Source: a virus | Taxonomy: Duplodnaviria > Caudoviricetes | Length of the DNA stretch: 57,611 nt | Reading direction: 5' to 3' (one strand) | IMG/VR virus record: IMGVR_UViG_3300033407_000017 | Coordinates: 1-57,611 of that record | Shown: positions 1-57,611 of the stretch, one piece after another | How positions within the stretch are numbered: position 1 is the first letter of the stretch | Layout: the number at the start of each line of letters is the position of its first letter | Notes under the pieces: model-generated | The model's input: only the letters and a program-made list of their open reading frames with translations | Told to the model about the DNA's origin: nothing | Databases searched by the model: none | Position numbers and translations under genes: made by a program

Positions 1-417
1 TTTGTCCAAAGTTGTTTCAGAGACGGTGCTGAGGTTTGGATTACTACGACCAGACCATATATGCGACTTGATTCTGTAGACCCCGACACTAGAGAGTGGC
101 TATCAAGGAATAAAATTCCGTATCATCATCTTCTCTACGACGAAGAGAAATATGAAGTTCTTGGTTCTATTGTTGGAAATGAAAGGGTTGTTGCTGTTCT
201 TGATGATTTGCCCGATCAAATCATCAAAGCATGTGTGGTGTTTGGGAATAACATTCCTGTTGTCATTGCTCGCCCTCACAACTGTTTCTGGAGGCTTGGT
301 CATGATTTGAGCACAGAGACTACGGTGGTCCATGCACCCCGCGTGGTTAATTCATTGTATTGGGCACAGAAGGTTATCTTGGAGAGGATCAATGAGTTTA
401 GAAGACAGCACACATAG
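1..417 (+). CDS. HAD-superfamily phosphatase/nucleotidase, 5'-truncated
   Basis: Frame open from base 1; VWITTTRP (motif II), TREWL.RNKIPY, VLDD (motif IV). Confidence 0.6.
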   Translation, partial: FVQSCFRDGAEVWITTTRPYMRLDSVDPDTREWLSRNKIPYHHLLYDEEKYEVLGSIVGNERVVAVLDDLPDQIIKACVVFGNNIPVVIARPHNCFWRLGHDLSTETTVVHAPRVVNSLYWAQKVILERINEFRRQHT

Positions 418-790
418 CATAGAATCTCCGAATGAGACGTTGAGATTCATCTGGGACGACCCCAGTCTTCGTCCGCTTCTTGAAACCTTGGGGATTGAAA
501 AAACTCAGACAAATCTAGAACATGCAGTATATCTTTTGGCTGCATTGAAAGAATATTCTGAGAAGAATAAGAAATACAATGACCTATGGGTCAAAGACGG
601 ATGGCTAGGAAGTATTTTTCACTTACGTCACAAGTCGTTCAGGCTTATAGAGAGATTTTGGAGAGGAAAAGAGATTCCTGAACCTTCAGGTAGTCATTCT
701 TTCAAAGACCTTGATGATGCTATTGACCTGATCAACTATGCAGTGATGTTTATGAGGAATGTTGATCATGACAATGAGATAGGAGAATAA
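392..790 (+). CDS. DUF1599 / nucleotide-modification-associated domain 1-like protein
   Basis: KNKKY..W...G......KSFRL ... DDAIDLINYAVM pattern; ATG 392 follows GGAGAGG. Confidence 0.55.
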   Translation: MSLEDSTHSIESPNETLRFIWDDPSLRPLLETLGIEKTQTNLEHAVYLLAALKEYSEKNKKYNDLWVKDGWLGSIFHLRHKSFRLIERFWRGKEIPEPSGSHSFKDLDDAIDLINYAVMFMRNVDHDNEIGE

Positions 791-1113
791 TGGAAACTCC
801 TTGGCTTCATGAGATTGAAGATATGCATGGCCTTCGAGACCAATGGAAGTTCTTTGACAAAGAGGAGTATTCAATTCATAGCACATATGGGACAAAAATT
901 CGTATGATGAAAAGAAGTCCTCTACATGAGGCATGTGCAGCGCAAACCATTACGAAGAGACCTGACAAATCATCTGGGCTTGTAGTTTGCATGTTGATCA
1001 AGGATCATTGGGAAAATCATAAAATTCCTCATATTGGAGTTGAGCAACCAGACCCAAACTTTTTCATGATGATCGAAAGTGTTGGAAATATTCCTGACCC
1101 TCTCGGACTATAG
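790..1113 (+). CDS. hypothetical protein
   Basis: AGGAG RBS, overlaps upstream stop. Confidence 0.6.
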   Translation: METPWLHEIEDMHGLRDQWKFFDKEEYSIHSTYGTKIRMMKRSPLHEACAAQTITKRPDKSSGLVVCMLIKDHWENHKIPHIGVEQPDPNFFMMIESVGNIPDPLGL

Positions 1114-1149
1114 GAGATAGCGACCAGTCGGCTGAAACTGGAGGAAGTT

Positions 1150-1599
1150 TTGTTTCGTAAAGTTTTACTCATGACTATTTGTTCTTTAGTATTTGTGGCT
1201 TGCACCCCAAAACAAGTTTTGATGATTTTTGATTATGAAATAACAAGAGAGCAAGCAGAAGAAGTTTCTCAAAACGTATTGGAAGCAAATGAAGAACTTC
1301 AAGAACTTCAGAGAAACTTTCTAAGACTAGCATATGAACTTCATCACCAGACATTCCTGGTATGCACACGAGCACACGAGTCTGATACTGCGGGTGGGTA
1401 TTTGGCAGTTTCTTCGTCTGGAACATATCGTGGAGCATACCAGTTCCATCAGAATACATGGGACAATGTTGCTAGGCATTCTGGATGGTATTGGCTTGAA
1501 GGTGTTGACCCCATTACTGTTTCTGTTTTCTGGCAAGATATGATGGCTTGGTACTTGTATCAACTACATGGGAACTCTCCATGGGGAGGAAGATGTTGA
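1150..1599 (+). CDS. Rpf-like lytic transglycosylase, predicted lipoprotein
   Basis: C.RAHES..GGY.AV..SG.YRGAYQF...TW, QD..A..LY...G.SPW; lipobox-like LVFVAC; GGAGGA RBS. Confidence 0.8.
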   Translation: MFRKVLLMTICSLVFVACTPKQVLMIFDYEITREQAEEVSQNVLEANEELQELQRNFLRLAYELHHQTFLVCTRAHESDTAGGYLAVSSSGTYRGAYQFHQNTWDNVARHSGWYWLEGVDPITVSVFWQDMMAWYLYQLHGNSPWGGRC

Positions 1600-1602
1600 G
1601 AC

Positions 1603-1752
1603 ATGAGAATGATAGGAGTAATTCTAGGGCTTGTATGGCTGATGGTTCCAACGCTGGAGGACCGAAGAAAAAGAATTTCCAAGGTTAACAAAGACCTAGA
1701 ACTAACTACTGCCAGGAAAGTTGCTCTGTTATATGGAAAAGGAAAGAGATGA
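1603..1752 (+). CDS. 49-aa protein with hydrophobic N-terminus (not in ORF track)
   Basis: MRMIGVILGLVWLMVP...GKGKR; stop overlaps the dnaE start (ATGA). Confidence 0.5.
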   Translation: MRMIGVILGLVWLMVPTLEDRRKRISKVNKDLELTTARKVALLYGKGKR

Positions 1753-4700
1753 CCTCTGTTAAATCCCATGGGTCATTCAAAAGAGTAGACGAACATCACT
1801 CCTTTGTTCCTGGGGAGGACAAATCACGAGGTCCTTCTCTTGTAAAATCAAGAACAAAGGAAATGAGGTATGCGAGTTTGCATCATCACAGCACTTTTTC
1901 ATTCCTTGATGGATTCGGTCTTCCAGAGGCTCACGTAGCAAGAGCAGAGAAGATCGGCATGAGTAGTTTGGCCATGACTGAGCATGGAAATGTTTCTAGT
2001 CATGTCAAACTTGAGCAGGCAGCAACCAAATCAGGGATTCATCCTATTTTTGGGTGTGAACTTTACACTGGTTCTGTATCAGAAAATAATAGAAGTCAAA
2101 GAAAGAATCACCTAACTGTTCTTTCAGAAAACTTAGAGGGATATAGAAATTTGCTTAGGATGGTGTCCAAGAGTTGGGCTGAAGGATTTTACTATGAGCC
2201 AACTGTCTCAGGACCTATGCTCTTGGACCATAAGGAAGGGATCATTATTCTATCAGGTTGCCAGGGAAGCCTTCTTGCAACGAGCCTCGTTGGCGGGAAG
2301 AACATCGACAGTTCTGACGCTAGTTATGAGAGGGCAAGAAGTGTTGCCAGGTCCTATCGAAGAGAGTTTGGTGATTCTTACTATCTAGAGGTTCAGTCCT
2401 TCCCCGAGTTGGATCGCTGCCGTGAGATCAATCAGGCATATGAAAGGCTAAGTAATGAACTAGGGATCCCGCTAGTGGCTACGGGTGATGTTCATTATAC
2501 TATTCCTACAGAGTCTGATATGCAAATGATCCTCCATAATGTCAGGGGTGGTGGTAGGAAGTCTCTTGAAGACCAGGCTCGAGAGTGGAGTTATGACGTG
2601 AAGTTGGCTCCGCCTACAAGCGATCGCTATGTCTATGATCGTTTGCGAGCGACCGGGCTCTCACGCCTGGCAGCCCTCCAAGCGATTGACAATAGCCAAC
2701 AGATCGCAAACCGTTGCCAGGTTGAGCTTCCTAAACTAGATCGTCTTAGGTATCCTCTTCCCTCAGGATATAAGAATGTTCGTGAAGTATGGATTGATTG
2801 GTTGAGAAAGGGATGGGCATATCGTGGTATCGACGGTAAAACCAATAGAAATGAATATGCCAGAAGGTTTCGATACGAGCAAAAGATCATCGAAGACAAA
2901 GACTTCATCGATTACTTTCTTGTGGTTGCAGATCTTGTTGTATTCTCCAAAGACTCTGGTATTCCAGTGGGACCAGCAAGGGGATCGGCTGCTGCAAGTC
3001 TCGTGTGTTACTTACTTAGAATTACAGAAGTTGATCCTCTTGAATTCCCTAACCTTGTCTTCGAAAGATTTATCGACGTTACTAGACAGGATCTCCCGGA
3101 TATCGACCTCGACTTTGATGACGAGAGACGAAGAGAGGTTCGTGAATATCTCGTTTCGAAATATGGACTGGAGTCGGTTGGCAACATCGGAACTTTTACT
3201 TCCTATAAGGCAAAGAACTCTCTTGACGACATTGGAAGAGTTTATAAGATCCCTGTTTGGGAGATTGAGAAAGTCAAGGAACTTTTGATTGAAAGATCTT
3301 CTGGAGATCTTCGGTCAAGTGCAACTATTGAAGACACAGTGGAATATTTCGAGCAAGCGAAGGATGTCATAGACCGATATCCACAACTTAGAAAAGCAAT
3401 GGATCTTGAAGGTCAATACAAAGGTCTTGGCGTCCATGCCGCTGGGCTTGTGGTTGCGAATGGACCCATTACCGAGGTCGCTGCTTTATACAAGCGAGAG
3501 GTTCCAAAGAAATCTGGAAATTGGGTTGATGTTATCAGCCCTGACAAGTATGACGCCGAACATCTCAATATCATGAAGATAGATGTTCTCGGCCTCAACA
3601 CGATGGGAATGATTCGTAGGGTCATTGAGGCTGTTGGAATTACTCTTGAAGATCTTTATGCTCTTCCTCTGGATGATCCAGAAGTAATTGATGCGTTTCA
3701 CAGGAATGACACGGTTGGTATTTTTCAGTTTGATGGTCGAGCAATGAGGAATCTAAATGCTGAACTTCAGCCAGATAATTTCAAAGAGATTTGCGATGCG
3801 AACGCACTCGCTCGTCCTGGTCCGCTTCACAGTGGTGCCAGTAGCGAATACATTGATGTTAAGCGTGGAAGGAAAGAAGCAAAAAGAATTCATCAAATGC
3901 TTGACAAAATCTGCAAAGATACGCATTATCAAATCGTGTATCAAGAACAAATTTTGAGAATCGTTCGTGAGATAGGTAACTTCGACTGGACCCACGCCGC
4001 ATATATCAGAAAGATCATTTCAAAGAAGATCGGTGAGCAAGAGTTCAATAGACAATGGGATCGGTTCTGGGCAGGAGCACAAACTCATGGACTGACATAC
4101 GATCAGGCTCGTACTATTTGGAATGCTTGCATCACCGCTGGGTCATATGCGTTCAATGCCGCCCACTGTGTTTCATATGGGATGATTGCATATTGGACCA
4201 TGTATCTAAAGGTTCACTATCCACACGAGTTCTATGTTGCTGCACTTACGAAATACGACGAGAAGAAGCAATTGGAACTTTTGCAGGATGCTGTGAGGCA
4301 TGGGATAGAAGTTCTTCCTCCGAACCCCAATACCAGTGATGTGAGTTGGAAGGTTTTTGAGGGAAAGATTCTCGGAGGCTTCTCTCAGATCTTTGGCATT
4401 GGGGAGAAGATGGCTCCAAAGATTGTTTCAGTGAGAGACGAGGCTGGTAAAGACTTCTGGTCATGGGATGATCTTTCCATTATCAAGGGTGTGGGTGCGA
4501 AGAAAATCCAGACAATGAAGGACTTCGTTGCGAGTGACGACCCGTTTGGCATTCATCGCCTTGAGCGACTGATTGGCTATGCCAAAGAGCTTATCAAAAC
4601 AGGAAAGATTAAACTTAGATATGGGCAACTTCTTCCATACCCAACACATAAGGCCGAAGAAGTTCCATACAGCAAAGGTTTGGATACTGAGGTTGTTTGG

Positions 4701-5009
4701 ATTGGTCAAGTTGTTCACAGAAACCTTAGAGATCTGTTTGAACTTCACTTCTCAAGAACCGGAGAAGTTCTAGATCCTAACTCGGTCAGAGAACCCAGCT
4801 TGAATGAGTGGGTGGTCATGGTTGGCCAAGATGAGACCGACTATGTAAACCTTACGATAGACAGGTGGAAATATCCAAGGTTTAGGAATGCAGCATGGTC
4901 AATCAAACTAGAAGAAGATCTCGTACTTGTTCGTGGTGTTAAGAAAGGAAACCAGGCAAGAAGAGCAATTTACGTTCATGAGTTATGGGTCCTAGAGTCG
5001 AAGGGTTAG
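1749..5009 (+). CDS. dnaE: DNA polymerase III alpha subunit (family C)
   Basis: PHP motifs HHHS.FSFLDG, TEHG, GDVHY; GPARGSAAASL; PDIDLDF; KIDVLGL; YAFNAAH. Confidence 0.97.
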   Translation: MTSVKSHGSFKRVDEHHSFVPGEDKSRGPSLVKSRTKEMRYASLHHHSTFSFLDGFGLPEAHVARAEKIGMSSLAMTEHGNVSSHVKLEQAATKSGIHPIFGCELYTGSVSENNRSQRKNHLTVLSENLEGYRNLLRMVSKSWAEGFYYEPTVSGPMLLDHKEGIIILSGCQGSLLATSLVGGKNIDSSDASYERARSVARSYRREFGDSYYLEVQSFPELDRCREINQAYERLSNELGIPLVATGDVHYTIPTESDMQMILHNVRGGGRKSLEDQAREWSYDVKLAPPTSDRYVYDRLRATGLSRLAALQAIDNSQQIANRCQVELPKLDRLRYPLPSGYKNVREVWIDWLRKGWAYRGIDGKTNRNEYARRFRYEQKIIEDKDFIDYFLVVADLVVFSKDSGIPVGPARGSAAASLVCYLLRITEVDPLEFPNLVFERFIDVTRQDLPDIDLDFDDERRREVREYLVSKYGLESVGNIGTFTSYKAKNSLDDIGRVYKIPVWEIEKVKELLIERSSGDLRSSATIEDTVEYFEQAKDVIDRYPQLRKAMDLEGQYKGLGVHAAGLVVANGPITEVAALYKREVPKKSGNWVDVISPDKYDAEHLNIMKIDVLGLNTMGMIRRVIEAVGITLEDLYALPLDDPEVIDAFHRNDTVGIFQFDGRAMRNLNAELQPDNFKEICDANALARPGPLHSGASSEYIDVKRGRKEAKRIHQMLDKICKDTHYQIVYQEQILRIVREIGNFDWTHAAYIRKIISKKIGEQEFNRQWDRFWAGAQTHGLTYDQARTIWNACITAGSYAFNAAHCVSYGMIAYWTMYLKVHYPHEFYVAALTKYDEKKQLELLQDAVRHGIEVLPPNPNTSDVSWKVFEGKILGGFSQIFGIGEKMAPKIVSVRDEAGKDFWSWDDLSIIKGVGAKKIQTMKDFVASDDPFGIHRLERLIGYAKELIKTGKIKLRYGQLLPYPTHKAEEVPYSKGLDTEVVWIGQVVHRNLRDLFELHFSRTGEVLDPNSVREPSLNEWVVMVGQDETDYVNLTIDRWKYPRFRNAAWSIKLEEDLVLVRGVKKGNQARRAIYVHELWVLESKG

Positions 5010-5272
5010 TGGTGGGTGAAGATCAGCCAGGGGTAAAAGAAACTTCATGGATGAAAGAAGGAAATTGTAAGGGGGCAGATCCTGAATTATTTTTCCCAGA
5101 GCGTCTTGATCATGCTGGCCGTCGGGTTGCCATTGCGGTTTGCGATGGATGTCCAGTAACCAACCTCTGTCTAGAATATGCTCTTAAAAATAGAATTGAG
5201 ACGGGGATTTGGGGAGGAATGTCAACGAGGGACAGAAGAAAGTTGAGTCGGGAACGACAAAAAGAAAGGTAG
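5009..5272 (+). CDS. whiB: WhiB-family transcription factor
   Basis: Four Cys, DPELFFP, GIWGG, basic tail; start uncertain (GTG 5009 or 5012). Confidence 0.95.
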   Translation: MVGEDQPGVKETSWMKEGNCKGADPELFFPERLDHAGRRVAIAVCDGCPVTNLCLEYALKNRIETGIWGGMSTRDRRKLSRERQKER

Positions 5273-5281
5273 GAATCTCTG

Positions 5282-5602
5282 ATGGGTATGAGTGATGCTG
5301 GTGATCTTATTCCTGGTATAGACGATGCGCGTAGGGTTACGCCAATAGAACCATATTCTCCGAATGTTGACAGAGACACTGAAGACGTTCATCTTGTTTT
5401 CGTAATTCTTCGAGGACTTGACCCCTCAAGAAGACAACAGCGGGCCGAGTCGCTTGCTCGCCATGTTGTGATGGGATTCGGTAAAAACGGTGCCGTTTAT
5501 ACTTCGGAAGGAGATCTTGTTTCATACGAAGGAGTGTCGAAAGACTGGCCTGAAAACATTGTTCAAACATTGCAGATGTTTGGTGTGAAGGGAACTTCAT
5601 GA
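5282..5602 (+). CDS. hypothetical protein
   Basis: Fills the whiB-thyX gap; ATGA-coupled to thyX. Confidence 0.6.
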   Translation: MGMSDAGDLIPGIDDARRVTPIEPYSPNVDRDTEDVHLVFVILRGLDPSRRQQRAESLARHVVMGFGKNGAVYTSEGDLVSYEGVSKDWPENIVQTLQMFGVKGTS

Positions 5603-6624
5603 GCGAGGTAGAAAGATATGCAGACAAGGCAATGTTTCCGGCAACGCCTATGAAAAGCATTGTTCCAAAGGTACATCTTCTCTGGATGACGAGGGACCCT
5701 CTCGGGGCCGTCGCTGCTGCCTCTAGAATGTATGAGGGGAAGCCAACATACAGTTTGAATGATGTTGATGATGAAGAGCGTCGTCGGTATTGGGAAGAGA
5801 TGGGAAGGACACATCTCAAGGCTCCTCTTGAGTTCGTGAAGCTTCATTTTATGATTGAAGGTGTTGACCGAGCGTTCACGCATCAATTGGTTCGTCAAAG
5901 AACTGCTGTATATGCCCAGGAATCTTTGAGATTCGCTGTGAAGGAAGAGTTGGCAAGTGAGGTTCCATATCCACCTTCATTCAAGTATGTTCCTCAGAAT
6001 GTTTCTTCTTTCAATGACCTCGCAGACACTTGGGACTCAGCCCTCAAGAAGATTGAAGAGGCATACAAGTCGCTCATCGCCAATGGCGTCCCGGCAGAAG
6101 ATGCTCGTGGCTTGTTACCAACGGCTGTGACGACAAGAATTCACTATTGCACAGATTTGAGAAACCTTCTTGAACATGCTGGAAACAGGCTCTGCACTCA
6201 GGCTCAGTTTCATTGGAGGTCAGTGTTTCTGCAGATTGCAGAAGTCATTAGAACTTATCCTGAGCAGTTGATCAATGAAAGTGCTCAGAGGAGTGGTTAT
6301 TCATCTTTAGACATTGATCAATATCAATATTTGGCGGAAAAAGTTGGAGGAGGCTCATGGCAGTTTGAATTGATTGCTGGGACTGCATTCAAGCCTCAGT
6401 GCTATTTGCAGAACAGGTGTACGTTCAAGGCAGATTTTGACAGGGGTTGTACGATCAGGAACAGGGTTGATGAGTTTGAGAAGCATGGAATTCCATCAAC
6501 AGAATGGGGCTTCTCTGGATGGGAAGGAGACGTCGCCCCCATTGCAGAGATTGAATGGATGGAAGACCCTCAGGCTGGGTGGGTTCAACAAGCCCACGGT
6601 TCATCAGGAGAGTCAGGTACTTAG
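5599..6624 (+). CDS. thyX: FAD-dependent thymidylate synthase (ThyX-like)
   Basis: HLKAPLEF, GVDRAFTHQLVRQR.....QESLRF, EDARGLLP, RLC..AQ..WR. Confidence 0.88.
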   Translation: MSEVERYADKAMFPATPMKSIVPKVHLLWMTRDPLGAVAAASRMYEGKPTYSLNDVDDEERRRYWEEMGRTHLKAPLEFVKLHFMIEGVDRAFTHQLVRQRTAVYAQESLRFAVKEELASEVPYPPSFKYVPQNVSSFNDLADTWDSALKKIEEAYKSLIANGVPAEDARGLLPTAVTTRIHYCTDLRNLLEHAGNRLCTQAQFHWRSVFLQIAEVIRTYPEQLINESAQRSGYSSLDIDQYQYLAEKVGGGSWQFELIAGTAFKPQCYLQNRCTFKADFDRGCTIRNRVDEFEKHGIPSTEWGFSGWEGDVAPIAEIEWMEDPQAGWVQQAHGSSGESGT

Positions 6625-6641
6625 ATAACAAATGACCTCAA

Positions 6642-6809
6642 ATGACCGTTTTACTGCTGGTGTGGCCCCGGGGGCGGTGCCCTTAGGCTTGCAGCATTGC
6701 CCTCTAGGCGTCCGTTTAACGGCCTTGACCTAGCGGTCCGGTAACCACCGGCGGGGGCACTTGATAACGGGGCTTAGGCGGACACGTAGTATCAGCACAA
6801 AATGGTCAT
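6642..6809 (+). ncRNA. candidate structured RNA (long rod with multibranch cap)
   Basis: Four nested helices plus three inner hairpins found by eye; G-U pairs favour the + strand. Confidence 0.45.
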
Positions 6810-6816
6810 ATTGCTC

Positions 6817-6865
6817 AAAAAGGTGGGGAGGGGTCGCTGGCGAGACGAAACAGCAACCCCTCCCC
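6817..6865 (-). terminator. intrinsic terminator of the late operon
   Basis: GGGGAGGGGTTGCTG...CAGCGACCCCTCCCC then ACCTTTTT on the - strand. Confidence 0.75.
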
Positions 6866-6964
6866 TGCGCCCGGCGCAGCCCAGGGCATCCGGCCTTCTC
6901 ACCCTGGGTTCGTGACCAGCGGGCTCCTCAGCCAACCCACGGTCACAGGCAGCCAGGGCGGTTC

Positions 6965-7288
6965 TTATACGTCAAGCAAATCGTCATTCTCTCCAAGAGA
7001 TGCACTGTATTGTGGAACTGTATCTTTCCCAAAAATCAATCCCTTGGACTGACCATAACGAATTGCAAAGTTGACCAGTCCAATCACAGCAGATCCAATT
7101 GCAGAGACGAAGGCATACCCCAAAACAGAAACATCAGGGAAGGGGTCTTGCCCGCTGTTACTTGCCCACTCAGAGACCTGCTGGAAAAACCCAACCAATG
7201 TTGTTCCGAAAAGCCCAAAGAATGAGAACAAGGCAGTCCAAAGGGCAGCCTTGAGCGAATTGATTGTGTCAGTCATGAATAATTCCAT
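6965..7288 (-). CDS. holin-like membrane protein
   Basis: Two hydrophobic helices, last gene of the lysis cassette; start may be 7276. Confidence 0.65.
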   Translation of the reverse strand: MELFMTDTINSLKAALWTALFSFFGLFGTTLVGFFQQVSEWASNSGQDPFPDVSVLGYAFVSAIGSAVIGLVNFAIRYGQSKGLIFGKDTVPQYSASLGENDDLLDV

Positions 7289-7694
7289 TCTCTAGTTGTT
7301 GCTGGAGGTTATCAAAAGCAATACGAATTTCTGCTCTTTCTTGTTTGGCTAGTGATATTTCTTCTGAAGACTGTTTCAAAAGTTGGTCTCTTTCTTCTGA
7401 AGAAGCCATATGCTCTTCTATGACAACTTTTGTTTCTCTACTTAGTTGTAGATTCTTTTTATGAAGCTCAAAAGATTCTTCAGTTTTGTCTCGCAGGGAC
7501 GAGATGACATCTTTCAAAGAAGTACCGTCGTCGGGTTTATATTCCTCGGCAATTTCTTTTAGAACATCAATAACCTCGCTGATTCTACGAACTGATAGAA
7601 CAATTGGTTTTAGGAATTTTGTCCAGGACCCAGCCACCCCAACCAATACGAGGGTGACGAGGGCTAGGTCTGTAAGGATTTGTCTCCATTCCAT
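7269..7694 (-). CDS. membrane-anchored coiled-coil protein of the lysis cassette
   Basis: N-terminal TM; PDDGTSLKD resembles the PNGGSSLKD motif of actinophage membrane proteins. Confidence 0.6.
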   Translation of the reverse strand: MEWRQILTDLALVTLVLVGVAGSWTKFLKPIVLSVRRISEVIDVLKEIAEEYKPDDGTSLKDVISSLRDKTEESFELHKKNLQLSRETKVVIEEHMASSEERDQLLKQSSEEISLAKQERAEIRIAFDNLQQQLENGIIHD

Positions 7695-7704
7695 TGTTTA
7701 TTCA

Positions 7705-8559
7705 TTACCCCTTATATGGAAGCGCATACTGCTCTCCAGAAGTAGCAGTCAAGATGATCCTGTACCCCTTCTTCCTCTCCGACGGATTAGCGGGGCGAAT
7801 ACTTGCAGGCTTCCTACCGACAAGATGCCTCGCGATATCCCTGCCAGAACCGTAGTGCGGGCAGTTGAAACTGAAGACTCCCCAATCCTCTCCTAGAAGA
7901 TGAACACCGCCACTTGAATCCATGCACGAAGCAACAATTCCTGGAAGGTACAATGTTGGATTGAACATTTGTGGAACCCTTCCCGACTCTTCAGTCATCT
8001 GAGACAGGTCAAACGGCGGCTGAAGAAATCCCATTGCTGAGTATACGTTGTCGCCGGGGCAAGCCGTAGACTTCTTGTCTCGGTGGGCCAGCGTCTTCCC
8101 CGCTTTGAGTGCCCTGGGCAGCAAACACCCAGGGATTCTTGCTGCAAGGATCATTGCTCCGGTGATCGTCTCTTTCATGAAGTTACCTGCGAAGCACACA
8201 CCAATCGTTGTGCTGTTTTCTCCCGCTGTATGCGCTCCAATGTAATCAAACCCGCAACCCTGGCATAGAACTGCGTGCTTGTCGTTGATCCCTCTGAACA
8301 CCATGAATGAATATGGAAAATCACCAAGGTCTGGGCGAACCTTTTTGATCATCCTCATGTACCTGACAATATCGTCTAGGTCTCCATGCAAGAATCCATC
8401 ACGGTCATAGTCTGGCATGATGGCAGCCGTATGGTGGATTCTAAGTGCATCCCACTTGTTTCTATCAGACTGTCTTTTGAACGAGAGAGGATCAATACCA
8501 GTATCTTTCCTAGTTAGATATGTGATTCTTACATCATGAGCAAGGTTTAGTTCTTGCAT
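7705..8559 (-). CDS. endolysin, N-acetylmuramoyl-L-alanine amidase (Amidase_2/PGRP)
   Basis: IHHTA, FPYSF, GAHTAGENS..IGVCFAGNF, AHRD..STACPG. Confidence 0.9.
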   Translation of the reverse strand: MQELNLAHDVRITYLTRKDTGIDPLSFKRQSDRNKWDALRIHHTAAIMPDYDRDGFLHGDLDDIVRYMRMIKKVRPDLGDFPYSFMVFRGINDKHAVLCQGCGFDYIGAHTAGENSTTIGVCFAGNFMKETITGAMILAARIPGCLLPRALKAGKTLAHRDKKSTACPGDNVYSAMGFLQPPFDLSQMTEESGRVPQMFNPTLYLPGIVASCMDSSGGVHLLGEDWGVFSFNCPHYGSGRDIARHLVGRKPASIRPANPSERKKGYRIILTATSGEQYALPYKG

Positions 8560-8571
8560 GGCCGGGTCTCC

Positions 8572-9564
8572 TTAGAAATATGAATTATTGCCTCTGCGAA
8601 TGCTTCCTTGTCTTGACCTTCTTTGCACAGCCCTAGCGTATCTCTGGTCATGCCTTTGGACGTGGCGAAGCGGGGGCGTGTCGCCACCCCACAGCAGATA
8701 GACGACGCCGTCTCCGATGTCGATATCGTTCGGGGTGCGGACAACCTCGGTAGTGATGTCGACGCCTTCGACGCTCTGAACCGCGGTACACTTCGTGTCG
8801 TCATACCAACCCGACCCTCCGCCGCCGCCGCCGCTGTCCGGGTTATTGCTGCGACCAGCGCCTCCGCCGTAGAAGCCGCAACCGCCGGGGCCGCTGCTGG
8901 GGAAGATAGCGGCGGGGCATCCGAACGTCCACTCGCCTGGCCCGCTTTGCGTCGTGGATGTATGCCCAGCGGCGCCACCTTCGGTGAGAGTTCCGCCGCC
9001 GCCACCGTTGCTGCCAGTCCCGTCTTCACCGTCGCCGCCATCGCCGTAACCAGCACCAAAACCACCTTCGGGGTGTGGTGGTCCTGCACTACTCGCTCCG
9101 CGGCCACCGCCAGCGCCCGCGACAGCAACGCGGTACGGCGCCTCCCAATATGGCGCGTCCTCAAGAATCCAATAGGATAGCGGAAACGCCGCGGGTGTGC
9201 GGGGGGTCGGATATGTGCCATCCCACCGCACGATCTCGGCTCTATTCGGTGGAAGTCCGTTGGTCACGCTCACCGATCCGGCGTGTAAGGCGAGCGATTC
9301 TCCTGGCGTCACGAGAAGGATGCCGTATTGTTGGCCGGGCCTACCCGCCCACTCATCGCCGACGTCCCGCTTCCCAGCCTGACCCCGGATCACATATTCA
9401 ATCTTTCTGACACCGGCCGGGACCGTGAAAACCCACCATCGGTGATATGCAACACGGATGCTATTCACTGACTTGTTCTGAACCATGAACCCCATGTCGA
9501 ATGGGCCACCGGAATCTGCAGGTCCAGTTCCGCCACCATACAGGAGCCAACCACGGGCTACCAT
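8572..9564 (-). CDS. glycine-rich minor tail protein
   Basis: FTVPAGV, VTPGESL, VAGAGGG, GFYGGGAG, GGGGGSG. Confidence 0.7.
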   Translation of the reverse strand: MVARGWLLYGGGTGPADSGGPFDMGFMVQNKSVNSIRVAYHRWWVFTVPAGVRKIEYVIRGQAGKRDVGDEWAGRPGQQYGILLVTPGESLALHAGSVSVTNGLPPNRAEIVRWDGTYPTPRTPAAFPLSYWILEDAPYWEAPYRVAVAGAGGGRGASSAGPPHPEGGFGAGYGDGGDGEDGTGSNGGGGGTLTEGGAAGHTSTTQSGPGEWTFGCPAAIFPSSGPGGCGFYGGGAGRSNNPDSGGGGGGSGWYDDTKCTAVQSVEGVDITTEVVRTPNDIDIGDGVVYLLWGGDTPPLRHVQRHDQRYARAVQRRSRQGSIRRGNNSYF

Positions 9565-12110
9565 CAGTCCTCAAGTCCCGGGCGTAGCCTTCCAGAGATC
9601 GTTGCTGCACTTCCAATGCAGTAAATCGCCAACCACAACCAAGGAGGTTCACTAGACTCGAAGTACCATTGGGCAGAGTCTTTCATTCTTCCTGTGAGAG
9701 GGTCTCCATCGCTTTGAACTCCTGGGTAGTATCCTGCGAACTGATCTTGTTCTCCCCACGCTACAATCAATCCAAATTCTTGTCCGTCGTGTGTCTCTGG
9801 GTCAAAGTATGAATCCCAAACACCCGTCTCAGTTTCTAGATTATTTCCTACCCAATAATCCATCCACTCTTTTGTTACTGGACGGTCAAATATCCCAACG
9901 GCAAATTGAATGGGAGAGTCAAATGTAAGTTCTGTTTCAACAACTTCTCCGCGCTCACCACACGGGATTTGCAATACATTCCATCCAGCCTGGAGCAGAG
10001 TGCTTGGAATAACACCAGCGTTTGACTCACAATCCCACACGGCTGCTGTGTCAATCACTTCTCTACTTGACTGACCTCTATAGGTGCGTCGCCTTCCTGG
10101 TTGATGCCCTTTGCGATCCCTGTCGATTACGGCAAGGCATGTTATGTAGTCAACCGCACGTTCTGAGACTGTAATTTCTACTGAAAGTTCACTCCAATTG
10201 ACTCGAACTCCAGAGATATGAAGTTTTCTATCCTGCCCTCTGTGATTCTTTAGTACGATATTTTGACCTTCTCTGATTGAGAATCTGGGACCTTCAATGG
10301 GGTCGCTCTTAAGTTTGATGGTTCCAATATAGATTGGATCACCATCTTTGTTCATGATTGATTGAGAAATAGCACGGCCTTGCTCACGAGAAATGTTTTC
10401 ACCGAAATGCTCGTAATGCTCGACACGGAGCACGCTAGGATCCCAGTCAGGGTTGAGGCCGGTGAGTGCGCCTGTTTCTGGATTGAAAGTAAGTCGTTCT
10501 ACTTCTGTCTTTGACGCGAGCGGTGCGACGTAAGAAGACTCGTAGTTGTTTGGGTCGGGGTACTTCGTGTTTCTCCAACGACATTGTTCTTTGTTCACCC
10601 CTTCACCATAGAAAACATTGAACCCCATTGAAAAGTCTCGCCTGAGACTGTGTGTGATGCCGGGGGCACCATTGTAGATCGTCCAGTGCTCTGTGACTTC
10701 ATCTTTCAGGTACAAGACTGGACGGGTTTTAGAAGAATTTAATCCTAATGACCACTGATACGCATCTGCCCCGCCATCGTGCCCGTTTCCACTGAATGTA
10801 GCGCCTCCAAACGCAAAGACAGACCCTGAAGTTGTTGCAATATAGTATCCATCAGTTCCTGATACTAATGAGGCACCAACAAGAAATTCATTTGTCAGGG
10901 TTGGGTTTCCATAGAAGGTTGCGTCTCCGAGGGCGTAGGTGTCTCCATTTCCACGGAAAAGCCAATATCCATCGTCGGTTTGTGTTGGAACTATTGAGAC
11001 GAAGTTTCCTTCTGTTCTTCCACCGTGATATACGGCGTCTCCATACGCAAAAACTGCACCGTGAGAATCAAGAATCCAATAACCGCCTCCCGTGCTTGTG
11101 ACCTTCAGGTCGACAGCGACCTCTCCTGCGGTAATAGATCCAGCAGCACTTCCATGAAAAGAAACTCCCCCGAAAGTGATGACTCCGCCATCTTGTAGCA
11201 ACACCCAATACCCATCCGTCGATGGGTGAGTTTCTATGGCGGTTGCCTCGCTTGTAAATGTTGATGTATTTCCATAGTAAGGTGCATTGAATGCAAATAC
11301 GCCACCGTCTTTTCCTAAAAGGTAATATCCAGTTCCGTTGTACCTAACTGCCATGTCAATGACGTTTCCAACAAGTGAAATGCCTTTCAGCCCTCCGTAA
11401 TATGGCGCCCCTCCAAACGGGATGACATTTCCCTCATGACTTAGAACGTAATATCCCCCATTCGGGTTTGTTTGGATACCAATGCCAATTTCGTTGATAT
11501 TATCCAGAAGGACATAGTTTTGGGCTGCTGACAGCAGCCCCTGAATATATGAGGTCAACAGTTGATCGTAAGAACCACGGTCAGTAACTTGAACTCCAGT
11601 GATATAGTCATTGCTCTGATATGTTTGTAGCGGACCAAGACCAAGGTTGAAGCACCTACCGAGTTCAAGAGAAATTACTTCACCAAGATCTTTGACCCCA
11701 TACCTCACACCTTCGTGAGCACGCTGCCCATAGTTGAGCCCTGGAGTTTTGATGTAAAGATCTGCACCGTAAAGAATTCCTAGACATTGAATTTTTAGTC
11801 CAACAGAGTCTTCCTGAACAAAATCTTCTTCTTCAACAAACTTTCCACGCCATTCTAGGGTTTTAGACCCTGAAGGTGGCACTCGGTAGATAAGGATCTC
11901 TGCACCCTCGGTAAGCCATGATGGCAATGCTTCTAGACTCGTAATCTGAGGAAAGTGGAGTGTTGCAAGAGCATCAGAAAACGGCTCTGTAAATGAATAT
12001 TCTTCCACAAGAGTTTCTACATCTCTGAAGTATGTAACGTCAAGATCGGAGACAATGATCTGATGCCTACCCCAATCCCCTACCGAGACAGTTGTGGGCG
12101 TGTAGGTCAT
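9564..12110 (-). CDS. tail tip/hub protein with an inserted six-repeat domain
   Basis: Large minor tail gene downstream of the tape measure; six GY(W/Y)...G.V..FG repeats. Confidence 0.75.
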   Translation of the reverse strand: MTYTPTTVSVGDWGRHQIIVSDLDVTYFRDVETLVEEYSFTEPFSDALATLHFPQITSLEALPSWLTEGAEILIYRVPPSGSKTLEWRGKFVEEEDFVQEDSVGLKIQCLGILYGADLYIKTPGLNYGQRAHEGVRYGVKDLGEVISLELGRCFNLGLGPLQTYQSNDYITGVQVTDRGSYDQLLTSYIQGLLSAAQNYVLLDNINEIGIGIQTNPNGGYYVLSHEGNVIPFGGAPYYGGLKGISLVGNVIDMAVRYNGTGYYLLGKDGGVFAFNAPYYGNTSTFTSEATAIETHPSTDGYWVLLQDGGVITFGGVSFHGSAAGSITAGEVAVDLKVTSTGGGYWILDSHGAVFAYGDAVYHGGRTEGNFVSIVPTQTDDGYWLFRGNGDTYALGDATFYGNPTLTNEFLVGASLVSGTDGYYIATTSGSVFAFGGATFSGNGHDGGADAYQWSLGLNSSKTRPVLYLKDEVTEHWTIYNGAPGITHSLRRDFSMGFNVFYGEGVNKEQCRWRNTKYPDPNNYESSYVAPLASKTEVERLTFNPETGALTGLNPDWDPSVLRVEHYEHFGENISREQGRAISQSIMNKDGDPIYIGTIKLKSDPIEGPRFSIREGQNIVLKNHRGQDRKLHISGVRVNWSELSVEITVSERAVDYITCLAVIDRDRKGHQPGRRRTYRGQSSREVIDTAAVWDCESNAGVIPSTLLQAGWNVLQIPCGERGEVVETELTFDSPIQFAVGIFDRPVTKEWMDYWVGNNLETETGVWDSYFDPETHDGQEFGLIVAWGEQDQFAGYYPGVQSDGDPLTGRMKDSAQWYFESSEPPWLWLAIYCIGSAATISGRLRPGLED

Positions 12111-13144
12111 TCTGGTCTACCCTTGCTTCCAATGGTAGGAGTTGGCATGACGAATGAAACAGTTTTAACGGGTCTGTGATTCACAGAAGAAGGCAGAGGT
12201 TCTACAGGAATTTCTACGTCAAGACTAGCCATTGCTGAGAATGATATGCTTCCAGTTAATGCCATTGATTCCTCGTCTAGTGCTGAGATAGACGTTGTGA
12301 AAGAAATTGAGGAAGTGATTGAACCAAGAAGAGAGTCTAGTCGAAGATCTAAGTTGTCACCAATTGCTTCAATAGAAGTTTCAGGTTCTAAACTTACGTA
12401 AATAACAAGGTCAAGATCCATCTCCGAAGTGAAAGTAATAGTGGATTCAGGAGCCATTTCAATATACTCTTTTGAAGCAAGATAGTGATCCTGAATTCTT
12501 GACTCACTCAATTCGTGGTCGTAGATGGCTACCTCGTCCATCTTGCCGTTGATCCCGTTCCCGCTGTCATTGGAGATCCCGACCACGAACGGGCGCAGCG
12601 TCGCGCTGGTCGAGATGGCTCGCGAGCCAGACGTGTAGAACAGGCTGTCGATGTAGATGTTCCACGTCCCGGTGTTGTAGTTGAACACGGCATGATGCCA
12701 CGCACCATTTGTGATCGTCGAGCCAGTGAACTGCGTGATTGTGGAACCGCCTCGTATCTGGAATCCATTGAACGGTCCGGTACGTGGGTGAATAGACAGA
12801 CGGCATGTTGTCGAGCCGGTGCCTGTTCGCATCCCAATGAATGTTGCCGCCTGCTCGGTGTCGATAAAGAACCAGAACTCGATAGCGAAGATCCCAGACG
12901 TAATGATCGCGTCGAACTCCCCGGAGCCATTCGCGTGTTGCGCTTTGCCGGACGAGCCATCGAAGTCGACAGCGCCGTCGTCCTCGCCACTGGCATTGAT
13001 TGCCCCGGCGACGTTCTGAGTGTACCCGCCAGACAAGGTGAGGTCGAGAGAACCAATCTCATCGGCGAGATTAGTTCCAGAATCCTCACCCATTCTCCAA
13101 TAAGCAGATGGAGAGTCGGCGATTACTTCGTCGTAGTACGTCAT
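12107..13144 (-). CDS. LamG/concanavalin-like tail protein
   Basis: YYDEVIADSPSAYWRMGE, AIEFWF, GAWHHAV, NGKMDEVAIYDHELS..RIQDHY. Confidence 0.85.
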   Translation of the reverse strand: MTYYDEVIADSPSAYWRMGEDSGTNLADEIGSLDLTLSGGYTQNVAGAINASGEDDGAVDFDGSSGKAQHANGSGEFDAIITSGIFAIEFWFFIDTEQAATFIGMRTGTGSTTCRLSIHPRTGPFNGFQIRGGSTITQFTGSTITNGAWHHAVFNYNTGTWNIYIDSLFYTSGSRAISTSATLRPFVVGISNDSGNGINGKMDEVAIYDHELSESRIQDHYLASKEYIEMAPESTITFTSEMDLDLVIYVSLEPETSIEAIGDNLDLRLDSLLGSITSSISFTTSISALDEESMALTGSISFSAMASLDVEIPVEPLPSSVNHRPVKTVSFVMPTPTIGSKGRPE

Positions 13145-13557
13145 CAGTCCGCAATAATGCTAAGTTCGCCAGCAAGTATTCTCGGTGTTGTACCAGAGAG
13201 AACAGTTTTCGGAGTTACCAACGAACCATATACGATAAGGTTCGTTGCGCTCGCAGCATTGGTTACATGATTTAGAATTCCCCAATGAGTTACGTCAGCA
13301 GGATAGTTACCCGTTGCCTCTGGGAATACTACGTCTGCTCCGTTCGTTTTCTCTCCAGAAGCAGCATTGGGGAAGTTGGTAGCGTTGTTTGTCACTCCAA
13401 CACGAGCGTACCCAGCGCCAGTGACCTCCGTCCCGCCCCCGGTGTCGCTCGGGGTGGCTGTGAAGAGGGCGTAATAGACCGTAGCATCTGGAGTGAATCC
13501 CTGACCAAGAATTGCATCTAGTACGTTGTTTTCGTATTGGTTCCCGAGAGACATCAA
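13144..13557 (-). CDS. minor tail protein
   Basis: YYALFTATPSDTGGGTEVTGAGYARV, FP.AT..Y...THWGI. Confidence 0.8.
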   Translation of the reverse strand: MMSLGNQYENNVLDAILGQGFTPDATVYYALFTATPSDTGGGTEVTGAGYARVGVTNNATNFPNAASGEKTNGADVVFPEATGNYPADVTHWGILNHVTNAASATNLIVYGSLVTPKTVLSGTTPRILAGELSIIAD

Positions 13558-13563
13558 AACTCC

Positions 13564-14013
13564 TTAGATCGGACCAGCAACCGGGACCGGATATTTAGGA
13601 ATAATGAACCTATAGACCTGAAGTTTGCTCATCATGTGGAATTTCTCATAGTCATTGTCTGCTGGCCCGTAGTCTGCCGGTTGACAAGTCCAGGTTGAAT
13701 CCATACCTTCGATCGTCAAAGTGAACTGAAACTCAAATTGCTCCATCGCACGGAGGAGCGTGTCAAGATTTGTTTCTAGAACAGCAAACGAAGAACCCTT
13801 CACTTTCACCAATAGTGAGACTGAACTAGTTTCTTTCAATGCTTGAATCAGATACTCACCGTCTGTGAATGGGCTTCTGATGGACTCACGTCGCCACGTC
13901 GTTTCTCCTGGACCGGCAGAAACGATCTTGTAGGCAGTCCCGTCGTTGATTGAGAGCGGAGAAAGGCTTAGCGAGGTTCTGTCAATAGAAGCAGTAATGG
14001 CAAGGTCAGCCAC
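13564..14013 (-). CDS. distal tail (Dit)-like protein
   Basis: Directly after the tape measure; SPFTDG motif; size. Confidence 0.55.
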   Translation of the reverse strand: MADLAITASIDRTSLSLSPLSINDGTAYKIVSAGPGETTWRRESIRSPFTDGEYLIQALKETSSVSLLVKVKGSSFAVLETNLDTLLRAMEQFEFQFTLTIEGMDSTWTCQPADYGPADNDYEKFHMMSKLQVYRFIIPKYPVPVAGPI

Positions 14014-17000
14014 GGGTCAATGCCTCCTGGCGACGACGCTTTCTTGCATAGTTCTCAGCATCTTCCAGAGAAACTCCTGTAATATTTCCATGGAAGTGGA
14101 AGTGATCTTCTTTCTTGACCTGGGAAACTCGTGGCTGAGTTCCACTTACTCTTGTCGGGATTGTAGAAGCTCCGTAGAACCCACCCATCTGACGAGAGAC
14201 CATATCATAACCGAACATTCTTGCAACAGAGAAAAGAAGTCTTGTTGACTTATTTCTCTTTGACATTCCGAGAGGAATGTATGCTTCGCCACCAGTCTCA
14301 GGCTCTCCGAACACTCTTAGAGTTCTCGTGATAAATGGCTCGTGATGTTCACCACCATCTGCATTTCTAATAACTCTCGGAGGTCTTCTGTGAGGAGTGT
14401 TTCTATTTCCAGGAACACGATCTTCAAATCTGATAGGAATACTTGCCCCACGCTCTTCAATAGCCCTGATATCTTCTATAATTCTGTCATACTCAGAGTC
14501 CCACTGAGTTGTGTCAGCCTCAATAGAAATCCCAGCACCATCACTATCAAGTTCATTAACCTCTCTTCTTGCGTCTTCTGCATTTTCATAGAAGTGAGCA
14601 ATCTTGTTCTCATCAAACTTGACAACGATATGTTCTGCTGCAACCCCATTGAGATCAGCAATCCACTGTTTTGTTGCGTCCATAGCAGCCTGGTCACCCA
14701 GAACACTGACAATGGAGAAAACTTCGCTAGGTACAAGCCCCATGAGAGATGCATATTCAACGATCTTTGTCCCGGCCTCTTCTGTTCCGAGAACAGAAGC
14801 AACTACATCAAGACCAAACTGCCAACGGTTAACGGCGTCCGGGTCGTCTTCCAAAGCACCCATCAGGATTGTGCTGATCATGTCCATCTGGGCAGTTTCA
14901 GTAGTTACCTTGATGAGAGCAGGAATCTCAGAGTCCTGAACAATATCCTTTCCAATGCCACTTCCTTCAATGGCACGCTGGAACATTTCATTGATCGTGT
15001 CTGAGGATATTGCCTCTTCTGGATGTTCACGCATGTAAAGCCCAATGACGCGAGCCATTGTCTGGGCAACTTCTGTACCAAATTTCTGACCGATGTGTCT
15101 CTTCAACCAACCGGGGTCTGTTTGTTCAAACTTCTCTGAGAGCGCAGTTGTCCAGGTTAGATAGAAGTTATCTGCTGCTTCCTGGGAAGCACCACGTACT
15201 GACCCAGGGTCGAAGGAGAGCTCAATAGAATCAAACCCAAACTCTTCTTTAATTCTTGCAATCTCTTCGTTTGGAATGTTTAGCCTGGTAGCAATCTCCT
15301 GAGTGGTGTCAAGTCCGGCGTCTTGCCACATGACTTGCTGAATTTTCATTGCCAGAGGAAGATCTTGTACGAGTTGATCACTTGCCTCCGGTGACGTTGC
15401 TCTGGCCACAAGCCGAGCCATTCCAATTGCACGAAGTTGCAATTCACTAAGCAAAGTTTCAGCATTTGAAATTAGTGTTTGGTATTTTCCTTCAGTGTCA
15501 TTGATGATGGTGTCAAGGAATCTACTTGCTTCTCTCGGACCAGCCTCCAACAGTTTGGCAATGAACCCAGGGTCATACCCTTGTTCAATAGCCGTATTGA
15601 TATTTGACAAGAACTTCCCGGTGTCCTCAGCAGCCTCCAGGTAAAACTCACGAAGTTTCTCAAATGAGAATTCTTCTACATCTGTGATCTCGCCAAGTTT
15701 GCTAGCCGCTTCACTTCTCTTGTCTAGAAGTTCGTCAACCGCTGAAGAAGGAGCACCAGCACCTAGGTTTGCGATCTCAGCGTCAATTTCAGAGATCTCA
15801 CCCCTAATCTTCCTTGCTTCCTCTGAGGCCCGAGCCCGGTCTTCGTCTGCTTGTTCAAAGAACTTGTTACTAAATTCATCAATTGGATCGAACTCATTGA
15901 ACGCACCAGAGACATTGTCTAGGAATTTCTCAGTGGCCTTCTCAAGATCTTCAAGATAAGTTTGGTATTCCTCAGAAGTTTTTTCAAGGACGTCTGGCAT
16001 ACCACCGATCTTTGCAATAAGTTCTTGAATTCTAGCACTAACCTGAGCCATTGCTTTTTCGCCCTCTTGCCCACCGGCAAACAGATCAACGCCCAGAGAA
16101 CGAGCAACCGCCATTACCTGGGAATTCGTGAACTTCAATTCCTTACCAAGACGTTCTCCCTTTGCGGTCATGTCAAGGAAGACTCGGCTACTTACTCGTT
16201 GCCCAGCGTCCCCCATTGCCGCCTGACGTTTTCTAAGTTCTCCCAAGAGACCCGCATACTCTCCAGCAGCCTCGGCAGTATTCAACAAAGCGTTTTCATC
16301 AAACGGATTCACCCACTCAAAGGCAGCCTGAGCCCCGAGACCAATCTTACCCCAGAATCCATCAGCCCGTGCAGCCCAATCGGCATGTGAATTCATAGTC
16401 TCTCTAAGTTTGAATTCTACAGCCTCTGCTCCATGCACAACTCCTTCTAGCGAAGTTACATCAATCTTTGATTCAATTTCTTTTCTTAGTTCCTTCGCCT
16501 GATCTCTGGCCTTGTCAATATGCCCTCTGACCATGTCCAAAACAAAATCATAAATCAGCCAACTCGCTACCGCTTTGCCACCCATTGAAGCGAGCCTGAC
16601 AAACATTCTCATTCCAGTTGTAAGACCTGGAATCTTTCTTACTGCTGCGGCAATTGTTCCCCCAAAGAACTTTAGAATTGAACCATTGGCTCTGTTGAGT
16701 TGAGTAGCAAGAAATCCAGTTCCAACTCCGGCAACCCGTGTCGCGGCGGCATACTTGTTCAGCCCAGCCGCCCCAATCGCACCAGCAGTCTTCCCTGCAA
16801 TTCCAACACGATTGATACTTGCACTCGTGGCTTTTGCCGAGGCACTAGCAGCAAGCAATCTCTTAGAGAAGAAATTAACTCCACCTGCGGCCAGTTTGAA
16901 TGCATAACTCATGAGAACAAACCGACCGAGCAATAGCAAGATCAGACCAACAAATCCAAAGAATGTTGTTCCTAGAACTGACATTACTGTCAGAAGAACC

Positions 17001-18193
17001 TTTACCGGAGCAGGAATTCTATCAATCGCATTTGCAAGTAGTGTAACGAATCTTGCCGCTACCTTCACTGGAGGCAAGAGGTATGAAGTAAATGTGATCG
17101 CAGCACCCTTCAGTGCATTTTTCATCATCTGAAGAGTTACCGTAGTTCCCTCAGACTGTGCGTTGAACGCCTTCTGGGTTGCGTTCATTCTTCCAGTCTT
17201 GTCAGAGATCAACTCTGCGGTCTCTGCGTAGTTCTGACCACCAGAAGTGAACAGTGAGAGAATGCCTCGTGCTGCACGAATCTCATCAAATAGTTCAACA
17301 GCCTCCTCAGCACCGCCTCCAGTTACGATCCTAAGTTTGTCAACAGCACCTTCCAGACCAAGGATCTGAACCATTGACAATCCTGATTCATAACCTAGTT
17401 CTCTTACAACTGCATTTAGTCTTTCAGAAGGCTCAATGAAAGCCTGGAGCATCCTGGCGAGCGATGTGCTGGCCTCGGCCGGTTGCAAACCGGCACGAGT
17501 CATCGCCGCCAGGGCGGCAGCAGCGTCTTCAACGGGGACCTTCGCAGCGGCAGCCATTCCAATCCAGTCGCCGATGCCAGTTGCCAGTTCTTCAAAGGTG
17601 ATGATACCGGCGTTGACGGTTTGGAAAAGAATGTCAGAGACTTGAGTAGCGGTGTAAGCACCTTCCCCATACGCCTTGAGAACGGCAACGATTGCATTTC
17701 CAGCAGTAACGACATTCGTTAAACCAGCCGAAGCGGCGAGAGCGGAGTCGTCAAGAACATCAAGCCCTTCAGAAGCATCAAATCCTGCTGATACGATCTG
17801 GTAGAGAGCATCGGCAGACTCTTCAAGGGGCTGTGGGAATTTTCTAGCAGCAGAAAGAGTTTTGACGAAAAGATTATTGAACGGACCAGCCCCGAGTTGA
17901 ACAACGGAATTTACATTCCTCATCCGTTGTTCGAACTGAGCCGCTTCTCTTGTTAGAAGGCCAATGCTGGCCGCAGAAGCAGCGGATCTAATTGTTAGAG
18001 ATCTACCCGCTTTCTGAGTTTGCTCAAGAGATTTTCTGAACAAACTGAGACCGGCTTCTGCACCGGCCACAGCACTTCTCTGAACGAATGCAAAAGTAGA
18101 TCCAAACTTCTGAAGGGTAGTATCAGCCCTGCCAATGTCAGAAATGAATTGTCCAACATCTGCTTTAACTGCGACCCTGATGATCTCGTTCAA
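14006..18193 (-). CDS. tape measure protein (TP901-like core)
   Basis: 1395 aa, Ala-rich; ALYQIVSAG, DILFQTVNAG.ITFEELA; C-terminal FGEPETGGEAYIPL. Confidence 0.95.
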   Translation of the reverse strand: MNEIIRVAVKADVGQFISDIGRADTTLQKFGSTFAFVQRSAVAGAEAGLSLFRKSLEQTQKAGRSLTIRSAASAASIGLLTREAAQFEQRMRNVNSVVQLGAGPFNNLFVKTLSAARKFPQPLEESADALYQIVSAGFDASEGLDVLDDSALAASAGLTNVVTAGNAIVAVLKAYGEGAYTATQVSDILFQTVNAGIITFEELATGIGDWIGMAAAAKVPVEDAAAALAAMTRAGLQPAEASTSLARMLQAFIEPSERLNAVVRELGYESGLSMVQILGLEGAVDKLRIVTGGGAEEAVELFDEIRAARGILSLFTSGGQNYAETAELISDKTGRMNATQKAFNAQSEGTTVTLQMMKNALKGAAITFTSYLLPPVKVAARFVTLLANAIDRIPAPVKVLLTVMSVLGTTFFGFVGLILLLLGRFVLMSYAFKLAAGGVNFFSKRLLAASASAKATSASINRVGIAGKTAGAIGAAGLNKYAAATRVAGVGTGFLATQLNRANGSILKFFGGTIAAAVRKIPGLTTGMRMFVRLASMGGKAVASWLIYDFVLDMVRGHIDKARDQAKELRKEIESKIDVTSLEGVVHGAEAVEFKLRETMNSHADWAARADGFWGKIGLGAQAAFEWVNPFDENALLNTAEAAGEYAGLLGELRKRQAAMGDAGQRVSSRVFLDMTAKGERLGKELKFTNSQVMAVARSLGVDLFAGGQEGEKAMAQVSARIQELIAKIGGMPDVLEKTSEEYQTYLEDLEKATEKFLDNVSGAFNEFDPIDEFSNKFFEQADEDRARASEEARKIRGEISEIDAEIANLGAGAPSSAVDELLDKRSEAASKLGEITDVEEFSFEKLREFYLEAAEDTGKFLSNINTAIEQGYDPGFIAKLLEAGPREASRFLDTIINDTEGKYQTLISNAETLLSELQLRAIGMARLVARATSPEASDQLVQDLPLAMKIQQVMWQDAGLDTTQEIATRLNIPNEEIARIKEEFGFDSIELSFDPGSVRGASQEAADNFYLTWTTALSEKFEQTDPGWLKRHIGQKFGTEVAQTMARVIGLYMREHPEEAISSDTINEMFQRAIEGSGIGKDIVQDSEIPALIKVTTETAQMDMISTILMGALEDDPDAVNRWQFGLDVVASVLGTEEAGTKIVEYASLMGLVPSEVFSIVSVLGDQAAMDATKQWIADLNGVAAEHIVVKFDENKIAHFYENAEDARREVNELDSDGAGISIEADTTQWDSEYDRIIEDIRAIEERGASIPIRFEDRVPGNRNTPHRRPPRVIRNADGGEHHEPFITRTLRVFGEPETGGEAYIPLGMSKRNKSTRLLFSVARMFGYDMVSRQMGGFYGASTIPTRVSGTQPRVSQVKKEDHFHFHGNITGVSLEDAENYARKRRRQEALTRG

Positions 18194-18196
18194 TTC

Positions 18197-18520
18197 TTAC
18201 TCGCCCTCTGCTGGATCCTTCTCTGAAGGAGGACCTTCGGCAAGATATACATTGAATCCAGTCAATTTCTTTACGTCTTGCCTGATGAACTCTCGCAACT
18301 CTTCAAGTGTAACGCACCCATAGCATCTGCTTGATGCCGCATGGTACGGGGGTGGATCCATGCGTCTTCCCTCGTCGTCAAGCCACTCGTCAGGGTAAGT
18401 AAGGCAATGTGGACATCTGAATCTTTGGTCGAGCATCCACGAGATTGCCTTGTCTTGATCATCCTCGTCCCATTCAAGAAATTTACTGTGTGGGATTCCT
18501 GCTGGACCACAGTAGTCCAT
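18197..18520 (-). CDS. tail assembly chaperone, frameshifted part (gpT-like)
   Basis: -1 frame is open from the slippery site (RIRLDPQLRIEMDYC); GIPHSKFL.W...DQDKA, CPHC. Confidence 0.8.
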   Translation of the reverse strand: MDYCGPAGIPHSKFLEWDEDDQDKAISWMLDQRFRCPHCLTYPDEWLDDEGRRMDPPPYHAASSRCYGCVTLEELREFIRQDVKKLTGFNVYLAEGPPSEKDPAEGE

Positions 18521-18546
18521 TTCAATTCTAAGTTGTGGATCCAGCC

Positions 18547-19080
18547 TTATCCTTTTCCCTGTGGAATTACCCTTCTTTTTGTATTGGATTCCAAAGCCGC
18601 TTCAAAAAGAGATGCAAGTTCTGAATCATTCCAGTCAGGACTATCCCATGCCTCTGAGATATCAAAGTCTTCTGGATACATTAGAGAAGCCTTGCAAAGA
18701 GCAGGTGCGAATGTCTCTGGGTTCCAACTGATCTTTTTAGGGTCTTCTCCAGCATCACGGATTTTCTTTTCTACTTCTGGAGTTAGAGGGTGGTCATTGA
18801 TGAGCACATCAAATGCTTTTCGACCAATAGACCGGAACTTGAAGATCAATGAATTGTTTCGAAGTCGCTCTCTGATCTCTTTTTCTTCCCCTACGAGTTC
18901 ATCATATCTTGCAGAAAGAATCTCATTCTTTGGATCTGCCATCAACCTGAGTCGTGTCAGAGCAAGTTCTTCTCTTACCTGATCATATTCGTCAGAGATT
19001 TCTTCGTCGTTGGCAATGTAAACAGTTCTTACTGACGGATTCTTCTTACCTGGACGAAAGTCTTGTGGCTGAGCAACCAT
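18547..19080 (-). CDS. tail assembly chaperone (gpG-like)
   Basis: FRSIGRKAFD.LI..HP, WNPETFAPAL; AGGAG before ATG 19080. Confidence 0.85.
   Translation of the reverse strand: MVAQPQDFRPGKKNPSVRTVYIANDEEISDEYDQVREELALTRLRLMADPKNEILSARYDELVGEEKEIRERLRNNSLIFKFRSIGRKAFDVLINDHPLTPEVEKKIRDAGEDPKKISWNPETFAPALCKASLMYPEDFDISEAWDSPDWNDSELASLFEAALESNTKRRVIPQGKG
18553..18559 (-). other. -1 frameshift slippery site GGGAAAA
   Basis: G GGA AAA near the chaperone 3' end; a -1 shift joins 18197..18520. Confidence 0.85.
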
Positions 19081-19099
19081 TGTTCTCCTATTGTCTCGA

Positions 19100-19138
19100 A
19101 AAGAATGCGGGGCCAGCATCTCTCACTGGCCCCGCATC
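19100..19138 (-). terminator. intrinsic terminator after the major tail gene
   Basis: ATGCGGGGCCAG...CTGGCCCCGCAT then TCTTTT on the - strand. Confidence 0.7.
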
Positions 19139-19171
19139 CTACTCGCAGAGCGACCACTCGCTCCGCTATGG

Positions 19172-19651
19172 CTACGTTAGCGTGACTTCGAAGGCTGGCT
19201 CCTCAGTCAAAGCAAAAGCAACGCGGTACATGGCTGCTTCATTACCAGCCGTGTACGTCTTGGCATTCGAGGAAACTGTCGCAGGCCAAACGTCGGCATC
19301 ATCACCGATAGCCGGAGTTGCACCAGCAATACCGGAATAGAAGATGACCATGTAACCAACGTCATCCTTCGGCAATGCGGCACGAATAGCATCCGTGCCC
19401 TTCCTCTGATAGAACACAAGTGAGGAATCCTCAGTTGTGTCCTCGCCTGGGATCTGAGACACGAATCTTGTATCCATGTCCGGAGTCTGAATCGGGTTGT
19501 TCGTGAACGAGAACCCGTTGACCTCCGAAATCTCAGGCGTGACATCAACGCCAGCGTTCACTTCTGCCGTTGTTGGAATCAGCCCTGAGTCGGCAATGGT
19601 GGGAACCCAGAAAAACTTCGTGGTTCCCTTACGCATGAACCTATCAGGCAC
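19172..19651 (-). CDS. major tail tube protein
   Basis: WVPTIAD...PT.AE.NAG.D, TPDM..RF...IPG; AAGGAGG RBS. Confidence 0.9.
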   Translation of the reverse strand: MPDRFMRKGTTKFFWVPTIADSGLIPTTAEVNAGVDVTPEISEVNGFSFTNNPIQTPDMDTRFVSQIPGEDTTEDSSLVFYQRKGTDAIRAALPKDDVGYMVIFYSGIAGATPAIGDDADVWPATVSSNAKTYTAGNEAAMYRVAFALTEEPAFEVTLT

Positions 19652-19692
19652 GCTACTATGCCTCCTTCGTTAGATTCGTTTATGTTTCCGAC

Positions 19693-19908
19693 TCAATCGT
19701 CGGTGGGGTCGTCCGATAAGTCCAGGAGGTCACTCTCTACCTCATCAGACCCCGTGGCGGTCTCGGGGGCTTCATCCGCCTGTTCCGAGGGGGTTCCGGC
19801 GTCTTCAACCCATCCTCGGTGTTTGTAAACCTTCTCAAAAGCGTCTCGCGTTGTCTCGAAGGATGAATTTGTATCTTCGTTTCTAATTGTAATTCTTTCC
19901 TTTGCCAT
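19693..19908 (-). CDS. small neck-region protein
   Basis: AFE.VY..RGW motif, acidic tail, operon position. Confidence 0.6.
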   Translation of the reverse strand: MAKERITIRNEDTNSSFETTRDAFEKVYKHRGWVEDAGTPSEQADEAPETATGSDEVESDLLDLSDDPTDD

Positions 19909-19909
19909 C

Positions 19910-20326
19910 TTAGATGCTCACCTCGATTTCATAAAAGTCGTCACATTGGAACAAGTCATCACCCGTTCTCATAATAGCCCCTCGAGAAACGGACTCTCGC
20001 TTGATGACGCCAAGTCCGCTTGGCACTAGGGGATGTTGGTATCCTGACTTGCCTGCTTCATGACCTACGAAAGCCTCAGCCACCCTGTCTGAAAGTTTTG
20101 ACACTTGGTCTCTTGTTCTACCAACAGACTTTACCTGATATGAGACAGATCCTTGATCATTCGGATCTTCCCAAGAGCCTTCATATGATCTTGGAGACGG
20201 GGAACAATACACAACAACATATGGGAATGATGGATTCTCATTAGGAATCTGGGAGTCTCCAACCGGGCGACTTGTCACGGTTTCAAGGAGAGAGATGATG
20301 GCTGCATCAAGGGGCGCCCTGTTCAC
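19910..20326 (-). CDS. tail terminator
   Basis: PYVVVY, YQVKSVG.TR.Q; position. Confidence 0.75.
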   Translation of the reverse strand: MNRAPLDAAIISLLETVTSRPVGDSQIPNENPSFPYVVVYCSPSPRSYEGSWEDPNDQGSVSYQVKSVGRTRDQVSKLSDRVAEAFVGHEAGKSGYQHPLVPSGLGVIKRESVSRGAIMRTGDDLFQCDDFYEIEVSI

Positions 20327-20736
20327 AACAGCCTCCTGAACAATCTCATTCTAGCAACAAATCTAGGATAGACGATTGCTGCTGCTTTTCTCCAGTGTGG
20401 ATAAGGAGGCTGTTCATAAACCCGACCCAAAGCATCTATTCCAAAGAAACCAAGTTCTAGTCTTGGTCCTTGTGGAGCATCAGACCCAACGACAGCAATA
20501 GAAGTTTCTGGAAGCCTAGTGAATAGAAAGATACGAATAGAATCTCTGTATTGTCCAGTGATGACGTTTGGCCCTGGTCTTCCAGAGGCAAATCTTTTGG
20601 TGAAGTATACGAGTTCAGCGGCAGACTTAAGAACTGCATCCGCTGAATTTCTTTGGGCGTGCTCTTTAATTCTAGGAAAACGATCCAACACTTTCGGAAG
20701 TTCCCCAGACTTTATGATGAACTGAATTTGTTTCAT
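20323..20736 (-). CDS. HK97 gp10-like neck protein
   Basis: SGRPGPNVITGQYRDSI, RLELGF.G.D.LGR.Y.QPPYPHW. Confidence 0.8.
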   Translation of the reverse strand: MKQIQFIIKSGELPKVLDRFPRIKEHAQRNSADAVLKSAAELVYFTKRFASGRPGPNVITGQYRDSIRIFLFTRLPETSIAVVGSDAPQGPRLELGFFGIDALGRVYEQPPYPHWRKAAAIVYPRFVARMRLFRRLL

Positions 20737-21158
20737 ATTGGCCTTCTACCAGTGAATCTTACCACAAGAAGACTTTGTTCTACAGAGAAGGTTGTGACAA
20801 TGATGTCTTTTACTACGAATGTCTTTCCAATATTATTTGGATTTCTGTCTGATGCAAGAATAGTAACGATGTCATCCTTGATAATCTCTCTACTGTCTGC
20901 CGGGATCCCAATCTTGAATCTTGAGGTTGTGGTCTCATCCGCTCCGAACATCCCCTCTTGTGGACTCCATCCTTTCGAGGAGACATAACACTTTCCCTCA
21001 TAAATCTTTACAAAATCGGGGTCTGGCTGTGAAAGTTCAAGGGTGTCCGGATCAATAGTATCGTCAGAAGTTCCTTCCTCGTCCCTCTCAATCTTGCACA
21101 GGTCTGTCATCTGTGCTTCGATGAACTTCTGAATTGGTTGTAAGTTCAACGGACGCAT
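20733..21158 (-). CDS. head-to-tail stopper (DUF6093-like)
   Basis: MTD.C.I.R, IYEGKC, DIVTI. Confidence 0.75.
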   Translation of the reverse strand: MRPLNLQPIQKFIEAQMTDLCKIERDEEGTSDDTIDPDTLELSQPDPDFVKIYEGKCYVSSKGWSPQEGMFGADETTTSRFKIGIPADSREIIKDDIVTILASDRNPNNIGKTFVVKDIIVTTFSVEQSLLVVRFTGRRPI

Positions 21159-21507
21159 CTACAACCTCGATGATCTTTTGAATCACAGCCATCGCCACTG
21201 ATTTATCTTCGCCCCATTGTAGGCTCTCTAGAGCCTCCTGCTCAACCATCTGAGGGTCAAGGTTTTGTAGAAACTGCTTGACGAGCCTTAGCGTGTCTTG
21301 TGGGTCTGGAGGGCCAACGACATACACCACTCCTTCTAGCTCAATTTCACTACTGTTCGGTGTTTGTTCTAGCCATAGTTCAGGAATCTTTCTTGGTTCT
21401 AGAACAAGCCTCACTCCCCTGAGTTTGTGAGAGATATCTTGCCCGTCAACTTCAATTTTTGTTTTGAGACCTTCCTGAGAAATCTTGAAATTTGTGGTTG
21501 TATCCAC
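21088..21507 (-). CDS. hypothetical protein
   Basis: KIEVDGQDIS..LRGV; AAGGAG RBS. Confidence 0.6.
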   Translation of the reverse strand: MDTTTNFKISQEGLKTKIEVDGQDISHKLRGVRLVLEPRKIPELWLEQTPNSSEIELEGVVYVVGPPDPQDTLRLVKQFLQNLDPQMVEQEALESLQWGEDKSVAMAVIQKIIEVVDASVELTTNSEVHRSTDDRPVQD

Positions 21508-21800
21508 TATTCTTCTCCTTGTTCTATCCTGTTAATGGCCGAGATACCTTCTGGGCTGTTGATCCAATCGTAGTATTGCATGGCGAGTAGTTTCTTTAAT
21601 TCATCCGCATCGTCTAAAGTGAAGGTAAGTCCGTTATCTTCTGGGATCTTTTCTGAGTGGTCAATTCTACCGCTTAATACTGCGTCTGGTATTCCCTCAG
21701 GAAATGCTCTGCATGTTTCAATACTCATCATGTCAGACAGATCATTGTCTGGGGAGTAATGAACACATGCCGGGCAGATATATGGAACTCTTCTTGTCAT
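21507..21800 (-). CDS. Cys-rich partner of the MuF protein (candidate immunity protein)
   Basis: C..C.HY...CRAFPEGIPD....G..DH; ATGA-coupled to the MuF gene. Confidence 0.6.
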   Translation of the reverse strand: MTRRVPYICPACVHYSPDNDLSDMMSIETCRAFPEGIPDAVLSGRIDHSEKIPEDNGLTFTLDDADELKKLLAMQYYDWINSPEGISAINRIEQGEE

Positions 21801-24800
21801 CTCGCACCTTCTGGAAGTCTCGCCAGGGCGAGGTCAATTTGTGAGTATGGAATTTGTATAAATCCAACTTCTGGAGCGTCTGATGGATTCCAGTTTCGTT
21901 GTTTCATTCTTGAATTAATCCAGGAATATACAAAATTAGGAATAGACTCGTCTCCGTGTTCTACTGCTACGGCAATTGCCTCTGCGATGAATTCTTTTGT
22001 ATTCTGGGTTGCATATGTGGACATTTGTTTCACAACTTCGCTTACACTCACGAACTTTTTAGAACTAATTTTATATCCGGTTTGTGTTATGTCTTCCACG
22101 GTGAAGTTATTTTGATCCATGAATACTAGAAGGTCTCGAATTAAGTTTTCTTCGTCAACAGCCGACAACGAGTAATGAATTGCGTGGCCCATCTCATGCA
22201 TCAAAATAGATCTGAGAGAAGAAGTGCCAGTGTAACCTGTCTGATAAGATTTCAATAATTCAAGATGCTTTAGTGGCCCCCAATGGATCGCTGTAGTTCT
22301 TGATATCCAAAGGGTTTTTGTACCATGCTCATATGCCGCTATGGACCCGGTCCTTTTAAAGAATTGATAAGCAAGATCTCCTGGAACAGAGATATTTACC
22401 GCAACTGGATGTAGATTTGGAAATTCTTTCTCGAAGTAATTGAGAACTACCCTCACATCTTCGTGTAGAAGAGGAAATCTCTCAATTTCTTCAGAAATAA
22501 TGTGAATTTTTGGATCTGAGAAATCTATGTCCCCAGCTCTCAGCGCTCTTTGGAATGGACCAGATTGAATTCTTTGGTCAACTCTGCTTAGAGTTCCCAC
22601 GTTTACTCCAAAAACATCCTGGGAGACTGGAATAGTTCTAGTTTCACCGAGAAGTTTTGACCTCAGGAGATATTGAAGTTCTTCAATTTTTACGGCAAGC
22701 CAAGATTCTCTGATAGCAAAAACAAAATCTCTGAAAAGTTCTAATGCTTGACGTGGAATATCAGAAATTCTTCTCGCAAGAGATGAAGAAACTTCAATAG
22801 TTCTTTTTTCAAGCCTTTTCAGTAGTTTAGAAAGTTCATCTCTTGTCATCCTTGTCTCTCTTACTTCTGCAAGAGACCAAACGAAGTCCCTATATAGTTC
22901 TGCAATCTCATTTGGAATCTTAGAGACAGAGCTTCCAATAATCTCTGGAAGTTCTGGTATTCTTTGGATTACCCTTCCCAATGCTCCGCGTATTCCATTT
23001 TGTTGGGGCCACATAGTTGATATTTCCCAAACAATGTCCTTGTAAAGTTCAATAACCTCACCCGGCTTAACTGAACGGGTAGGTGCGCCGAATCCCCTCC
23101 CAAAAAGGGCTGAGAACTGATCTTCAAGATTCCCTAGTCTCCTGCCGGTAAGAGATCTGGATGCGAGAGAGATCATTTGATCGTCGATTAAATCTAGATG
23201 GCTCATCACATCTTCGCTGTCAATCTCTAGAGACCTCATGAAGTAAACCATCTCACGAAGTTTTAGTTCTATAGTAGCAGCCCCGTCAGTTGGACGAATG
23301 TCCGCAAGGATGCTCAGCCACTTCCTGTGTGTTTGACCTCCGGGAACAATTCTTCTTGCTTGCCTAGCCTTTCTCTGAAGATCAACAAGTGAACTATCAC
23401 TATGTGTCCTGATGGCTTGGAGCACACCCTTAAAGATGTCTGCCCTGTTGTTGACTGGCTGAAGTTCACTGATCAAACGAGAGTATCTTTTTTCAAATAC
23501 CTCCTGGACCATCTTTGGTTCTAGGAATGGTTTATTGAAAAGAATTCCTTCAGGAATAAGAACTTTTCCACGAATAGAAAGTCCTGGTCTGTGGTTATCC
23601 ATCAAGAAAAGAATAGTTCTTGACTCTACCTCGGACAGAACGTCTCTAAAGTCATTCCACAGTTCAATAGGAATGTCAAAGATGTCTGCGATCTGAAGAT
23701 TTTTCAAACCACGAACAACATCTAGTCCAGAAAGTTTTACAGAAGTAAGAACTTCTTGAAATTTACCACTTTCAAAGTATGCCTTCGTTCTGAGATTAGG
23801 AAGAAGAGATGCAATCCTAGAGTGAAGGCTACTGAATTTAATCTCACCAAAAACTCTCTGAGTGCTACCTTGCAACAGCGTCATCAACTCTGTCAATTGT
23901 TCTTTTGTTGGAATAAATCTGAAATCTCCTGTATATCCGGTAATATCACGTACTGCCTCTGGGAGAAATCCTTCCTTTCTCAGTTTCTTTGCTGCAACAA
24001 GTTTCTCGACCGTTTCTCGAACTTGTGGAATAGGAATCTTAAACTCGGTTGACAATTCATAAATGCTTTTATTGAAAACTCTTGCTTCAAAAGCAATGTC
24101 TTTTAGTTCTAATTGCTTGAAAACCCCGTAGACATCTCTAAATGAGAAATCTTCTAGATTAAACCCGCGTTCCAGGGCAGCCTTTCTCCTGAGGTCAACG
24201 AAGTCTCTTCCGGGAACAAGACCCATGTTTTTCCAGTTTTGGGGTCTAGGTGTTTCAAATCTCATGATGACTTTGAACGGTCCCTTTGGAACAAGTCTTA
24301 CATTTCCAGTAAGTTTTCCAAACTCATCAGTTTCAATAATGGCTCTCAGCATGTGATTTGGAACATAACGAATAGCACCAAGAAGAGTTCCGTCTTGGCT
24401 CAGGGCTAGCATGTTTCTTACATTCCCTGCTGGGCTGAATGTAATTGACTTTCTTACACCGTCTTTGGTGAGCGTAACTCTGCCACGCAAGAACTCAGTA
24501 AGATCAATTCTTGTTCTTGGTCCATATTTCGTCCACGTAAGACTTGCTGCTGATTTCAGCGTATCTGATTGCTTGAGAAGAAGAAATTCATTCCACGCTC
24601 TACGCTTTGAGTGGAAGTTAATGATCTGGGCGCCGGCTTCAAGAGACCTGCTTTGAGTTCTTGACCCATGAACCCAGCGACCGAATGCCAAAAACTTCTT
24701 CGAAACAACACTTTCAGTGTCAGTGTCAAGAATATGAATAGATGATTTTACCCAATCAGGCAACTGTGGAACTGACCATCTCCTATCCATGAATTGATCG

Positions 24801-25972
24801 CCCCACGCCATAACGTCATCTTGCCAATCCCCGAGCCTGCTCCCAACGGGTCCACGAATAGCACTGAATTGACCTTGTGTAATTCCAGGAAACAAAGCCA
24901 ACTGACCCTGACCCACAGCGATTGGCAAATCTTCCGGTGGCGGTGGCGGTGAGTGGAACGGGATGACCCTTCCTCTTTGCCCTGCGGAAACCCGGTCAAG
25001 AAGGCGATTGTAGGCCCTCCGATAGATCAACCCAATACGATCCATCTGTAGAAATCTCACGGCCAAGTCTGGATCAACAATTTCAGTTGTTACCTGGAAC
25101 AATGCACGAGTTGCCCCCACGGCTGCGGCTGCACCCAACAGGGCTGATGCCTGTTGTGCCTTGGAGAGTCCTTTCCTATCTTTTTCTGGCTTTCCGGTTA
25201 AGTCTGGGCGAGCAATGAAACTTCTTTGGCAATTTGGATGAGCCAGCGGGTAAGATCTCGCCTCTGAGATTGTAACGATCTTTCCATCTGCGATGTCTGG
25301 GTCATCATGGCCTGTCCATCCGCACCCAGGTCCATCAGAGACCTCAACATATTCTAATTTTCTCTTTTTCGCAGCGTCTAGCGCACCAAGGTTGAATGCG
25401 CGTTGATATGAAGATCTTGTCTGCATCTTTCCATAGTCGCCAACCTTATATCTTCTTCCACGAGACACCTTCTCGAGCGGCCTACCCCCAAACGGACGCT
25501 TGTCTTTGAACTCAACTGCTTTGATCCCAAGAGATCGATCAAAACCAAAGTCAATTGATTCATCTACGATACTGGCGGTTGGTCTATTCCTCATCTCTCT
25601 GAAAAATCTAGAGGAGTCTCTTTTCGTGAATTCATGCATCTGAAGAACATTCGACCTATATTCTTCAGAAATCTTGGCAAGAGATTCTAGTTGACGTCTC
25701 GTAGGTTTCACAACTGAATCTGCACCAAGCATTGTTCTTGAACCGTCTACATAGGCGCTCAAGAGGCCTTGATGAGACCATGTAACAGCATGGTCTCGCA
25801 AGGCATCCATCTCTCTTTGAATTCTTCTCTGAGGACTATAGATTCTTGAGCGACTGCCGGTCTTGAGATATGAGATCCTGTTTAGCGCAATGAATTGTTC
25901 ATTTCTAATATAGTCAGAGATTTCTTCAAAATGACTAATGATTTCATCAGGGTCTACGAAATAGGTTGCCAT
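21797..25972 (-). CDS. MuF-like minor head protein with long extension and C-terminal zincin-like domain
   Basis: VSDGPGCGW..HDDPD.ADG, PLAHPNC.RSF; HEMGH ... STYATQN.KEFIAEA. Confidence 0.75.
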   Translation of the reverse strand: MATYFVDPDEIISHFEEISDYIRNEQFIALNRISYLKTGSRSRIYSPQRRIQREMDALRDHAVTWSHQGLLSAYVDGSRTMLGADSVVKPTRRQLESLAKISEEYRSNVLQMHEFTKRDSSRFFREMRNRPTASIVDESIDFGFDRSLGIKAVEFKDKRPFGGRPLEKVSRGRRYKVGDYGKMQTRSSYQRAFNLGALDAAKKRKLEYVEVSDGPGCGWTGHDDPDIADGKIVTISEARSYPLAHPNCQRSFIARPDLTGKPEKDRKGLSKAQQASALLGAAAAVGATRALFQVTTEIVDPDLAVRFLQMDRIGLIYRRAYNRLLDRVSAGQRGRVIPFHSPPPPPEDLPIAVGQGQLALFPGITQGQFSAIRGPVGSRLGDWQDDVMAWGDQFMDRRWSVPQLPDWVKSSIHILDTDTESVVSKKFLAFGRWVHGSRTQSRSLEAGAQIINFHSKRRAWNEFLLLKQSDTLKSAASLTWTKYGPRTRIDLTEFLRGRVTLTKDGVRKSITFSPAGNVRNMLALSQDGTLLGAIRYVPNHMLRAIIETDEFGKLTGNVRLVPKGPFKVIMRFETPRPQNWKNMGLVPGRDFVDLRRKAALERGFNLEDFSFRDVYGVFKQLELKDIAFEARVFNKSIYELSTEFKIPIPQVRETVEKLVAAKKLRKEGFLPEAVRDITGYTGDFRFIPTKEQLTELMTLLQGSTQRVFGEIKFSSLHSRIASLLPNLRTKAYFESGKFQEVLTSVKLSGLDVVRGLKNLQIADIFDIPIELWNDFRDVLSEVESRTILFLMDNHRPGLSIRGKVLIPEGILFNKPFLEPKMVQEVFEKRYSRLISELQPVNNRADIFKGVLQAIRTHSDSSLVDLQRKARQARRIVPGGQTHRKWLSILADIRPTDGAATIELKLREMVYFMRSLEIDSEDVMSHLDLIDDQMISLASRSLTGRRLGNLEDQFSALFGRGFGAPTRSVKPGEVIELYKDIVWEISTMWPQQNGIRGALGRVIQRIPELPEIIGSSVSKIPNEIAELYRDFVWSLAEVRETRMTRDELSKLLKRLEKRTIEVSSSLARRISDIPRQALELFRDFVFAIRESWLAVKIEELQYLLRSKLLGETRTIPVSQDVFGVNVGTLSRVDQRIQSGPFQRALRAGDIDFSDPKIHIISEEIERFPLLHEDVRVVLNYFEKEFPNLHPVAVNISVPGDLAYQFFKRTGSIAAYEHGTKTLWISRTTAIHWGPLKHLELLKSYQTGYTGTSSLRSILMHEMGHAIHYSLSAVDEENLIRDLLVFMDQNNFTVEDITQTGYKISSKKFVSVSEVVKQMSTYATQNTKEFIAEAIAVAVEHGDESIPNFVYSWINSRMKQRNWNPSDAPEVGFIQIPYSQIDLALARLPEGAR

Positions 25973-25975
25973 TCA

Positions 25976-26314
25976 CTATCTCGTTTGCTTCCTAATCAAC
26001 TTCGTGACTGCTGCCTTACCACTCCCCTTGGACGCCTCGAACTTCTCAAGGTTTTCACGAAGCGTTACGATATTTTGGACATTGGAATAGGAGATTCCTT
26101 CTGCTGACGCTGAAGACGGCTGATCCAACGTCATTACGGCCAATTGAGCCCGCAGGCTTTCTTCAATTGCAGAATTTAGTGCTTCAATCCTATCTGCAAG
26201 AAGAAGAAAATGACGATCAAACCTCTCGTCAAAAACCTCTTGGTCTTCAGACTCTCCAATCCAAGATCTCGCGATGATAAGTTCATCATCGGTTGTCGGC
26301 ATCGGGCTCTCCAA
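25976..26314 (-). CDS. head-to-tail adaptor-like protein
   Basis: RSWIG, PSS...EGISYSN..N; position; start may be 26302. Confidence 0.55.
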   Translation of the reverse strand: MESPMPTTDDELIIARSWIGESEDQEVFDERFDRHFLLLADRIEALNSAIEESLRAQLAVMTLDQPSSASAEGISYSNVQNIVTLRENLEKFEASKGSGKAAVTKLIRKQTR

Positions 26315-26603
26315 GTTCTAGAAGTGCTTTGACAAGATGTTCTTTCCTGTTTGACGAAGGATTGGCACCACGCTGAGAGCACAAACGTACTAGCTCTGGA
26401 ACCTTCATTGCGTTATAGAATTCTTCAAGGTTCATTGATCCAACTAGACCAATTTCTTCAGAATGTTTTACTTCTTTCACAAATGCATGTTCGCCGATGA
26501 TATGTTCATACTCCTCAGGAACTTCTTGACCTTTCACCAGGGTGATATTATTTGATTCTCCGGGAGGAACGAATACTACCGTCTTAGCAAGAACCTTGCT
26601 CAT
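26286..26603 (-). CDS. virion-associated protein with C-terminal SAP/HeH-like motif
   Basis: MKVPELVRLCSQRG.....RKEHLVKALLE. Confidence 0.55.
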   Translation of the reverse strand: MSKVLAKTVVFVPPGESNNITLVKGQEVPEEYEHIIGEHAFVKEVKHSEEIGLVGSMNLEEFYNAMKVPELVRLCSQRGANPSSNRKEHLVKALLELGEPDADNR

Positions 26604-26610
26604 ACTTCAC

Positions 26611-26952
26611 CTACTCAAGTTCAAGAGGACCAACGTATCTGACAACTGACTGAGACCCCTTAACTATTCTGATCCAAACAGCATATTCACCAACTGCTAG
26701 CTCTTTAGTTCCCCCTACGCCAGTTCCGCTGACGAGAAGACTTGCAACAGGGGCTTGAACGAATCTCTTATTGACTTCAGTTGTAAATGGACCCCCGGAC
26801 ACCCATGCACCATTCACCCACGAAGCCCCGTCTGGCTGGGTGTCTCTGTCTGCCGTGAAATCAAACTGAACCACGCTCGTGTCAGAGAGGTCTTCAACGA
26901 GAGACCATGCAGCAACAAGAAGTAATTCTTTTGTTGAACTAGGGAGTTTCAC
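26611..26952 (-). CDS. Ig-like structural protein
   Basis: W..GAW, L..GEYAVWIRI. Confidence 0.6.
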   Translation of the reverse strand: MKLPSSTKELLLVAAWSLVEDLSDTSVVQFDFTADRDTQPDGASWVNGAWVSGGPFTTEVNKRFVQAPVASLLVSGTGVGGTKELAVGEYAVWIRIVKGSQSVVRYVGPLELE

Positions 26953-27148
26953 CTAGCCTCCTGAGGAATGAAAATCCAATTTCTACTGGATTAGAAACTT
27001 GCCTAGGCTCGACCATTTGAAAATATGCATATTCGGCTCTCGGAGCAAATTCAAATGGAGAAACAATTAAAGTCTCAAGAAGTAATTCTTCTCCATCTTC
27101 AAGAAGAATTGGTGTTCCGTCTTCAAGATCAATTGAAAACCCGGTCAT
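26939..27148 (-). CDS. small structural protein
   Basis: LEDG..ILLEDG..LLLE motif. Confidence 0.5.
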   Translation of the reverse strand: MTGFSIDLEDGTPILLEDGEELLLETLIVSPFEFAPRAEYAYFQMVEPRQVSNPVEIGFSFLRRLGETP

Positions 27149-27206
27149 GACACAACCATAACAGCCTTAACCCCCTGACACATTGGGTCGGGAATATTAC
27201 TTGTTG

Positions 27207-27284
27207 CTAGACGCGACGAATCATGTAGACGATCGCAAGGATTACTAGAACAACTACCAGCACGGTTAGGATTGACGCATCCAT
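27207..27284 (-). CDS. 25-aa single-pass membrane peptide (not in ORF track)
   Basis: MDASILTVLVVVLVILAIVYMIRRV with AAGGGGGA RBS. Confidence 0.6.
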   Translation of the reverse strand: MDASILTVLVVVLVILAIVYMIRRV

Positions 27285-27294
27285 TGATCCCCCT

Positions 27295-27768
27295 TCATTC
27301 TAGGGCAGCGGCGTCACGATCAGCTACGATCTTTTGCGCCTCCGCCAACTTCGTCTGCTTATTTCTTTCGTCTAGCTCATGTTCTAACTTTCTAATAGTT
27401 TGCTTGGTGAATTCTATTATCTTAATCGCGTCTGGAGGCACGTCGTTACCAAGACGTTCCAGTAGCCGAACGTTGATCTTGAGTTGCGCGAGTTCACGAC
27501 GAGATGCATCAAGTTCACCCTGACGAGCTTCAGTCATGTTGCTGTTGACGAGCGTATGGATCTGGTCGAGTTTAGAATCGGAAAGTGCGGCGATCCTGGT
27601 TGCCTCCCTTACCTGATCCTCGAGCCGCTGGGCGACGAGATCCTCACGCTTCCAGTCTAACTCCTTCTCGCGTCGACGTGCCTCATTCGTGAATCGTGCA
27701 ACAATTAGCGGAGAGGTGATAGACACGAATAAGGCGGTAAATAATGCGAACATAATCTCTATGCTCAC
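27295..27768 (-). CDS. membrane-anchored coiled-coil protein
   Basis: N-terminal TM; KLDQIHTLVNSNMT motif. Confidence 0.65.
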   Translation of the reverse strand: MSIEIMFALFTALFVSITSPLIVARFTNEARRREKELDWKREDLVAQRLEDQVREATRIAALSDSKLDQIHTLVNSNMTEARQGELDASRRELAQLKINVRLLERLGNDVPPDAIKIIEFTKQTIRKLEHELDERNKQTKLAEAQKIVADRDAAALE

Positions 27769-27799
27769 TGGACTTCCTCTCCTTCAACTTCTTCAACAA

Positions 27800-28510
27800 T
27801 CATGATATTACTTCTACTGTGTTAAGACCCGCCACATTGGGCTTAGGGTAGTTGGATGATCCTGGCTCAACGAACACCGCTGCTGCGCGATCCGCACCCT
27901 TACATCGTACCAAGCCTCCGCTGACGCTCGACCAGTTCGCAGATCCATTGCCGGTCGGACCGTCCATGCGATAACGAAGCCCGTACTGACCCGCTTTGAG
28001 ATTCTCAATTCGTGGTTCACGAGTATTGATTCTTCCGCGATGGTCGATCGCCGCGCATCCGCTGGCCTTGAGGCCGTGGTCGCGGACCAGCACGCCGTTC
28101 AGGTTGATGTCGCGCACAAGGCCCGAGTCGTTCTTGATGTCGATGCCGTCGCGACCGCAGCCGATGATGTCTGCGAAGTTGATCTCGATGTAGCGGAACA
28201 TGTCAACACCCTGGAATCCAATGCCGTATGAAGCAGAGTCAAATATCTTGGCGCGATTGATGATGCCCTTCGTTGCGCCTTGAAGTCGAATACCGTGGTT
28301 GCCGACTCCGCCGCGATGCAGGTTTCCCCGGATGTCGGGGTCATCGATGCGGAAGCATGTGGCGAATGGCTCTAATACTAGGGCGGTGACTGCGGCGCCA
28401 TCGGGGACGACAATACGCGCACCAGGCTCGAAGTATAGATGCGTGTAAGATCCGATCCGCATCGGTGGGTGGTCGCCTGGCGGCAGGCTAATGATCGTGA
28501 TGGTACTCAT
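27800..28510 (-). CDS. pectate-lyase-like beta-helix protein
   Basis: Repeating HGIRL, YGIGF, DGIDIK, YGLRY rungs. Confidence 0.65.
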   Translation of the reverse strand: MSTITIISLPPGDHPPMRIGSYTHLYFEPGARIVVPDGAAVTALVLEPFATCFRIDDPDIRGNLHRGGVGNHGIRLQGATKGIINRAKIFDSASYGIGFQGVDMFRYIEINFADIIGCGRDGIDIKNDSGLVRDINLNGVLVRDHGLKASGCAAIDHRGRINTREPRIENLKAGQYGLRYRMDGPTGNGSANWSSVSGGLVRCKGADRAAAVFVEPGSSNYPKPNVAGLNTVEVIS

Positions 28511-28908
28511 GTTCCACTCGTGCTGTCAAGCGCCTCGATAGCCAAACGAAGCAGCGCAGTAACCTCTCGCGTCAACAGCCGAACCTGGTCTCGTACTTGC
28601 GCTGCGGTCGGGTCGGATATCTCCAGATATATCTGGTTGGCTGCGATCGCCGCACTAGCACGCTGGAGAAGCGTCCGCCTGTTGTCGTGGGCGGTCGGTG
28701 TGTTCGTGGGGGTGTGCGCCGCGACAGCCGCCCGCCAGGCTGCGAGTTCCGCGGCGCTGGGTGCGCGGTTGCCTGCGAGGTACACAGCCACGTATCTGCC
28801 GTCGGGCTTCTCAACCTCGCCGATGGTGTCGGCGTCGGCGAAGTGCGCCTGGGTCAGCGCCACAATCTCGTCGAGCCGGTACGGTGTGGGAAGGCGTGAT
28901 TCATGCAT
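28507..28908 (-). CDS. fibre-associated protein
   Basis: YL.I..PT.AQV..QV.LLTR motif; follows the fibre gene. Confidence 0.5.
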   Translation of the reverse strand: MHESRLPTPYRLDEIVALTQAHFADADTIGEVEKPDGRYVAVYLAGNRAPSAAELAAWRAAVAAHTPTNTPTAHDNRRTLLQRASAAIAANQIYLEISDPTAAQVRDQVRLLTREVTALLRLAIEALDSTSGT

Positions 28909-28914
28909 TGTGAC

Positions 28915-30483
28915 CTACGAGGGGATGTGGATGAAGGACATGTTCGTCTGCGTGATCTTCAAGTTCGCGCTGGCCACCGAGAACTTAGCCATGAGGTCGA
29001 AGTCCCAGTCGTGGATCGCGCCGTCCTGAACTGCGAAGACGCTGCGCCCGATCCACGCGGTCTGGATCCCAATCTGCTGCCAGGTGTTGGTGTCGCTCAC
29101 CGCTGCGAACAGTAGCACGCCCCTGGTGGATAGTTGCGTTGTTGAGTCCACCTGCACCGTGATGAGCGAGTACCACCGCCTGGCGTTGATGCTGGCCGCG
29201 AACGTGGGCACCGCCAGCGTGTTGAGCAGGGTCGGGGTGATGGCGTTGGCCGTGACCTTGAACCGCATCTCGCACGTCTCAGGCGCGCCCGTGTTGTTTG
29301 TGAGGGCGCCGCCCGTCACGAACATGAACAAGTCCCCGGCCTTCACCGACCCCGCTGGCGCGGTGAGCGGGGACGAGATCAGACTCGTCTCCACGTCCGA
29401 GTTCTCGAGCGTGATGAACGCGGCGTCGAAGTCTAGCATCAACGCGAACTGGTCCCACACCGCGTCGATTCCGTTGGAGGCTAGTGCGGTTCGCGCAGCG
29501 CCGAGGGCCAGACGCTCGGCGGCGGCTGCCCCGCGTCGCACGACGTCGCCACGGGTCGTGAGCAGCGACTGAAGGATCGACTCAGCGTTCGAGGGAACTT
29601 CAAGAGTAGTTCTTGCTGTGGCTGCATTGGGATCGTCTAGGACAGTACGAGCGAATGCAGAGAGATCAAAGGTGTCCACGGCAGAAGAACTAGTGAAGTA
29701 TATCCCTTGATTCGCTGAAGGAGACAGTCCAGCAATAGATGCAAGTTTTACATCGAATCCCTGAACATCAGTTCCTATAACTAGACCAAGGTGCGCCCTT
29801 CCTGCCGCTGCATCTGCAAGTTCTAGAAACGCTCTTCCAAAGGTAGTCGTGGTAAGTGCGGCAATGGATGTAAGATCAGAATCAATGGGTTGTTTTCCAG
29901 CGAGAGCATTCGTGATTGTAGTAGCAAAGTTCGGATCATCTCCCAGAGCGTTTGCAAGTTCTAGCAATGTGTTCAATGCGCCGGGAGCACCATCAATGAC
30001 CGCATCAATCAAAGCCTGAACGTCTGCCGTAGTCGGGAGTTCTGTTGCACCTGTGCCCACGGTGGCTGTCGCAGCGGTGCCAAGTGCCGCAGCGCCTCGC
30101 AGGGCAGCAGCGTCAGCAAGGATTAGCAACCCACGACCAAAAGCAGTCGTGGCAAGTGCGGCGATCGCGGTAAGGTCTGAATCTTCTGGTTGAAGACTGT
30201 CATCCGCTGCAATTCTTGCGGCAACCTCATTAGCAATAAGCGTCTCTAGTTCACCAATCTGAAGTTTTAGAAGAGTGGTGACAAGGCTTCCCTGTGGAGT
30301 CGCAGGAATTGTTTCTGGATCAAGCCTGCTTGAGACTGCGGATGCAAATTCTGATATTGATGCTCTTCTGTCAGTTCCACTAGCGGCCATTGACATGTCG
30401 CCACGAGATACAAGAACTACAGGGTCGTCATCATCAATTTCTGCGCTAAGAATTTCAGCAAGTTCTGTAATTCTTTGACCCAT
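28915..30483 (-). CDS. fibre protein
   Basis: APGALNTLLELANALGDDPNFATTITNALAGKQ (P2/Mu-type fibre motif); repeated DSDLT.IAAL.TT.FGR; AGAGG before ATG 30483. Confidence 0.75.
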   Translation of the reverse strand: MGQRITELAEILSAEIDDDDPVVLVSRGDMSMAASGTDRRASISEFASAVSSRLDPETIPATPQGSLVTTLLKLQIGELETLIANEVAARIAADDSLQPEDSDLTAIAALATTAFGRGLLILADAAALRGAAALGTAATATVGTGATELPTTADVQALIDAVIDGAPGALNTLLELANALGDDPNFATTITNALAGKQPIDSDLTSIAALTTTTFGRAFLELADAAAGRAHLGLVIGTDVQGFDVKLASIAGLSPSANQGIYFTSSSAVDTFDLSAFARTVLDDPNAATARTTLEVPSNAESILQSLLTTRGDVVRRGAAAAERLALGAARTALASNGIDAVWDQFALMLDFDAAFITLENSDVETSLISSPLTAPAGSVKAGDLFMFVTGGALTNNTGAPETCEMRFKVTANAITPTLLNTLAVPTFAASINARRWYSLITVQVDSTTQLSTRGVLLFAAVSDTNTWQQIGIQTAWIGRSVFAVQDGAIHDWDFDLMAKFSVASANLKITQTNMSFIHIPS

Positions 30484-30499
30484 CAATACCTCTTTGGTC

Positions 30500-30537
30500 A
30501 AAGAGAGAGGCCGGGGCCTTTCGACCCCGGCCCTCTC
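30500..30537 (-). terminator. hairpin terminator after the capsid gene
   Basis: GAGAGGGCCGGGG...CCCCGGCCTCTC then TCTTT on the - strand. Confidence 0.6.
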
Positions 30538-30568
30538 GGCTCTACAAGGTCTTCTCCTAGAGTACTCG

Positions 30569-31621
30569 TTACGCCGCCACCGTCATGTCCATGACGAGAT
30601 TGACGTTTGGAGTGACCGGGAGAGCAATTCCAGTACCAACTGTGTATGTCTGAACGGGGTGGTCAGTTTCTGTCACAACCGCCACGATCCCAGGAAGCGC
30701 AGTCTGCTCAATCAAACCCTTCGCAGCCAACTTGACTGCCTCAGGCGTGATCCCGTAGAATGTGTTTCCATAAGGAACTCCAACAGGAGGAAGGAAGAAG
30801 CACTTGTTCTGTGGAAGAACTCGTGTCTTCACACCCTCAACCCTGAACTGACCATCGTAAACTTCCAGCGGGGGCAACCCCTCACTTGCGAAGACGTCGT
30901 TGATCGCCTGGCGATTCAACCGAGTTGGCGTTGTGCCATTCGCTGCCGCATACGAACGCATTTCTGCGTTAAGTGCGAAGTTGGCAAGCCTGGCCCTTGG
31001 AACCAAAAGCGTTCCAGGAGTAACGCCATTCAAGTCTTCGTAAGTCTCCATCCAACCAAGAAGGTCAGAAAGAGGAGTTGAAGTTGCCGTCACCGTCCAA
31101 AGGTCGCCAGCGGGTGTGACTGACATTGAAGCGTCACGACCGAAGTCGGCAGTGAGCGTCAATCCGTTTTCACTGATGCTGACGATGCCGTCGTTGATGA
31201 CATCACCCCGTGCCAATTCGATCCTAGCCTGAACAGAACGAGTCATTCGTTCTGCGTCAGCATAGATCGCATCGATGATGGGGTCGTTGTTGCCACGTTC
31301 GAGAGCACGAAGTCGAAGAGATTCCTCTTCTCCGAGTGCAATCTGGCGAGACACCGGAGCAATTTCACCAGCAATGCGCTGCACTCCGGGACGACCTGTC
31401 ATCGGGGCAGGCGTGTCCCATGCACGGTACACAGCGGCATCAACGTCCTGAAGCGAAGACTTCCTCACACGAAATTCGAGGTCATCAACCTCTCGGTTTG
31501 GAATCCAACGATCAAGAACGAAGGCTGCCTCCTGGCGAAGCACTTCATTATCGTAGGCCCGAACGTAGTCGATGAGGACAGCGGGTTCTACGAGGTCGTA
31601 AACCATGTTTCCAGCCATCAC
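30569..31621 (-). CDS. major capsid protein (lambda gpE-like)
   Basis: A.YRAWDTP, PVSR.I.LGEEE.L, SVQARIELARG, G.TFYGIT.EA; AGGAGG RBS. Confidence 0.92.
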   Translation of the reverse strand: MMAGNMVYDLVEPAVLIDYVRAYDNEVLRQEAAFVLDRWIPNREVDDLEFRVRKSSLQDVDAAVYRAWDTPAPMTGRPGVQRIAGEIAPVSRQIALGEEESLRLRALERGNNDPIIDAIYADAERMTRSVQARIELARGDVINDGIVSISENGLTLTADFGRDASMSVTPAGDLWTVTATSTPLSDLLGWMETYEDLNGVTPGTLLVPRARLANFALNAEMRSYAAANGTTPTRLNRQAINDVFASEGLPPLEVYDGQFRVEGVKTRVLPQNKCFFLPPVGVPYGNTFYGITPEAVKLAAKGLIEQTALPGIVAVVTETDHPVQTYTVGTGIALPVTPNVNLVMDMTVAA

Positions 31622-31628
31622 TCACCTC

Positions 31629-32366
31629 CTATTCGTATCGGATCCAAGAAGCAACCGCTGCCTTTCCGGCATCGTCCACTTCTCCAGCGACCGTCCCAGC
31701 GAATGCCGGGAGGTTTGAAGTCTTCACCACGCCAGTCCAGAACAGAGCAGCACCAACATCGGTTGCCGTCGAAGGAACGCCTGTGCTCACCTTGCAGTCC
31801 TCAAAGAGATGACCCTGAAGCACTTCACGTCCATCACTGACAGCAGAACCACCTGCCGTGTCTTCTGCAACTGTTGCCGTTCCGGCACCGCCAGTCAGGC
31901 CAGTTGCATCTGAAACAAGTGCAGCAACGTCCTGACCAGAATACTGACCACTGAAGGTGATGGTGATGGGCGCAGTAGCACCAGGGCCACCGGCACAGAC
32001 AACATCACCCACGTTGATATTCGGCAAGGCTTCAAGTGCAGTCTGAACCGCTGCGGCGGTTGCGTTCCAAGCAATTGCAGCCGTTTCCTGACCTTCGAAG
32101 GACAGGGTGAAGTCACCGCCGGTTGCATCAACATCAACCGACTGAACTTCATTTGCTGCACCGCCATAGGGCCCATACTTACTAGAAGACGTGATCTGTC
32201 CGAGGGCAATGCCCGAGGGGATATATCCGTTCACGACATGGGCAGCCACGAACGTGCTCATATCCAGCATGATGGAGCGCATGTCCTGAAGACCCATTCG
32301 GGTCCCGATCCATGACTTATCTGCACCACCAAAAACCTCAGACGTGACCTCGATATTAGTTCCCAT
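31629..32366 (-). CDS. head decoration protein with an inserted domain
   Basis: NGYIPSG.ALG.I....KYGPY and DGRE...GHLF halves split by an insert. Confidence 0.75.
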   Translation of the reverse strand: MGTNIEVTSEVFGGADKSWIGTRMGLQDMRSIMLDMSTFVAAHVVNGYIPSGIALGQITSSSKYGPYGGAANEVQSVDVDATGGDFTLSFEGQETAAIAWNATAAAVQTALEALPNINVGDVVCAGGPGATAPITITFSGQYSGQDVAALVSDATGLTGGAGTATVAEDTAGGSAVSDGREVLQGHLFEDCKVSTGVPSTATDVGAALFWTGVVKTSNLPAFAGTVAGEVDDAGKAAVASWIRYE

Positions 32367-32380
32367 CTAGAGAACTCCTC

Positions 32381-33022
32381 TCAGGTCGTCGTCGTTTCTT
32401 GCGGCTTTGGATGACGCCGGGCGAGGACTTCCTTAGCACGTTCCTGAGAAGATGCGCTCCCACCATCCCCGCCAGGACCCTTGCCAGGATCTGAACCTGG
32501 ATTTCCTTGGTTCTTTGTAGAAGAGAACAAGGTTGGCATATCCTTCTTGAGAGCCTCAACAGCGGCTTGGTAGTCCTCGTCTTCCAAACCATCTGTTACT
32601 TCAAGGTCAACAAGTTTGACAGCCTTCCCAGAAGCCTTTACATCAACGCCAGCAGAGATAAGGAATCTCTCGATTCTTGACTCGTGACGCTCTTGACGAG
32701 CGGCTACGCGTTCCTTTGTGGCTTCTTCTTTCTCTTTCTCCGCTTCACGCCGAGCCTTCTCAGCCTCACTGAGACTTTCCTGCTCGCGCTTACGGTGGGC
32801 CTCGAGAATTTCTTTTGCCTCGTCAACGTCCTTGACGCCGAGGGTTTCAAGAATTTCTCTCTGACCAGCAGACTTCCCCTCACGCTTCTCTCGCGTGCCA
32901 ATTCTAGAAACTTCATCCTGTGAGAATGTTTTCTCTTTGGGATCGGTTTCTCCATCCTTGGGGTCGTCGTTTTGTCCGCCGGGTTCTTTGGCCGGCGGTT
33001 TCGTGTCGTTCTCTTCAGGCAT
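32381..33022 (-). CDS. capsid scaffolding protein
   Basis: KTFSQDEV..I..REK, LSEAEK coiled coil, P.LF. Confidence 0.85.
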   Translation of the reverse strand: MPEENDTKPPAKEPGGQNDDPKDGETDPKEKTFSQDEVSRIGTREKREGKSAGQREILETLGVKDVDEAKEILEAHRKREQESLSEAEKARREAEKEKEEATKERVAARQERHESRIERFLISAGVDVKASGKAVKLVDLEVTDGLEDEDYQAAVEALKKDMPTLFSSTKNQGNPGSDPGKGPGGDGGSASSQERAKEVLARRHPKPQETTTT

Positions 33023-33093
33023 TTATATCCCTCTCGGGTCTTCCGGGGTGTTCCCGGTGGTTCTTCTATTTGTACCATATTTGTACCACACTT

Positions 33094-34776
33094 TTAGATG
33101 GTGAGAACGTCTTCAGGCGGAGCGGCCCCTCCAGGCCCCGCTGGCACGCCTGGGGCCGGGGCTGCCACTCCTGGGATTGCTGATGTTTCTAGGCCAAGGA
33201 ATTCCCTTGCAAGATTGACGTCTCCTGTTGCATCTGCTAGAGACTGAGCAGCATCAAAGTTTTGTTCCTGAATGCGCTGAACTTCTAGTGCAGCGTCTTC
33301 AATTGGATATCCAGCCTCAATGAGCAAAGCAACTGCCGTCTCAACGGACATTGCGTGTGAATTCATACCGTTCGTTATGATACCCATCACTTCAGTTCTG
33401 TCAGCAGGTAGGTATGAACCAAACTCAATATTGACTGGAAATTCCTGTGAAACTACATTGTCTTTCCAATAGAACCTTACCAAAAACTTGAATAGGATTG
33501 AATAGGGTTGTTTCCTCATCATCCTCATCTCACGAATCATTGAGCTGTGAGGGGCGAATGAAAGAGTAAGGATGATGCCGCTCTGGACCTTGGAAGGGTC
33601 TACACGACCCAGGAGGGTTCCTGGAACCCTGTTTACTTCTCCAAGCCTATCTTTCAGATGCTCATCGTATTTGATCAGGGCGTCAAGAGACTTACTTGTA
33701 TCCAATACACTCATCTCTCCGTCGCCAGTTTCATATACTGACCCAGGACCATACGACAAAATATTTCCGTCTTCGTCTCTAGGTGCAGAACTACCACCAA
33801 GAGAAATGGGTGGTGTTCCAACAATTGCACTTGAAGACTGCAAGTCTGTGTCTGTTGAAATTAGGTCGTCATTGATCTGGATTCCTGGCGCAAGAACAGA
33901 TGTTCCATAGTGTTCGTCCCTGCTTGTTGGGGGATTTGCAATATGAACAACCGGGATGAAGTCAAGGCCGAGGTCTAGATTGTGAACCTTCCATACCACA
34001 TTCTTTTCTGAAAACTCCTCAACAAATCCCTTTGCATCCTCTAGCAGCCAAGTTCCATCGCTCATGAAACAAGAGATATTGATTGGTTCACTTTCCCAAG
34101 GAACACGTTGTTCAATAGGTTCGAATGTCTCTGGGTGAAAACTAAGAAGTTCCCATGTGATCCTGCGAACATACTTCTTCTTTTCTTCGCCTACCTTTCT
34201 TTCAAACTCCCAGGCAATATGAACCTTTGGCGGGAAGTCTTCCTCGTCTTCTTCAGATAGAACAGGGAAATAAAATCCAGGGTTATATACGCGAAGCCTT
34301 GGGCGCTTTCTCTTCTCGTCCCACCCGAGAACATACACTCCGTCTCCGAGTTTGCAAGCGTCTCGCTCGCACTCCGTCATTCTTTCTTCAAATCTCTCTT
34401 TATTCATCCATTCTTCAATGAGGTTTTGCTGAGTGACCTCTGGAGACCCCTCTTCATTTTCCCGATCAACAGCGCCTTCTGTAATGGCCTTGACTTTATT
34501 CCCCTTCAAAGAGGACAATACCGATTCAACAATAACGAAAGAGTCTCCATATTCTCTTCTATCATTACGGTCGTCGTCTGAGATCGTAGAGTCAAGCCAT
34601 TTTCTGGCCGATAGGCGATAGTATGATTCAAGAAGTCGATATGCCTGAAGCCTACGCTCGTGGTCTCCTACCCAACCGCCAGGTCGCCACGGAGCACCTG
34701 TTCTATTGAAGATGTTCTTGTAATCGAAGAATGTCCACGAGTCGATATTGACGCTCGTGGCAAGGGGCGTGCTCAT
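33094..34776 (-). CDS. portal protein
   Basis: 560 aa after TerL; LGDGVYVL.WD, FIPVVH..N, FG.YLP.D. Confidence 0.85.
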   Translation of the reverse strand: MSTPLATSVNIDSWTFFDYKNIFNRTGAPWRPGGWVGDHERRLQAYRLLESYYRLSARKWLDSTISDDDRNDRREYGDSFVIVESVLSSLKGNKVKAITEGAVDRENEEGSPEVTQQNLIEEWMNKERFEERMTECERDACKLGDGVYVLGWDEKRKRPRLRVYNPGFYFPVLSEEDEEDFPPKVHIAWEFERKVGEEKKKYVRRITWELLSFHPETFEPIEQRVPWESEPINISCFMSDGTWLLEDAKGFVEEFSEKNVVWKVHNLDLGLDFIPVVHIANPPTSRDEHYGTSVLAPGIQINDDLISTDTDLQSSSAIVGTPPISLGGSSAPRDEDGNILSYGPGSVYETGDGEMSVLDTSKSLDALIKYDEHLKDRLGEVNRVPGTLLGRVDPSKVQSGIILTLSFAPHSSMIREMRMMRKQPYSILFKFLVRFYWKDNVVSQEFPVNIEFGSYLPADRTEVMGIITNGMNSHAMSVETAVALLIEAGYPIEDAALEVQRIQEQNFDAAQSLADATGDVNLAREFLGLETSAIPGVAAPAPGVPAGPGGAAPPEDVLTI

Positions 34777-34777
34777 C

Positions 34778-36136
34778 TCATCTCCTGCCTCTCAACCTTC
34801 GATCTTTCATTCTTGACTTCTTGGCCCGATTTCCAGCACCCATCAGGTCGGTTGCGGCCCACACCATCGCATCCATTCGGTCTGGAGACCAAGATGGATC
34901 TGGGTCGGTAGAATTCCACATTGTCATCTGGTCTTCAAGTTCTGGGAATATTCCAACATGATGACCACGACCTTGCTGGAAGATAGAACTGATTGGTTCT
35001 GCACGTCTGGCTTTCCCACGACTTGCATGGACTTTTCTGATCGGTAATGTATCATCAATTTGCCGCAGGGTTGACTCCACCATATCCCCACCGTTGTTTA
35101 CTTCGGCAACAATGAGGTTGGCATCATAATCGTTGTATGCCTGAACAACTCTTCTGGACCAATCCTCCGGCTTCCCTGCAATGCTGTAGTCAGCCAGAGT
35201 AAATAGGTGGGGTCGCTCTGGGAGCGGCATTCTAGAGAAGTCCCATTTTGGAATCATGGCACATACGACAATGCCATGTTCATTTCCACCCTCGCTAGCC
35301 GCCGGGTCCACGCCAACGACTGTTCTCAAGTAATCTCTCGGCTGTTCAAGAACTGCTATTCTGTAAGACTCGATGTCAGAAGGTGACCAGAGAGCGCCCT
35401 CAACGTCTTCAAGAACTTCTGCGTAAAGTTCCTGACGACCCATCCTGGTGCCGCCGTAGTCATCGTAAAGATCTTTCTTCACACGGGCATCAAGATGCGG
35501 GTTGTCATCGGTGGTTGCGGTGGTCACCACCACATATGGCTGAGAACTTCCTAGTTCTTTAGCAGCTCTCTTTTTGAGTTCACGAATCAATTTCAGTGCT
35601 TTTGGCGTCGTTGAGACAACCACCCTGGGCCACGGACCTAGACGAAGACCATATCTCATGTGCTGCCAGCACTCTTCCATGTATCTCCAGGCAGCAAGTT
35701 CCTCAGCCCAAACGAAACATCTGTTACCACCGGACCTCAGTCGCTCAACGTCTTCTGGAGTGTGTGCTCCGAAGATCTTGGCTTCCACCCCGTTCGGCCA
35801 TCTTGCAACGGTGCCACCGGCAGTCTGCCGCACTTTGATGTCTTTGCAGTGAACTCTGAGTCCACTTGGTCCATTGACACACGAAGTAACGCCGTCGCCG
35901 AGCGTAGGAGCAATAATTCCAGGCCAGTGACCGCCAGGGACCTCAGGGATACAAGGAGGCCCGTGAACGTGCTCGTGGAGTTGACGGGCTGCTGTTGCTG
36001 TCTTTCCTGCACCACGACCTCCTAGAAGCATCCAAACAAACCACTTCCCCCGAGGAGGAATTTGGTGTGGCAGGGGTTCCCATCCATCATCGTCTGGTGA
36101 CAGAAGGTCAGCGGCAAATCTGAATGGGTCAGGCAT
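34778..36136 (-). CDS. terL: terminase large subunit
   Basis: GGRGAGKT, WAEELAAW, STTPK, VGVDP, EVNNGG, SPDRMDA. Confidence 0.96.
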   Translation of the reverse strand: MPDPFRFAADLLSPDDDGWEPLPHQIPPRGKWFVWMLLGGRGAGKTATAARQLHEHVHGPPCIPEVPGGHWPGIIAPTLGDGVTSCVNGPSGLRVHCKDIKVRQTAGGTVARWPNGVEAKIFGAHTPEDVERLRSGGNRCFVWAEELAAWRYMEECWQHMRYGLRLGPWPRVVVSTTPKALKLIRELKKRAAKELGSSQPYVVVTTATTDDNPHLDARVKKDLYDDYGGTRMGRQELYAEVLEDVEGALWSPSDIESYRIAVLEQPRDYLRTVVGVDPAASEGGNEHGIVVCAMIPKWDFSRMPLPERPHLFTLADYSIAGKPEDWSRRVVQAYNDYDANLIVAEVNNGGDMVESTLRQIDDTLPIRKVHASRGKARRAEPISSIFQQGRGHHVGIFPELEDQMTMWNSTDPDPSWSPDRMDAMVWAATDLMGAGNRAKKSRMKDRRLRGRR

Positions 36137-36689
36137 ACTCGGCCATTTCTGGGGCGTCTCTCAAAAATCTTGTCATCTCCCCGACGATTTGGCACACCCT
36201 GCTCTCGCTCACTGAAAACTTCTTCCCGATTGATAGATATGCTTCACCATCAAAAAACCTCAGACAAAACATTTCTACATACTTTTGTGAGAATCTTCTC
36301 TTAACCAACTCAAGAGACTTTTCCATAAGGTTTTCTTTTGTCAAACCATCTTCTAATTTCTCATATGTTTCCTGGGAGTATACGTGACATGCTTTTGAAA
36401 GGAAATGGTGCTCTGGTTCTACAACATTTGTTCTAAGCCTCCCCACAACACGAATACTTCCTTTTCTTCCGAATGTCAACCTCATCTCGTCAATAAAGTT
36501 TCTGAAGAAGTTGATCTTGGACTCTTCTACTGTTTTTCCCTCGTTGAAGTGTTTAACAAGAACAGTTATTGATATTTCGTAAATGTCTTCGAAACAGAAG
36601 GAAGATTCTCTACCGCCCATGTTCTTCCATTTACGGTATGCCCAGCCCTTGATCCTGGGCAATTGGGCGATCATCTCTTCCTCGGTCAC
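36129..36689 (-). CDS. sigma-70 family factor, FliA/WhiG-like
   Basis: Region 2-like FIDEMR; region 4 IGKKFSVSESRVCQI. Confidence 0.7.
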   Translation of the reverse strand: MTEEEMIAQLPRIKGWAYRKWKNMGGRESSFCFEDIYEISITVLVKHFNEGKTVEESKINFFRNFIDEMRLTFGRKGSIRVVGRLRTNVVEPEHHFLSKACHVYSQETYEKLEDGLTKENLMEKSLELVKRRFSQKYVEMFCLRFFDGEAYLSIGKKFSVSESRVCQIVGEMTRFLRDAPEMAEYA

Positions 36690-36764
36690 ACCAAATGATC
36701 ATAGCCCGTCTCGCTGAGAAGATGTATAAACCAGTACCCGCCGAGGTTTTGCAAAGGGTTTTGC

Positions 36765-37007
36765 TTAGTCTGAGTCCTCTGGGTCAAACTGATTCATAAA
36801 TTCAAGTTCATTCAGTGTAATCATACATTCAACCAAGCCCTTCCTCTGAACCCATGACTGCCCCCTGGGACCTGAGGTATCGAAATGCTCTCGCTCTGGG
36901 TCTTCTACGTGTTGGTTCTCACAGAAGAAGATCCAGGTTGTCGTGAACATTCCGTCAGGAACTTCTACCTCTTCGTCTCCTATGATGTCTCTCACTTTTA
37001 CCTTCAA
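36765..37007 (-). CDS. hypothetical protein
   Basis: TTGA overlap with the upstream gene, GGAGG RBS. Confidence 0.55.
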   Translation of the reverse strand: MKVKVRDIIGDEEVEVPDGMFTTTWIFFCENQHVEDPEREHFDTSGPRGQSWVQRKGLVECMITLNELEFMNQFDPEDSD

Positions 37008-37897
37008 CCGAGGACCTCCGCTACATCGATGACTTCTCCGGACTGGAGGGCTCGTGGTGCTTCGAGAAGAAGTTCACGAGCAATCTTTGGTGCGATGAGC
37101 CTTTGCTCTGGGCTCAGACTCAAAATCTCGCTGTTGATGAACTTAATGAACAACATCGCGATCATCTTGCCTTGCTCTTCAGCAAGTTTGACCTGTCGCT
37201 CGGCTACTCCTGCCGAGATCGCAACCTTTGCGACATTCACCAACATCTTTCGTTCTTCCTGGTACATCTCGATCCAGGCAGACAACTTCATTCCGTCTTT
37301 GACCGTTTCTTGAACAAGTTCACTACTTTGCATTTGTTGAATTTGTTGCTCTAGCCAATAGACGTGACCAGCGGTGCGATGGATCTCTTCCATGAGTGCC
37401 TGGTGTGGGCCTATATCAATGCGAGTACCGTATGTTGACTTCGCCATGCGGTCTTTCACCAACTCCATACGTCCATGCTCTTCTCCGGTTGGGCTGTTGC
37501 CTCCGTGGTACTTGCAGTTCCCGTGACCAACGTGGCTCGTTCCCCATCCGGCAGGCATGAAACATCTCGTGTTCTTCTTTGACTTCTTTGCACCACAAAT
37601 CTTCTCGAAAGCATGGTCCTCTTCAGTAGGCTCATGTCCGGGTGCATATCCGATACTGCCATCTGGACGGACAGTTTCGTCATAACCGAGACCACCACGG
37701 CGCTTCCTGCGAGGAGACGGCTCTGTGACGGCTTTCCTCAGTGGGCGCTTCGGTTCCTTTGTTGCTTTCGTGGCCTTGACAGTTTTCGTTGTTTTCGTTG
37801 TTTTGGTTGTTTTCGTGGGTTTCGTTGTTTTCAGTGGCTTTGGTTCTCTGGGCATGGGTTCACAATGTGGTTGGGGTTCACACACAGGCGGTGGCAT
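37004..37897 (-). CDS. terS: terminase small subunit (HGGxS Zn-knuckle type) with Lys/Thr-rich N-terminus
   Basis: CGAK...C...AGWGT.H.G.G.CKYHGG.SP; AGVAER.V.LAE; start may be 37855. Confidence 0.75.
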   Translation of the reverse strand: MPPPVCEPQPHCEPMPREPKPLKTTKPTKTTKTTKTTKTVKATKATKEPKRPLRKAVTEPSPRRKRRGGLGYDETVRPDGSIGYAPGHEPTEEDHAFEKICGAKKSKKNTRCFMPAGWGTSHVGHGNCKYHGGNSPTGEEHGRMELVKDRMAKSTYGTRIDIGPHQALMEEIHRTAGHVYWLEQQIQQMQSSELVQETVKDGMKLSAWIEMYQEERKMLVNVAKVAISAGVAERQVKLAEEQGKMIAMLFIKFINSEILSLSPEQRLIAPKIARELLLEAPRALQSGEVIDVAEVLG

Positions 37898-38382
37898 GTT
37901 CTTTGCATCTTTATCCTACGTCCTGGCGGTGGTGTCTCTCCGTATCTCAGGTAATAGGCGAAGTGGCGAGCGTAAGACGTTGGGATCACGAGTTGCCCAG
38001 GTCCAAATCTCGGGTGCCCGTTGGCGAGGTCGATTTGCTCTGGGGTCTTCTGCTTTCTTCGGATCCAAACATTGCAGTCTGTTGACGGGTCTATCAGGAA
38101 CGAGTCTTTCCAAAGTTCGTATACTCTTGCTTCATCCCCTGCAAGTTCTGTTGCTCGTTTCTTTCCTTGAGATGTTTTGGTGGATCGTGTTGTCTTCGGT
38201 GTCCCATTCAGATGGTATGGGGCAGATCCGTGTAACACGTCCATCGTGAATCTGAAACGACTTGCGTATGTATCCGGGTAATACTCCTTCGGTAGTTTGA
38301 TCTCGTCTGGATCAATGCCGAGTTTCTTGATGTTCTTTTTGAAGAATGTTTCATTGGGCACGGTAATCTTCTTCCGGTCCAA
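37831..38382 (-). CDS. HNH-endonuclease-like protein, divergent
   Basis: C.VW, GHPRF, A..FAY.L.YG..P, C...CVNPNH. Confidence 0.65.
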   Translation of the reverse strand: MDRKKITVPNETFFKKNIKKLGIDPDEIKLPKEYYPDTYASRFRFTMDVLHGSAPYHLNGTPKTTRSTKTSQGKKRATELAGDEARVYELWKDSFLIDPSTDCNVWIRRKQKTPEQIDLANGHPRFGPGQLVIPTSYARHFAYYLRYGETPPPGRRIKMQRTCHRLCVNPNHIVNPCPENQSH

Positions 38383-38596
38383 TTGGGATCCATATCACGT
38401 CACCTTCATTATTGAAGACGTGTGGGGTGACGGGTTTCGTCCGTATGTCAGAGAGGATTGCTTCGGTTTCTATTGCATCTCTTCTCAGGTCATCAAGCGT
38501 GTATCCATCCTTTGTGGATCTGTAGTGGTTGTATGGGTTCTCGATGGGTCGATGCATGGTGGTGACATTAGTCGTAGTGGTGTTGATGCTGGTCAT
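38351..38596 (-). CDS. hypothetical protein
   Basis: Same strand as the late operon; starts inside a 7-mer repeat. Confidence 0.45.
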   Translation of the reverse strand: MTSINTTTTNVTTMHRPIENPYNHYRSTKDGYTLDDLRRDAIETEAILSDIRTKPVTPHVFNNEGDVIWIPIGPEEDYRAQ

Positions 38597-38625
38597 TGGT
38601 CATTGGTCATTGGTCATTGGTCATT
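38591..38625. repeat. (GGTCATT)x5 tandem repeat
   Basis: Five exact copies. Confidence 0.95.
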
Positions 38626-38831
38626 CAAAGGGGCCAAGTCGTGAGAGCCAGTTCATCAGGATACTCACGTGTTTGATCTTTCCGTCTTCCATTGCGAGGA
38701 TGCATGGGAGTCGTGCTTGTTCTCGAATGAACTTCTCTCGTGCATTGAGCGGTGGCATGTGATGGTGCGGTGCGTTTGTTGGCTTCGAACGTGGCTTAGA
38801 ACGTGGCTTTGTCATGAACTCGTAGTGTAGT

Positions 38832-38956
38832 TTATTATTGTTGTTCATGCGTGCGAGAGACACAAACCGAGGGCCACTGTATAAATACAGTGTCCGTGTT
38901 GAAAATTTTTGTCGGTCGTTAGTCGTCCGCCTCGCACGCATGAAACACAATAATAA
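38832..38956. repeat. inverted-repeat element A
   Basis: Arms 38832-38857 and 38931-38956 match at 24/26; inner palindrome CACTGTAT-AA-ATACAGTG at 38875-38892. Confidence 0.9.
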
Positions 38957-39079
38957 TAGGGTTCTTGTTTTCAGAAGTAAATTGGTGTTTTGTCCTGTAA
39001 ATAGTGGGTTTTGTATTTCAATGTGGGTATTTCATTGAGTTTTTATTGTCATGAGAGAACCGACTTTTGATCGGAGTTT

Positions 39080-39526
39080 TTGATGTTGGTCGTCGGTGTG
39101 GACCCTGGTGTGACGACAGGTGTGGCGTTTGGAGTTCTTAAAAATGGGCATTTTGCGTTGGACAAGGGTTTCGAGTGTGCGGGTAGTCTTGAAGGCATTT
39201 TGACGCTTTCTCGTGAGATTAAAGGTTTCTTTGGCTCGAATCGTGGTGTTGTCGTTGTTGAGGACTTTCGTTTGCGTGGAGGGCCTGTTGGTACGACGAA
39301 GATAGAAGGACTTGCTCCGGTTGCTGTCGGTGCAATGTTGAAGATGTCGTTGTTCATGTTGAAGTTTGATGTCGCTGGTGGTGTCATGATGCAAACAGCG
39401 AGCCAAGCGAAGACAACCGTGACGAATGAGCGTCTGCGAGCGTTGGGGCTGTGGGTCGTCGGGAGTGAGCACATTCGTGATGCTGTGCGTCATGCTGAGC
39501 TCTGGTGTAGAAAGAATCAACGATAA
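39080..39526 (+). CDS. RuvC-like Holliday junction resolvase
   Basis: VGVDPG.TTG, VVVEDF, H..DA.RH. Confidence 0.8.
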   Translation: MMLVVGVDPGVTTGVAFGVLKNGHFALDKGFECAGSLEGILTLSREIKGFFGSNRGVVVVEDFRLRGGPVGTTKIEGLAPVAVGAMLKMSLFMLKFDVAGGVMMQTASQAKTTVTNERLRALGLWVVGSEHIRDAVRHAELWCRKNQR

Positions 39527-39709
39527 GTGGAAATACTAATGGAATGGAAAGGGGCGAAAATAGGGGGCACACTCGGCTCAGTGTGCAAACTCCCTGGTAG
39601 TTGATTCGTGGTATAGGTCTTTCGGCCCTAGGCGCCCACCTACCCCGGTGGTATGCTCTACTTACGCCGCCGGGGCATACCGGGGGCGGGAACCTAGGAG
39701 GTAGGAGTT

Positions 39710-40267
39710 ATGGCCAAGAAGCCAACCCAGGAAGCGTTGGACCAGGCGTTCGCCATGTGGCAGGGCGGGGGTTCCAACGGTGCCATCATGGAGGCCACGG
39801 GGCTGAACTACAGCCAGATGTGGCTGGACCGCCAGGACCGGACCATGGACGAGAACGGCCGGATCGCAACGCACGACAAGAACGGTCAGGCGTTGCCCGA
39901 CACCGTGGTGGCTGCGGCCATCGCCCGGCGCCGTGCGGCCGACGAGTCGTGGGGCTTGATCGCGGTGCGGTGCCGCCTGCCCGAGAGCCGTGTGCGGCGA
40001 ATCTTCGCCAACGCCACGGGCATCTCGTCGCAGGGGTTGCGCATCGGGCGGGGCGGCCGGTACGTCGCCGATGACCCCCGCTTCTACAGCGGTGCGGACC
40101 GCCCGAAGGTCGGCACCGAACTGGACCCGGGGCGCCCGGTGCTGGAGCAGGTGCCCACGGGCGACGAGAACCCCCGTCGCCTGCCGGTGGTGGCGGAGGC
40201 GCTGGTGCAGGGCACCACGCCCCCGAAGCCTCGGCGCACGCGCAAGGCCACGGCCAAGAAGGCCTAG
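39710..40267 (+). CDS. tandem-HTH protein with basic tail (paralog 1)
   Basis: IMEATGLNYSQ; ESWGLIAVRC.LPESRVRRIF; SQGLRIGRGGR; KPRRTRKATAKKA. Confidence 0.8.
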   Translation: MAKKPTQEALDQAFAMWQGGGSNGAIMEATGLNYSQMWLDRQDRTMDENGRIATHDKNGQALPDTVVAAAIARRRAADESWGLIAVRCRLPESRVRRIFANATGISSQGLRIGRGGRYVADDPRFYSGADRPKVGTELDPGRPVLEQVPTGDENPRRLPVVAEALVQGTTPPKPRRTRKATAKKA

Positions 40268-40343
40268 GCGGGTGATGGTTCCACCCTGGCCCATGGGTCG
40301 GGGTGGTTCCACCACCTACCCAGGTGGAACTAGGAGGTAGAAC

Positions 40344-40745
40344 ATGGCGGTCTATGTGATGGGTGGCACCGTCGGCACGGTGCCCGACGAAGAGGGACGC
40401 CCCGTGGCGTTCCGGGTGGATCGTGACTGCATGGTGCATTCCCGCATTTCGTTACTACCAGTGACGATGGTGGGAACCAACACACCTTCGGTCTTGGCTT
40501 ACGAGAGGGTATCGGTGGATACGATCATCGCCAACTCGTACGAAGAAGCAAGAACATTGCATATGCGGCTCAAGAACACGCCTTTAGGCCCGAAAGGCTT
40601 GTATGCCCAGCCCACTGTGGAGGAGAAGGTGGTCGCCCTGTGGAACACCGGGCACAGCCCGGAGGGGATCGCCATGAAACTGCACGTCCGTGAAGGGCGT
40701 GTGAGGCACATCCTGACGAACCTGGGGTACGTGGGTGGGTGGTAG
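40344..40745 (+). CDS. C-terminal HTH protein
   Basis: VVALWNTGHSPEGIAMKLHVREGRVRHIL; AGGAGGTAG RBS. Confidence 0.7.
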   Translation: MAVYVMGGTVGTVPDEEGRPVAFRVDRDCMVHSRISLLPVTMVGTNTPSVLAYERVSVDTIIANSYEEARTLHMRLKNTPLGPKGLYAQPTVEEKVVALWNTGHSPEGIAMKLHVREGRVRHILTNLGYVGGW

Positions 40746-40790
40746 TTCACCAGGGAGGTAGGGTTCCACGTGGCCCTACCTCCTAGGGCG

Positions 40791-40831
40791 GGAAGGGCGG
40801 TGCTCGGCTTCGGCTGGGTGCCGCCCTTTCC
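40791..40831 (+). terminator. strong hairpin with cUUCGg loop
   Basis: GGAAGGGCGGTGCTCGGC TTCG GCTGGGTGCCGCCCTTTCC. Confidence 0.65.
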
Positions 40832-40844
40832 ATTGTACCCATCC

Positions 40845-40987
40845 GAACCGTAGAACCCATGAACTACCGATGCATAGAACGTGCGAACTAATGAAGCACT
40901 GAACTATGCGAAAGGAAGAACGCTTAGAATCAAATGCTCATTGGTTCTGTTGTTCATTCGATCAGTGCTTCATCTCTTCGGTCGTTC
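40845..40987. repeat. 8-bp-periodic GAAC/GTTC array
   Basis: GAAN about every 8 bp over 40845-40930, then its complement every 8 bp over 40944-40987. Confidence 0.75.
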
Positions 40988-41132
40988 TTTCATGAGCCTT
41001 ATGAACTTAGAATCAATTGAAGGGTCGATCCGAAGATGAAATGAGGGGAGGGGTCCTTACTTTTGCGAACGAAGGAAGGGTGGTGGGGCCTGTTCACCAT
41101 TTTCGATCCCGTTCATATAAAGGAATTCGGAC

Positions 41133-41162
41133 TTGCTTGAAATCATTTCTTAGTGGTACACT
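41133..41162 (+). promoter_or_regulatory. housekeeping-sigma promoter
   Basis: TTGCTT-N18-TACACT with TGG extension. Confidence 0.6.
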
Positions 41163-41209
41163 GATTTCGGTTGGGGCGTACTGTTCCCAAATAGCCCCCG
41201 GAGGTAGAA

Positions 41210-41419
41210 GTGGACGGTTGGGAAGACCTTCAAGACCGTTGGGCTGCCGAGGCCGTGCGTGAACTCATGGAAGGCGACCGCCTGGCTACGCCAGCAGAAG
41301 CTCATTTAGAATGGCACCGTAATGCGGAAGTTCCCCTTGGGCAACCTTGCCCGATGGATGCGTGTGATCCGTACTACGACGAGCCCTACGACGAAGAGAC
41401 ACAGAAGGTAGAGGAATGA
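41210..41419 (+). CDS. hypothetical protein
   Basis: H.EWH......G..CP.DAC motif; GGAGG RBS. Confidence 0.6.
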   Translation: MDGWEDLQDRWAAEAVRELMEGDRLATPAEAHLEWHRNAEVPLGQPCPMDACDPYYDEPYDEETQKVEE

Positions 41420-41461
41420 CCGCATTCGCCGATCACGTCCGTTCGCACAGGGGGTAACAGA

Positions 41462-41791
41462 ATGATCAAGGTGTTCCACAAAAAGAAGCACCAGCCCATC
41501 ACTCCGAACCCGCCATCGATGAACCAGAGGATCCAGGCCCACATCAATCAGGAAGACCCCAACTACCTTCTGGAACTGCCCTTCGGTCTCATGGGCGATG
41601 GCAGTTGGATCTTCTTCGACAAGTACGGGCATTTCTTCCTTCGGTTTGACCCTCCGAACAACCTGTACCTGGAAGATCCAGATGGAGTTCGTGAAGAGAT
41701 TTACCTGGAGCCAGCATGGCTTCACGGTCACCTTGATATCATGAATTACACCATGGAACAGATTTACACCGACCTTCTCAACCACCACTGA
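41462..41791 (+). CDS. hypothetical protein
   Basis: ORF in the early gene run. Confidence 0.55.
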   Translation: MIKVFHKKKHQPITPNPPSMNQRIQAHINQEDPNYLLELPFGLMGDGSWIFFDKYGHFFLRFDPPNNLYLEDPDGVREEIYLEPAWLHGHLDIMNYTMEQIYTDLLNHH

Positions 41792-41806
41792 ACAGGAGGC
41801 AGAAAG

Positions 41807-41989
41807 ATGCCCACAATGGAAACCTCTAACTACAATGTTCAGTTGACCCTAAGTTCTCAGGAAGGATGGGAACTGCCGACAGAAAGTAGAATTGAAGAGA
41901 TGATCAAACAGTTCTTCGTGGCTCACAGAGGGCCGCATGGAGAGAGAATTGACTGCCTCTTCGTAGAAGTGAGCCTTGCAGAACATTGA
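41807..41989 (+). CDS. hypothetical protein
   Basis: AGGAGG RBS. Confidence 0.55.
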   Translation: MPTMETSNYNVQLTLSSQEGWELPTESRIEEMIKQFFVAHRGPHGERIDCLFVEVSLAEH

Positions 41990-42056
41990 TGCCATGAGTG
42001 ACACCATGGAAACGATTTACACCCGGTCTTCTCAACCCAGGGGCAAAGTGAACCTT

Positions 42057-42320
42057 ATGAAGACGACTGTTGTAAACATTCGAACAACCGATGACTACGA
42101 TGTATACATCGGCCGAGGGAGCCGATGGGGGAACCCGTTCAGAATTGGGCAAGATGGGACCAGGGCCGAAGTGATAGAGAAGTACCGCCGCCACTTGTTC
42201 GCAAACCCAGAACTCATGGATGCCGTAGGAACTCTTCGTGGGCAGCGGCTGGGTTGCTTCTGTCACCCGCTTGCCTGCCACGGAGACGTTCTCGCCGCCA
42301 TCGCAGATCGCCCTGACTGA
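42057..42320 (+). CDS. DUF4326 protein
   Basis: YDVYIGRGSRWGNPF, LRG..LGCFC.PL.CHGDVL. Confidence 0.9.
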   Translation: MKTTVVNIRTTDDYDVYIGRGSRWGNPFRIGQDGTRAEVIEKYRRHLFANPELMDAVGTLRGQRLGCFCHPLACHGDVLAAIADRPD

Positions 42321-42341
42321 TAAGGATCTAGGACACATAAC

Positions 42342-42638
42342 ATGAAAGTTGACATTGTTGAAAAGATAGAAAAGGAACTTCTAGAGGAAAGAATCCTCAG
42401 TGATCGCATTGCCGTCTACGAAATGTTAGAGTCTGCGGCGCCTAGTTTTTTTTCTGGGATGTGCCGATACAGTTGTGAATGTATACCGTTGAGCAGGAAC
42501 TGGACGCTAGATAGAGACGACTGTGAACTATGGTGGTATGCGATGACCGATGCTTGGTCTGGCTCTGTCAGAAACGCCCATGAGTTTCCTGACCTATATG
42601 GAACCTGGGCGTACCAAGACTTAAGAGAACCGAGGTAG
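42342..42638 (+). CDS. hypothetical protein
   Basis: ORF in a dense + strand run. Confidence 0.5.
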   Translation: MKVDIVEKIEKELLEERILSDRIAVYEMLESAAPSFFSGMCRYSCECIPLSRNWTLDRDDCELWWYAMTDAWSGSVRNAHEFPDLYGTWAYQDLREPR

Positions 42639-42640
42639 AA

Positions 42641-42829
42641 ATGGTTGATGAAGAGGCCCAGGAAGAAATTGATTTCTGGGTTGAGCACCATAGAAACCCG
42701 ACTAGTCACAAAGAAGGGCTTTGTGACTACTGCTTCGAAGAAGCCCTGGTCAGAGATCTTGGAGAAGAATCTTTGACTGAATACTACAGAGAAGTGCCCC
42801 CGCTTTTTCACACCAATGAAATAAAATAG
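42641..42829 (+). CDS. small protein with H..G.CDYC motif
   Basis: GAGGT RBS. Confidence 0.5.
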   Translation: MVDEEAQEEIDFWVEHHRNPTSHKEGLCDYCFEEALVRDLGEESLTEYYREVPPLFHTNEIK

Positions 42830-42838
42830 GAGGTAGGA

Positions 42839-43123
42839 ATGCAATTCCTTAAGGTGTATCGCAAGAACGACAACGACATTTACCTGAATGCAGACTTGAT
42901 CTCAGAACTTTACATTCGTAACATCAGCGATGGTGTTGCCATCTCCGCCAGGATGGCAGACGTGAAAGGGTCTTGTGAACACGTGAAGTCTTTCATTGGA
43001 GACCAGAACGAAGAGATGAAGTTGGCAGGTAACTACCTCTCGAAGATCATTGACATTCTTTCCAGAGGAAAGTCTGTGGAGTGCTGTGAAAGAACCGTGC
43101 GTGAATTCAGGGCGGCGTGGTAG
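42839..43123 (+). CDS. hypothetical protein
   Basis: IYLN.D.I motif; AGGAGGTAG RBS. Confidence 0.6.
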   Translation: MQFLKVYRKNDNDIYLNADLISELYIRNISDGVAISARMADVKGSCEHVKSFIGDQNEEMKLAGNYLSKIIDILSRGKSVECCERTVREFRAAW

Positions 43124-43132
43124 GTTGTTTCC

Positions 43133-43531
43133 ATGAGGGCAATAGGTTTCACAGGATCAAGAACAGACCGTTCTCCAGACCAAATGAAGCGACTACAGGC
43201 TTTGCTTCTCAAACTGATAGGGCTAGACGAACTTGAGAAGTTTCATCACGGAGACTGTGTAGGCGCTGATGCTCAGGCTCACCGTATCGCCAGGCAATGC
43301 GGCCTTTATATTATTCGTCATCCCCCAATGGAACCCGCAGGCAGGGCGTTCTGTGACTTTGATGAAGACAGGCCTCCAAAGCCGTTCTTGGTCAGAAACA
43401 AAGAGGTCGTTCGTGAGTCCGAGGCTATAATCGCCATGCCAGACGGACCAGAAAGACTTAGAAGTGGAACGTGGTCTACGGTTCGCTATGCACATTCGTT
43501 GGAAAGAGAAGTTTATATCATCGATCCATAG
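43133..43531 (+). CDS. SLOG-superfamily (YspA/DprA-like) protein
   Basis: IGFTGSR, HHGDCVGAD, RN..VV, RSGTW.TVRYA. Confidence 0.8.
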   Translation: MRAIGFTGSRTDRSPDQMKRLQALLLKLIGLDELEKFHHGDCVGADAQAHRIARQCGLYIIRHPPMEPAGRAFCDFDEDRPPKPFLVRNKEVVRESEAIIAMPDGPERLRSGTWSTVRYAHSLEREVYIIDP

Positions 43532-43540
43532 GGACGCATC

Positions 43541-43783
43541 ATGGCAACACGTCTACTTCATATCCCAGCGTGTGATCTCAGGGCTGGTGACATTGTTCGA
43601 ATAGACAAGGGTTTATTCGACAAATCCTTCACGTCTGACTGGAAGAGGGTGTGCGAGATCAGTATGGTTGGTTATGGAAACGAGAACTTTCCATCCTGCC
43701 AACTTGTCGGCATTAACCTTGATGGTGAAATCTTTTTCCTTCGATTCCAGGACCAAGTAGTGATCAGACAGGAGACAGAATGA
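43541..43783 (+). CDS. small beta-barrel-like protein
   Basis: PACDLRAGDIV; ATGA-coupled to the next gene. Confidence 0.55.
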   Translation: MATRLLHIPACDLRAGDIVRIDKGLFDKSFTSDWKRVCEISMVGYGNENFPSCQLVGINLDGEIFFLRFQDQVVIRQETE

Positions 43784-44037
43784 AAGCAATGGAGGAATTG
43801 CAGCGTGAAGTTTCAATGATGACAAGTCCGTGGAGATGGCCTCGGTGGCCGATCCTCTGCATGAAGCGATCGCCGATGGAGGAATCGAATTTTGGGTGTT
43901 TGGCTGAGATCGACGGTGAAGTAGCACCAACGATCTACCCACTAGTTCCTGGAGGATTCTTCAAGTACGATTTCGGCAAGCCAATGAAGTTCATGGACTT
44001 CGAGGCAATCTACGACGCTGGTTGGAGAGTTGATTGA
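43780..44037 (+). CDS. hypothetical protein
   Basis: WP.WP.L.MKR ... AGWRVD; AGGAG RBS. Confidence 0.65.
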   Translation: MKAMEELQREVSMMTSPWRWPRWPILCMKRSPMEESNFGCLAEIDGEVAPTIYPLVPGGFFKYDFGKPMKFMDFEAIYDAGWRVD

Positions 44038-44315
44038 TGGAACTTTTCGGACTTTTCGGACTTTTCGGATTCATCGTTGAAGGAGAAGGACCATTCCCAA
44101 CCGAGATGCTTTGTTTCGACCAATGTTGGCCTGCTCTGGAAGGGGACGCCCTCAAGATCCCGTATTCTCCGCCCCGGTCTGGGTTGCAAACCCTGAAAAG
44201 CAGAAAGAGAAGAACAATCAAACTAATCGGCTTGCACACACCATCCGCAGAGCGGTGGGCTGAGTTCGGGTGGAGGGTTTCTAATGTGATTTTCCCCCAG
44301 AGAAAGGTAGTATGA
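44034..44315 (+). CDS. hypothetical protein
   Basis: F.VEG.GPFP.EML.FD.CWP ... P..ERW..FGWRV. Confidence 0.65.
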   Translation: MMELFGLFGLFGFIVEGEGPFPTEMLCFDQCWPALEGDALKIPYSPPRSGLQTLKSRKRRTIKLIGLHTPSAERWAEFGWRVSNVIFPQRKVV

Positions 44316-44737
44316 ACATGAGCGCCGATAACTTCTGGCTTATCAGAAGAGACGGATCAAGATACGTTGTAAGCATGGAGTTCGCAAGTTCAGACGAACT
44401 TGAAGATCCGGAAGACAAAGATCCAAGATTCGATACTCTTGGAGAAGCGGTAGATTGGTGTACCAAGCAGGATCAGGAGGACCCCTATGGCGGAACAGAG
44501 TATGGAATTCAGTTTGGCCCTGGGGTTTCGTTCGAGAATGACGCCAGTGAATTCACTCAGTATGTTCTTGTCCTCACTCTTCCCGCAGAATGTTTACCCG
44601 ATAGTGGAATTAACCGAGTGTGTGATCTACTGAACGGATTGATCAGTGGCAAGGAATCTCCCGCCACGAGCGATGACCATGCGATCGTGTGTGTGAATGC
44701 TGTTGTTCGCCCCCTGAGCGAAGTCATGAACGCCTGA
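44312..44737 (+). CDS. hypothetical protein
   Basis: MSADN ... TEYGI; ATGA-coupled. Confidence 0.6.
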   Translation: MNMSADNFWLIRRDGSRYVVSMEFASSDELEDPEDKDPRFDTLGEAVDWCTKQDQEDPYGGTEYGIQFGPGVSFENDASEFTQYVLVLTLPAECLPDSGINRVCDLLNGLISGKESPATSDDHAIVCVNAVVRPLSEVMNA

Positions 44738-44988
44738 GCATTGCAAGAAATGTATGCCTTGGCGTACTATTGTGTTCGACGGGAGGTAGCCAGTTGAAAC
44801 CAGATCAGCAACCAAATGAACAATCGCAGGAAGAAAAGATCGTCACCACTCGTAAAACTTGCATAGAACTAACATGCCGAAGACACTACAAGGAACATTT
44901 CTACGGAGACGAAGACTGTTCGTACGTATATACGGAAGAAGACGGAATTCAGAGGAAGCATCAGCCAAAATAGAATGAAAGGAATAAA

Positions 44989-45180
44989 GTGGAAATCTTT
45001 ATCGTGATGAGAAAATCTAGAGACGGGTCTGCTCGGCCTGGTCACTGTTCAGAAAAGTTCTCTGTTATTGCCGCATATCAAAACAGGGGAGATGCAGAAA
45101 ACCACGCGCAGGAAGCGCAGGTAGCCAGTCCCGGGAACGAAGAGGAATGGTACGTACAGACCGCTGGAATTCTTCGCTAG
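44989..45180 (+). CDS. hypothetical protein
   Basis: AAGGA RBS; VIAAY.....AE pattern. Confidence 0.55.
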   Translation: MEIFIVMRKSRDGSARPGHCSEKFSVIAAYQNRGDAENHAQEAQVASPGNEEEWYVQTAGILR

Positions 45181-45201
45181 TGTCCAGAACTCAAAGGAAA
45201 G

Positions 45202-45230
45202 TTGTCAGAACCTACGCCACGGCGTAGGGT
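45202..45230 (+). promoter_or_regulatory. promoter with overlapping palindromic operator
   Basis: TTGTCA-N17-TAGGGT; CCTACGCC-AC-GGCGTAGG at 45211-45228. Confidence 0.7.
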
Positions 45231-45317
45231 GGTGGTGTCGGGCGGCGGCGGGGAAGTGCCCCCACCACAGAACCGTCGCCACCCGGCAAGAACTCAACCG
45301 ACAGGAAGGTAGCAGAA

Positions 45318-45506
45318 ATGGCACCGAAGAAGGTCACGCTGGAGTTTGCTCTGGAGCGTGAGACGAAGGGTACCCGTAGGTTCCAGGAACAAGGTGTGAA
45401 GGATGGCGAGCGTGCCGTGGTTGGCACGCTGTACGTCCTCAAGCCCACGCTGGAAACCCTCGGGAACCCCACGACGCTCAAGGTCACGATCGAACCCGGC
45501 GACTAG
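45318..45506 (+). CDS. small beta-rich protein with its own promoter
   Basis: ERETKGT.RF.E, VGTLYV.K..L, P..LKVTI. Confidence 0.7.
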   Translation: MAPKKVTLEFALERETKGTRRFQEQGVKDGERAVVGTLYVLKPTLETLGNPTTLKVTIEPGD

Positions 45507-45756
45507 TCGGATTCAGTTTACCCGGAGCCAACCCTGTGAATTCATGGGTAGTATCCCCATAACAGAAGAAGGGCTAGAAGGGTGCCAACGCTCGCAGGCC
45601 CCTTCACTCATTGACATTGGAGAACTGTGTGCTGCTCGTCTCCCTCTGGGGCGTAGTTGTTGACGCTAGGGTACATCCCATAGGTGATCCCTACTCACCG
45701 AACGGGTGCGGGCAGCACAGAGTTCTCTAAGAGTTCTCTAACCGGAAGGAGGTAGC

Positions 45757-45975
45757 ATGTTGGATTTCTTGAAGGACTGCATGATCGGAGTCCACGCCGC
45801 CAGGGTCAAGATTGCAAATTCGTTCTCAGTGCCAGAGATCATGGCGACACAATACGTGCCGGATGTCCTTGGTAAGGAGATGTTGGTCTTGGCGAACGGA
45901 ACCACCAAGATGATCGGCGAGTGGAGGGCTGGGGTGCCACCCACCCCGATTCTTCTGAAGAGGAAGTACCGATGA
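45757..45975 (+). CDS. hypothetical protein
   Basis: AGGAGGTAGC ATG. Confidence 0.55.
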   Translation: MLDFLKDCMIGVHAARVKIANSFSVPEIMATQYVPDVLGKEMLVLANGTTKMIGEWRAGVPPTPILLKRKYR

Positions 45976-46157
45976 AGCATGAGATGAGAATCCGTGAAGA
46001 GAACCCGCTGGGACGTGCAGGCTTCAGACCTTCCGCTGGAAACGATCTTCGTGTGCGATGCATTTGTGGAAGGTGGGAGGACAAGGCGGGTAGTGAGAAG
46101 GATGCTCTTGCTGCGTTTAGCATCCATCTCAACCAGGTCAAGCGAGGCAAGGCATGA
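45972..46157 (+). CDS. small putative Zn-binding protein
   Basis: H ... CICG.W ... A....H; ATGA-coupled. Confidence 0.55.
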   Translation: MKHEMRIREENPLGRAGFRPSAGNDLRVRCICGRWEDKAGSEKDALAAFSIHLNQVKRGKA

Positions 46158-46447
46158 TCGTTGACTACTACACCCACATCAAACTTGAGTTCAAGAAGGA
46201 GTACCCTTCTGCAGAAGAGATGGAAAAACTGATTGCAGAACGACTTGCCGGAGATCTGAAAAAGGGTCTCCGGCTTGTTCGTGTCCACGGCACGAAGGTT
46301 GCGGGGATTTCTGATGATTAGATCATTCCTTAATACGCCGGTTGCTACGTTAGTTCTTGGATCGTTCTTGTTCGGAGCTGTATTCGCTATCGTTAAGAAC
46401 ATTCTTCAATACAATGAGAAATACAAACAAATGGAGGAGTAGATAGA

Positions 46448-46714
46448 ATGGGAAGATCACACGTAGACGATCCCCCGGAGTTTCCAGACAAGCCTTGGCC
46501 TGGCCCTGAGGGCCCTGAGATCCCTCAAGAGGCTCTGAATATCGGAGACCCCATTGCAATACAAGCGTTCGAGGTTATTGTCGGAACACCCAGGACTAGG
46601 AGTCCAGAACAGGTAGCAAACGAGATCGCAAGAAGGGTTCGTGGACTGAAAAAGGAAAAGGAAAAGAAGAACAAGAAGAAGAAAGATAAGAGCAAGAAGA
46701 AGGAGAGGTCATAG
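46448..46714 (+). CDS. hypothetical protein with Lys-rich tail
   Basis: GGAGGAG RBS; KKEKEKKNKKKKDKSKKK. Confidence 0.55.
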   Translation: MGRSHVDDPPEFPDKPWPGPEGPEIPQEALNIGDPIAIQAFEVIVGTPRTRSPEQVANEIARRVRGLKKEKEKKNKKKKDKSKKKERS

Positions 46715-46962
46715 TGCAGGGCATCAAGATTCGTGGTGTTGGACGGCCAAGATCTAAGAAGCAGGTGAAGGAGGAGATTGCGACCGATCCATCTCGTGTT
46801 TTCGCAGAGGGAACCTCACTTCATGGTGGAGAATACGACGGCCCCATCAGCGAGATGCCTGAGGGGACAAAGGTCAACTTCGTTGGTCCAGACCCCTACA
46901 CAAACAGGAAGTTCTACGGAACTATCGTGAAGGACCAGAGCGGTAATATCAAAGTCTCGTGA
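46714..46962 (+). CDS. hypothetical protein
   Basis: RP.SKK..KE ... VGPDPYT.RKFYGTI; GGAGAGG RBS. Confidence 0.65.
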   Translation: MQGIKIRGVGRPRSKKQVKEEIATDPSRVFAEGTSLHGGEYDGPISEMPEGTKVNFVGPDPYTNRKFYGTIVKDQSGNIKVS

Positions 46963-46965
46963 AGG

Positions 46966-46994
46966 TTGCGTGAACATAGTGGTCGGAGTAGGGT
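46966..46994 (+). promoter_or_regulatory. housekeeping-sigma promoter
   Basis: TTGCGT-N17-TAGGGT. Confidence 0.65.
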
Positions 46995-47115
46995 GTCCGG
47001 TATCGGGCTGCCACCGGCCCGGAGAGCGGAAGGTGGGGGCGGGTGATGGAATCCCGTTTTGGATCCCGCCCCCATCTTCCAAAATAATACTTCCCAATAG
47101 GAGGTAGGAGGAAAT

Positions 47116-47733
47116 ATGAAGGCACCTGAAGAGTCTGTTCTCAAGAAGGCGTTGGCGCTCCACCAGAAGGGCGCCAAGATGAAGGAAATTCTTGAGGAGA
47201 CAGGTCTGAACTATTCTCAGGCTTGGCTTTACATCACGGATGCCGAACTTCCTCAGTCACAGCGAGTTTCCCAGGCGAACAGAACTCCTGCTACGGTCAG
47301 GAAGTTGCGTGAAGAGGGAGATTCGTGGGGGCTGATCAGTGTTAAGTTCGGATATCTTGAGTTCTCAGAGTCCAAGATCCGATCCATGTACCAGGAGTTC
47401 ACAGGCAAGAGAAGTCAAGGCTTGAGGATCGGTCGTGGTGGGCGCTGGTATGGGGACGAGCCTCGGCTCTACAACGGAGTTCGTCGTCGGAGCGGTGTCA
47501 GAATCGCAAAGGGTGTGACGAAGGGTCACGTTCTTTCGGTAGCGCCTACTCTGCCTGATGATGTTGCCGAGATCACTGAAGACGGGGTCAAGAAGACCCC
47601 CGGTGGAACTCGTGCAGCGGCCAAGGCTACTGGCGTGGTCAAGGCTGGAAGGGCGAAGAAGGCTACGAAAACTACAAAGACGGTCCGGAAGGCTAAGGCA
47701 GCGGCAACGACCAATAAGGATCCGTTCGAATAG
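47116..47733 (+). CDS. tandem-HTH protein with histone-like tail (paralog 2)
   Basis: ILEETGLNYSQ; DSWGLISVK; SQGLRIGRGGR; AKKATKTTKTVRKAK. Confidence 0.82.
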   Translation: MKAPEESVLKKALALHQKGAKMKEILEETGLNYSQAWLYITDAELPQSQRVSQANRTPATVRKLREEGDSWGLISVKFGYLEFSESKIRSMYQEFTGKRSQGLRIGRGGRWYGDEPRLYNGVRRRSGVRIAKGVTKGHVLSVAPTLPDDVAEITEDGVKKTPGGTRAAAKATGVVKAGRAKKATKTTKTVRKAKAAATTNKDPFE

Positions 47734-47763
47734 ATCCCCGACACGCTACCTCCTGTCGGGAAC

Positions 47764-47796
47764 GGGGGAGGGGGTTTCGGCCCTCTCCCCCACTTC
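47764..47796 (+). terminator. GC-rich hairpin, probable terminator
   Basis: GGGGGAGGGGGT TTCG GCCCTCTCCCCC; weak U tract. Confidence 0.55.
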
Positions 47797-48027
47797 TAGA
47801 AGGGAACTTGTTGTGAATAGGTTGCGAGCGGCCCTTGTATTGGACTTCTTGCTGACAGCCCCGTTGGGGTTGGCCGGGTTCTCATTGGAATTTTTCATTG
47901 CTGTTGATTCTACCGGGTCTTCACCACCGTTCATGTTCATCCAGATTTTTGGTCCTGGAAACAACTCAGTGCTTAGTCTTCCTGACCCAACCCGCCATGT
48001 ATAGAACTAGAGAGCGTTGTCAGAGCG

Positions 48028-48057
48028 TTGTCAGAACGTGCTTCTATGAGATAATGT
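48028..48057 (+). promoter_or_regulatory. promoter preceded by an 11-bp tandem repeat
   Basis: TTGTCA-N18-TAATGT; (AGAGCGTTGTC)x2 at 48011-48032. Confidence 0.55.
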
Positions 48058-48084
48058 CTTGGTAGGCTACTATAGGAGGTAGAA

Positions 48085-48969
48085 GTGGAAAGAGGCGATG
48101 TTCTTAGAAAGGTGCAAGCCCTTCTAGACAAGGCAGACGCAACTTCTTTCCCGGAGGAAGCGGACGCCTTGAGGCAGAAGGCCGACGACATGATGTTGGC
48201 CTGGGCCATTCAGGAACATGAACTTGACCAGGCACGTCCGGTTCATGAGCGACGTAAGCCTGGAAAGCGTATTGTTCATGTATGCGGGCCAAACTCCGTG
48301 ATCAGAGAACAACTTGCTGATCTTCTTGCTGCCATTTCACTTCACTCAAGGTGCAGAATTGTATTCCATGGTTTAGACAGGAGGTTCAAAGACCGCGAAC
48401 TGACTTCAACAGTCGTTGGTTATGAATCAGACCTGGACTATGTTGAGATGCTCTTCACTAGTCTCCGAGTTCAGATGGCAACCAAACTTGAACCAAAGCC
48501 TGACCCAAACCTCTCCTTTGAAGACAACCTCGTCATTATGAAGGAAGCAGGAATGAAATGGCAGAGGATCCATGCGTTGCTCTGCCCTGATACTCCCTGG
48601 GAGCGTCGGCACGGCGTTCGATACACCGGGATCTATACGAACTTCTGCAAGCGTCATGAAAAGTCAAGGATGTATACGGCCCCGGGAACGTATTCAAAGA
48701 ACTTTGCTCTCGGCTTCGTAAGTGAGATAAATCGCAGACTGTCGTTGATCAGGAAGCAGCAAGAGTCCGACCATGGACCGATGGATATTGTTCTATACGA
48801 CGCCGCTAACGCTGTGAACCAAGCGTTCCAGGATGCTTTCCCGAACCTTCGTACGGCAGCGATCTCGAAATATAAGATGGATGGCGCAGCATTCAATCAA
48901 GGAGTGGGCGCCGGGTCCAGGGCTGACCTTGGACAAACGAGGATGGCTCCGAGAAGGGAACTAGGGTGA
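48085..48969 (+). CDS. DUF2786-domain protein
   Basis: LRKVQALL.KA..T.FPEEA.A...KA..MM..WAI; VGY.SDL..VEMLFTSL..Q; G.RADLG. Confidence 0.85.
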   Translation: MERGDVLRKVQALLDKADATSFPEEADALRQKADDMMLAWAIQEHELDQARPVHERRKPGKRIVHVCGPNSVIREQLADLLAAISLHSRCRIVFHGLDRRFKDRELTSTVVGYESDLDYVEMLFTSLRVQMATKLEPKPDPNLSFEDNLVIMKEAGMKWQRIHALLCPDTPWERRHGVRYTGIYTNFCKRHEKSRMYTAPGTYSKNFALGFVSEINRRLSLIRKQQESDHGPMDIVLYDAANAVNQAFQDAFPNLRTAAISKYKMDGAAFNQGVGAGSRADLGQTRMAPRRELG

Positions 48970-49090
48970 TGAAATCTTGGTGGTTGCTTCTTTCATTAGG
49001 GGCTTTGATTGGTGCTGTAATGCTCAACTCATTGCTTCTAGCATTCCTTTGTGGAGTTTGGGTTGTCTTTGCTCACCCAGAGGGGAAAAG

Positions 49091-49426
49091 ATGAAGCATG
49101 TTCCAGCGATCAAGAGGTCTCCTCCTGAAGAAACTATGTTCAGAAAGAAATGGGGGCATACCGGGAAATGGACGAGGTTCCTAGTTGATTGTTATGAAAG
49201 TCCTGAAGAGTGGATGAGAACACCTTGGCCGGTGTCCCAAATATCCAGATCAGCGATTCAGGCAGCAAGTGACCTTCGTCGTGGGATTCTAATGAAAGTT
49301 CAGAAAAAGATGGATGGCACCTGGGATGCTGTTCATGCGGTTGATACTGATGACAATGGGCTTGAACACTACTATGTTTTCGCAGTTTTTTATCCAAGCA
49401 AGAACTACCGGAAACGGAAGAAATAG
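49091..49426 (+). CDS. hypothetical protein
   Basis: GAGGGG RBS before ATG 49091. Confidence 0.5.
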   Translation: MKHVPAIKRSPPEETMFRKKWGHTGKWTRFLVDCYESPEEWMRTPWPVSQISRSAIQAASDLRRGILMKVQKKMDGTWDAVHAVDTDDNGLEHYYVFAVFYPSKNYRKRKK

Positions 49427-49528
49427 ATGAACTTATTAGAGTCCGAGTTATTTTGGTATGTATTGTGTGTTGGAATTGTTATTCTAATTGTTGTTGATGA
49501 GTTTCGTAAGAGGAGCAGGAGGAGGTAG
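49427..49528 (+). CDS. 33-aa membrane peptide (not in ORF track)
   Basis: MNLLESELFWYVLCVGIVILIVVDEFRKRSRRR. Confidence 0.5.
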   Translation: MNLLESELFWYVLCVGIVILIVVDEFRKRSRRR

Positions 49529-49638
49529 TGTTGCGTGAAGATCCACTTGACCCCGCTAGGGGTTGCATGATAGGAATTCTTTGTGGTGTCATGGTGTGGG
49601 TATTGGTTTCGTATCTCCTGTACCTTCTTGTGAAATGA
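49528..49638 (+). CDS. 36-aa membrane peptide (not in ORF track)
   Basis: MLREDPLDPARGCMIGILCGVMVWVLVSYLLYLLVK; AGGAGG RBS. Confidence 0.55.
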   Translation: MLREDPLDPARGCMIGILCGVMVWVLVSYLLYLLVK

Positions 49639-49646
49639 GGGTCATA

Positions 49647-49832
49647 ATGAGCAACCTTCCTCCAGGAGTAACGGGGAATGAAGATATATTCGGACCTTTC
49701 GCAGAGAAAGAAGAGGAACTATACTGTGAAGAATGTGAAAAGAAAGTTCTTTGCCTGGTCCAGTATTTCAATAGCTCTCGCGTGGTGGTGTGTCCAGAAG
49801 ATCATGAGTGGGAAGAAGACAGACCAGAATAA
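49647..49832 (+). CDS. small Zn-ribbon protein
   Basis: MSNLPPGVTG; CEEC ... CP..HEW. Confidence 0.65.
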   Translation: MSNLPPGVTGNEDIFGPFAEKEEELYCEECEKKVLCLVQYFNSSRVVVCPEDHEWEEDRPE

Positions 49833-50364
49833 TAAGGACCAGGATAAGCGGCCATATCAATACGACACAGATTTTCCTCAGTTCACTCCAATGATAAACA
49901 GGAAACCTCCAAATGATCAGGTCGGGAAACTTGGTTCTGGTTGGGCCGGGCTTTGGATCGAAGAAGACAAAGAGGGAGGCTCTATTATTCTGGTAGAGAA
50001 GGAGGGGGCAGAGCATTTTTGGGAATACCACACCAATCTTGCTATGAGAGAAGCGTGGGTGTCTTTTGAGAAGTCTCTTGAGACCAAGAAACCAAAGCCT
50101 GGAGATTTCGTTCTTGTCCATAAGTCTGGACCCTGGGGAGAATGGGACGTTTATCAGGTGGGCGACACCGAGGAAGAAGTAAGGGCAGTAGCCGTTGACT
50201 TCCCAAGTCTTTATCTAGGGGTACAATTCTGTATTGAGAGAAAGGTTAGATTTGGAGAGTTAGAGTGGGATGTCTGGTTCCTTGACACTGACGGCGCCTA
50301 CTATCTCTTGGATGAAAAAGATGGTTCTCCACCACCGGACCATGTGGCGACGAACGGAGAATGA
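49804..50364 (+). CDS. hypothetical protein
   Basis: Long acidic ORF in the run. Confidence 0.55.
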   Translation: MSGKKTDQNNKDQDKRPYQYDTDFPQFTPMINRKPPNDQVGKLGSGWAGLWIEEDKEGGSIILVEKEGAEHFWEYHTNLAMREAWVSFEKSLETKKPKPGDFVLVHKSGPWGEWDVYQVGDTEEEVRAVAVDFPSLYLGVQFCIERKVRFGELEWDVWFLDTDGAYYLLDEKDGSPPPDHVATNGE

Positions 50365-50454
50365 ACCAAACGAAACTAGTCAACGACGACTCAATCCGCT
50401 AGTATGACGACGCACCCCAAACCGGGGAGTAGAACCAAAGGAGATGATGGAAGA

Positions 50455-50967
50455 ATGGCAACAGATCAGAAGACGATTGATAAGATCGTCTCTCTTCGCA
50501 ACAAGGAAAGTACCTGGGCTGATATTGCAGAGGCAGTTGATCTTCCCCAGGGTAAGTGCATGTTCCTGTACGACCAGGCCACAGTTTCTTCAAGTGAGCG
50601 AATCACTGGAAAGACTGAAGACGACCTGAAGCGAAAGATTGCTAAGGGTCGTCAGGAAGGTTTGTCATGGGGTGTGCTCTCCGCCCGATCCGGCAAGTCT
50701 GAAGGCTATTGCCGAAAGGCTTTCGAAGAGGTTACGAACGAGTCTGCTCGTGGCAGTCGGGTTGGCAAGGGCGGTCGCTACCCGGAAGGCGAAGCGCCTG
50801 CAAAGGCCGCGAAGTCAACGAAGAAGGCTGCAAAGAAGACTGCAAAGGCTTCAAAGACGGTCAAGAAGGCTTCCGGAAAGGCTCCTGCCAAGAAAGCCAC
50901 GAAGGCTACCAAGGCAATGAAGGCCAAGAAGTCCACGAAGAAGACTTCAAAGAAGGAGGCTGCCTAA
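50455..50967 (+). CDS. tandem-HTH protein with long H1-like tail (paralog 3)
   Basis: TWADIAEAVDL; LSWGVLSARSG.SE; GSRVGKGGRY; APAKAAKSTKKAAKK... Confidence 0.85.
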   Translation: MATDQKTIDKIVSLRNKESTWADIAEAVDLPQGKCMFLYDQATVSSSERITGKTEDDLKRKIAKGRQEGLSWGVLSARSGKSEGYCRKAFEEVTNESARGSRVGKGGRYPEGEAPAKAAKSTKKAAKKTAKASKTVKKASGKAPAKKATKATKAMKAKKSTKKTSKKEAA

Positions 50968-51266
50968 GCCTCGGATTACGAGAACAAGATAATAAAGTTC
51001 AAAGGAAGAAGAACCGGCGTGGTGCAGACCGTGAAGGTTGGCAAGGTCCTCAGGTTTTCCAGGGAAAGAGGGGAACTTGTATTTCAAGACCGAGCAACTG
51101 GTGGCACCAGAACTATTGCAACAGGAACGATAATGGAAGTAGAGTAGCGTGCCGGTTTGGCCGGGCGGTGACGTCCAAAGGGCGTCCCAGGGGCCAGCGT
51201 AAGGCCTCGGGAACCGGAGGGTGGCGCTAGGCTTACCCGTAAAGTTCCCGAGGCCTTACACGCTAA

Positions 51267-51599
51267 ATGAACAAGGAGATAGAAAAAATGGAAAGATCAG
51301 TGGTAGACTATCCAGTAGAATTTCTGAAGTGTCGTGGATTTCATCACAGTTGGGACGACTCTTCAGGTCCTGCTAATCCACCACGTCTCCAGTTTGGAAC
51401 CCACTTTTGGTGGTTCTGTTCCGACTGTACGATGTATCGCCTTGACGTTGTTTCCCGTGACACCGGGGAACTTCTTTGGCGTACCTATATCCAGCCAAAG
51501 AACTACAAGGCAAAGGGTCCGATCACAAAAAGTGATTGTAGAAAGCGTTATGTTCGTCTTGGTAATAAGAGAAGGTCTAGAAAGAAGTATGCAGCATGA
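51267..51599 (+). CDS. putative Zn-binding phage protein
   Basis: L.CR...H.W, C..C.M.R.D, Y..P..Y; start may be 51288. Confidence 0.65.
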   Translation: MNKEIEKMERSVVDYPVEFLKCRGFHHSWDDSSGPANPPRLQFGTHFWWFCSDCTMYRLDVVSRDTGELLWRTYIQPKNYKAKGPITKSDCRKRYVRLGNKRRSRKKYAA

Positions 51600-51621
51600 A
51601 AGAACTTAAAGTAAAGGATAT

Positions 51622-51990
51622 ATGATTTTGAGGAAGCCACTTTTTGACTTTGGTCACGTCCAAGTGTTCGGAGATATAAAGTTCATAAGAACCAAAGGCT
51701 CTGGCTGGTTCGAAGAAGATCCTCCATTCTCACATATGCGAAGGATGGATGCTGTACGGAACTCGGTGGCTTTGGGACACTTGTTGTGTCTTACGTCTGG
51801 ACCATATCTAACAGATGAGAATGGAAAACCTAAGTGGGGGTTCATGGCACAATGTACGTGCGGTAGATTTAGTGCCAAAGGCACGCGGGAAGAGTCTATT
51901 AGATTCATGATAGAAGCAGACAGGTGTTCTCTTCCAGAGTGTGCCTTGGAGAAGTTTAGAGAAACAAATAAACGAATGTCTTCTTATTAG
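51622..51990 (+). CDS. hypothetical protein
   Basis: H ... AQCTCG; AAGGA RBS. Confidence 0.5.
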   Translation: MILRKPLFDFGHVQVFGDIKFIRTKGSGWFEEDPPFSHMRRMDAVRNSVALGHLLCLTSGPYLTDENGKPKWGFMAQCTCGRFSAKGTREESIRFMIEADRCSLPECALEKFRETNKRMSSY

Positions 51991-52001
51991 GGATCAAGTT
52001 C

Positions 52002-53906
52002 ATGATCGAGGAAGACGTGATCAAACTCGAGGCCACGATTGGTCCTTCTGGAAAAACTATCGACGTTCGTTTTGAGTATGATCCATATCTTGTTTTCACC
52101 ATCAAAACAATTCCAGGAGCAAGATTCGTCAATGCGGCAAAGGGCGGGCCACTTTGGAGGCTACCGTTAGAACTTAGTATTGGGAAGGATCTTAGAAAGG
52201 CTTTTGGAAAAGCATTTGTTCCGGACCTGGCACTCAAAAAGTGGGCGATGAGAAAAGCAGAAACAAGAACAAAACTAAGAGAGATTGCTCACGCAGAGAA
52301 TGTGGAACTAATAGTTCTTCCTGATGCTCTTCCAGAACTTTATCGTGCGCTCCATGTTGGTCCGATCGGTAAAGCAATGCCAGAGGAAGAGCTTGAAGAG
52401 ACGTTCTCCTCAAAAGAGGCCTCATACCAAACCGCTGATGTTGCTTTCATGGCACACGCTGAGTTTGCAATCAACTCAAATCAACCTGGGCTCGGGAAAA
52501 CCCTAGAGGCAATCGCCACCCCATTCGAAATGGGAATAGAAAACGGGCCAAAACTCGTGATCGCCCCGGTTACTTCACTGGAAGCAACATGGGTCACAGA
52601 ACTCTCTAGATGGCAGTATCAAGATATTATTCTATGCTCTGGAGGAAAAGAACGCAGACAAGAAGCAATTGATGCTGCTTTAGAATACGTCAAAGATGGA
52701 GAACCTTTTTGGTTTGTGGTAAATCCGGCAACTGTTCAATATCAGCAAATTAAGGAACTTGATCCCGTTAGTGGAGAACCAACGGGTAAGCGGCAGTTGT
52801 GGCTGAAACATCCAGAGATTCATGAAATAGACTGGAACTATATTGTTCTAGATGAGTTTCATCAGTTCGGTCTTGGAAATCCAGACACCCTTACGGCTCG
52901 TGGGTTGTTCGAGCTCAAAGCACAAAAGAAAGTTGCAATGTCTGGGACTCCAATTCAAGGAAAGCCAATCAAACTATTCGGTGTGTTGAAGTTTGGTCAT
53001 CCAGAACAATATACTTCCAGGTGGGCATTTGCAGAACAATGGTTGGTGATTGATTCTAATCATTGGGGAAAAAAGATCGGTGATGTTCGCAAAGAGCGTG
53101 AAGATGAATTCTATGAGTTTCTTGGTCAATGTATGATCAGGAGAGAAAAGGCAACTGTTCTTCCATGGCTTCCTCCTAAGGATCACATTGACCTATGGGT
53201 GTCCATGGGTCCGAAGCAAAGCAAACAATACGAAGCCTTTGCTGCCGACGCTGAGATTCGAATTGATGAACTACAACTGACAGCGAACGGGATTCTTGCA
53301 GAATATACTCGTTTGAAGCAATTTGCTATTGCTGTTCAGAGAATTGAGCCAGTGGATGATCCACCCTATGCCAAGCCATTCCCAACTGAGGAATCTTGTA
53401 AACTAGATGCTCTTGAAGAACTTCTTCTTGAGAAAGGTATTCTTGGGGACAACGTCGATGAGAATGCCCAGGCTCTGATTTTTAGCCAGTTCACCCAGGT
53501 TGTCAATATGGTTGAACAGTGGCTCAAAAATAAGCATGTAAGAACTATGAAGATTACCGGAGAAGTTACTGGCAGAAAGCGTGGTGAAGCACAGGCAATA
53601 TTCCAGTCTGAGAAAGTAGATAGGCCTCAGGTTGGGATTCTCAACACCACCGCTGGCGGCGTGAGCATCACGCTTGACAACGCTGATACCGTAATCTTCC
53701 TGGATGAAACATGGGTTCCAGACCACCAAGAACAGGCAGAAGATAGAGCACACCGTGGTAGTAAGATTCATCAAGTTACCTGTTATTACATCAGAACTAA
53801 GGGTACGATAGAAGAATATATTCATCGCAGAGTAACCGAGAAAGACAATATCAATAAAAGAATTCTAGACTTTAGAGGCGAGGGGCTCCGTGCAACCGGG
53901 GATTGA
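52002..53906 (+). CDS. SNF2-family helicase
   Basis: QPGLGKT, LDEFH, MSGTP, LIFSQF, QAEDRAHR. Confidence 0.93.
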   Translation: MIEEDVIKLEATIGPSGKTIDVRFEYDPYLVFTIKTIPGARFVNAAKGGPLWRLPLELSIGKDLRKAFGKAFVPDLALKKWAMRKAETRTKLREIAHAENVELIVLPDALPELYRALHVGPIGKAMPEEELEETFSSKEASYQTADVAFMAHAEFAINSNQPGLGKTLEAIATPFEMGIENGPKLVIAPVTSLEATWVTELSRWQYQDIILCSGGKERRQEAIDAALEYVKDGEPFWFVVNPATVQYQQIKELDPVSGEPTGKRQLWLKHPEIHEIDWNYIVLDEFHQFGLGNPDTLTARGLFELKAQKKVAMSGTPIQGKPIKLFGVLKFGHPEQYTSRWAFAEQWLVIDSNHWGKKIGDVRKEREDEFYEFLGQCMIRREKATVLPWLPPKDHIDLWVSMGPKQSKQYEAFAADAEIRIDELQLTANGILAEYTRLKQFAIAVQRIEPVDDPPYAKPFPTEESCKLDALEELLLEKGILGDNVDENAQALIFSQFTQVVNMVEQWLKNKHVRTMKITGEVTGRKRGEAQAIFQSEKVDRPQVGILNTTAGGVSITLDNADTVIFLDETWVPDHQEQAEDRAHRGSKIHQVTCYYIRTKGTIEEYIHRRVTEKDNINKRILDFRGEGLRATGD

Positions 53907-54378
53907 CGAAAATCTTCTCAATGATATTCTTGAAAGTGAGTGGGGAAGGGCAACCTTTGTCGACTTTCAGAAGAAGGGATTGTGCGGAGAGATCAAGTCT
54001 TCTGGCAGGAGATGCACAAACAAAATCATTGAACGGTTTGAACTAGACCCAGATCTTATTACCAATAAGGTTTCTGTCGGAGCGTGTGGAGTTCATGTTT
54101 CTGACGTTAAAGCAAGAGTTAAGTTATTCTCTGAAAAAAGATGGCGTAAAGACGAAATACAATGGCAAGTCCAAGAGGCTGAAAGAATCCTGCCTATTCT
54201 TGAAAGTCTTGGGTTGCATTTTGAGATGGACTATCGTCAGTTTTACGTAAAATTCACAAATATCGGACATCTCATTGCAAAGATGATTGAACTTGGAGTT
54301 ATAACTGAGGAAGAAATAGAACAGAAATTCTTAGAGGAGAAGGAGCGACAAAAGGAGGGGGAGGCGGGATCCGCATGA
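53890..54378 (+). CDS. hypothetical protein with Cys/His motif
   Basis: C......G.RC ... CGVH. Confidence 0.55.
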   Translation: MQPGIDENLLNDILESEWGRATFVDFQKKGLCGEIKSSGRRCTNKIIERFELDPDLITNKVSVGACGVHVSDVKARVKLFSEKRWRKDEIQWQVQEAERILPILESLGLHFEMDYRQFYVKFTNIGHLIAKMIELGVITEEEIEQKFLEEKERQKEGEAGSA

Positions 54379-54707
54379 GAATTGACCATATGATACTTGC
54401 AGAAGTTAAACTTCCAAATGGAGCAATCGTTTCTTTTGCATGGCCTAAGGTTTGGACGATTGCCATTTGTGCGAGCGATGTCGCCAATGCATTTTTCCAA
54501 AAAGAAAGGAAACTAGGAAAAGCATATTCACTCAGGGCAGTTTTTGTTGATCAGAGTGAAAGAGACCTTGGCCCGAAGGAAAGATCAGTTGGTACAGTTT
54601 TGTATTCTGGTGGAAAAGTGGCATACTATGAGCTTATTGATATTACTGACGTTGATGCCATTCAAAGAGTTTTAGCAGAAGACGAAAAGAATATTTCTTC
54701 TTTTTAG
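54375..54707 (+). CDS. hypothetical protein
   Basis: ATGA-coupled; GGAGG RBS. Confidence 0.55.
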   Translation: MRIDHMILAEVKLPNGAIVSFAWPKVWTIAICASDVANAFFQKERKLGKAYSLRAVFVDQSERDLGPKERSVGTVLYSGGKVAYYELIDITDVDAIQRVLAEDEKNISSF

Positions 54708-54713
54708 AAGTCC

Positions 54714-54835
54714 ATTATTATTGTGTTTCATACGCGCGAGGCGAGACGAGACTTGGCGCAAAACGAGATGGATGAACCATGAGAGAGTGGTGCATTATCT
54801 CCCTCACGCGCTCGCACATGAAACACAATAATAAT
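54714..54835. repeat. inverted-repeat element B
   Basis: Perfect 18-bp arms ATTATTATTGTGTTTCAT (54714-54731) and ATGAAACACAATAATAAT (54818-54835). Confidence 0.9.
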
Positions 54836-54849
54836 AGATTTCCAGATTG

Positions 54850-54878
54850 TTGTGTGATGGGAGGCAATGCGGTATGCT
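54850..54878 (+). promoter_or_regulatory. housekeeping-sigma promoter
   Basis: TTGTGT-N17-TATGCT. Confidence 0.6.
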
Positions 54879-54981
54879 TTTATTCAGAGCGAGGTCGGGT
54901 TCGGACCAACCCCCAGTCGGTCCTTCCTGGCCCCAGGGAGCCCGGCCTCGCTCAACATTCTATCATAGTTAGGAGATAGAA

Positions 54982-55317
54982 ATGGATTTTCCAGAGATTG
55001 TCGTGCTTTGTGGGTCAACTAGGTTTTTTGATGCTTTTCAGAAAGCCAACTATGAACTTACTATGGCAGGCAAGATCGTGCTCTCGGTAGGATTCTATCC
55101 ACACGCTTCTGCCGAGCACGGGCATGGAGAAGGTGTTGGTCACGCCTCAGTAGAAAAGGTCATGTTGGACGAACTTCACAAGCGAAAAATAGACCTAGCC
55201 GACCGAGTTCATGTTCTGAATGTCGACGGCTATGTCGGAGACTCTACTCGCAGCGAGATCGAGCACGCCAGGGCGCTTGGGAAGCCGATCACGTGGCTGG
55301 AGGAGCCGACACCATGA
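54982..55317 (+). CDS. nucleoside 2-deoxyribosyltransferase-like fold protein
   Basis: LCGSTRF, LH.RKID..D...VLN..GY.G.ST..EI..A...GKP. Confidence 0.75.
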   Translation: MDFPEIVVLCGSTRFFDAFQKANYELTMAGKIVLSVGFYPHASAEHGHGEGVGHASVEKVMLDELHKRKIDLADRVHVLNVDGYVGDSTRSEIEHARALGKPITWLEEPTP

Positions 55318-55538
55318 CACGCGAAGAAGTGATCGCTGAGATCACACAACAACGGCACGACGACATGCCGCTGGAGTTGGCACACGACATCGAGGCCGCG
55401 ATTCGCGAGTACGAGGAGTCCCCCGAAGTCATCGAACGCTCAACGTCGGCCTTGGTGTCCGCGTTGGAGCACACCGCCGTCGATGAAGAAGTGGCGCTCG
55501 CCGTTCTTCGTGCGGCGCGCGGTGGGGAGGAGTCGTGA
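55314..55538 (+). CDS. hypothetical protein
   Basis: ATGA-coupled; ends GGEES. Confidence 0.6.
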   Translation: MTREEVIAEITQQRHDDMPLELAHDIEAAIREYEESPEVIERSTSALVSALEHTAVDEEVALAVLRAARGGEES

Positions 55539-55708
55539 ATTCCCCGATGCCGCTGTACCCAGGACTGATGTGCTGCATCTGCTTCGCTGCCATCACAACG
55601 GAGACATGCGCCGTGGATATATATGGGGTGAAGTGGGATGTCTGCCGAGGTCAGTGCGCCCGCGATGCTGGGTGTATTGAGCGTGGTGGGAAGGATCGAG
55701 ATGACTGA
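55535..55708 (+). CDS. 57-aa Cys-rich protein (not in ORF track)
   Basis: GTGA-coupled; CCICF...TCAVD..G.KWDVC.G.CA. Confidence 0.55.
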   Translation: MNSPMPLYPGLMCCICFAAITTETCAVDIYGVKWDVCRGQCARDAGCIERGGKDRDD

Positions 55709-55901
55709 AATCCGGCGTTTTGTGAAGACACGCAGCGGGTGGTCCGAGTGGGGGAAGTCTTTCGATGAGATCGTTAGAGACATACAGAGAAAGGCCGACG
55801 GCCCTGCTGAGATCATCGAAGTGCAAGTGCGTCGGTCGGCAGCCGTTCAGTACGTCGTGGTTGAGGGGGAACCGTCCGAGCGTGGTGGGGAGGAGTCGTG
55901 A
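55701..55901 (+). CDS. hypothetical protein
   Basis: AAGGA RBS; ends GGEES. Confidence 0.55.
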   Translation: MTEIRRFVKTRSGWSEWGKSFDEIVRDIQRKADGPAEIIEVQVRRSAAVQYVVVEGEPSERGGEES

Positions 55902-56095
55902 GCGCGGAGGCCGAGTTCACCACATACAGAATGGCCAACGGAGAGCACGTGTTCGACGAGTTCGCCTTCGTCACGAACCTCGAATGGCTCACAGACACCG
56001 AAGAGCCCGTGACGCTGATCAAGGAGACGTGGACTCTGCGTGACCGCGAGGAGATCGTCGTGATGCCCGCACCCGCCGATGGTGGCGCGCCGTGA
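55898..56095 (+). CDS. hypothetical protein
   Basis: GTGA-coupled. Confidence 0.55.
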   Translation: MSAEAEFTTYRMANGEHVFDEFAFVTNLEWLTDTEEPVTLIKETWTLRDREEIVVMPAPADGGAP

Positions 56096-56427
56096 GCGTG
56101 GAGTTGACACCCGAATCACACGAAACGCTCGGGGCGCGCCTGCGCGCTGCGCGTCTCGGGTTCCGCGCCCTACCCCGCGGTGGGGTGTACCTCAGGGTGG
56201 CAGACGAGGGCGCAGGATTCCGGCTGACGCTCGTCCCATTCGACGCGATGCGGAACTACCGGTCAAGGCCGCGTGCCGGATATCGGGTCTGGTGGCCTGA
56301 CATGACTGAGGAGTTGACAGCGTTGGTGGAGCGCCACTTGTGCGGCGGCGCGCGCCTCGTTCGCGTCCGCAGGCGTGTGTCTTTGCTGGTTGACAATGAC
56401 GGTGGACTCAGAGGGGGCGAGTCGTGA
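56092..56427 (+). CDS. hypothetical protein
   Basis: GTGA-coupled; starts MSVEL, ends GGES. Confidence 0.55.
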   Translation: MSVELTPESHETLGARLRAARLGFRALPRGGVYLRVADEGAGFRLTLVPFDAMRNYRSRPRAGYRVWWPDMTEELTALVERHLCGGARLVRVRRRVSLLVDNDGGLRGGES

Positions 56428-56627
56428 GCGTGGAGCTGGAAGCCGCACGCGTCTACCAGGCGCGTGTCCGTTCGCACAACGTGAACGAGATGGCGAGCGC
56501 CAGCCGGTGGGAGTGGTGGGTCATCCGGGGCGACGAGGTGCTGGCCCGAACTACGTCGCAGGAAGCGGCCCTCGAAGCGCTTCGCGTGTTGGAGGACTCA
56601 GAACACACAGAGGAGGAAACACGGTGA
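56424..56627 (+). CDS. hypothetical protein
   Basis: GTGA-coupled; starts MSVEL. Confidence 0.55.
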   Translation: MSVELEAARVYQARVRSHNVNEMASASRWEWWVIRGDEVLARTTSQEAALEALRVLEDSEHTEEETR

Positions 56628-56836
56628 GCGACGTGGTCGACCTGAGGGTGCGGACAGGGAACCCGGCCGCGCTCGACAAGACGATGCAGCAGTTGGGGGC
56701 CGCGTGCGTTGACGGTTCGTGGGACGGCGACACTGTGTTGGTTCGTTGCTTCGGCAACGCCGACTTCATCGACTTCGCTATCGCCAATCAAGGCTATGGC
56801 GAGGTCGTGGGCCGCGAGGGGGTGTGCGGTGAGTGA
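56624..56836 (+). CDS. hypothetical protein
   Basis: GTGA-coupled; GAGGAGG RBS. Confidence 0.55.
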   Translation: MSDVVDLRVRTGNPAALDKTMQQLGAACVDGSWDGDTVLVRCFGNADFIDFAIANQGYGEVVGREGVCGE

Positions 56837-57224
56837 GACAACACGCGACGGGGACTACATGAACGCAGAGAGCACACTGGAACAGAACCACCGCGAGGCC
56901 GTAGCCCTCATGGCACGGGCGTCCGGGGTGACTGTGGAAGAGGCGAGTGCTTCACTCGTTGCGTGGCGTCGCAACATCACACGAAATCTGGGGCCGAGCG
57001 AGAGAACAAGAGATGATATTCGTGAAAATAGAATGAAAGAGGTTGAGATGTCGAAACGAAAGATGTATTGGGGCGAGGTTATTGCAGCATTGTTTTGCTC
57101 GGTGATCTTTGGTATGAGCATCGGGTCATTGGCAGTAGAATCAACATGGGTGCGAGCATGGCCGCTGTTGGTCGCTGCTGTGTTTAGTCTTTTGTTCGTG
57201 CTCATCGCATTGATCCCAGAGTAG
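56829..57224 (+). CDS. hypothetical protein; may contain a separate 2-TM gene from ATG 57048
   Basis: GC-rich 5' half in frame with an AT-rich half that has its own GAGGT RBS. Confidence 0.45.
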   Translation: MSETTRDGDYMNAESTLEQNHREAVALMARASGVTVEEASASLVAWRRNITRNLGPSERTRDDIRENRMKEVEMSKRKMYWGEVIAALFCSVIFGMSIGSLAVESTWVRAWPLLVAAVFSLLFVLIALIPE

Positions 57225-57288
57225 AATCCTTCGTGAATCATAGAAGAAATAGGTTCAAAATTGAGCCTAGTTTGAGTGGGGAGACCCA

Positions 57289-57525
57289 ATGCCCACAAGA
57301 GAAAATAAGCGTAGATATACCCACTGGAGGATTCCTGGAGAAGAACGTACTCTATGTGGAAATGTTGTGACAGGAACTTTTGATCCAAGAAGACCTATCT
57401 GTTCTCATTGTGATCGACTTGCCGAAAAGTTTGGGCATCAACGTCCAAGTTTCGAGGATTACTTTATGAGTGAAAGTATAGAATCATTAGATTCTTTTTC
57501 AAGCGGAGGACAGAGTGCCAGTTAA
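57289..57525 (+). CDS. small Zn-binding protein
   Basis: TH......TLCG ... C..C. Confidence 0.6.
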   Translation: MPTRENKRRYTHWRIPGEERTLCGNVVTGTFDPRRPICSHCDRLAEKFGHQRPSFEDYFMSESIESLDSFSSGGQSAS

Positions 57526-57611
57526 AGATCCAGTGTTAATTCGTACTAGTGAACGAAAAGATTTCACCCGTTGTCGCCAAAGATGGGTGTGGGCATACGT
57601 TGACAGGTTGA
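57515..57611 (+). CDS. Cas4/RecB-like PD-(D/E)xK nuclease, N-terminal fragment
   Basis: GGAGGA RBS; MPVKDPVLIRTSERKDFTRCRQRWVWAYVDRL; runs off the window. Confidence 0.6.
   Translation, partial: MPVKDPVLIRTSERKDFTRCRQRWVWAYVDRL

Follow-up and report, generated by a model that had tools for sequence, protein, structure and literature searches.

In bacteriophage lambda, a temperate phage, the operators OL and OR are tandem triplets of 17-bp near-palindromes that lie 2.4 kb apart and are bound by the phage's known repressor. Among actinophages, the CIRs of the Streptomyces phage phiC31 and the stoperators and extended start-associated sequences of mycobacteriophage clusters A and K are 13- to 17-bp motifs that occur in many copies per genome. 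The oriL and oriR regions of the Bacillus phage SPP1 are built from direct repeats to which a known initiator binds, and oriL lies within the initiator gene. The nut and put sites of lambda and HK022 each occur as two related, lineage-specific copies. To our knowledge, regulation and replication are almost unstudied in soil actinophages with a DnaE-type polymerase of their own. The present study examined two inverted-repeat elements in the genome of one such phage, an uncultured soil actinophage (hereafter G000, the discovery genome of our comparison) from a lineage in which we know of no cultured close relatives. The window, meaning the whole stretch of DNA that was analyzed, is 57,611 nucleotides long and contains the elements A (38832–38956) and B (54707–54842), which are 125–136 bp in size. 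Their parts and the neighboring features are as follows.

37004–37897, minus strand: p297 (phrog_3678), a candidate binder that is conserved, is encoded in the late operon, and has a Cys/His pattern that does not vary
38832–38857: left arm of element A, with an AT-rich outer part and a GC-rich inner core at about 38843–38861
38858–38930: spacer of element A, 73 nt, with a near-perfect 18-bp palindrome at 38876–38893
38931–38965: right arm of element A, complementary to the left arm (26 nt) as far as 38956 and similar to the left arm of B as far as 38965
About 38927–38945: GC-rich core of the right arm of element A
39080–39526, plus strand: RuvC-like resolvase gene (phrog_1981), the first rightward gene past A
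52002–53906, plus strand: SNF2-family helicase gene, the positional anchor for B-like elements in relatives
54707–54736: left arm of element B, with the family core word ACGCGCGAGG at 54732–54741
54737–54812: spacer of element B, 76 nt
54813–54842: right arm of element B, with its GC core at about 54800–54822, from which 2 nt found in the other arms are deleted
54887–54953, plus strand: very stable, branched, GC-rich hairpin separating B from the gene that starts at 54982

The original prediction of two related inverted-repeat elements proved to be real, and every sequence feature that it described was present. Element A has arms of 26 nt that are 92% complementary and flank a 73-nt spacer; element B was likewise present, but the limits first proposed for it were slightly too short, as its arms (54707–54736 and 54813–54842) measure 30 nt, are 87% complementary, and flank a spacer of 76 nt. 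The predicted 21-mer was found exactly at 38939–38959 and 54817–54837 and recurs on the minus strand at 54712–54732 with two mismatches, while none of 100 shuffled sequences contained a match to it. The predicted identity of 28 of 30 positions between the right arm of A and the left arm of B was also recovered, and the similarity stretches to 38 nt at 87%. The two spacers are unrelated, as had been claimed, with 306 of 500 shuffles scoring equally well. Within the 57.6-kb record, the arm sequence is confined to the four arms of A and B, and a profile scan found no other site of at least 10 bits (shuffles gave 0–4 such sites); further copies could sit in the missing part of the genome, since the record, with an estimated completeness of about 95%, starts within a gene. 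Three of the arms scored 33–36 bits, and the left arm of A scored 14.8, a value inside the shuffle range for which the out-of-register placement of its row is part of the cause.

Element A lies where it had been predicted, at the late/early divergence between leftward late genes and rightward genes, and the RuvC-like junction resolvase gene starts 123 nt to its right. This neighbor is a RuvC-like resolvase and not a site-specific recombinase. Element B lies 800 nt past the helicase stop, within the rightward block, and the genes that follow it encode polynucleotide kinase, the DnaE polymerase, WhiB, and ThyX. Stable hairpins without T runs are located downstream of both elements (40748–40845 and 54887–54953), the second of which folds at −53.1 kcal/mol (z −5.9) and bears the word GCGAGG in both arms. 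The selected ORFs (92 compared with PHROGs and 62 with Pfam) yielded no transposase, integrase, or site-specific recombinase, in agreement with the original prediction, and PHROGs and Pfam likewise recognized no initiator, primase, or repressor among the scanned ORFs.

Each of the described systems resembles A and B in part. Like A and B, the lambdoid OL/OR are two related, lineage-specific clusters of binding sites at operon starts that are both read by one factor; unlike them, A and B each consist of two inverted arms of 26–40 nt separated by 73–76 nt, the two loci are 15.8 kb apart, and no repressor or integrase was found among the scanned ORFs. CIRs and stoperators are also intergenic repeats of actinophages that act, or probably act, as binding sites of regulators near gene starts, whereas A and B comprise four copies at two loci with much longer arms and an apparently different sequence. 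SPP1 oriL and oriR share with A and B the arrangement of the same repeated sites at two distant loci near an AT-rich stretch, but the sites of A and B are inverted, no initiator is recognizable, and the skew does not turn. In the halovirus HF2, an archaeal virus, intergenic repeats with AT-rich motifs at the starts of gene blocks, comparable in these respects to A and B, have been shown to be promoters (PMC8707807); their copies are numerous, fall into two repeat classes, and are not known to form long-spaced inverted pairs.

The layout seen in G000 is repeated in distant relatives whose helicases are 37–57% identical. With a helicase-locus repeat defined by arms of at least 18 nt and a spacer of 30–200 nt, 5 of 11 whole genomes had an inverted repeat in the 2 kb that follow the helicase, where 0.64 would be expected (P ~5e-4), or 4 of 10 when the discovery genome was left out, and further post-helicase repeats occurred in the short loci L004, L030, the L054 group, L060, L071, and L074. 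In four genomes (G000, G001, G003, and G005) the post-helicase arms recur at a second locus, which adjoins a RuvC-like gene, the start of the late operon, or a strand switch. Partner sites in G000 and G007 lie where the strands diverge, next to the RuvC-like gene; the one in G005 precedes RuvC and the late genes; those in G003, G001, and G010 fall at a strand switch; and those in G001 and G004 lie between RuvC and p297. In several relatives, a homolog of the RuvC-like gene adjoins the A-like element. There are also relatives with three sites, one of them directly in front of the late operon. The arm sequence differs among genomes, the outer arms being lineage-specific, and in G004 the core word alone is common to three sites. 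Arm spacing ranges from 37 to 150 nt across elements with no conserved helical phase. A B-like repeat is absent in the three relatives closest by structural genes (G006, G007, and G009), long-armed repeats are not enriched upstream of p297 (7 in 155 kb vs. 7 in 256 kb), and among the relatives compared no gene's presence pattern follows the architecture. A and B belong to a conserved set of sites located at the same gene-block boundaries in related phages, and the conserved trait is position: after the helicase, and beside a RuvC-like gene or the start of the late operon. The claim that the elements bracket the early region is true of this genome but does not describe a conserved feature, as the G005 sites bracket replication genes, and bracketing in one genome is best seen as a side effect of two sites whose positions are independent of each other.

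A GC-rich inner word (about TACGCGCGAGG) is common to the relatives and is enriched at these positions in two locus sets beyond the genomes (G000, G001, and G003) whose inspection led to its choice. In 75 helicase loci, which are partly redundant, the exact 9-mer ACGCGCGAG had 19 occurrences in the 146 kb lying within 2 kb after the helicase vs. 19 in the remaining 743 kb; the 64 non-redundant p297 loci contained it 22 times in 155 kb upstream vs. 5 times in 224 kb downstream, and nine matches lie just 5′ of the p297 ORF. The occurrence of the bare 10-mer core word in 6 of the 11 genomes is by itself unremarkable, as 4831 10-mers do equally well.

Given these patterns, we tentatively favor, at a little under an even chance, the interpretation that A and B bind a single sequence-specific factor, which regulates transcription where one module meets the next. 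The arms are equal across loci yet differ between genomes, which points to a shared trans-acting factor, as an element that functioned through structure only would not need that identity. Element A sits at a divergent junction, and the sites of relatives sit at strand switches, before the late operon, or after a terminator, as judged from predicted transcription units; the order in G004, where a classic terminator after the helicase is followed by a core-word palindrome, would be that of a terminator and then a control site, which we count in favor of regulation. In G000, a scan of 1.1 kb around A gave sigma-70-like sites only where the −10 hexamer falls within an arm, and the right arm of B also has such a site, for a total of three of the four arms under a consensus that fits actinobacterial promoters poorly. 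Such arm sites do not generalize, with one site in the 11 elements of relatives, and the count for the whole rightward block (21 vs. 13.4 ± 3.4 expected) is weakly above shuffles. The stable hairpin that separates B from the gene after it sits uneasily with a simple promoter and counts against this interpretation.

Under transcriptional control, A and B would be two copies of a symmetric cis-acting DNA module in which two GC-rich cores face each other across a less GC-rich center of variable sequence, the two cores being extended in this phage by long AT-rich outer arms. All four arms would be recognized by a single sequence-specific DNA-binding factor, putatively a conserved phage protein, with the zinc-ribbon-like p297 as the best candidate, or else a host protein. 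The candidate regulators comprise p297, the HTH-like p187, WhiB, and p186; searches with p297 and with p294, a conserved protein of unknown function, yielded no informative fold or family. The factor's output would be the control of transcription at gene-block boundaries, with A governing the point from which the late operon and the RuvC/early operon diverge and B governing entry to the post-helicase block (polynucleotide kinase, DnaE polymerase, WhiB, and ThyX). Two flanking operators may clamp a promoter-bearing center, although the range of arm spacings and the lack of helical phase do not favor a fixed protein bridge.

The symmetry of the module, with GC cores around a more AT-rich center that are clear in G004 (62946–63075), L074, and G001, would also suit paired replication origins, in which inverted sites for an initiator or for helicase loading flank a meltable center and one origin lies beside the replication genes and the other at the early/late junction, as in SPP1. 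One copy always adjoins replication genes and the arms are common to two loci. We regard origins as unlikely while granting them an appreciable chance. G000 has AT-rich outer arms, and an AT-rich stretch near repeats is not specific to origins. The PHROGs and Pfam scans that recognized no initiator or primase weigh against origins, as do the third sites of some relatives, one of which directly precedes the late operon, and a core word kept across such distant relatives is less expected of fast-evolving initiator/iteron pairs. GC skew shows no turn at B in G000 or at either element of G005, whose conserved genes are all on one strand, although this is weak evidence because phage skew mostly follows transcription. 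Of the three readings offered by the original prediction, boundaries of a terminal repeat and recombination sites were not upheld, and paired origins gained no positive support, with no turn of the skew. A joint interpretation, decidedly improbable in our estimation, is an undescribed symmetric origin-plus-promoter site common to a large soil actinophage group, wherein a conserved zinc-ribbon-like phage protein (p297 or another) would bind the inward-facing GC cores and open the center, so that, at two or three set positions in each genome, the onset of replication would be coupled to the switch from early to late transcription; the protein could also bridge A and B and thereby enclose the early region in a DNA loop.

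Both strands of A and B fold at −53 to −60 kcal/mol (z −6.2 to −8.2), and none of 200 shuffles folds as well as either element, which raises the prospect of RNA elements whose arms pair in the transcript as a long leader or intercistronic hairpin that serves in mRNA stabilization, RNase III cleavage, or modification of RNA polymerase. If the inward-facing promoter-like sites of G000 are real, transcripts would begin inside an arm with a 5′-terminal stem, and the lambda nut and HK022 put sites offer a precedent for RNA elements in two related, lineage-specific copies. Nonetheless, pairing alone needs no sharing of sequence between A and B, of the four arm mismatches in B, three would form G-U pairs on the minus strand alone and cannot pair on the plus strand, which is the transcribed one, and the two mismatches of A are uncompensated. 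Neither element matches an Rfam family, and in G001 the core word is also found outside the paired arms. We consider an RNA role improbable, and the DNA-level control proposed above remains our preferred interpretation.

Long terminal repeats of the T5/SPO1 type, which are of similar size and enclose early genes, had been suggested, with A and B as their boundaries and twofold depth between them. The assemblies lean against this, as contigs of the probable source run cross A and B with no break, joint, or listed loose end, and so does contig-level depth in that run (one mean per contig), which at 10.5 over 42739–56606, the larger part of the segment, equals that outside (11.1–12.4; late region 11.1). 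B additionally falls in the middle of the replication block, and in relatives assembled as circles the counterparts of A and B are internal. More broadly, packaging signals, with A in a cos/pac region for terminase or A and B as repeat ends, appear very unlikely: the A-like and third sites do lie just upstream of the late operon (HNH, p297, and TerL), p297 gave faint small-terminase leads, and the contig at 38597–42709, which starts near A, has 1.6 times the depth (17.3), but B and its counterparts follow the helicase, far from the packaging genes. As contigs break at both ends of the 1.6× segment, it may represent a module shared with a co-occurring phage, which would fit better than a terminal repeat.

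The size of the elements (125–136 bp) and their terminal inverted repeats are MITE-like, and since the right arm of A is an inverted copy of the left arm of B and a direct copy of its right arm, the two elements could conceivably recombine. Two copies of a MITE-like insertion, or targets for inversion or excision of the 15.8-kb segment, are nevertheless extremely unlikely. The many scattered copies of a MITE were sought and, as the original prediction had expected, not seen, with four arms at only two loci. No exact copy exists in the viral collection, none of 74 exact 19-mer matches in metagenomes and the genomes of 185,579 species was accompanied by the inner or partner arm, and no target duplication or direct repeat flanks the outer ends of A or B. 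The interiors are unrelated, the positions are syntenic in relatives, and neither PHROGs nor Pfam revealed a transposase or recombinase among the scanned ORFs. Contigs from four runs, which drop rare variants, contained no joint or alternative junction at A or B. We regard the MITE/recombination explanation as largely refuted.

If A and B are indeed sites of transcriptional control, a cis-acting element would have kept its position and core word across phages whose helicases have diverged to 37–57% identity. The arms would then offer a short DNA bait with which to find the protein that binds them and a module-boundary marker for the annotation of metagenomic phage genomes, and the elements may supply candidate control parts, whether operator pairs or origins, for actinobacterial genetics.

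The 57,611-base window constitutes a whole IMG/VR virus record that is classed as linear and rated as approximately 95% complete, and PHROGs and Pfam assignments identified it as a siphovirus. TerL, the portal, the major head protein, the tape measure, and the lysis genes (PHROGs, Pfam) occupy the minus strand between 38950 and 7269, and a rightward block begins at 39080, reaches the right end, and resumes at position 1, continuing to 7225. The features on which the comparisons depend are as follows:

37004-37897, minus strand, p297, a late-operon protein
38832-38956, element A, inverted arms around a spacer
39080-39526, plus strand, the gene adjoining element A, which encodes a RuvC-like resolvase
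52002-53906, in the rightward block, SNF2-family helicase
54707-54842, element B, inverted arms around a spacer

The rightward block also encodes a polynucleotide kinase, a DnaE-type polymerase, WhiB, and ThyX. Given WhiB and protein matches at 33-48% identity to phages of Streptomyces, Gordonia, Mycobacterium, Microbacterium, and Arthrobacter, the host is likely an actinobacterium. Because the record opens (1-417) partway through the polynucleotide-kinase gene and a separate contig, of 65,020 bases, encodes a helicase protein of identical sequence, several kilobases are probably absent between the record's two ends. Directly after element B, a block at 55000-57611 with 58-66% G+C, in a genome of 49% G+C, is packed with small ORFs that matched no family and may be a recently acquired module; a tRNA scan returned none. 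The DnaE-like polymerase is a single 1086-aa ORF here, and in the closest cultured phages (including L198, Microbacterium phage Krampus) it is annotated as two neighboring genes or is interrupted, in Wollypog by an HNH. Just 3′ of the third rightward gene lie two strong hairpins, GC-rich and lacking T runs (40748-40845), and a wide inverted repeat (40876-40988) comes after them and before the next gene; this arrangement indicates that the "early region" probably comprises several transcription units.

The original prediction of two inverted-repeat elements with related arms was borne out: the arms of A are 26 nt long, 92% complementary, and 73 nt apart, and those of B are 30 nt long, 87% complementary, and 76 nt apart, with spacers of unrelated sequence. 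A 21-mer from the arms occurs twice exactly and once with two mismatches, with no match in any of 100 shuffles, and the right arm of A and the left arm of B are 87% alike across 38 nt. When aligned in the outward direction, the arms have the sequence TCCGCCTCGCACGC-ATGAAACACAATAATAATAGGGTTCT or nearly so, the right arm of B missing two bases in the GC part. A profile scan detected no further arm copies in the window, and an exhaustive scan for inverted repeats (22-nt arms, at most three mismatches, spacers of 20-200 nt) found four such elements, namely A, B, and a further pair, at 45617-45730 and 52831-53021, whose arms are unrelated. The former is intergenic, its arms reaching 40 nt at 73%, and the latter falls within the helicase gene, with 24-nt arms (92%) and a 141-nt spacer.

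A 19-mer from the arms had 74 exact matches in JGI metagenomes and genomes at one per prokaryote species, each of them solitary; no match came from an actinobacterium or was accompanied by the inner, GC-rich arm or by a partner arm, and all were judged to be chance matches. The exact 20-mer had no matches in viral contigs, and positions 38000-40000 had none by blastn against cultured phages. Since the outside matches are solitary and lack the inner and partner arms, and since the viral collection holds none, a MITE or host-derived repeat is unlikely. The proposal that A and B are recombination sites was not sustained, as contigs of the probable source run show no joint at either element and no recombinase, integrase, or transposase was found among the window ORFs scanned (PHROGs, Pfam). 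The elements had also been read as the boundaries of a terminal repeat; one contig (38597-42709) spans A and another (42739-56606) spans B, neither of them showing a difference, a joint, or a listed loose end, and depth was 10.5 over 42739-56606 versus 11.1 in the late region. These unbroken contigs and equal depths, which are properties of assembled contigs and not of reads, argue against a terminal repeat bounded by A and B; a short one beginning near A is still conceivable. Contig 38597-42709, which breaks off at both ends, had a depth of 17.3 versus 10.5-11.1 for its neighbors (1.6×) in this run, most simply explained by a RuvC/early module common to a co-occurring phage. In the other three runs (X2-X4), neither A nor B had listed coverage. 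Between two leftward ORFs at 38590-38626, just upstream of the ATG at 38596, the heptamer TGGTCAT is repeated five times in tandem, a unit that is a rotation of a cyanobacterial STRR heptamer. Arrays of this kind recur in each of the four soil runs, on hundreds of contigs that are otherwise unrelated, with a heptamer bin depth of 496/225/41/45 across the runs versus approximately 10/1/1/1 elsewhere, and other heptamers occur among the loose ends.

Locus searches with the RuvC-like protein or the helicase as single queries returned no relatives, and alignment queries were required; an alignment of helicase homologues recovered 75 IMG/VR loci (30-57% identity, 889 kb). A seed-based scan of these 889 kb found 21 long-armed, wide-spaced inverted repeats, many of them right after the helicase stop or approximately 1.2 kb beyond. 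Ten whole relatives, anchored by tblastn, were then compared with the window genome (G000). Microbacterium phage Krampus (DnaE ~48%) was set aside as not comparable since all its genes run rightward. Synteny was good, with the helicase, kinase, DnaE, ThyX, RuvC-like protein, p297, and a second conserved protein, p294, recurring, and TerL, portal, and head protein also common to G006, G007, and G009 (45-62%). A repeat with arms of at least 18 nt that are at least 85% complementary, separated by 30-200 nt, was present within 2 kb after the helicase in five of the 11 genomes, versus 0.64 expected from genome-wide density.

G003 has two elements, all four arms of which carry AAAAATAAAAATGTCA and a GC-rich inner part; the first begins at the base following the helicase gene, and the second lies 13.3 kb upstream, between a leftward ORF and a rightward ORF, the latter preceding the p297 homologue. 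In G005, perfect 19-nt post-helicase arms recur just upstream of the RuvC-like homologue, and in G001 the core GCGCGTACACGCGC is found in one repeat after the helicase, in another at the strand divergence, and clustered between the RuvC-like and p297 homologues. G007 and G010 each have a repeat adjoining the RuvC-like homologue, with no second locus found, and no repeat pair was found in G006, G008, G009, or G011. In the nearest helicase relative (L074, 57%), a 540-nt gap located 1.7 kb past the helicase holds GC cores in inverted orientation on either side of an AT-rich center. Among 63 G000 proteins, none had a phyletic pattern that follows the repeat architecture. The enclosure of the early region, as originally described, holds in the window genome and not in G005: the conserved genes of G005 all lie on one strand and its two sites bracket the replication genes, so what is conserved, judging from these comparisons, is the pair of positions and not the enclosure of early genes. 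The center of A contains its own short palindrome, CACTGTATAAATACAGTG (38876-38893), and other A-like elements likewise have central palindromes (TCACTTTCTAGAAAGTGA, G003 ~47940-47960; TAGTATAATACTA, G007 ~58630-58645), which could be a second binding site; these are absent from B-like elements.

The GC-rich inner arm, which reads TTTCATACGCGCGAGG in the left arm of B and TTTCATGCGTGCGAGG (reverse complement) in the right arm of A, is similar to a word, approximately TCCTACGCGCGAGG, in G001, G004, G008, and G010. As the word was picked after inspecting three genomes and the spread of the bare 10-mer across genomes was unremarkable, its position was tested on other data; presence of 10/11-mers across genomes was discarded as a test, being swamped by codon-biased words. 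In the 75 partly redundant helicase loci, the exact 9-mer had 19 occurrences in the 146 kb immediately following the helicase versus 19 in the remaining 743 kb. Across 64 non-redundant p297 loci (of 80), it occurred 22 times in 155 kb upstream versus five times in 224 kb downstream, with nine upstream occurrences just 5′ of the p297 ORF; long-armed repeats were not enriched upstream of p297.

Replication origins are a possible reading of A and B, for which skew tests gave nothing. As RNA hairpins, the elements fold very well on both strands, but the mismatches in B do not favor the transcribed strand, and Rfam searches at gathering and permissive thresholds returned nothing credible. That the arms are alike across two loci per genome yet differ among genomes points to a sequence-reading factor rather than a bare hairpin. 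The G000 arms hold the −10 hexamer of sigma-70-like sites, which fits an operator/promoter reading, and this pattern did not recur in the relatives (one in 11 elements). A leaderless-ORF explanation (an ATG in every arm) was rejected, since the inward ATG is absent from the left arm of B and, in G003, the AT block runs directly up to the ATG. Similarities to half-sites of parS and of the NrdR box and to a LexA-like palindrome, being post hoc and confined to half-sites, were dropped.

Among possible binding proteins, p297 is an unproven candidate with an invariant Cys/His pattern; searches yielded no informative family or fold for it, with nothing from a PDB profile search and generic long-helix matches only (best Z 9.1) from its poor model (pLDDT 60.5). 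The p294 model (pLDDT 77) had no Foldseek match at E ≤ 0.001, and its PDB profile search was uninformative. A 186-aa protein just upstream of TerL (36129-36689, minus strand) weakly matches sigma-70 region 4 (E 1.5e-4) and ECF sigma factors (7e-4), both below cut-offs, and has no homologues in the ten relatives; it could be either the HTH of a small terminase or a sigma factor of the phage. A 187-aa protein (50404-50967, plus strand), kept in G003, G006, G007, G009, and G011, matches an HTH weakly and carries a long tail rich in Lys and Ala, resembling actinobacterial nucleoid proteins.

Literature searches found no published description of these elements. The nearest known comparisons are the lambdoid OL/OR, the phiC31 CIRs, the mycobacteriophage stoperators and ESAS, SPP1 oriL/oriR, and the intergenic promoter repeats of HF2. 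The sites lie at the divergent junction, ahead of the late operon, and, in G004, downstream of a textbook terminator, all of them places at which a transcription unit would be expected to start, which favors operator-type sites that would flank a promoter-bearing center. The long AT-rich arms of G000 are specific to its lineage, elaborated from a shorter core pair that is common to the family.
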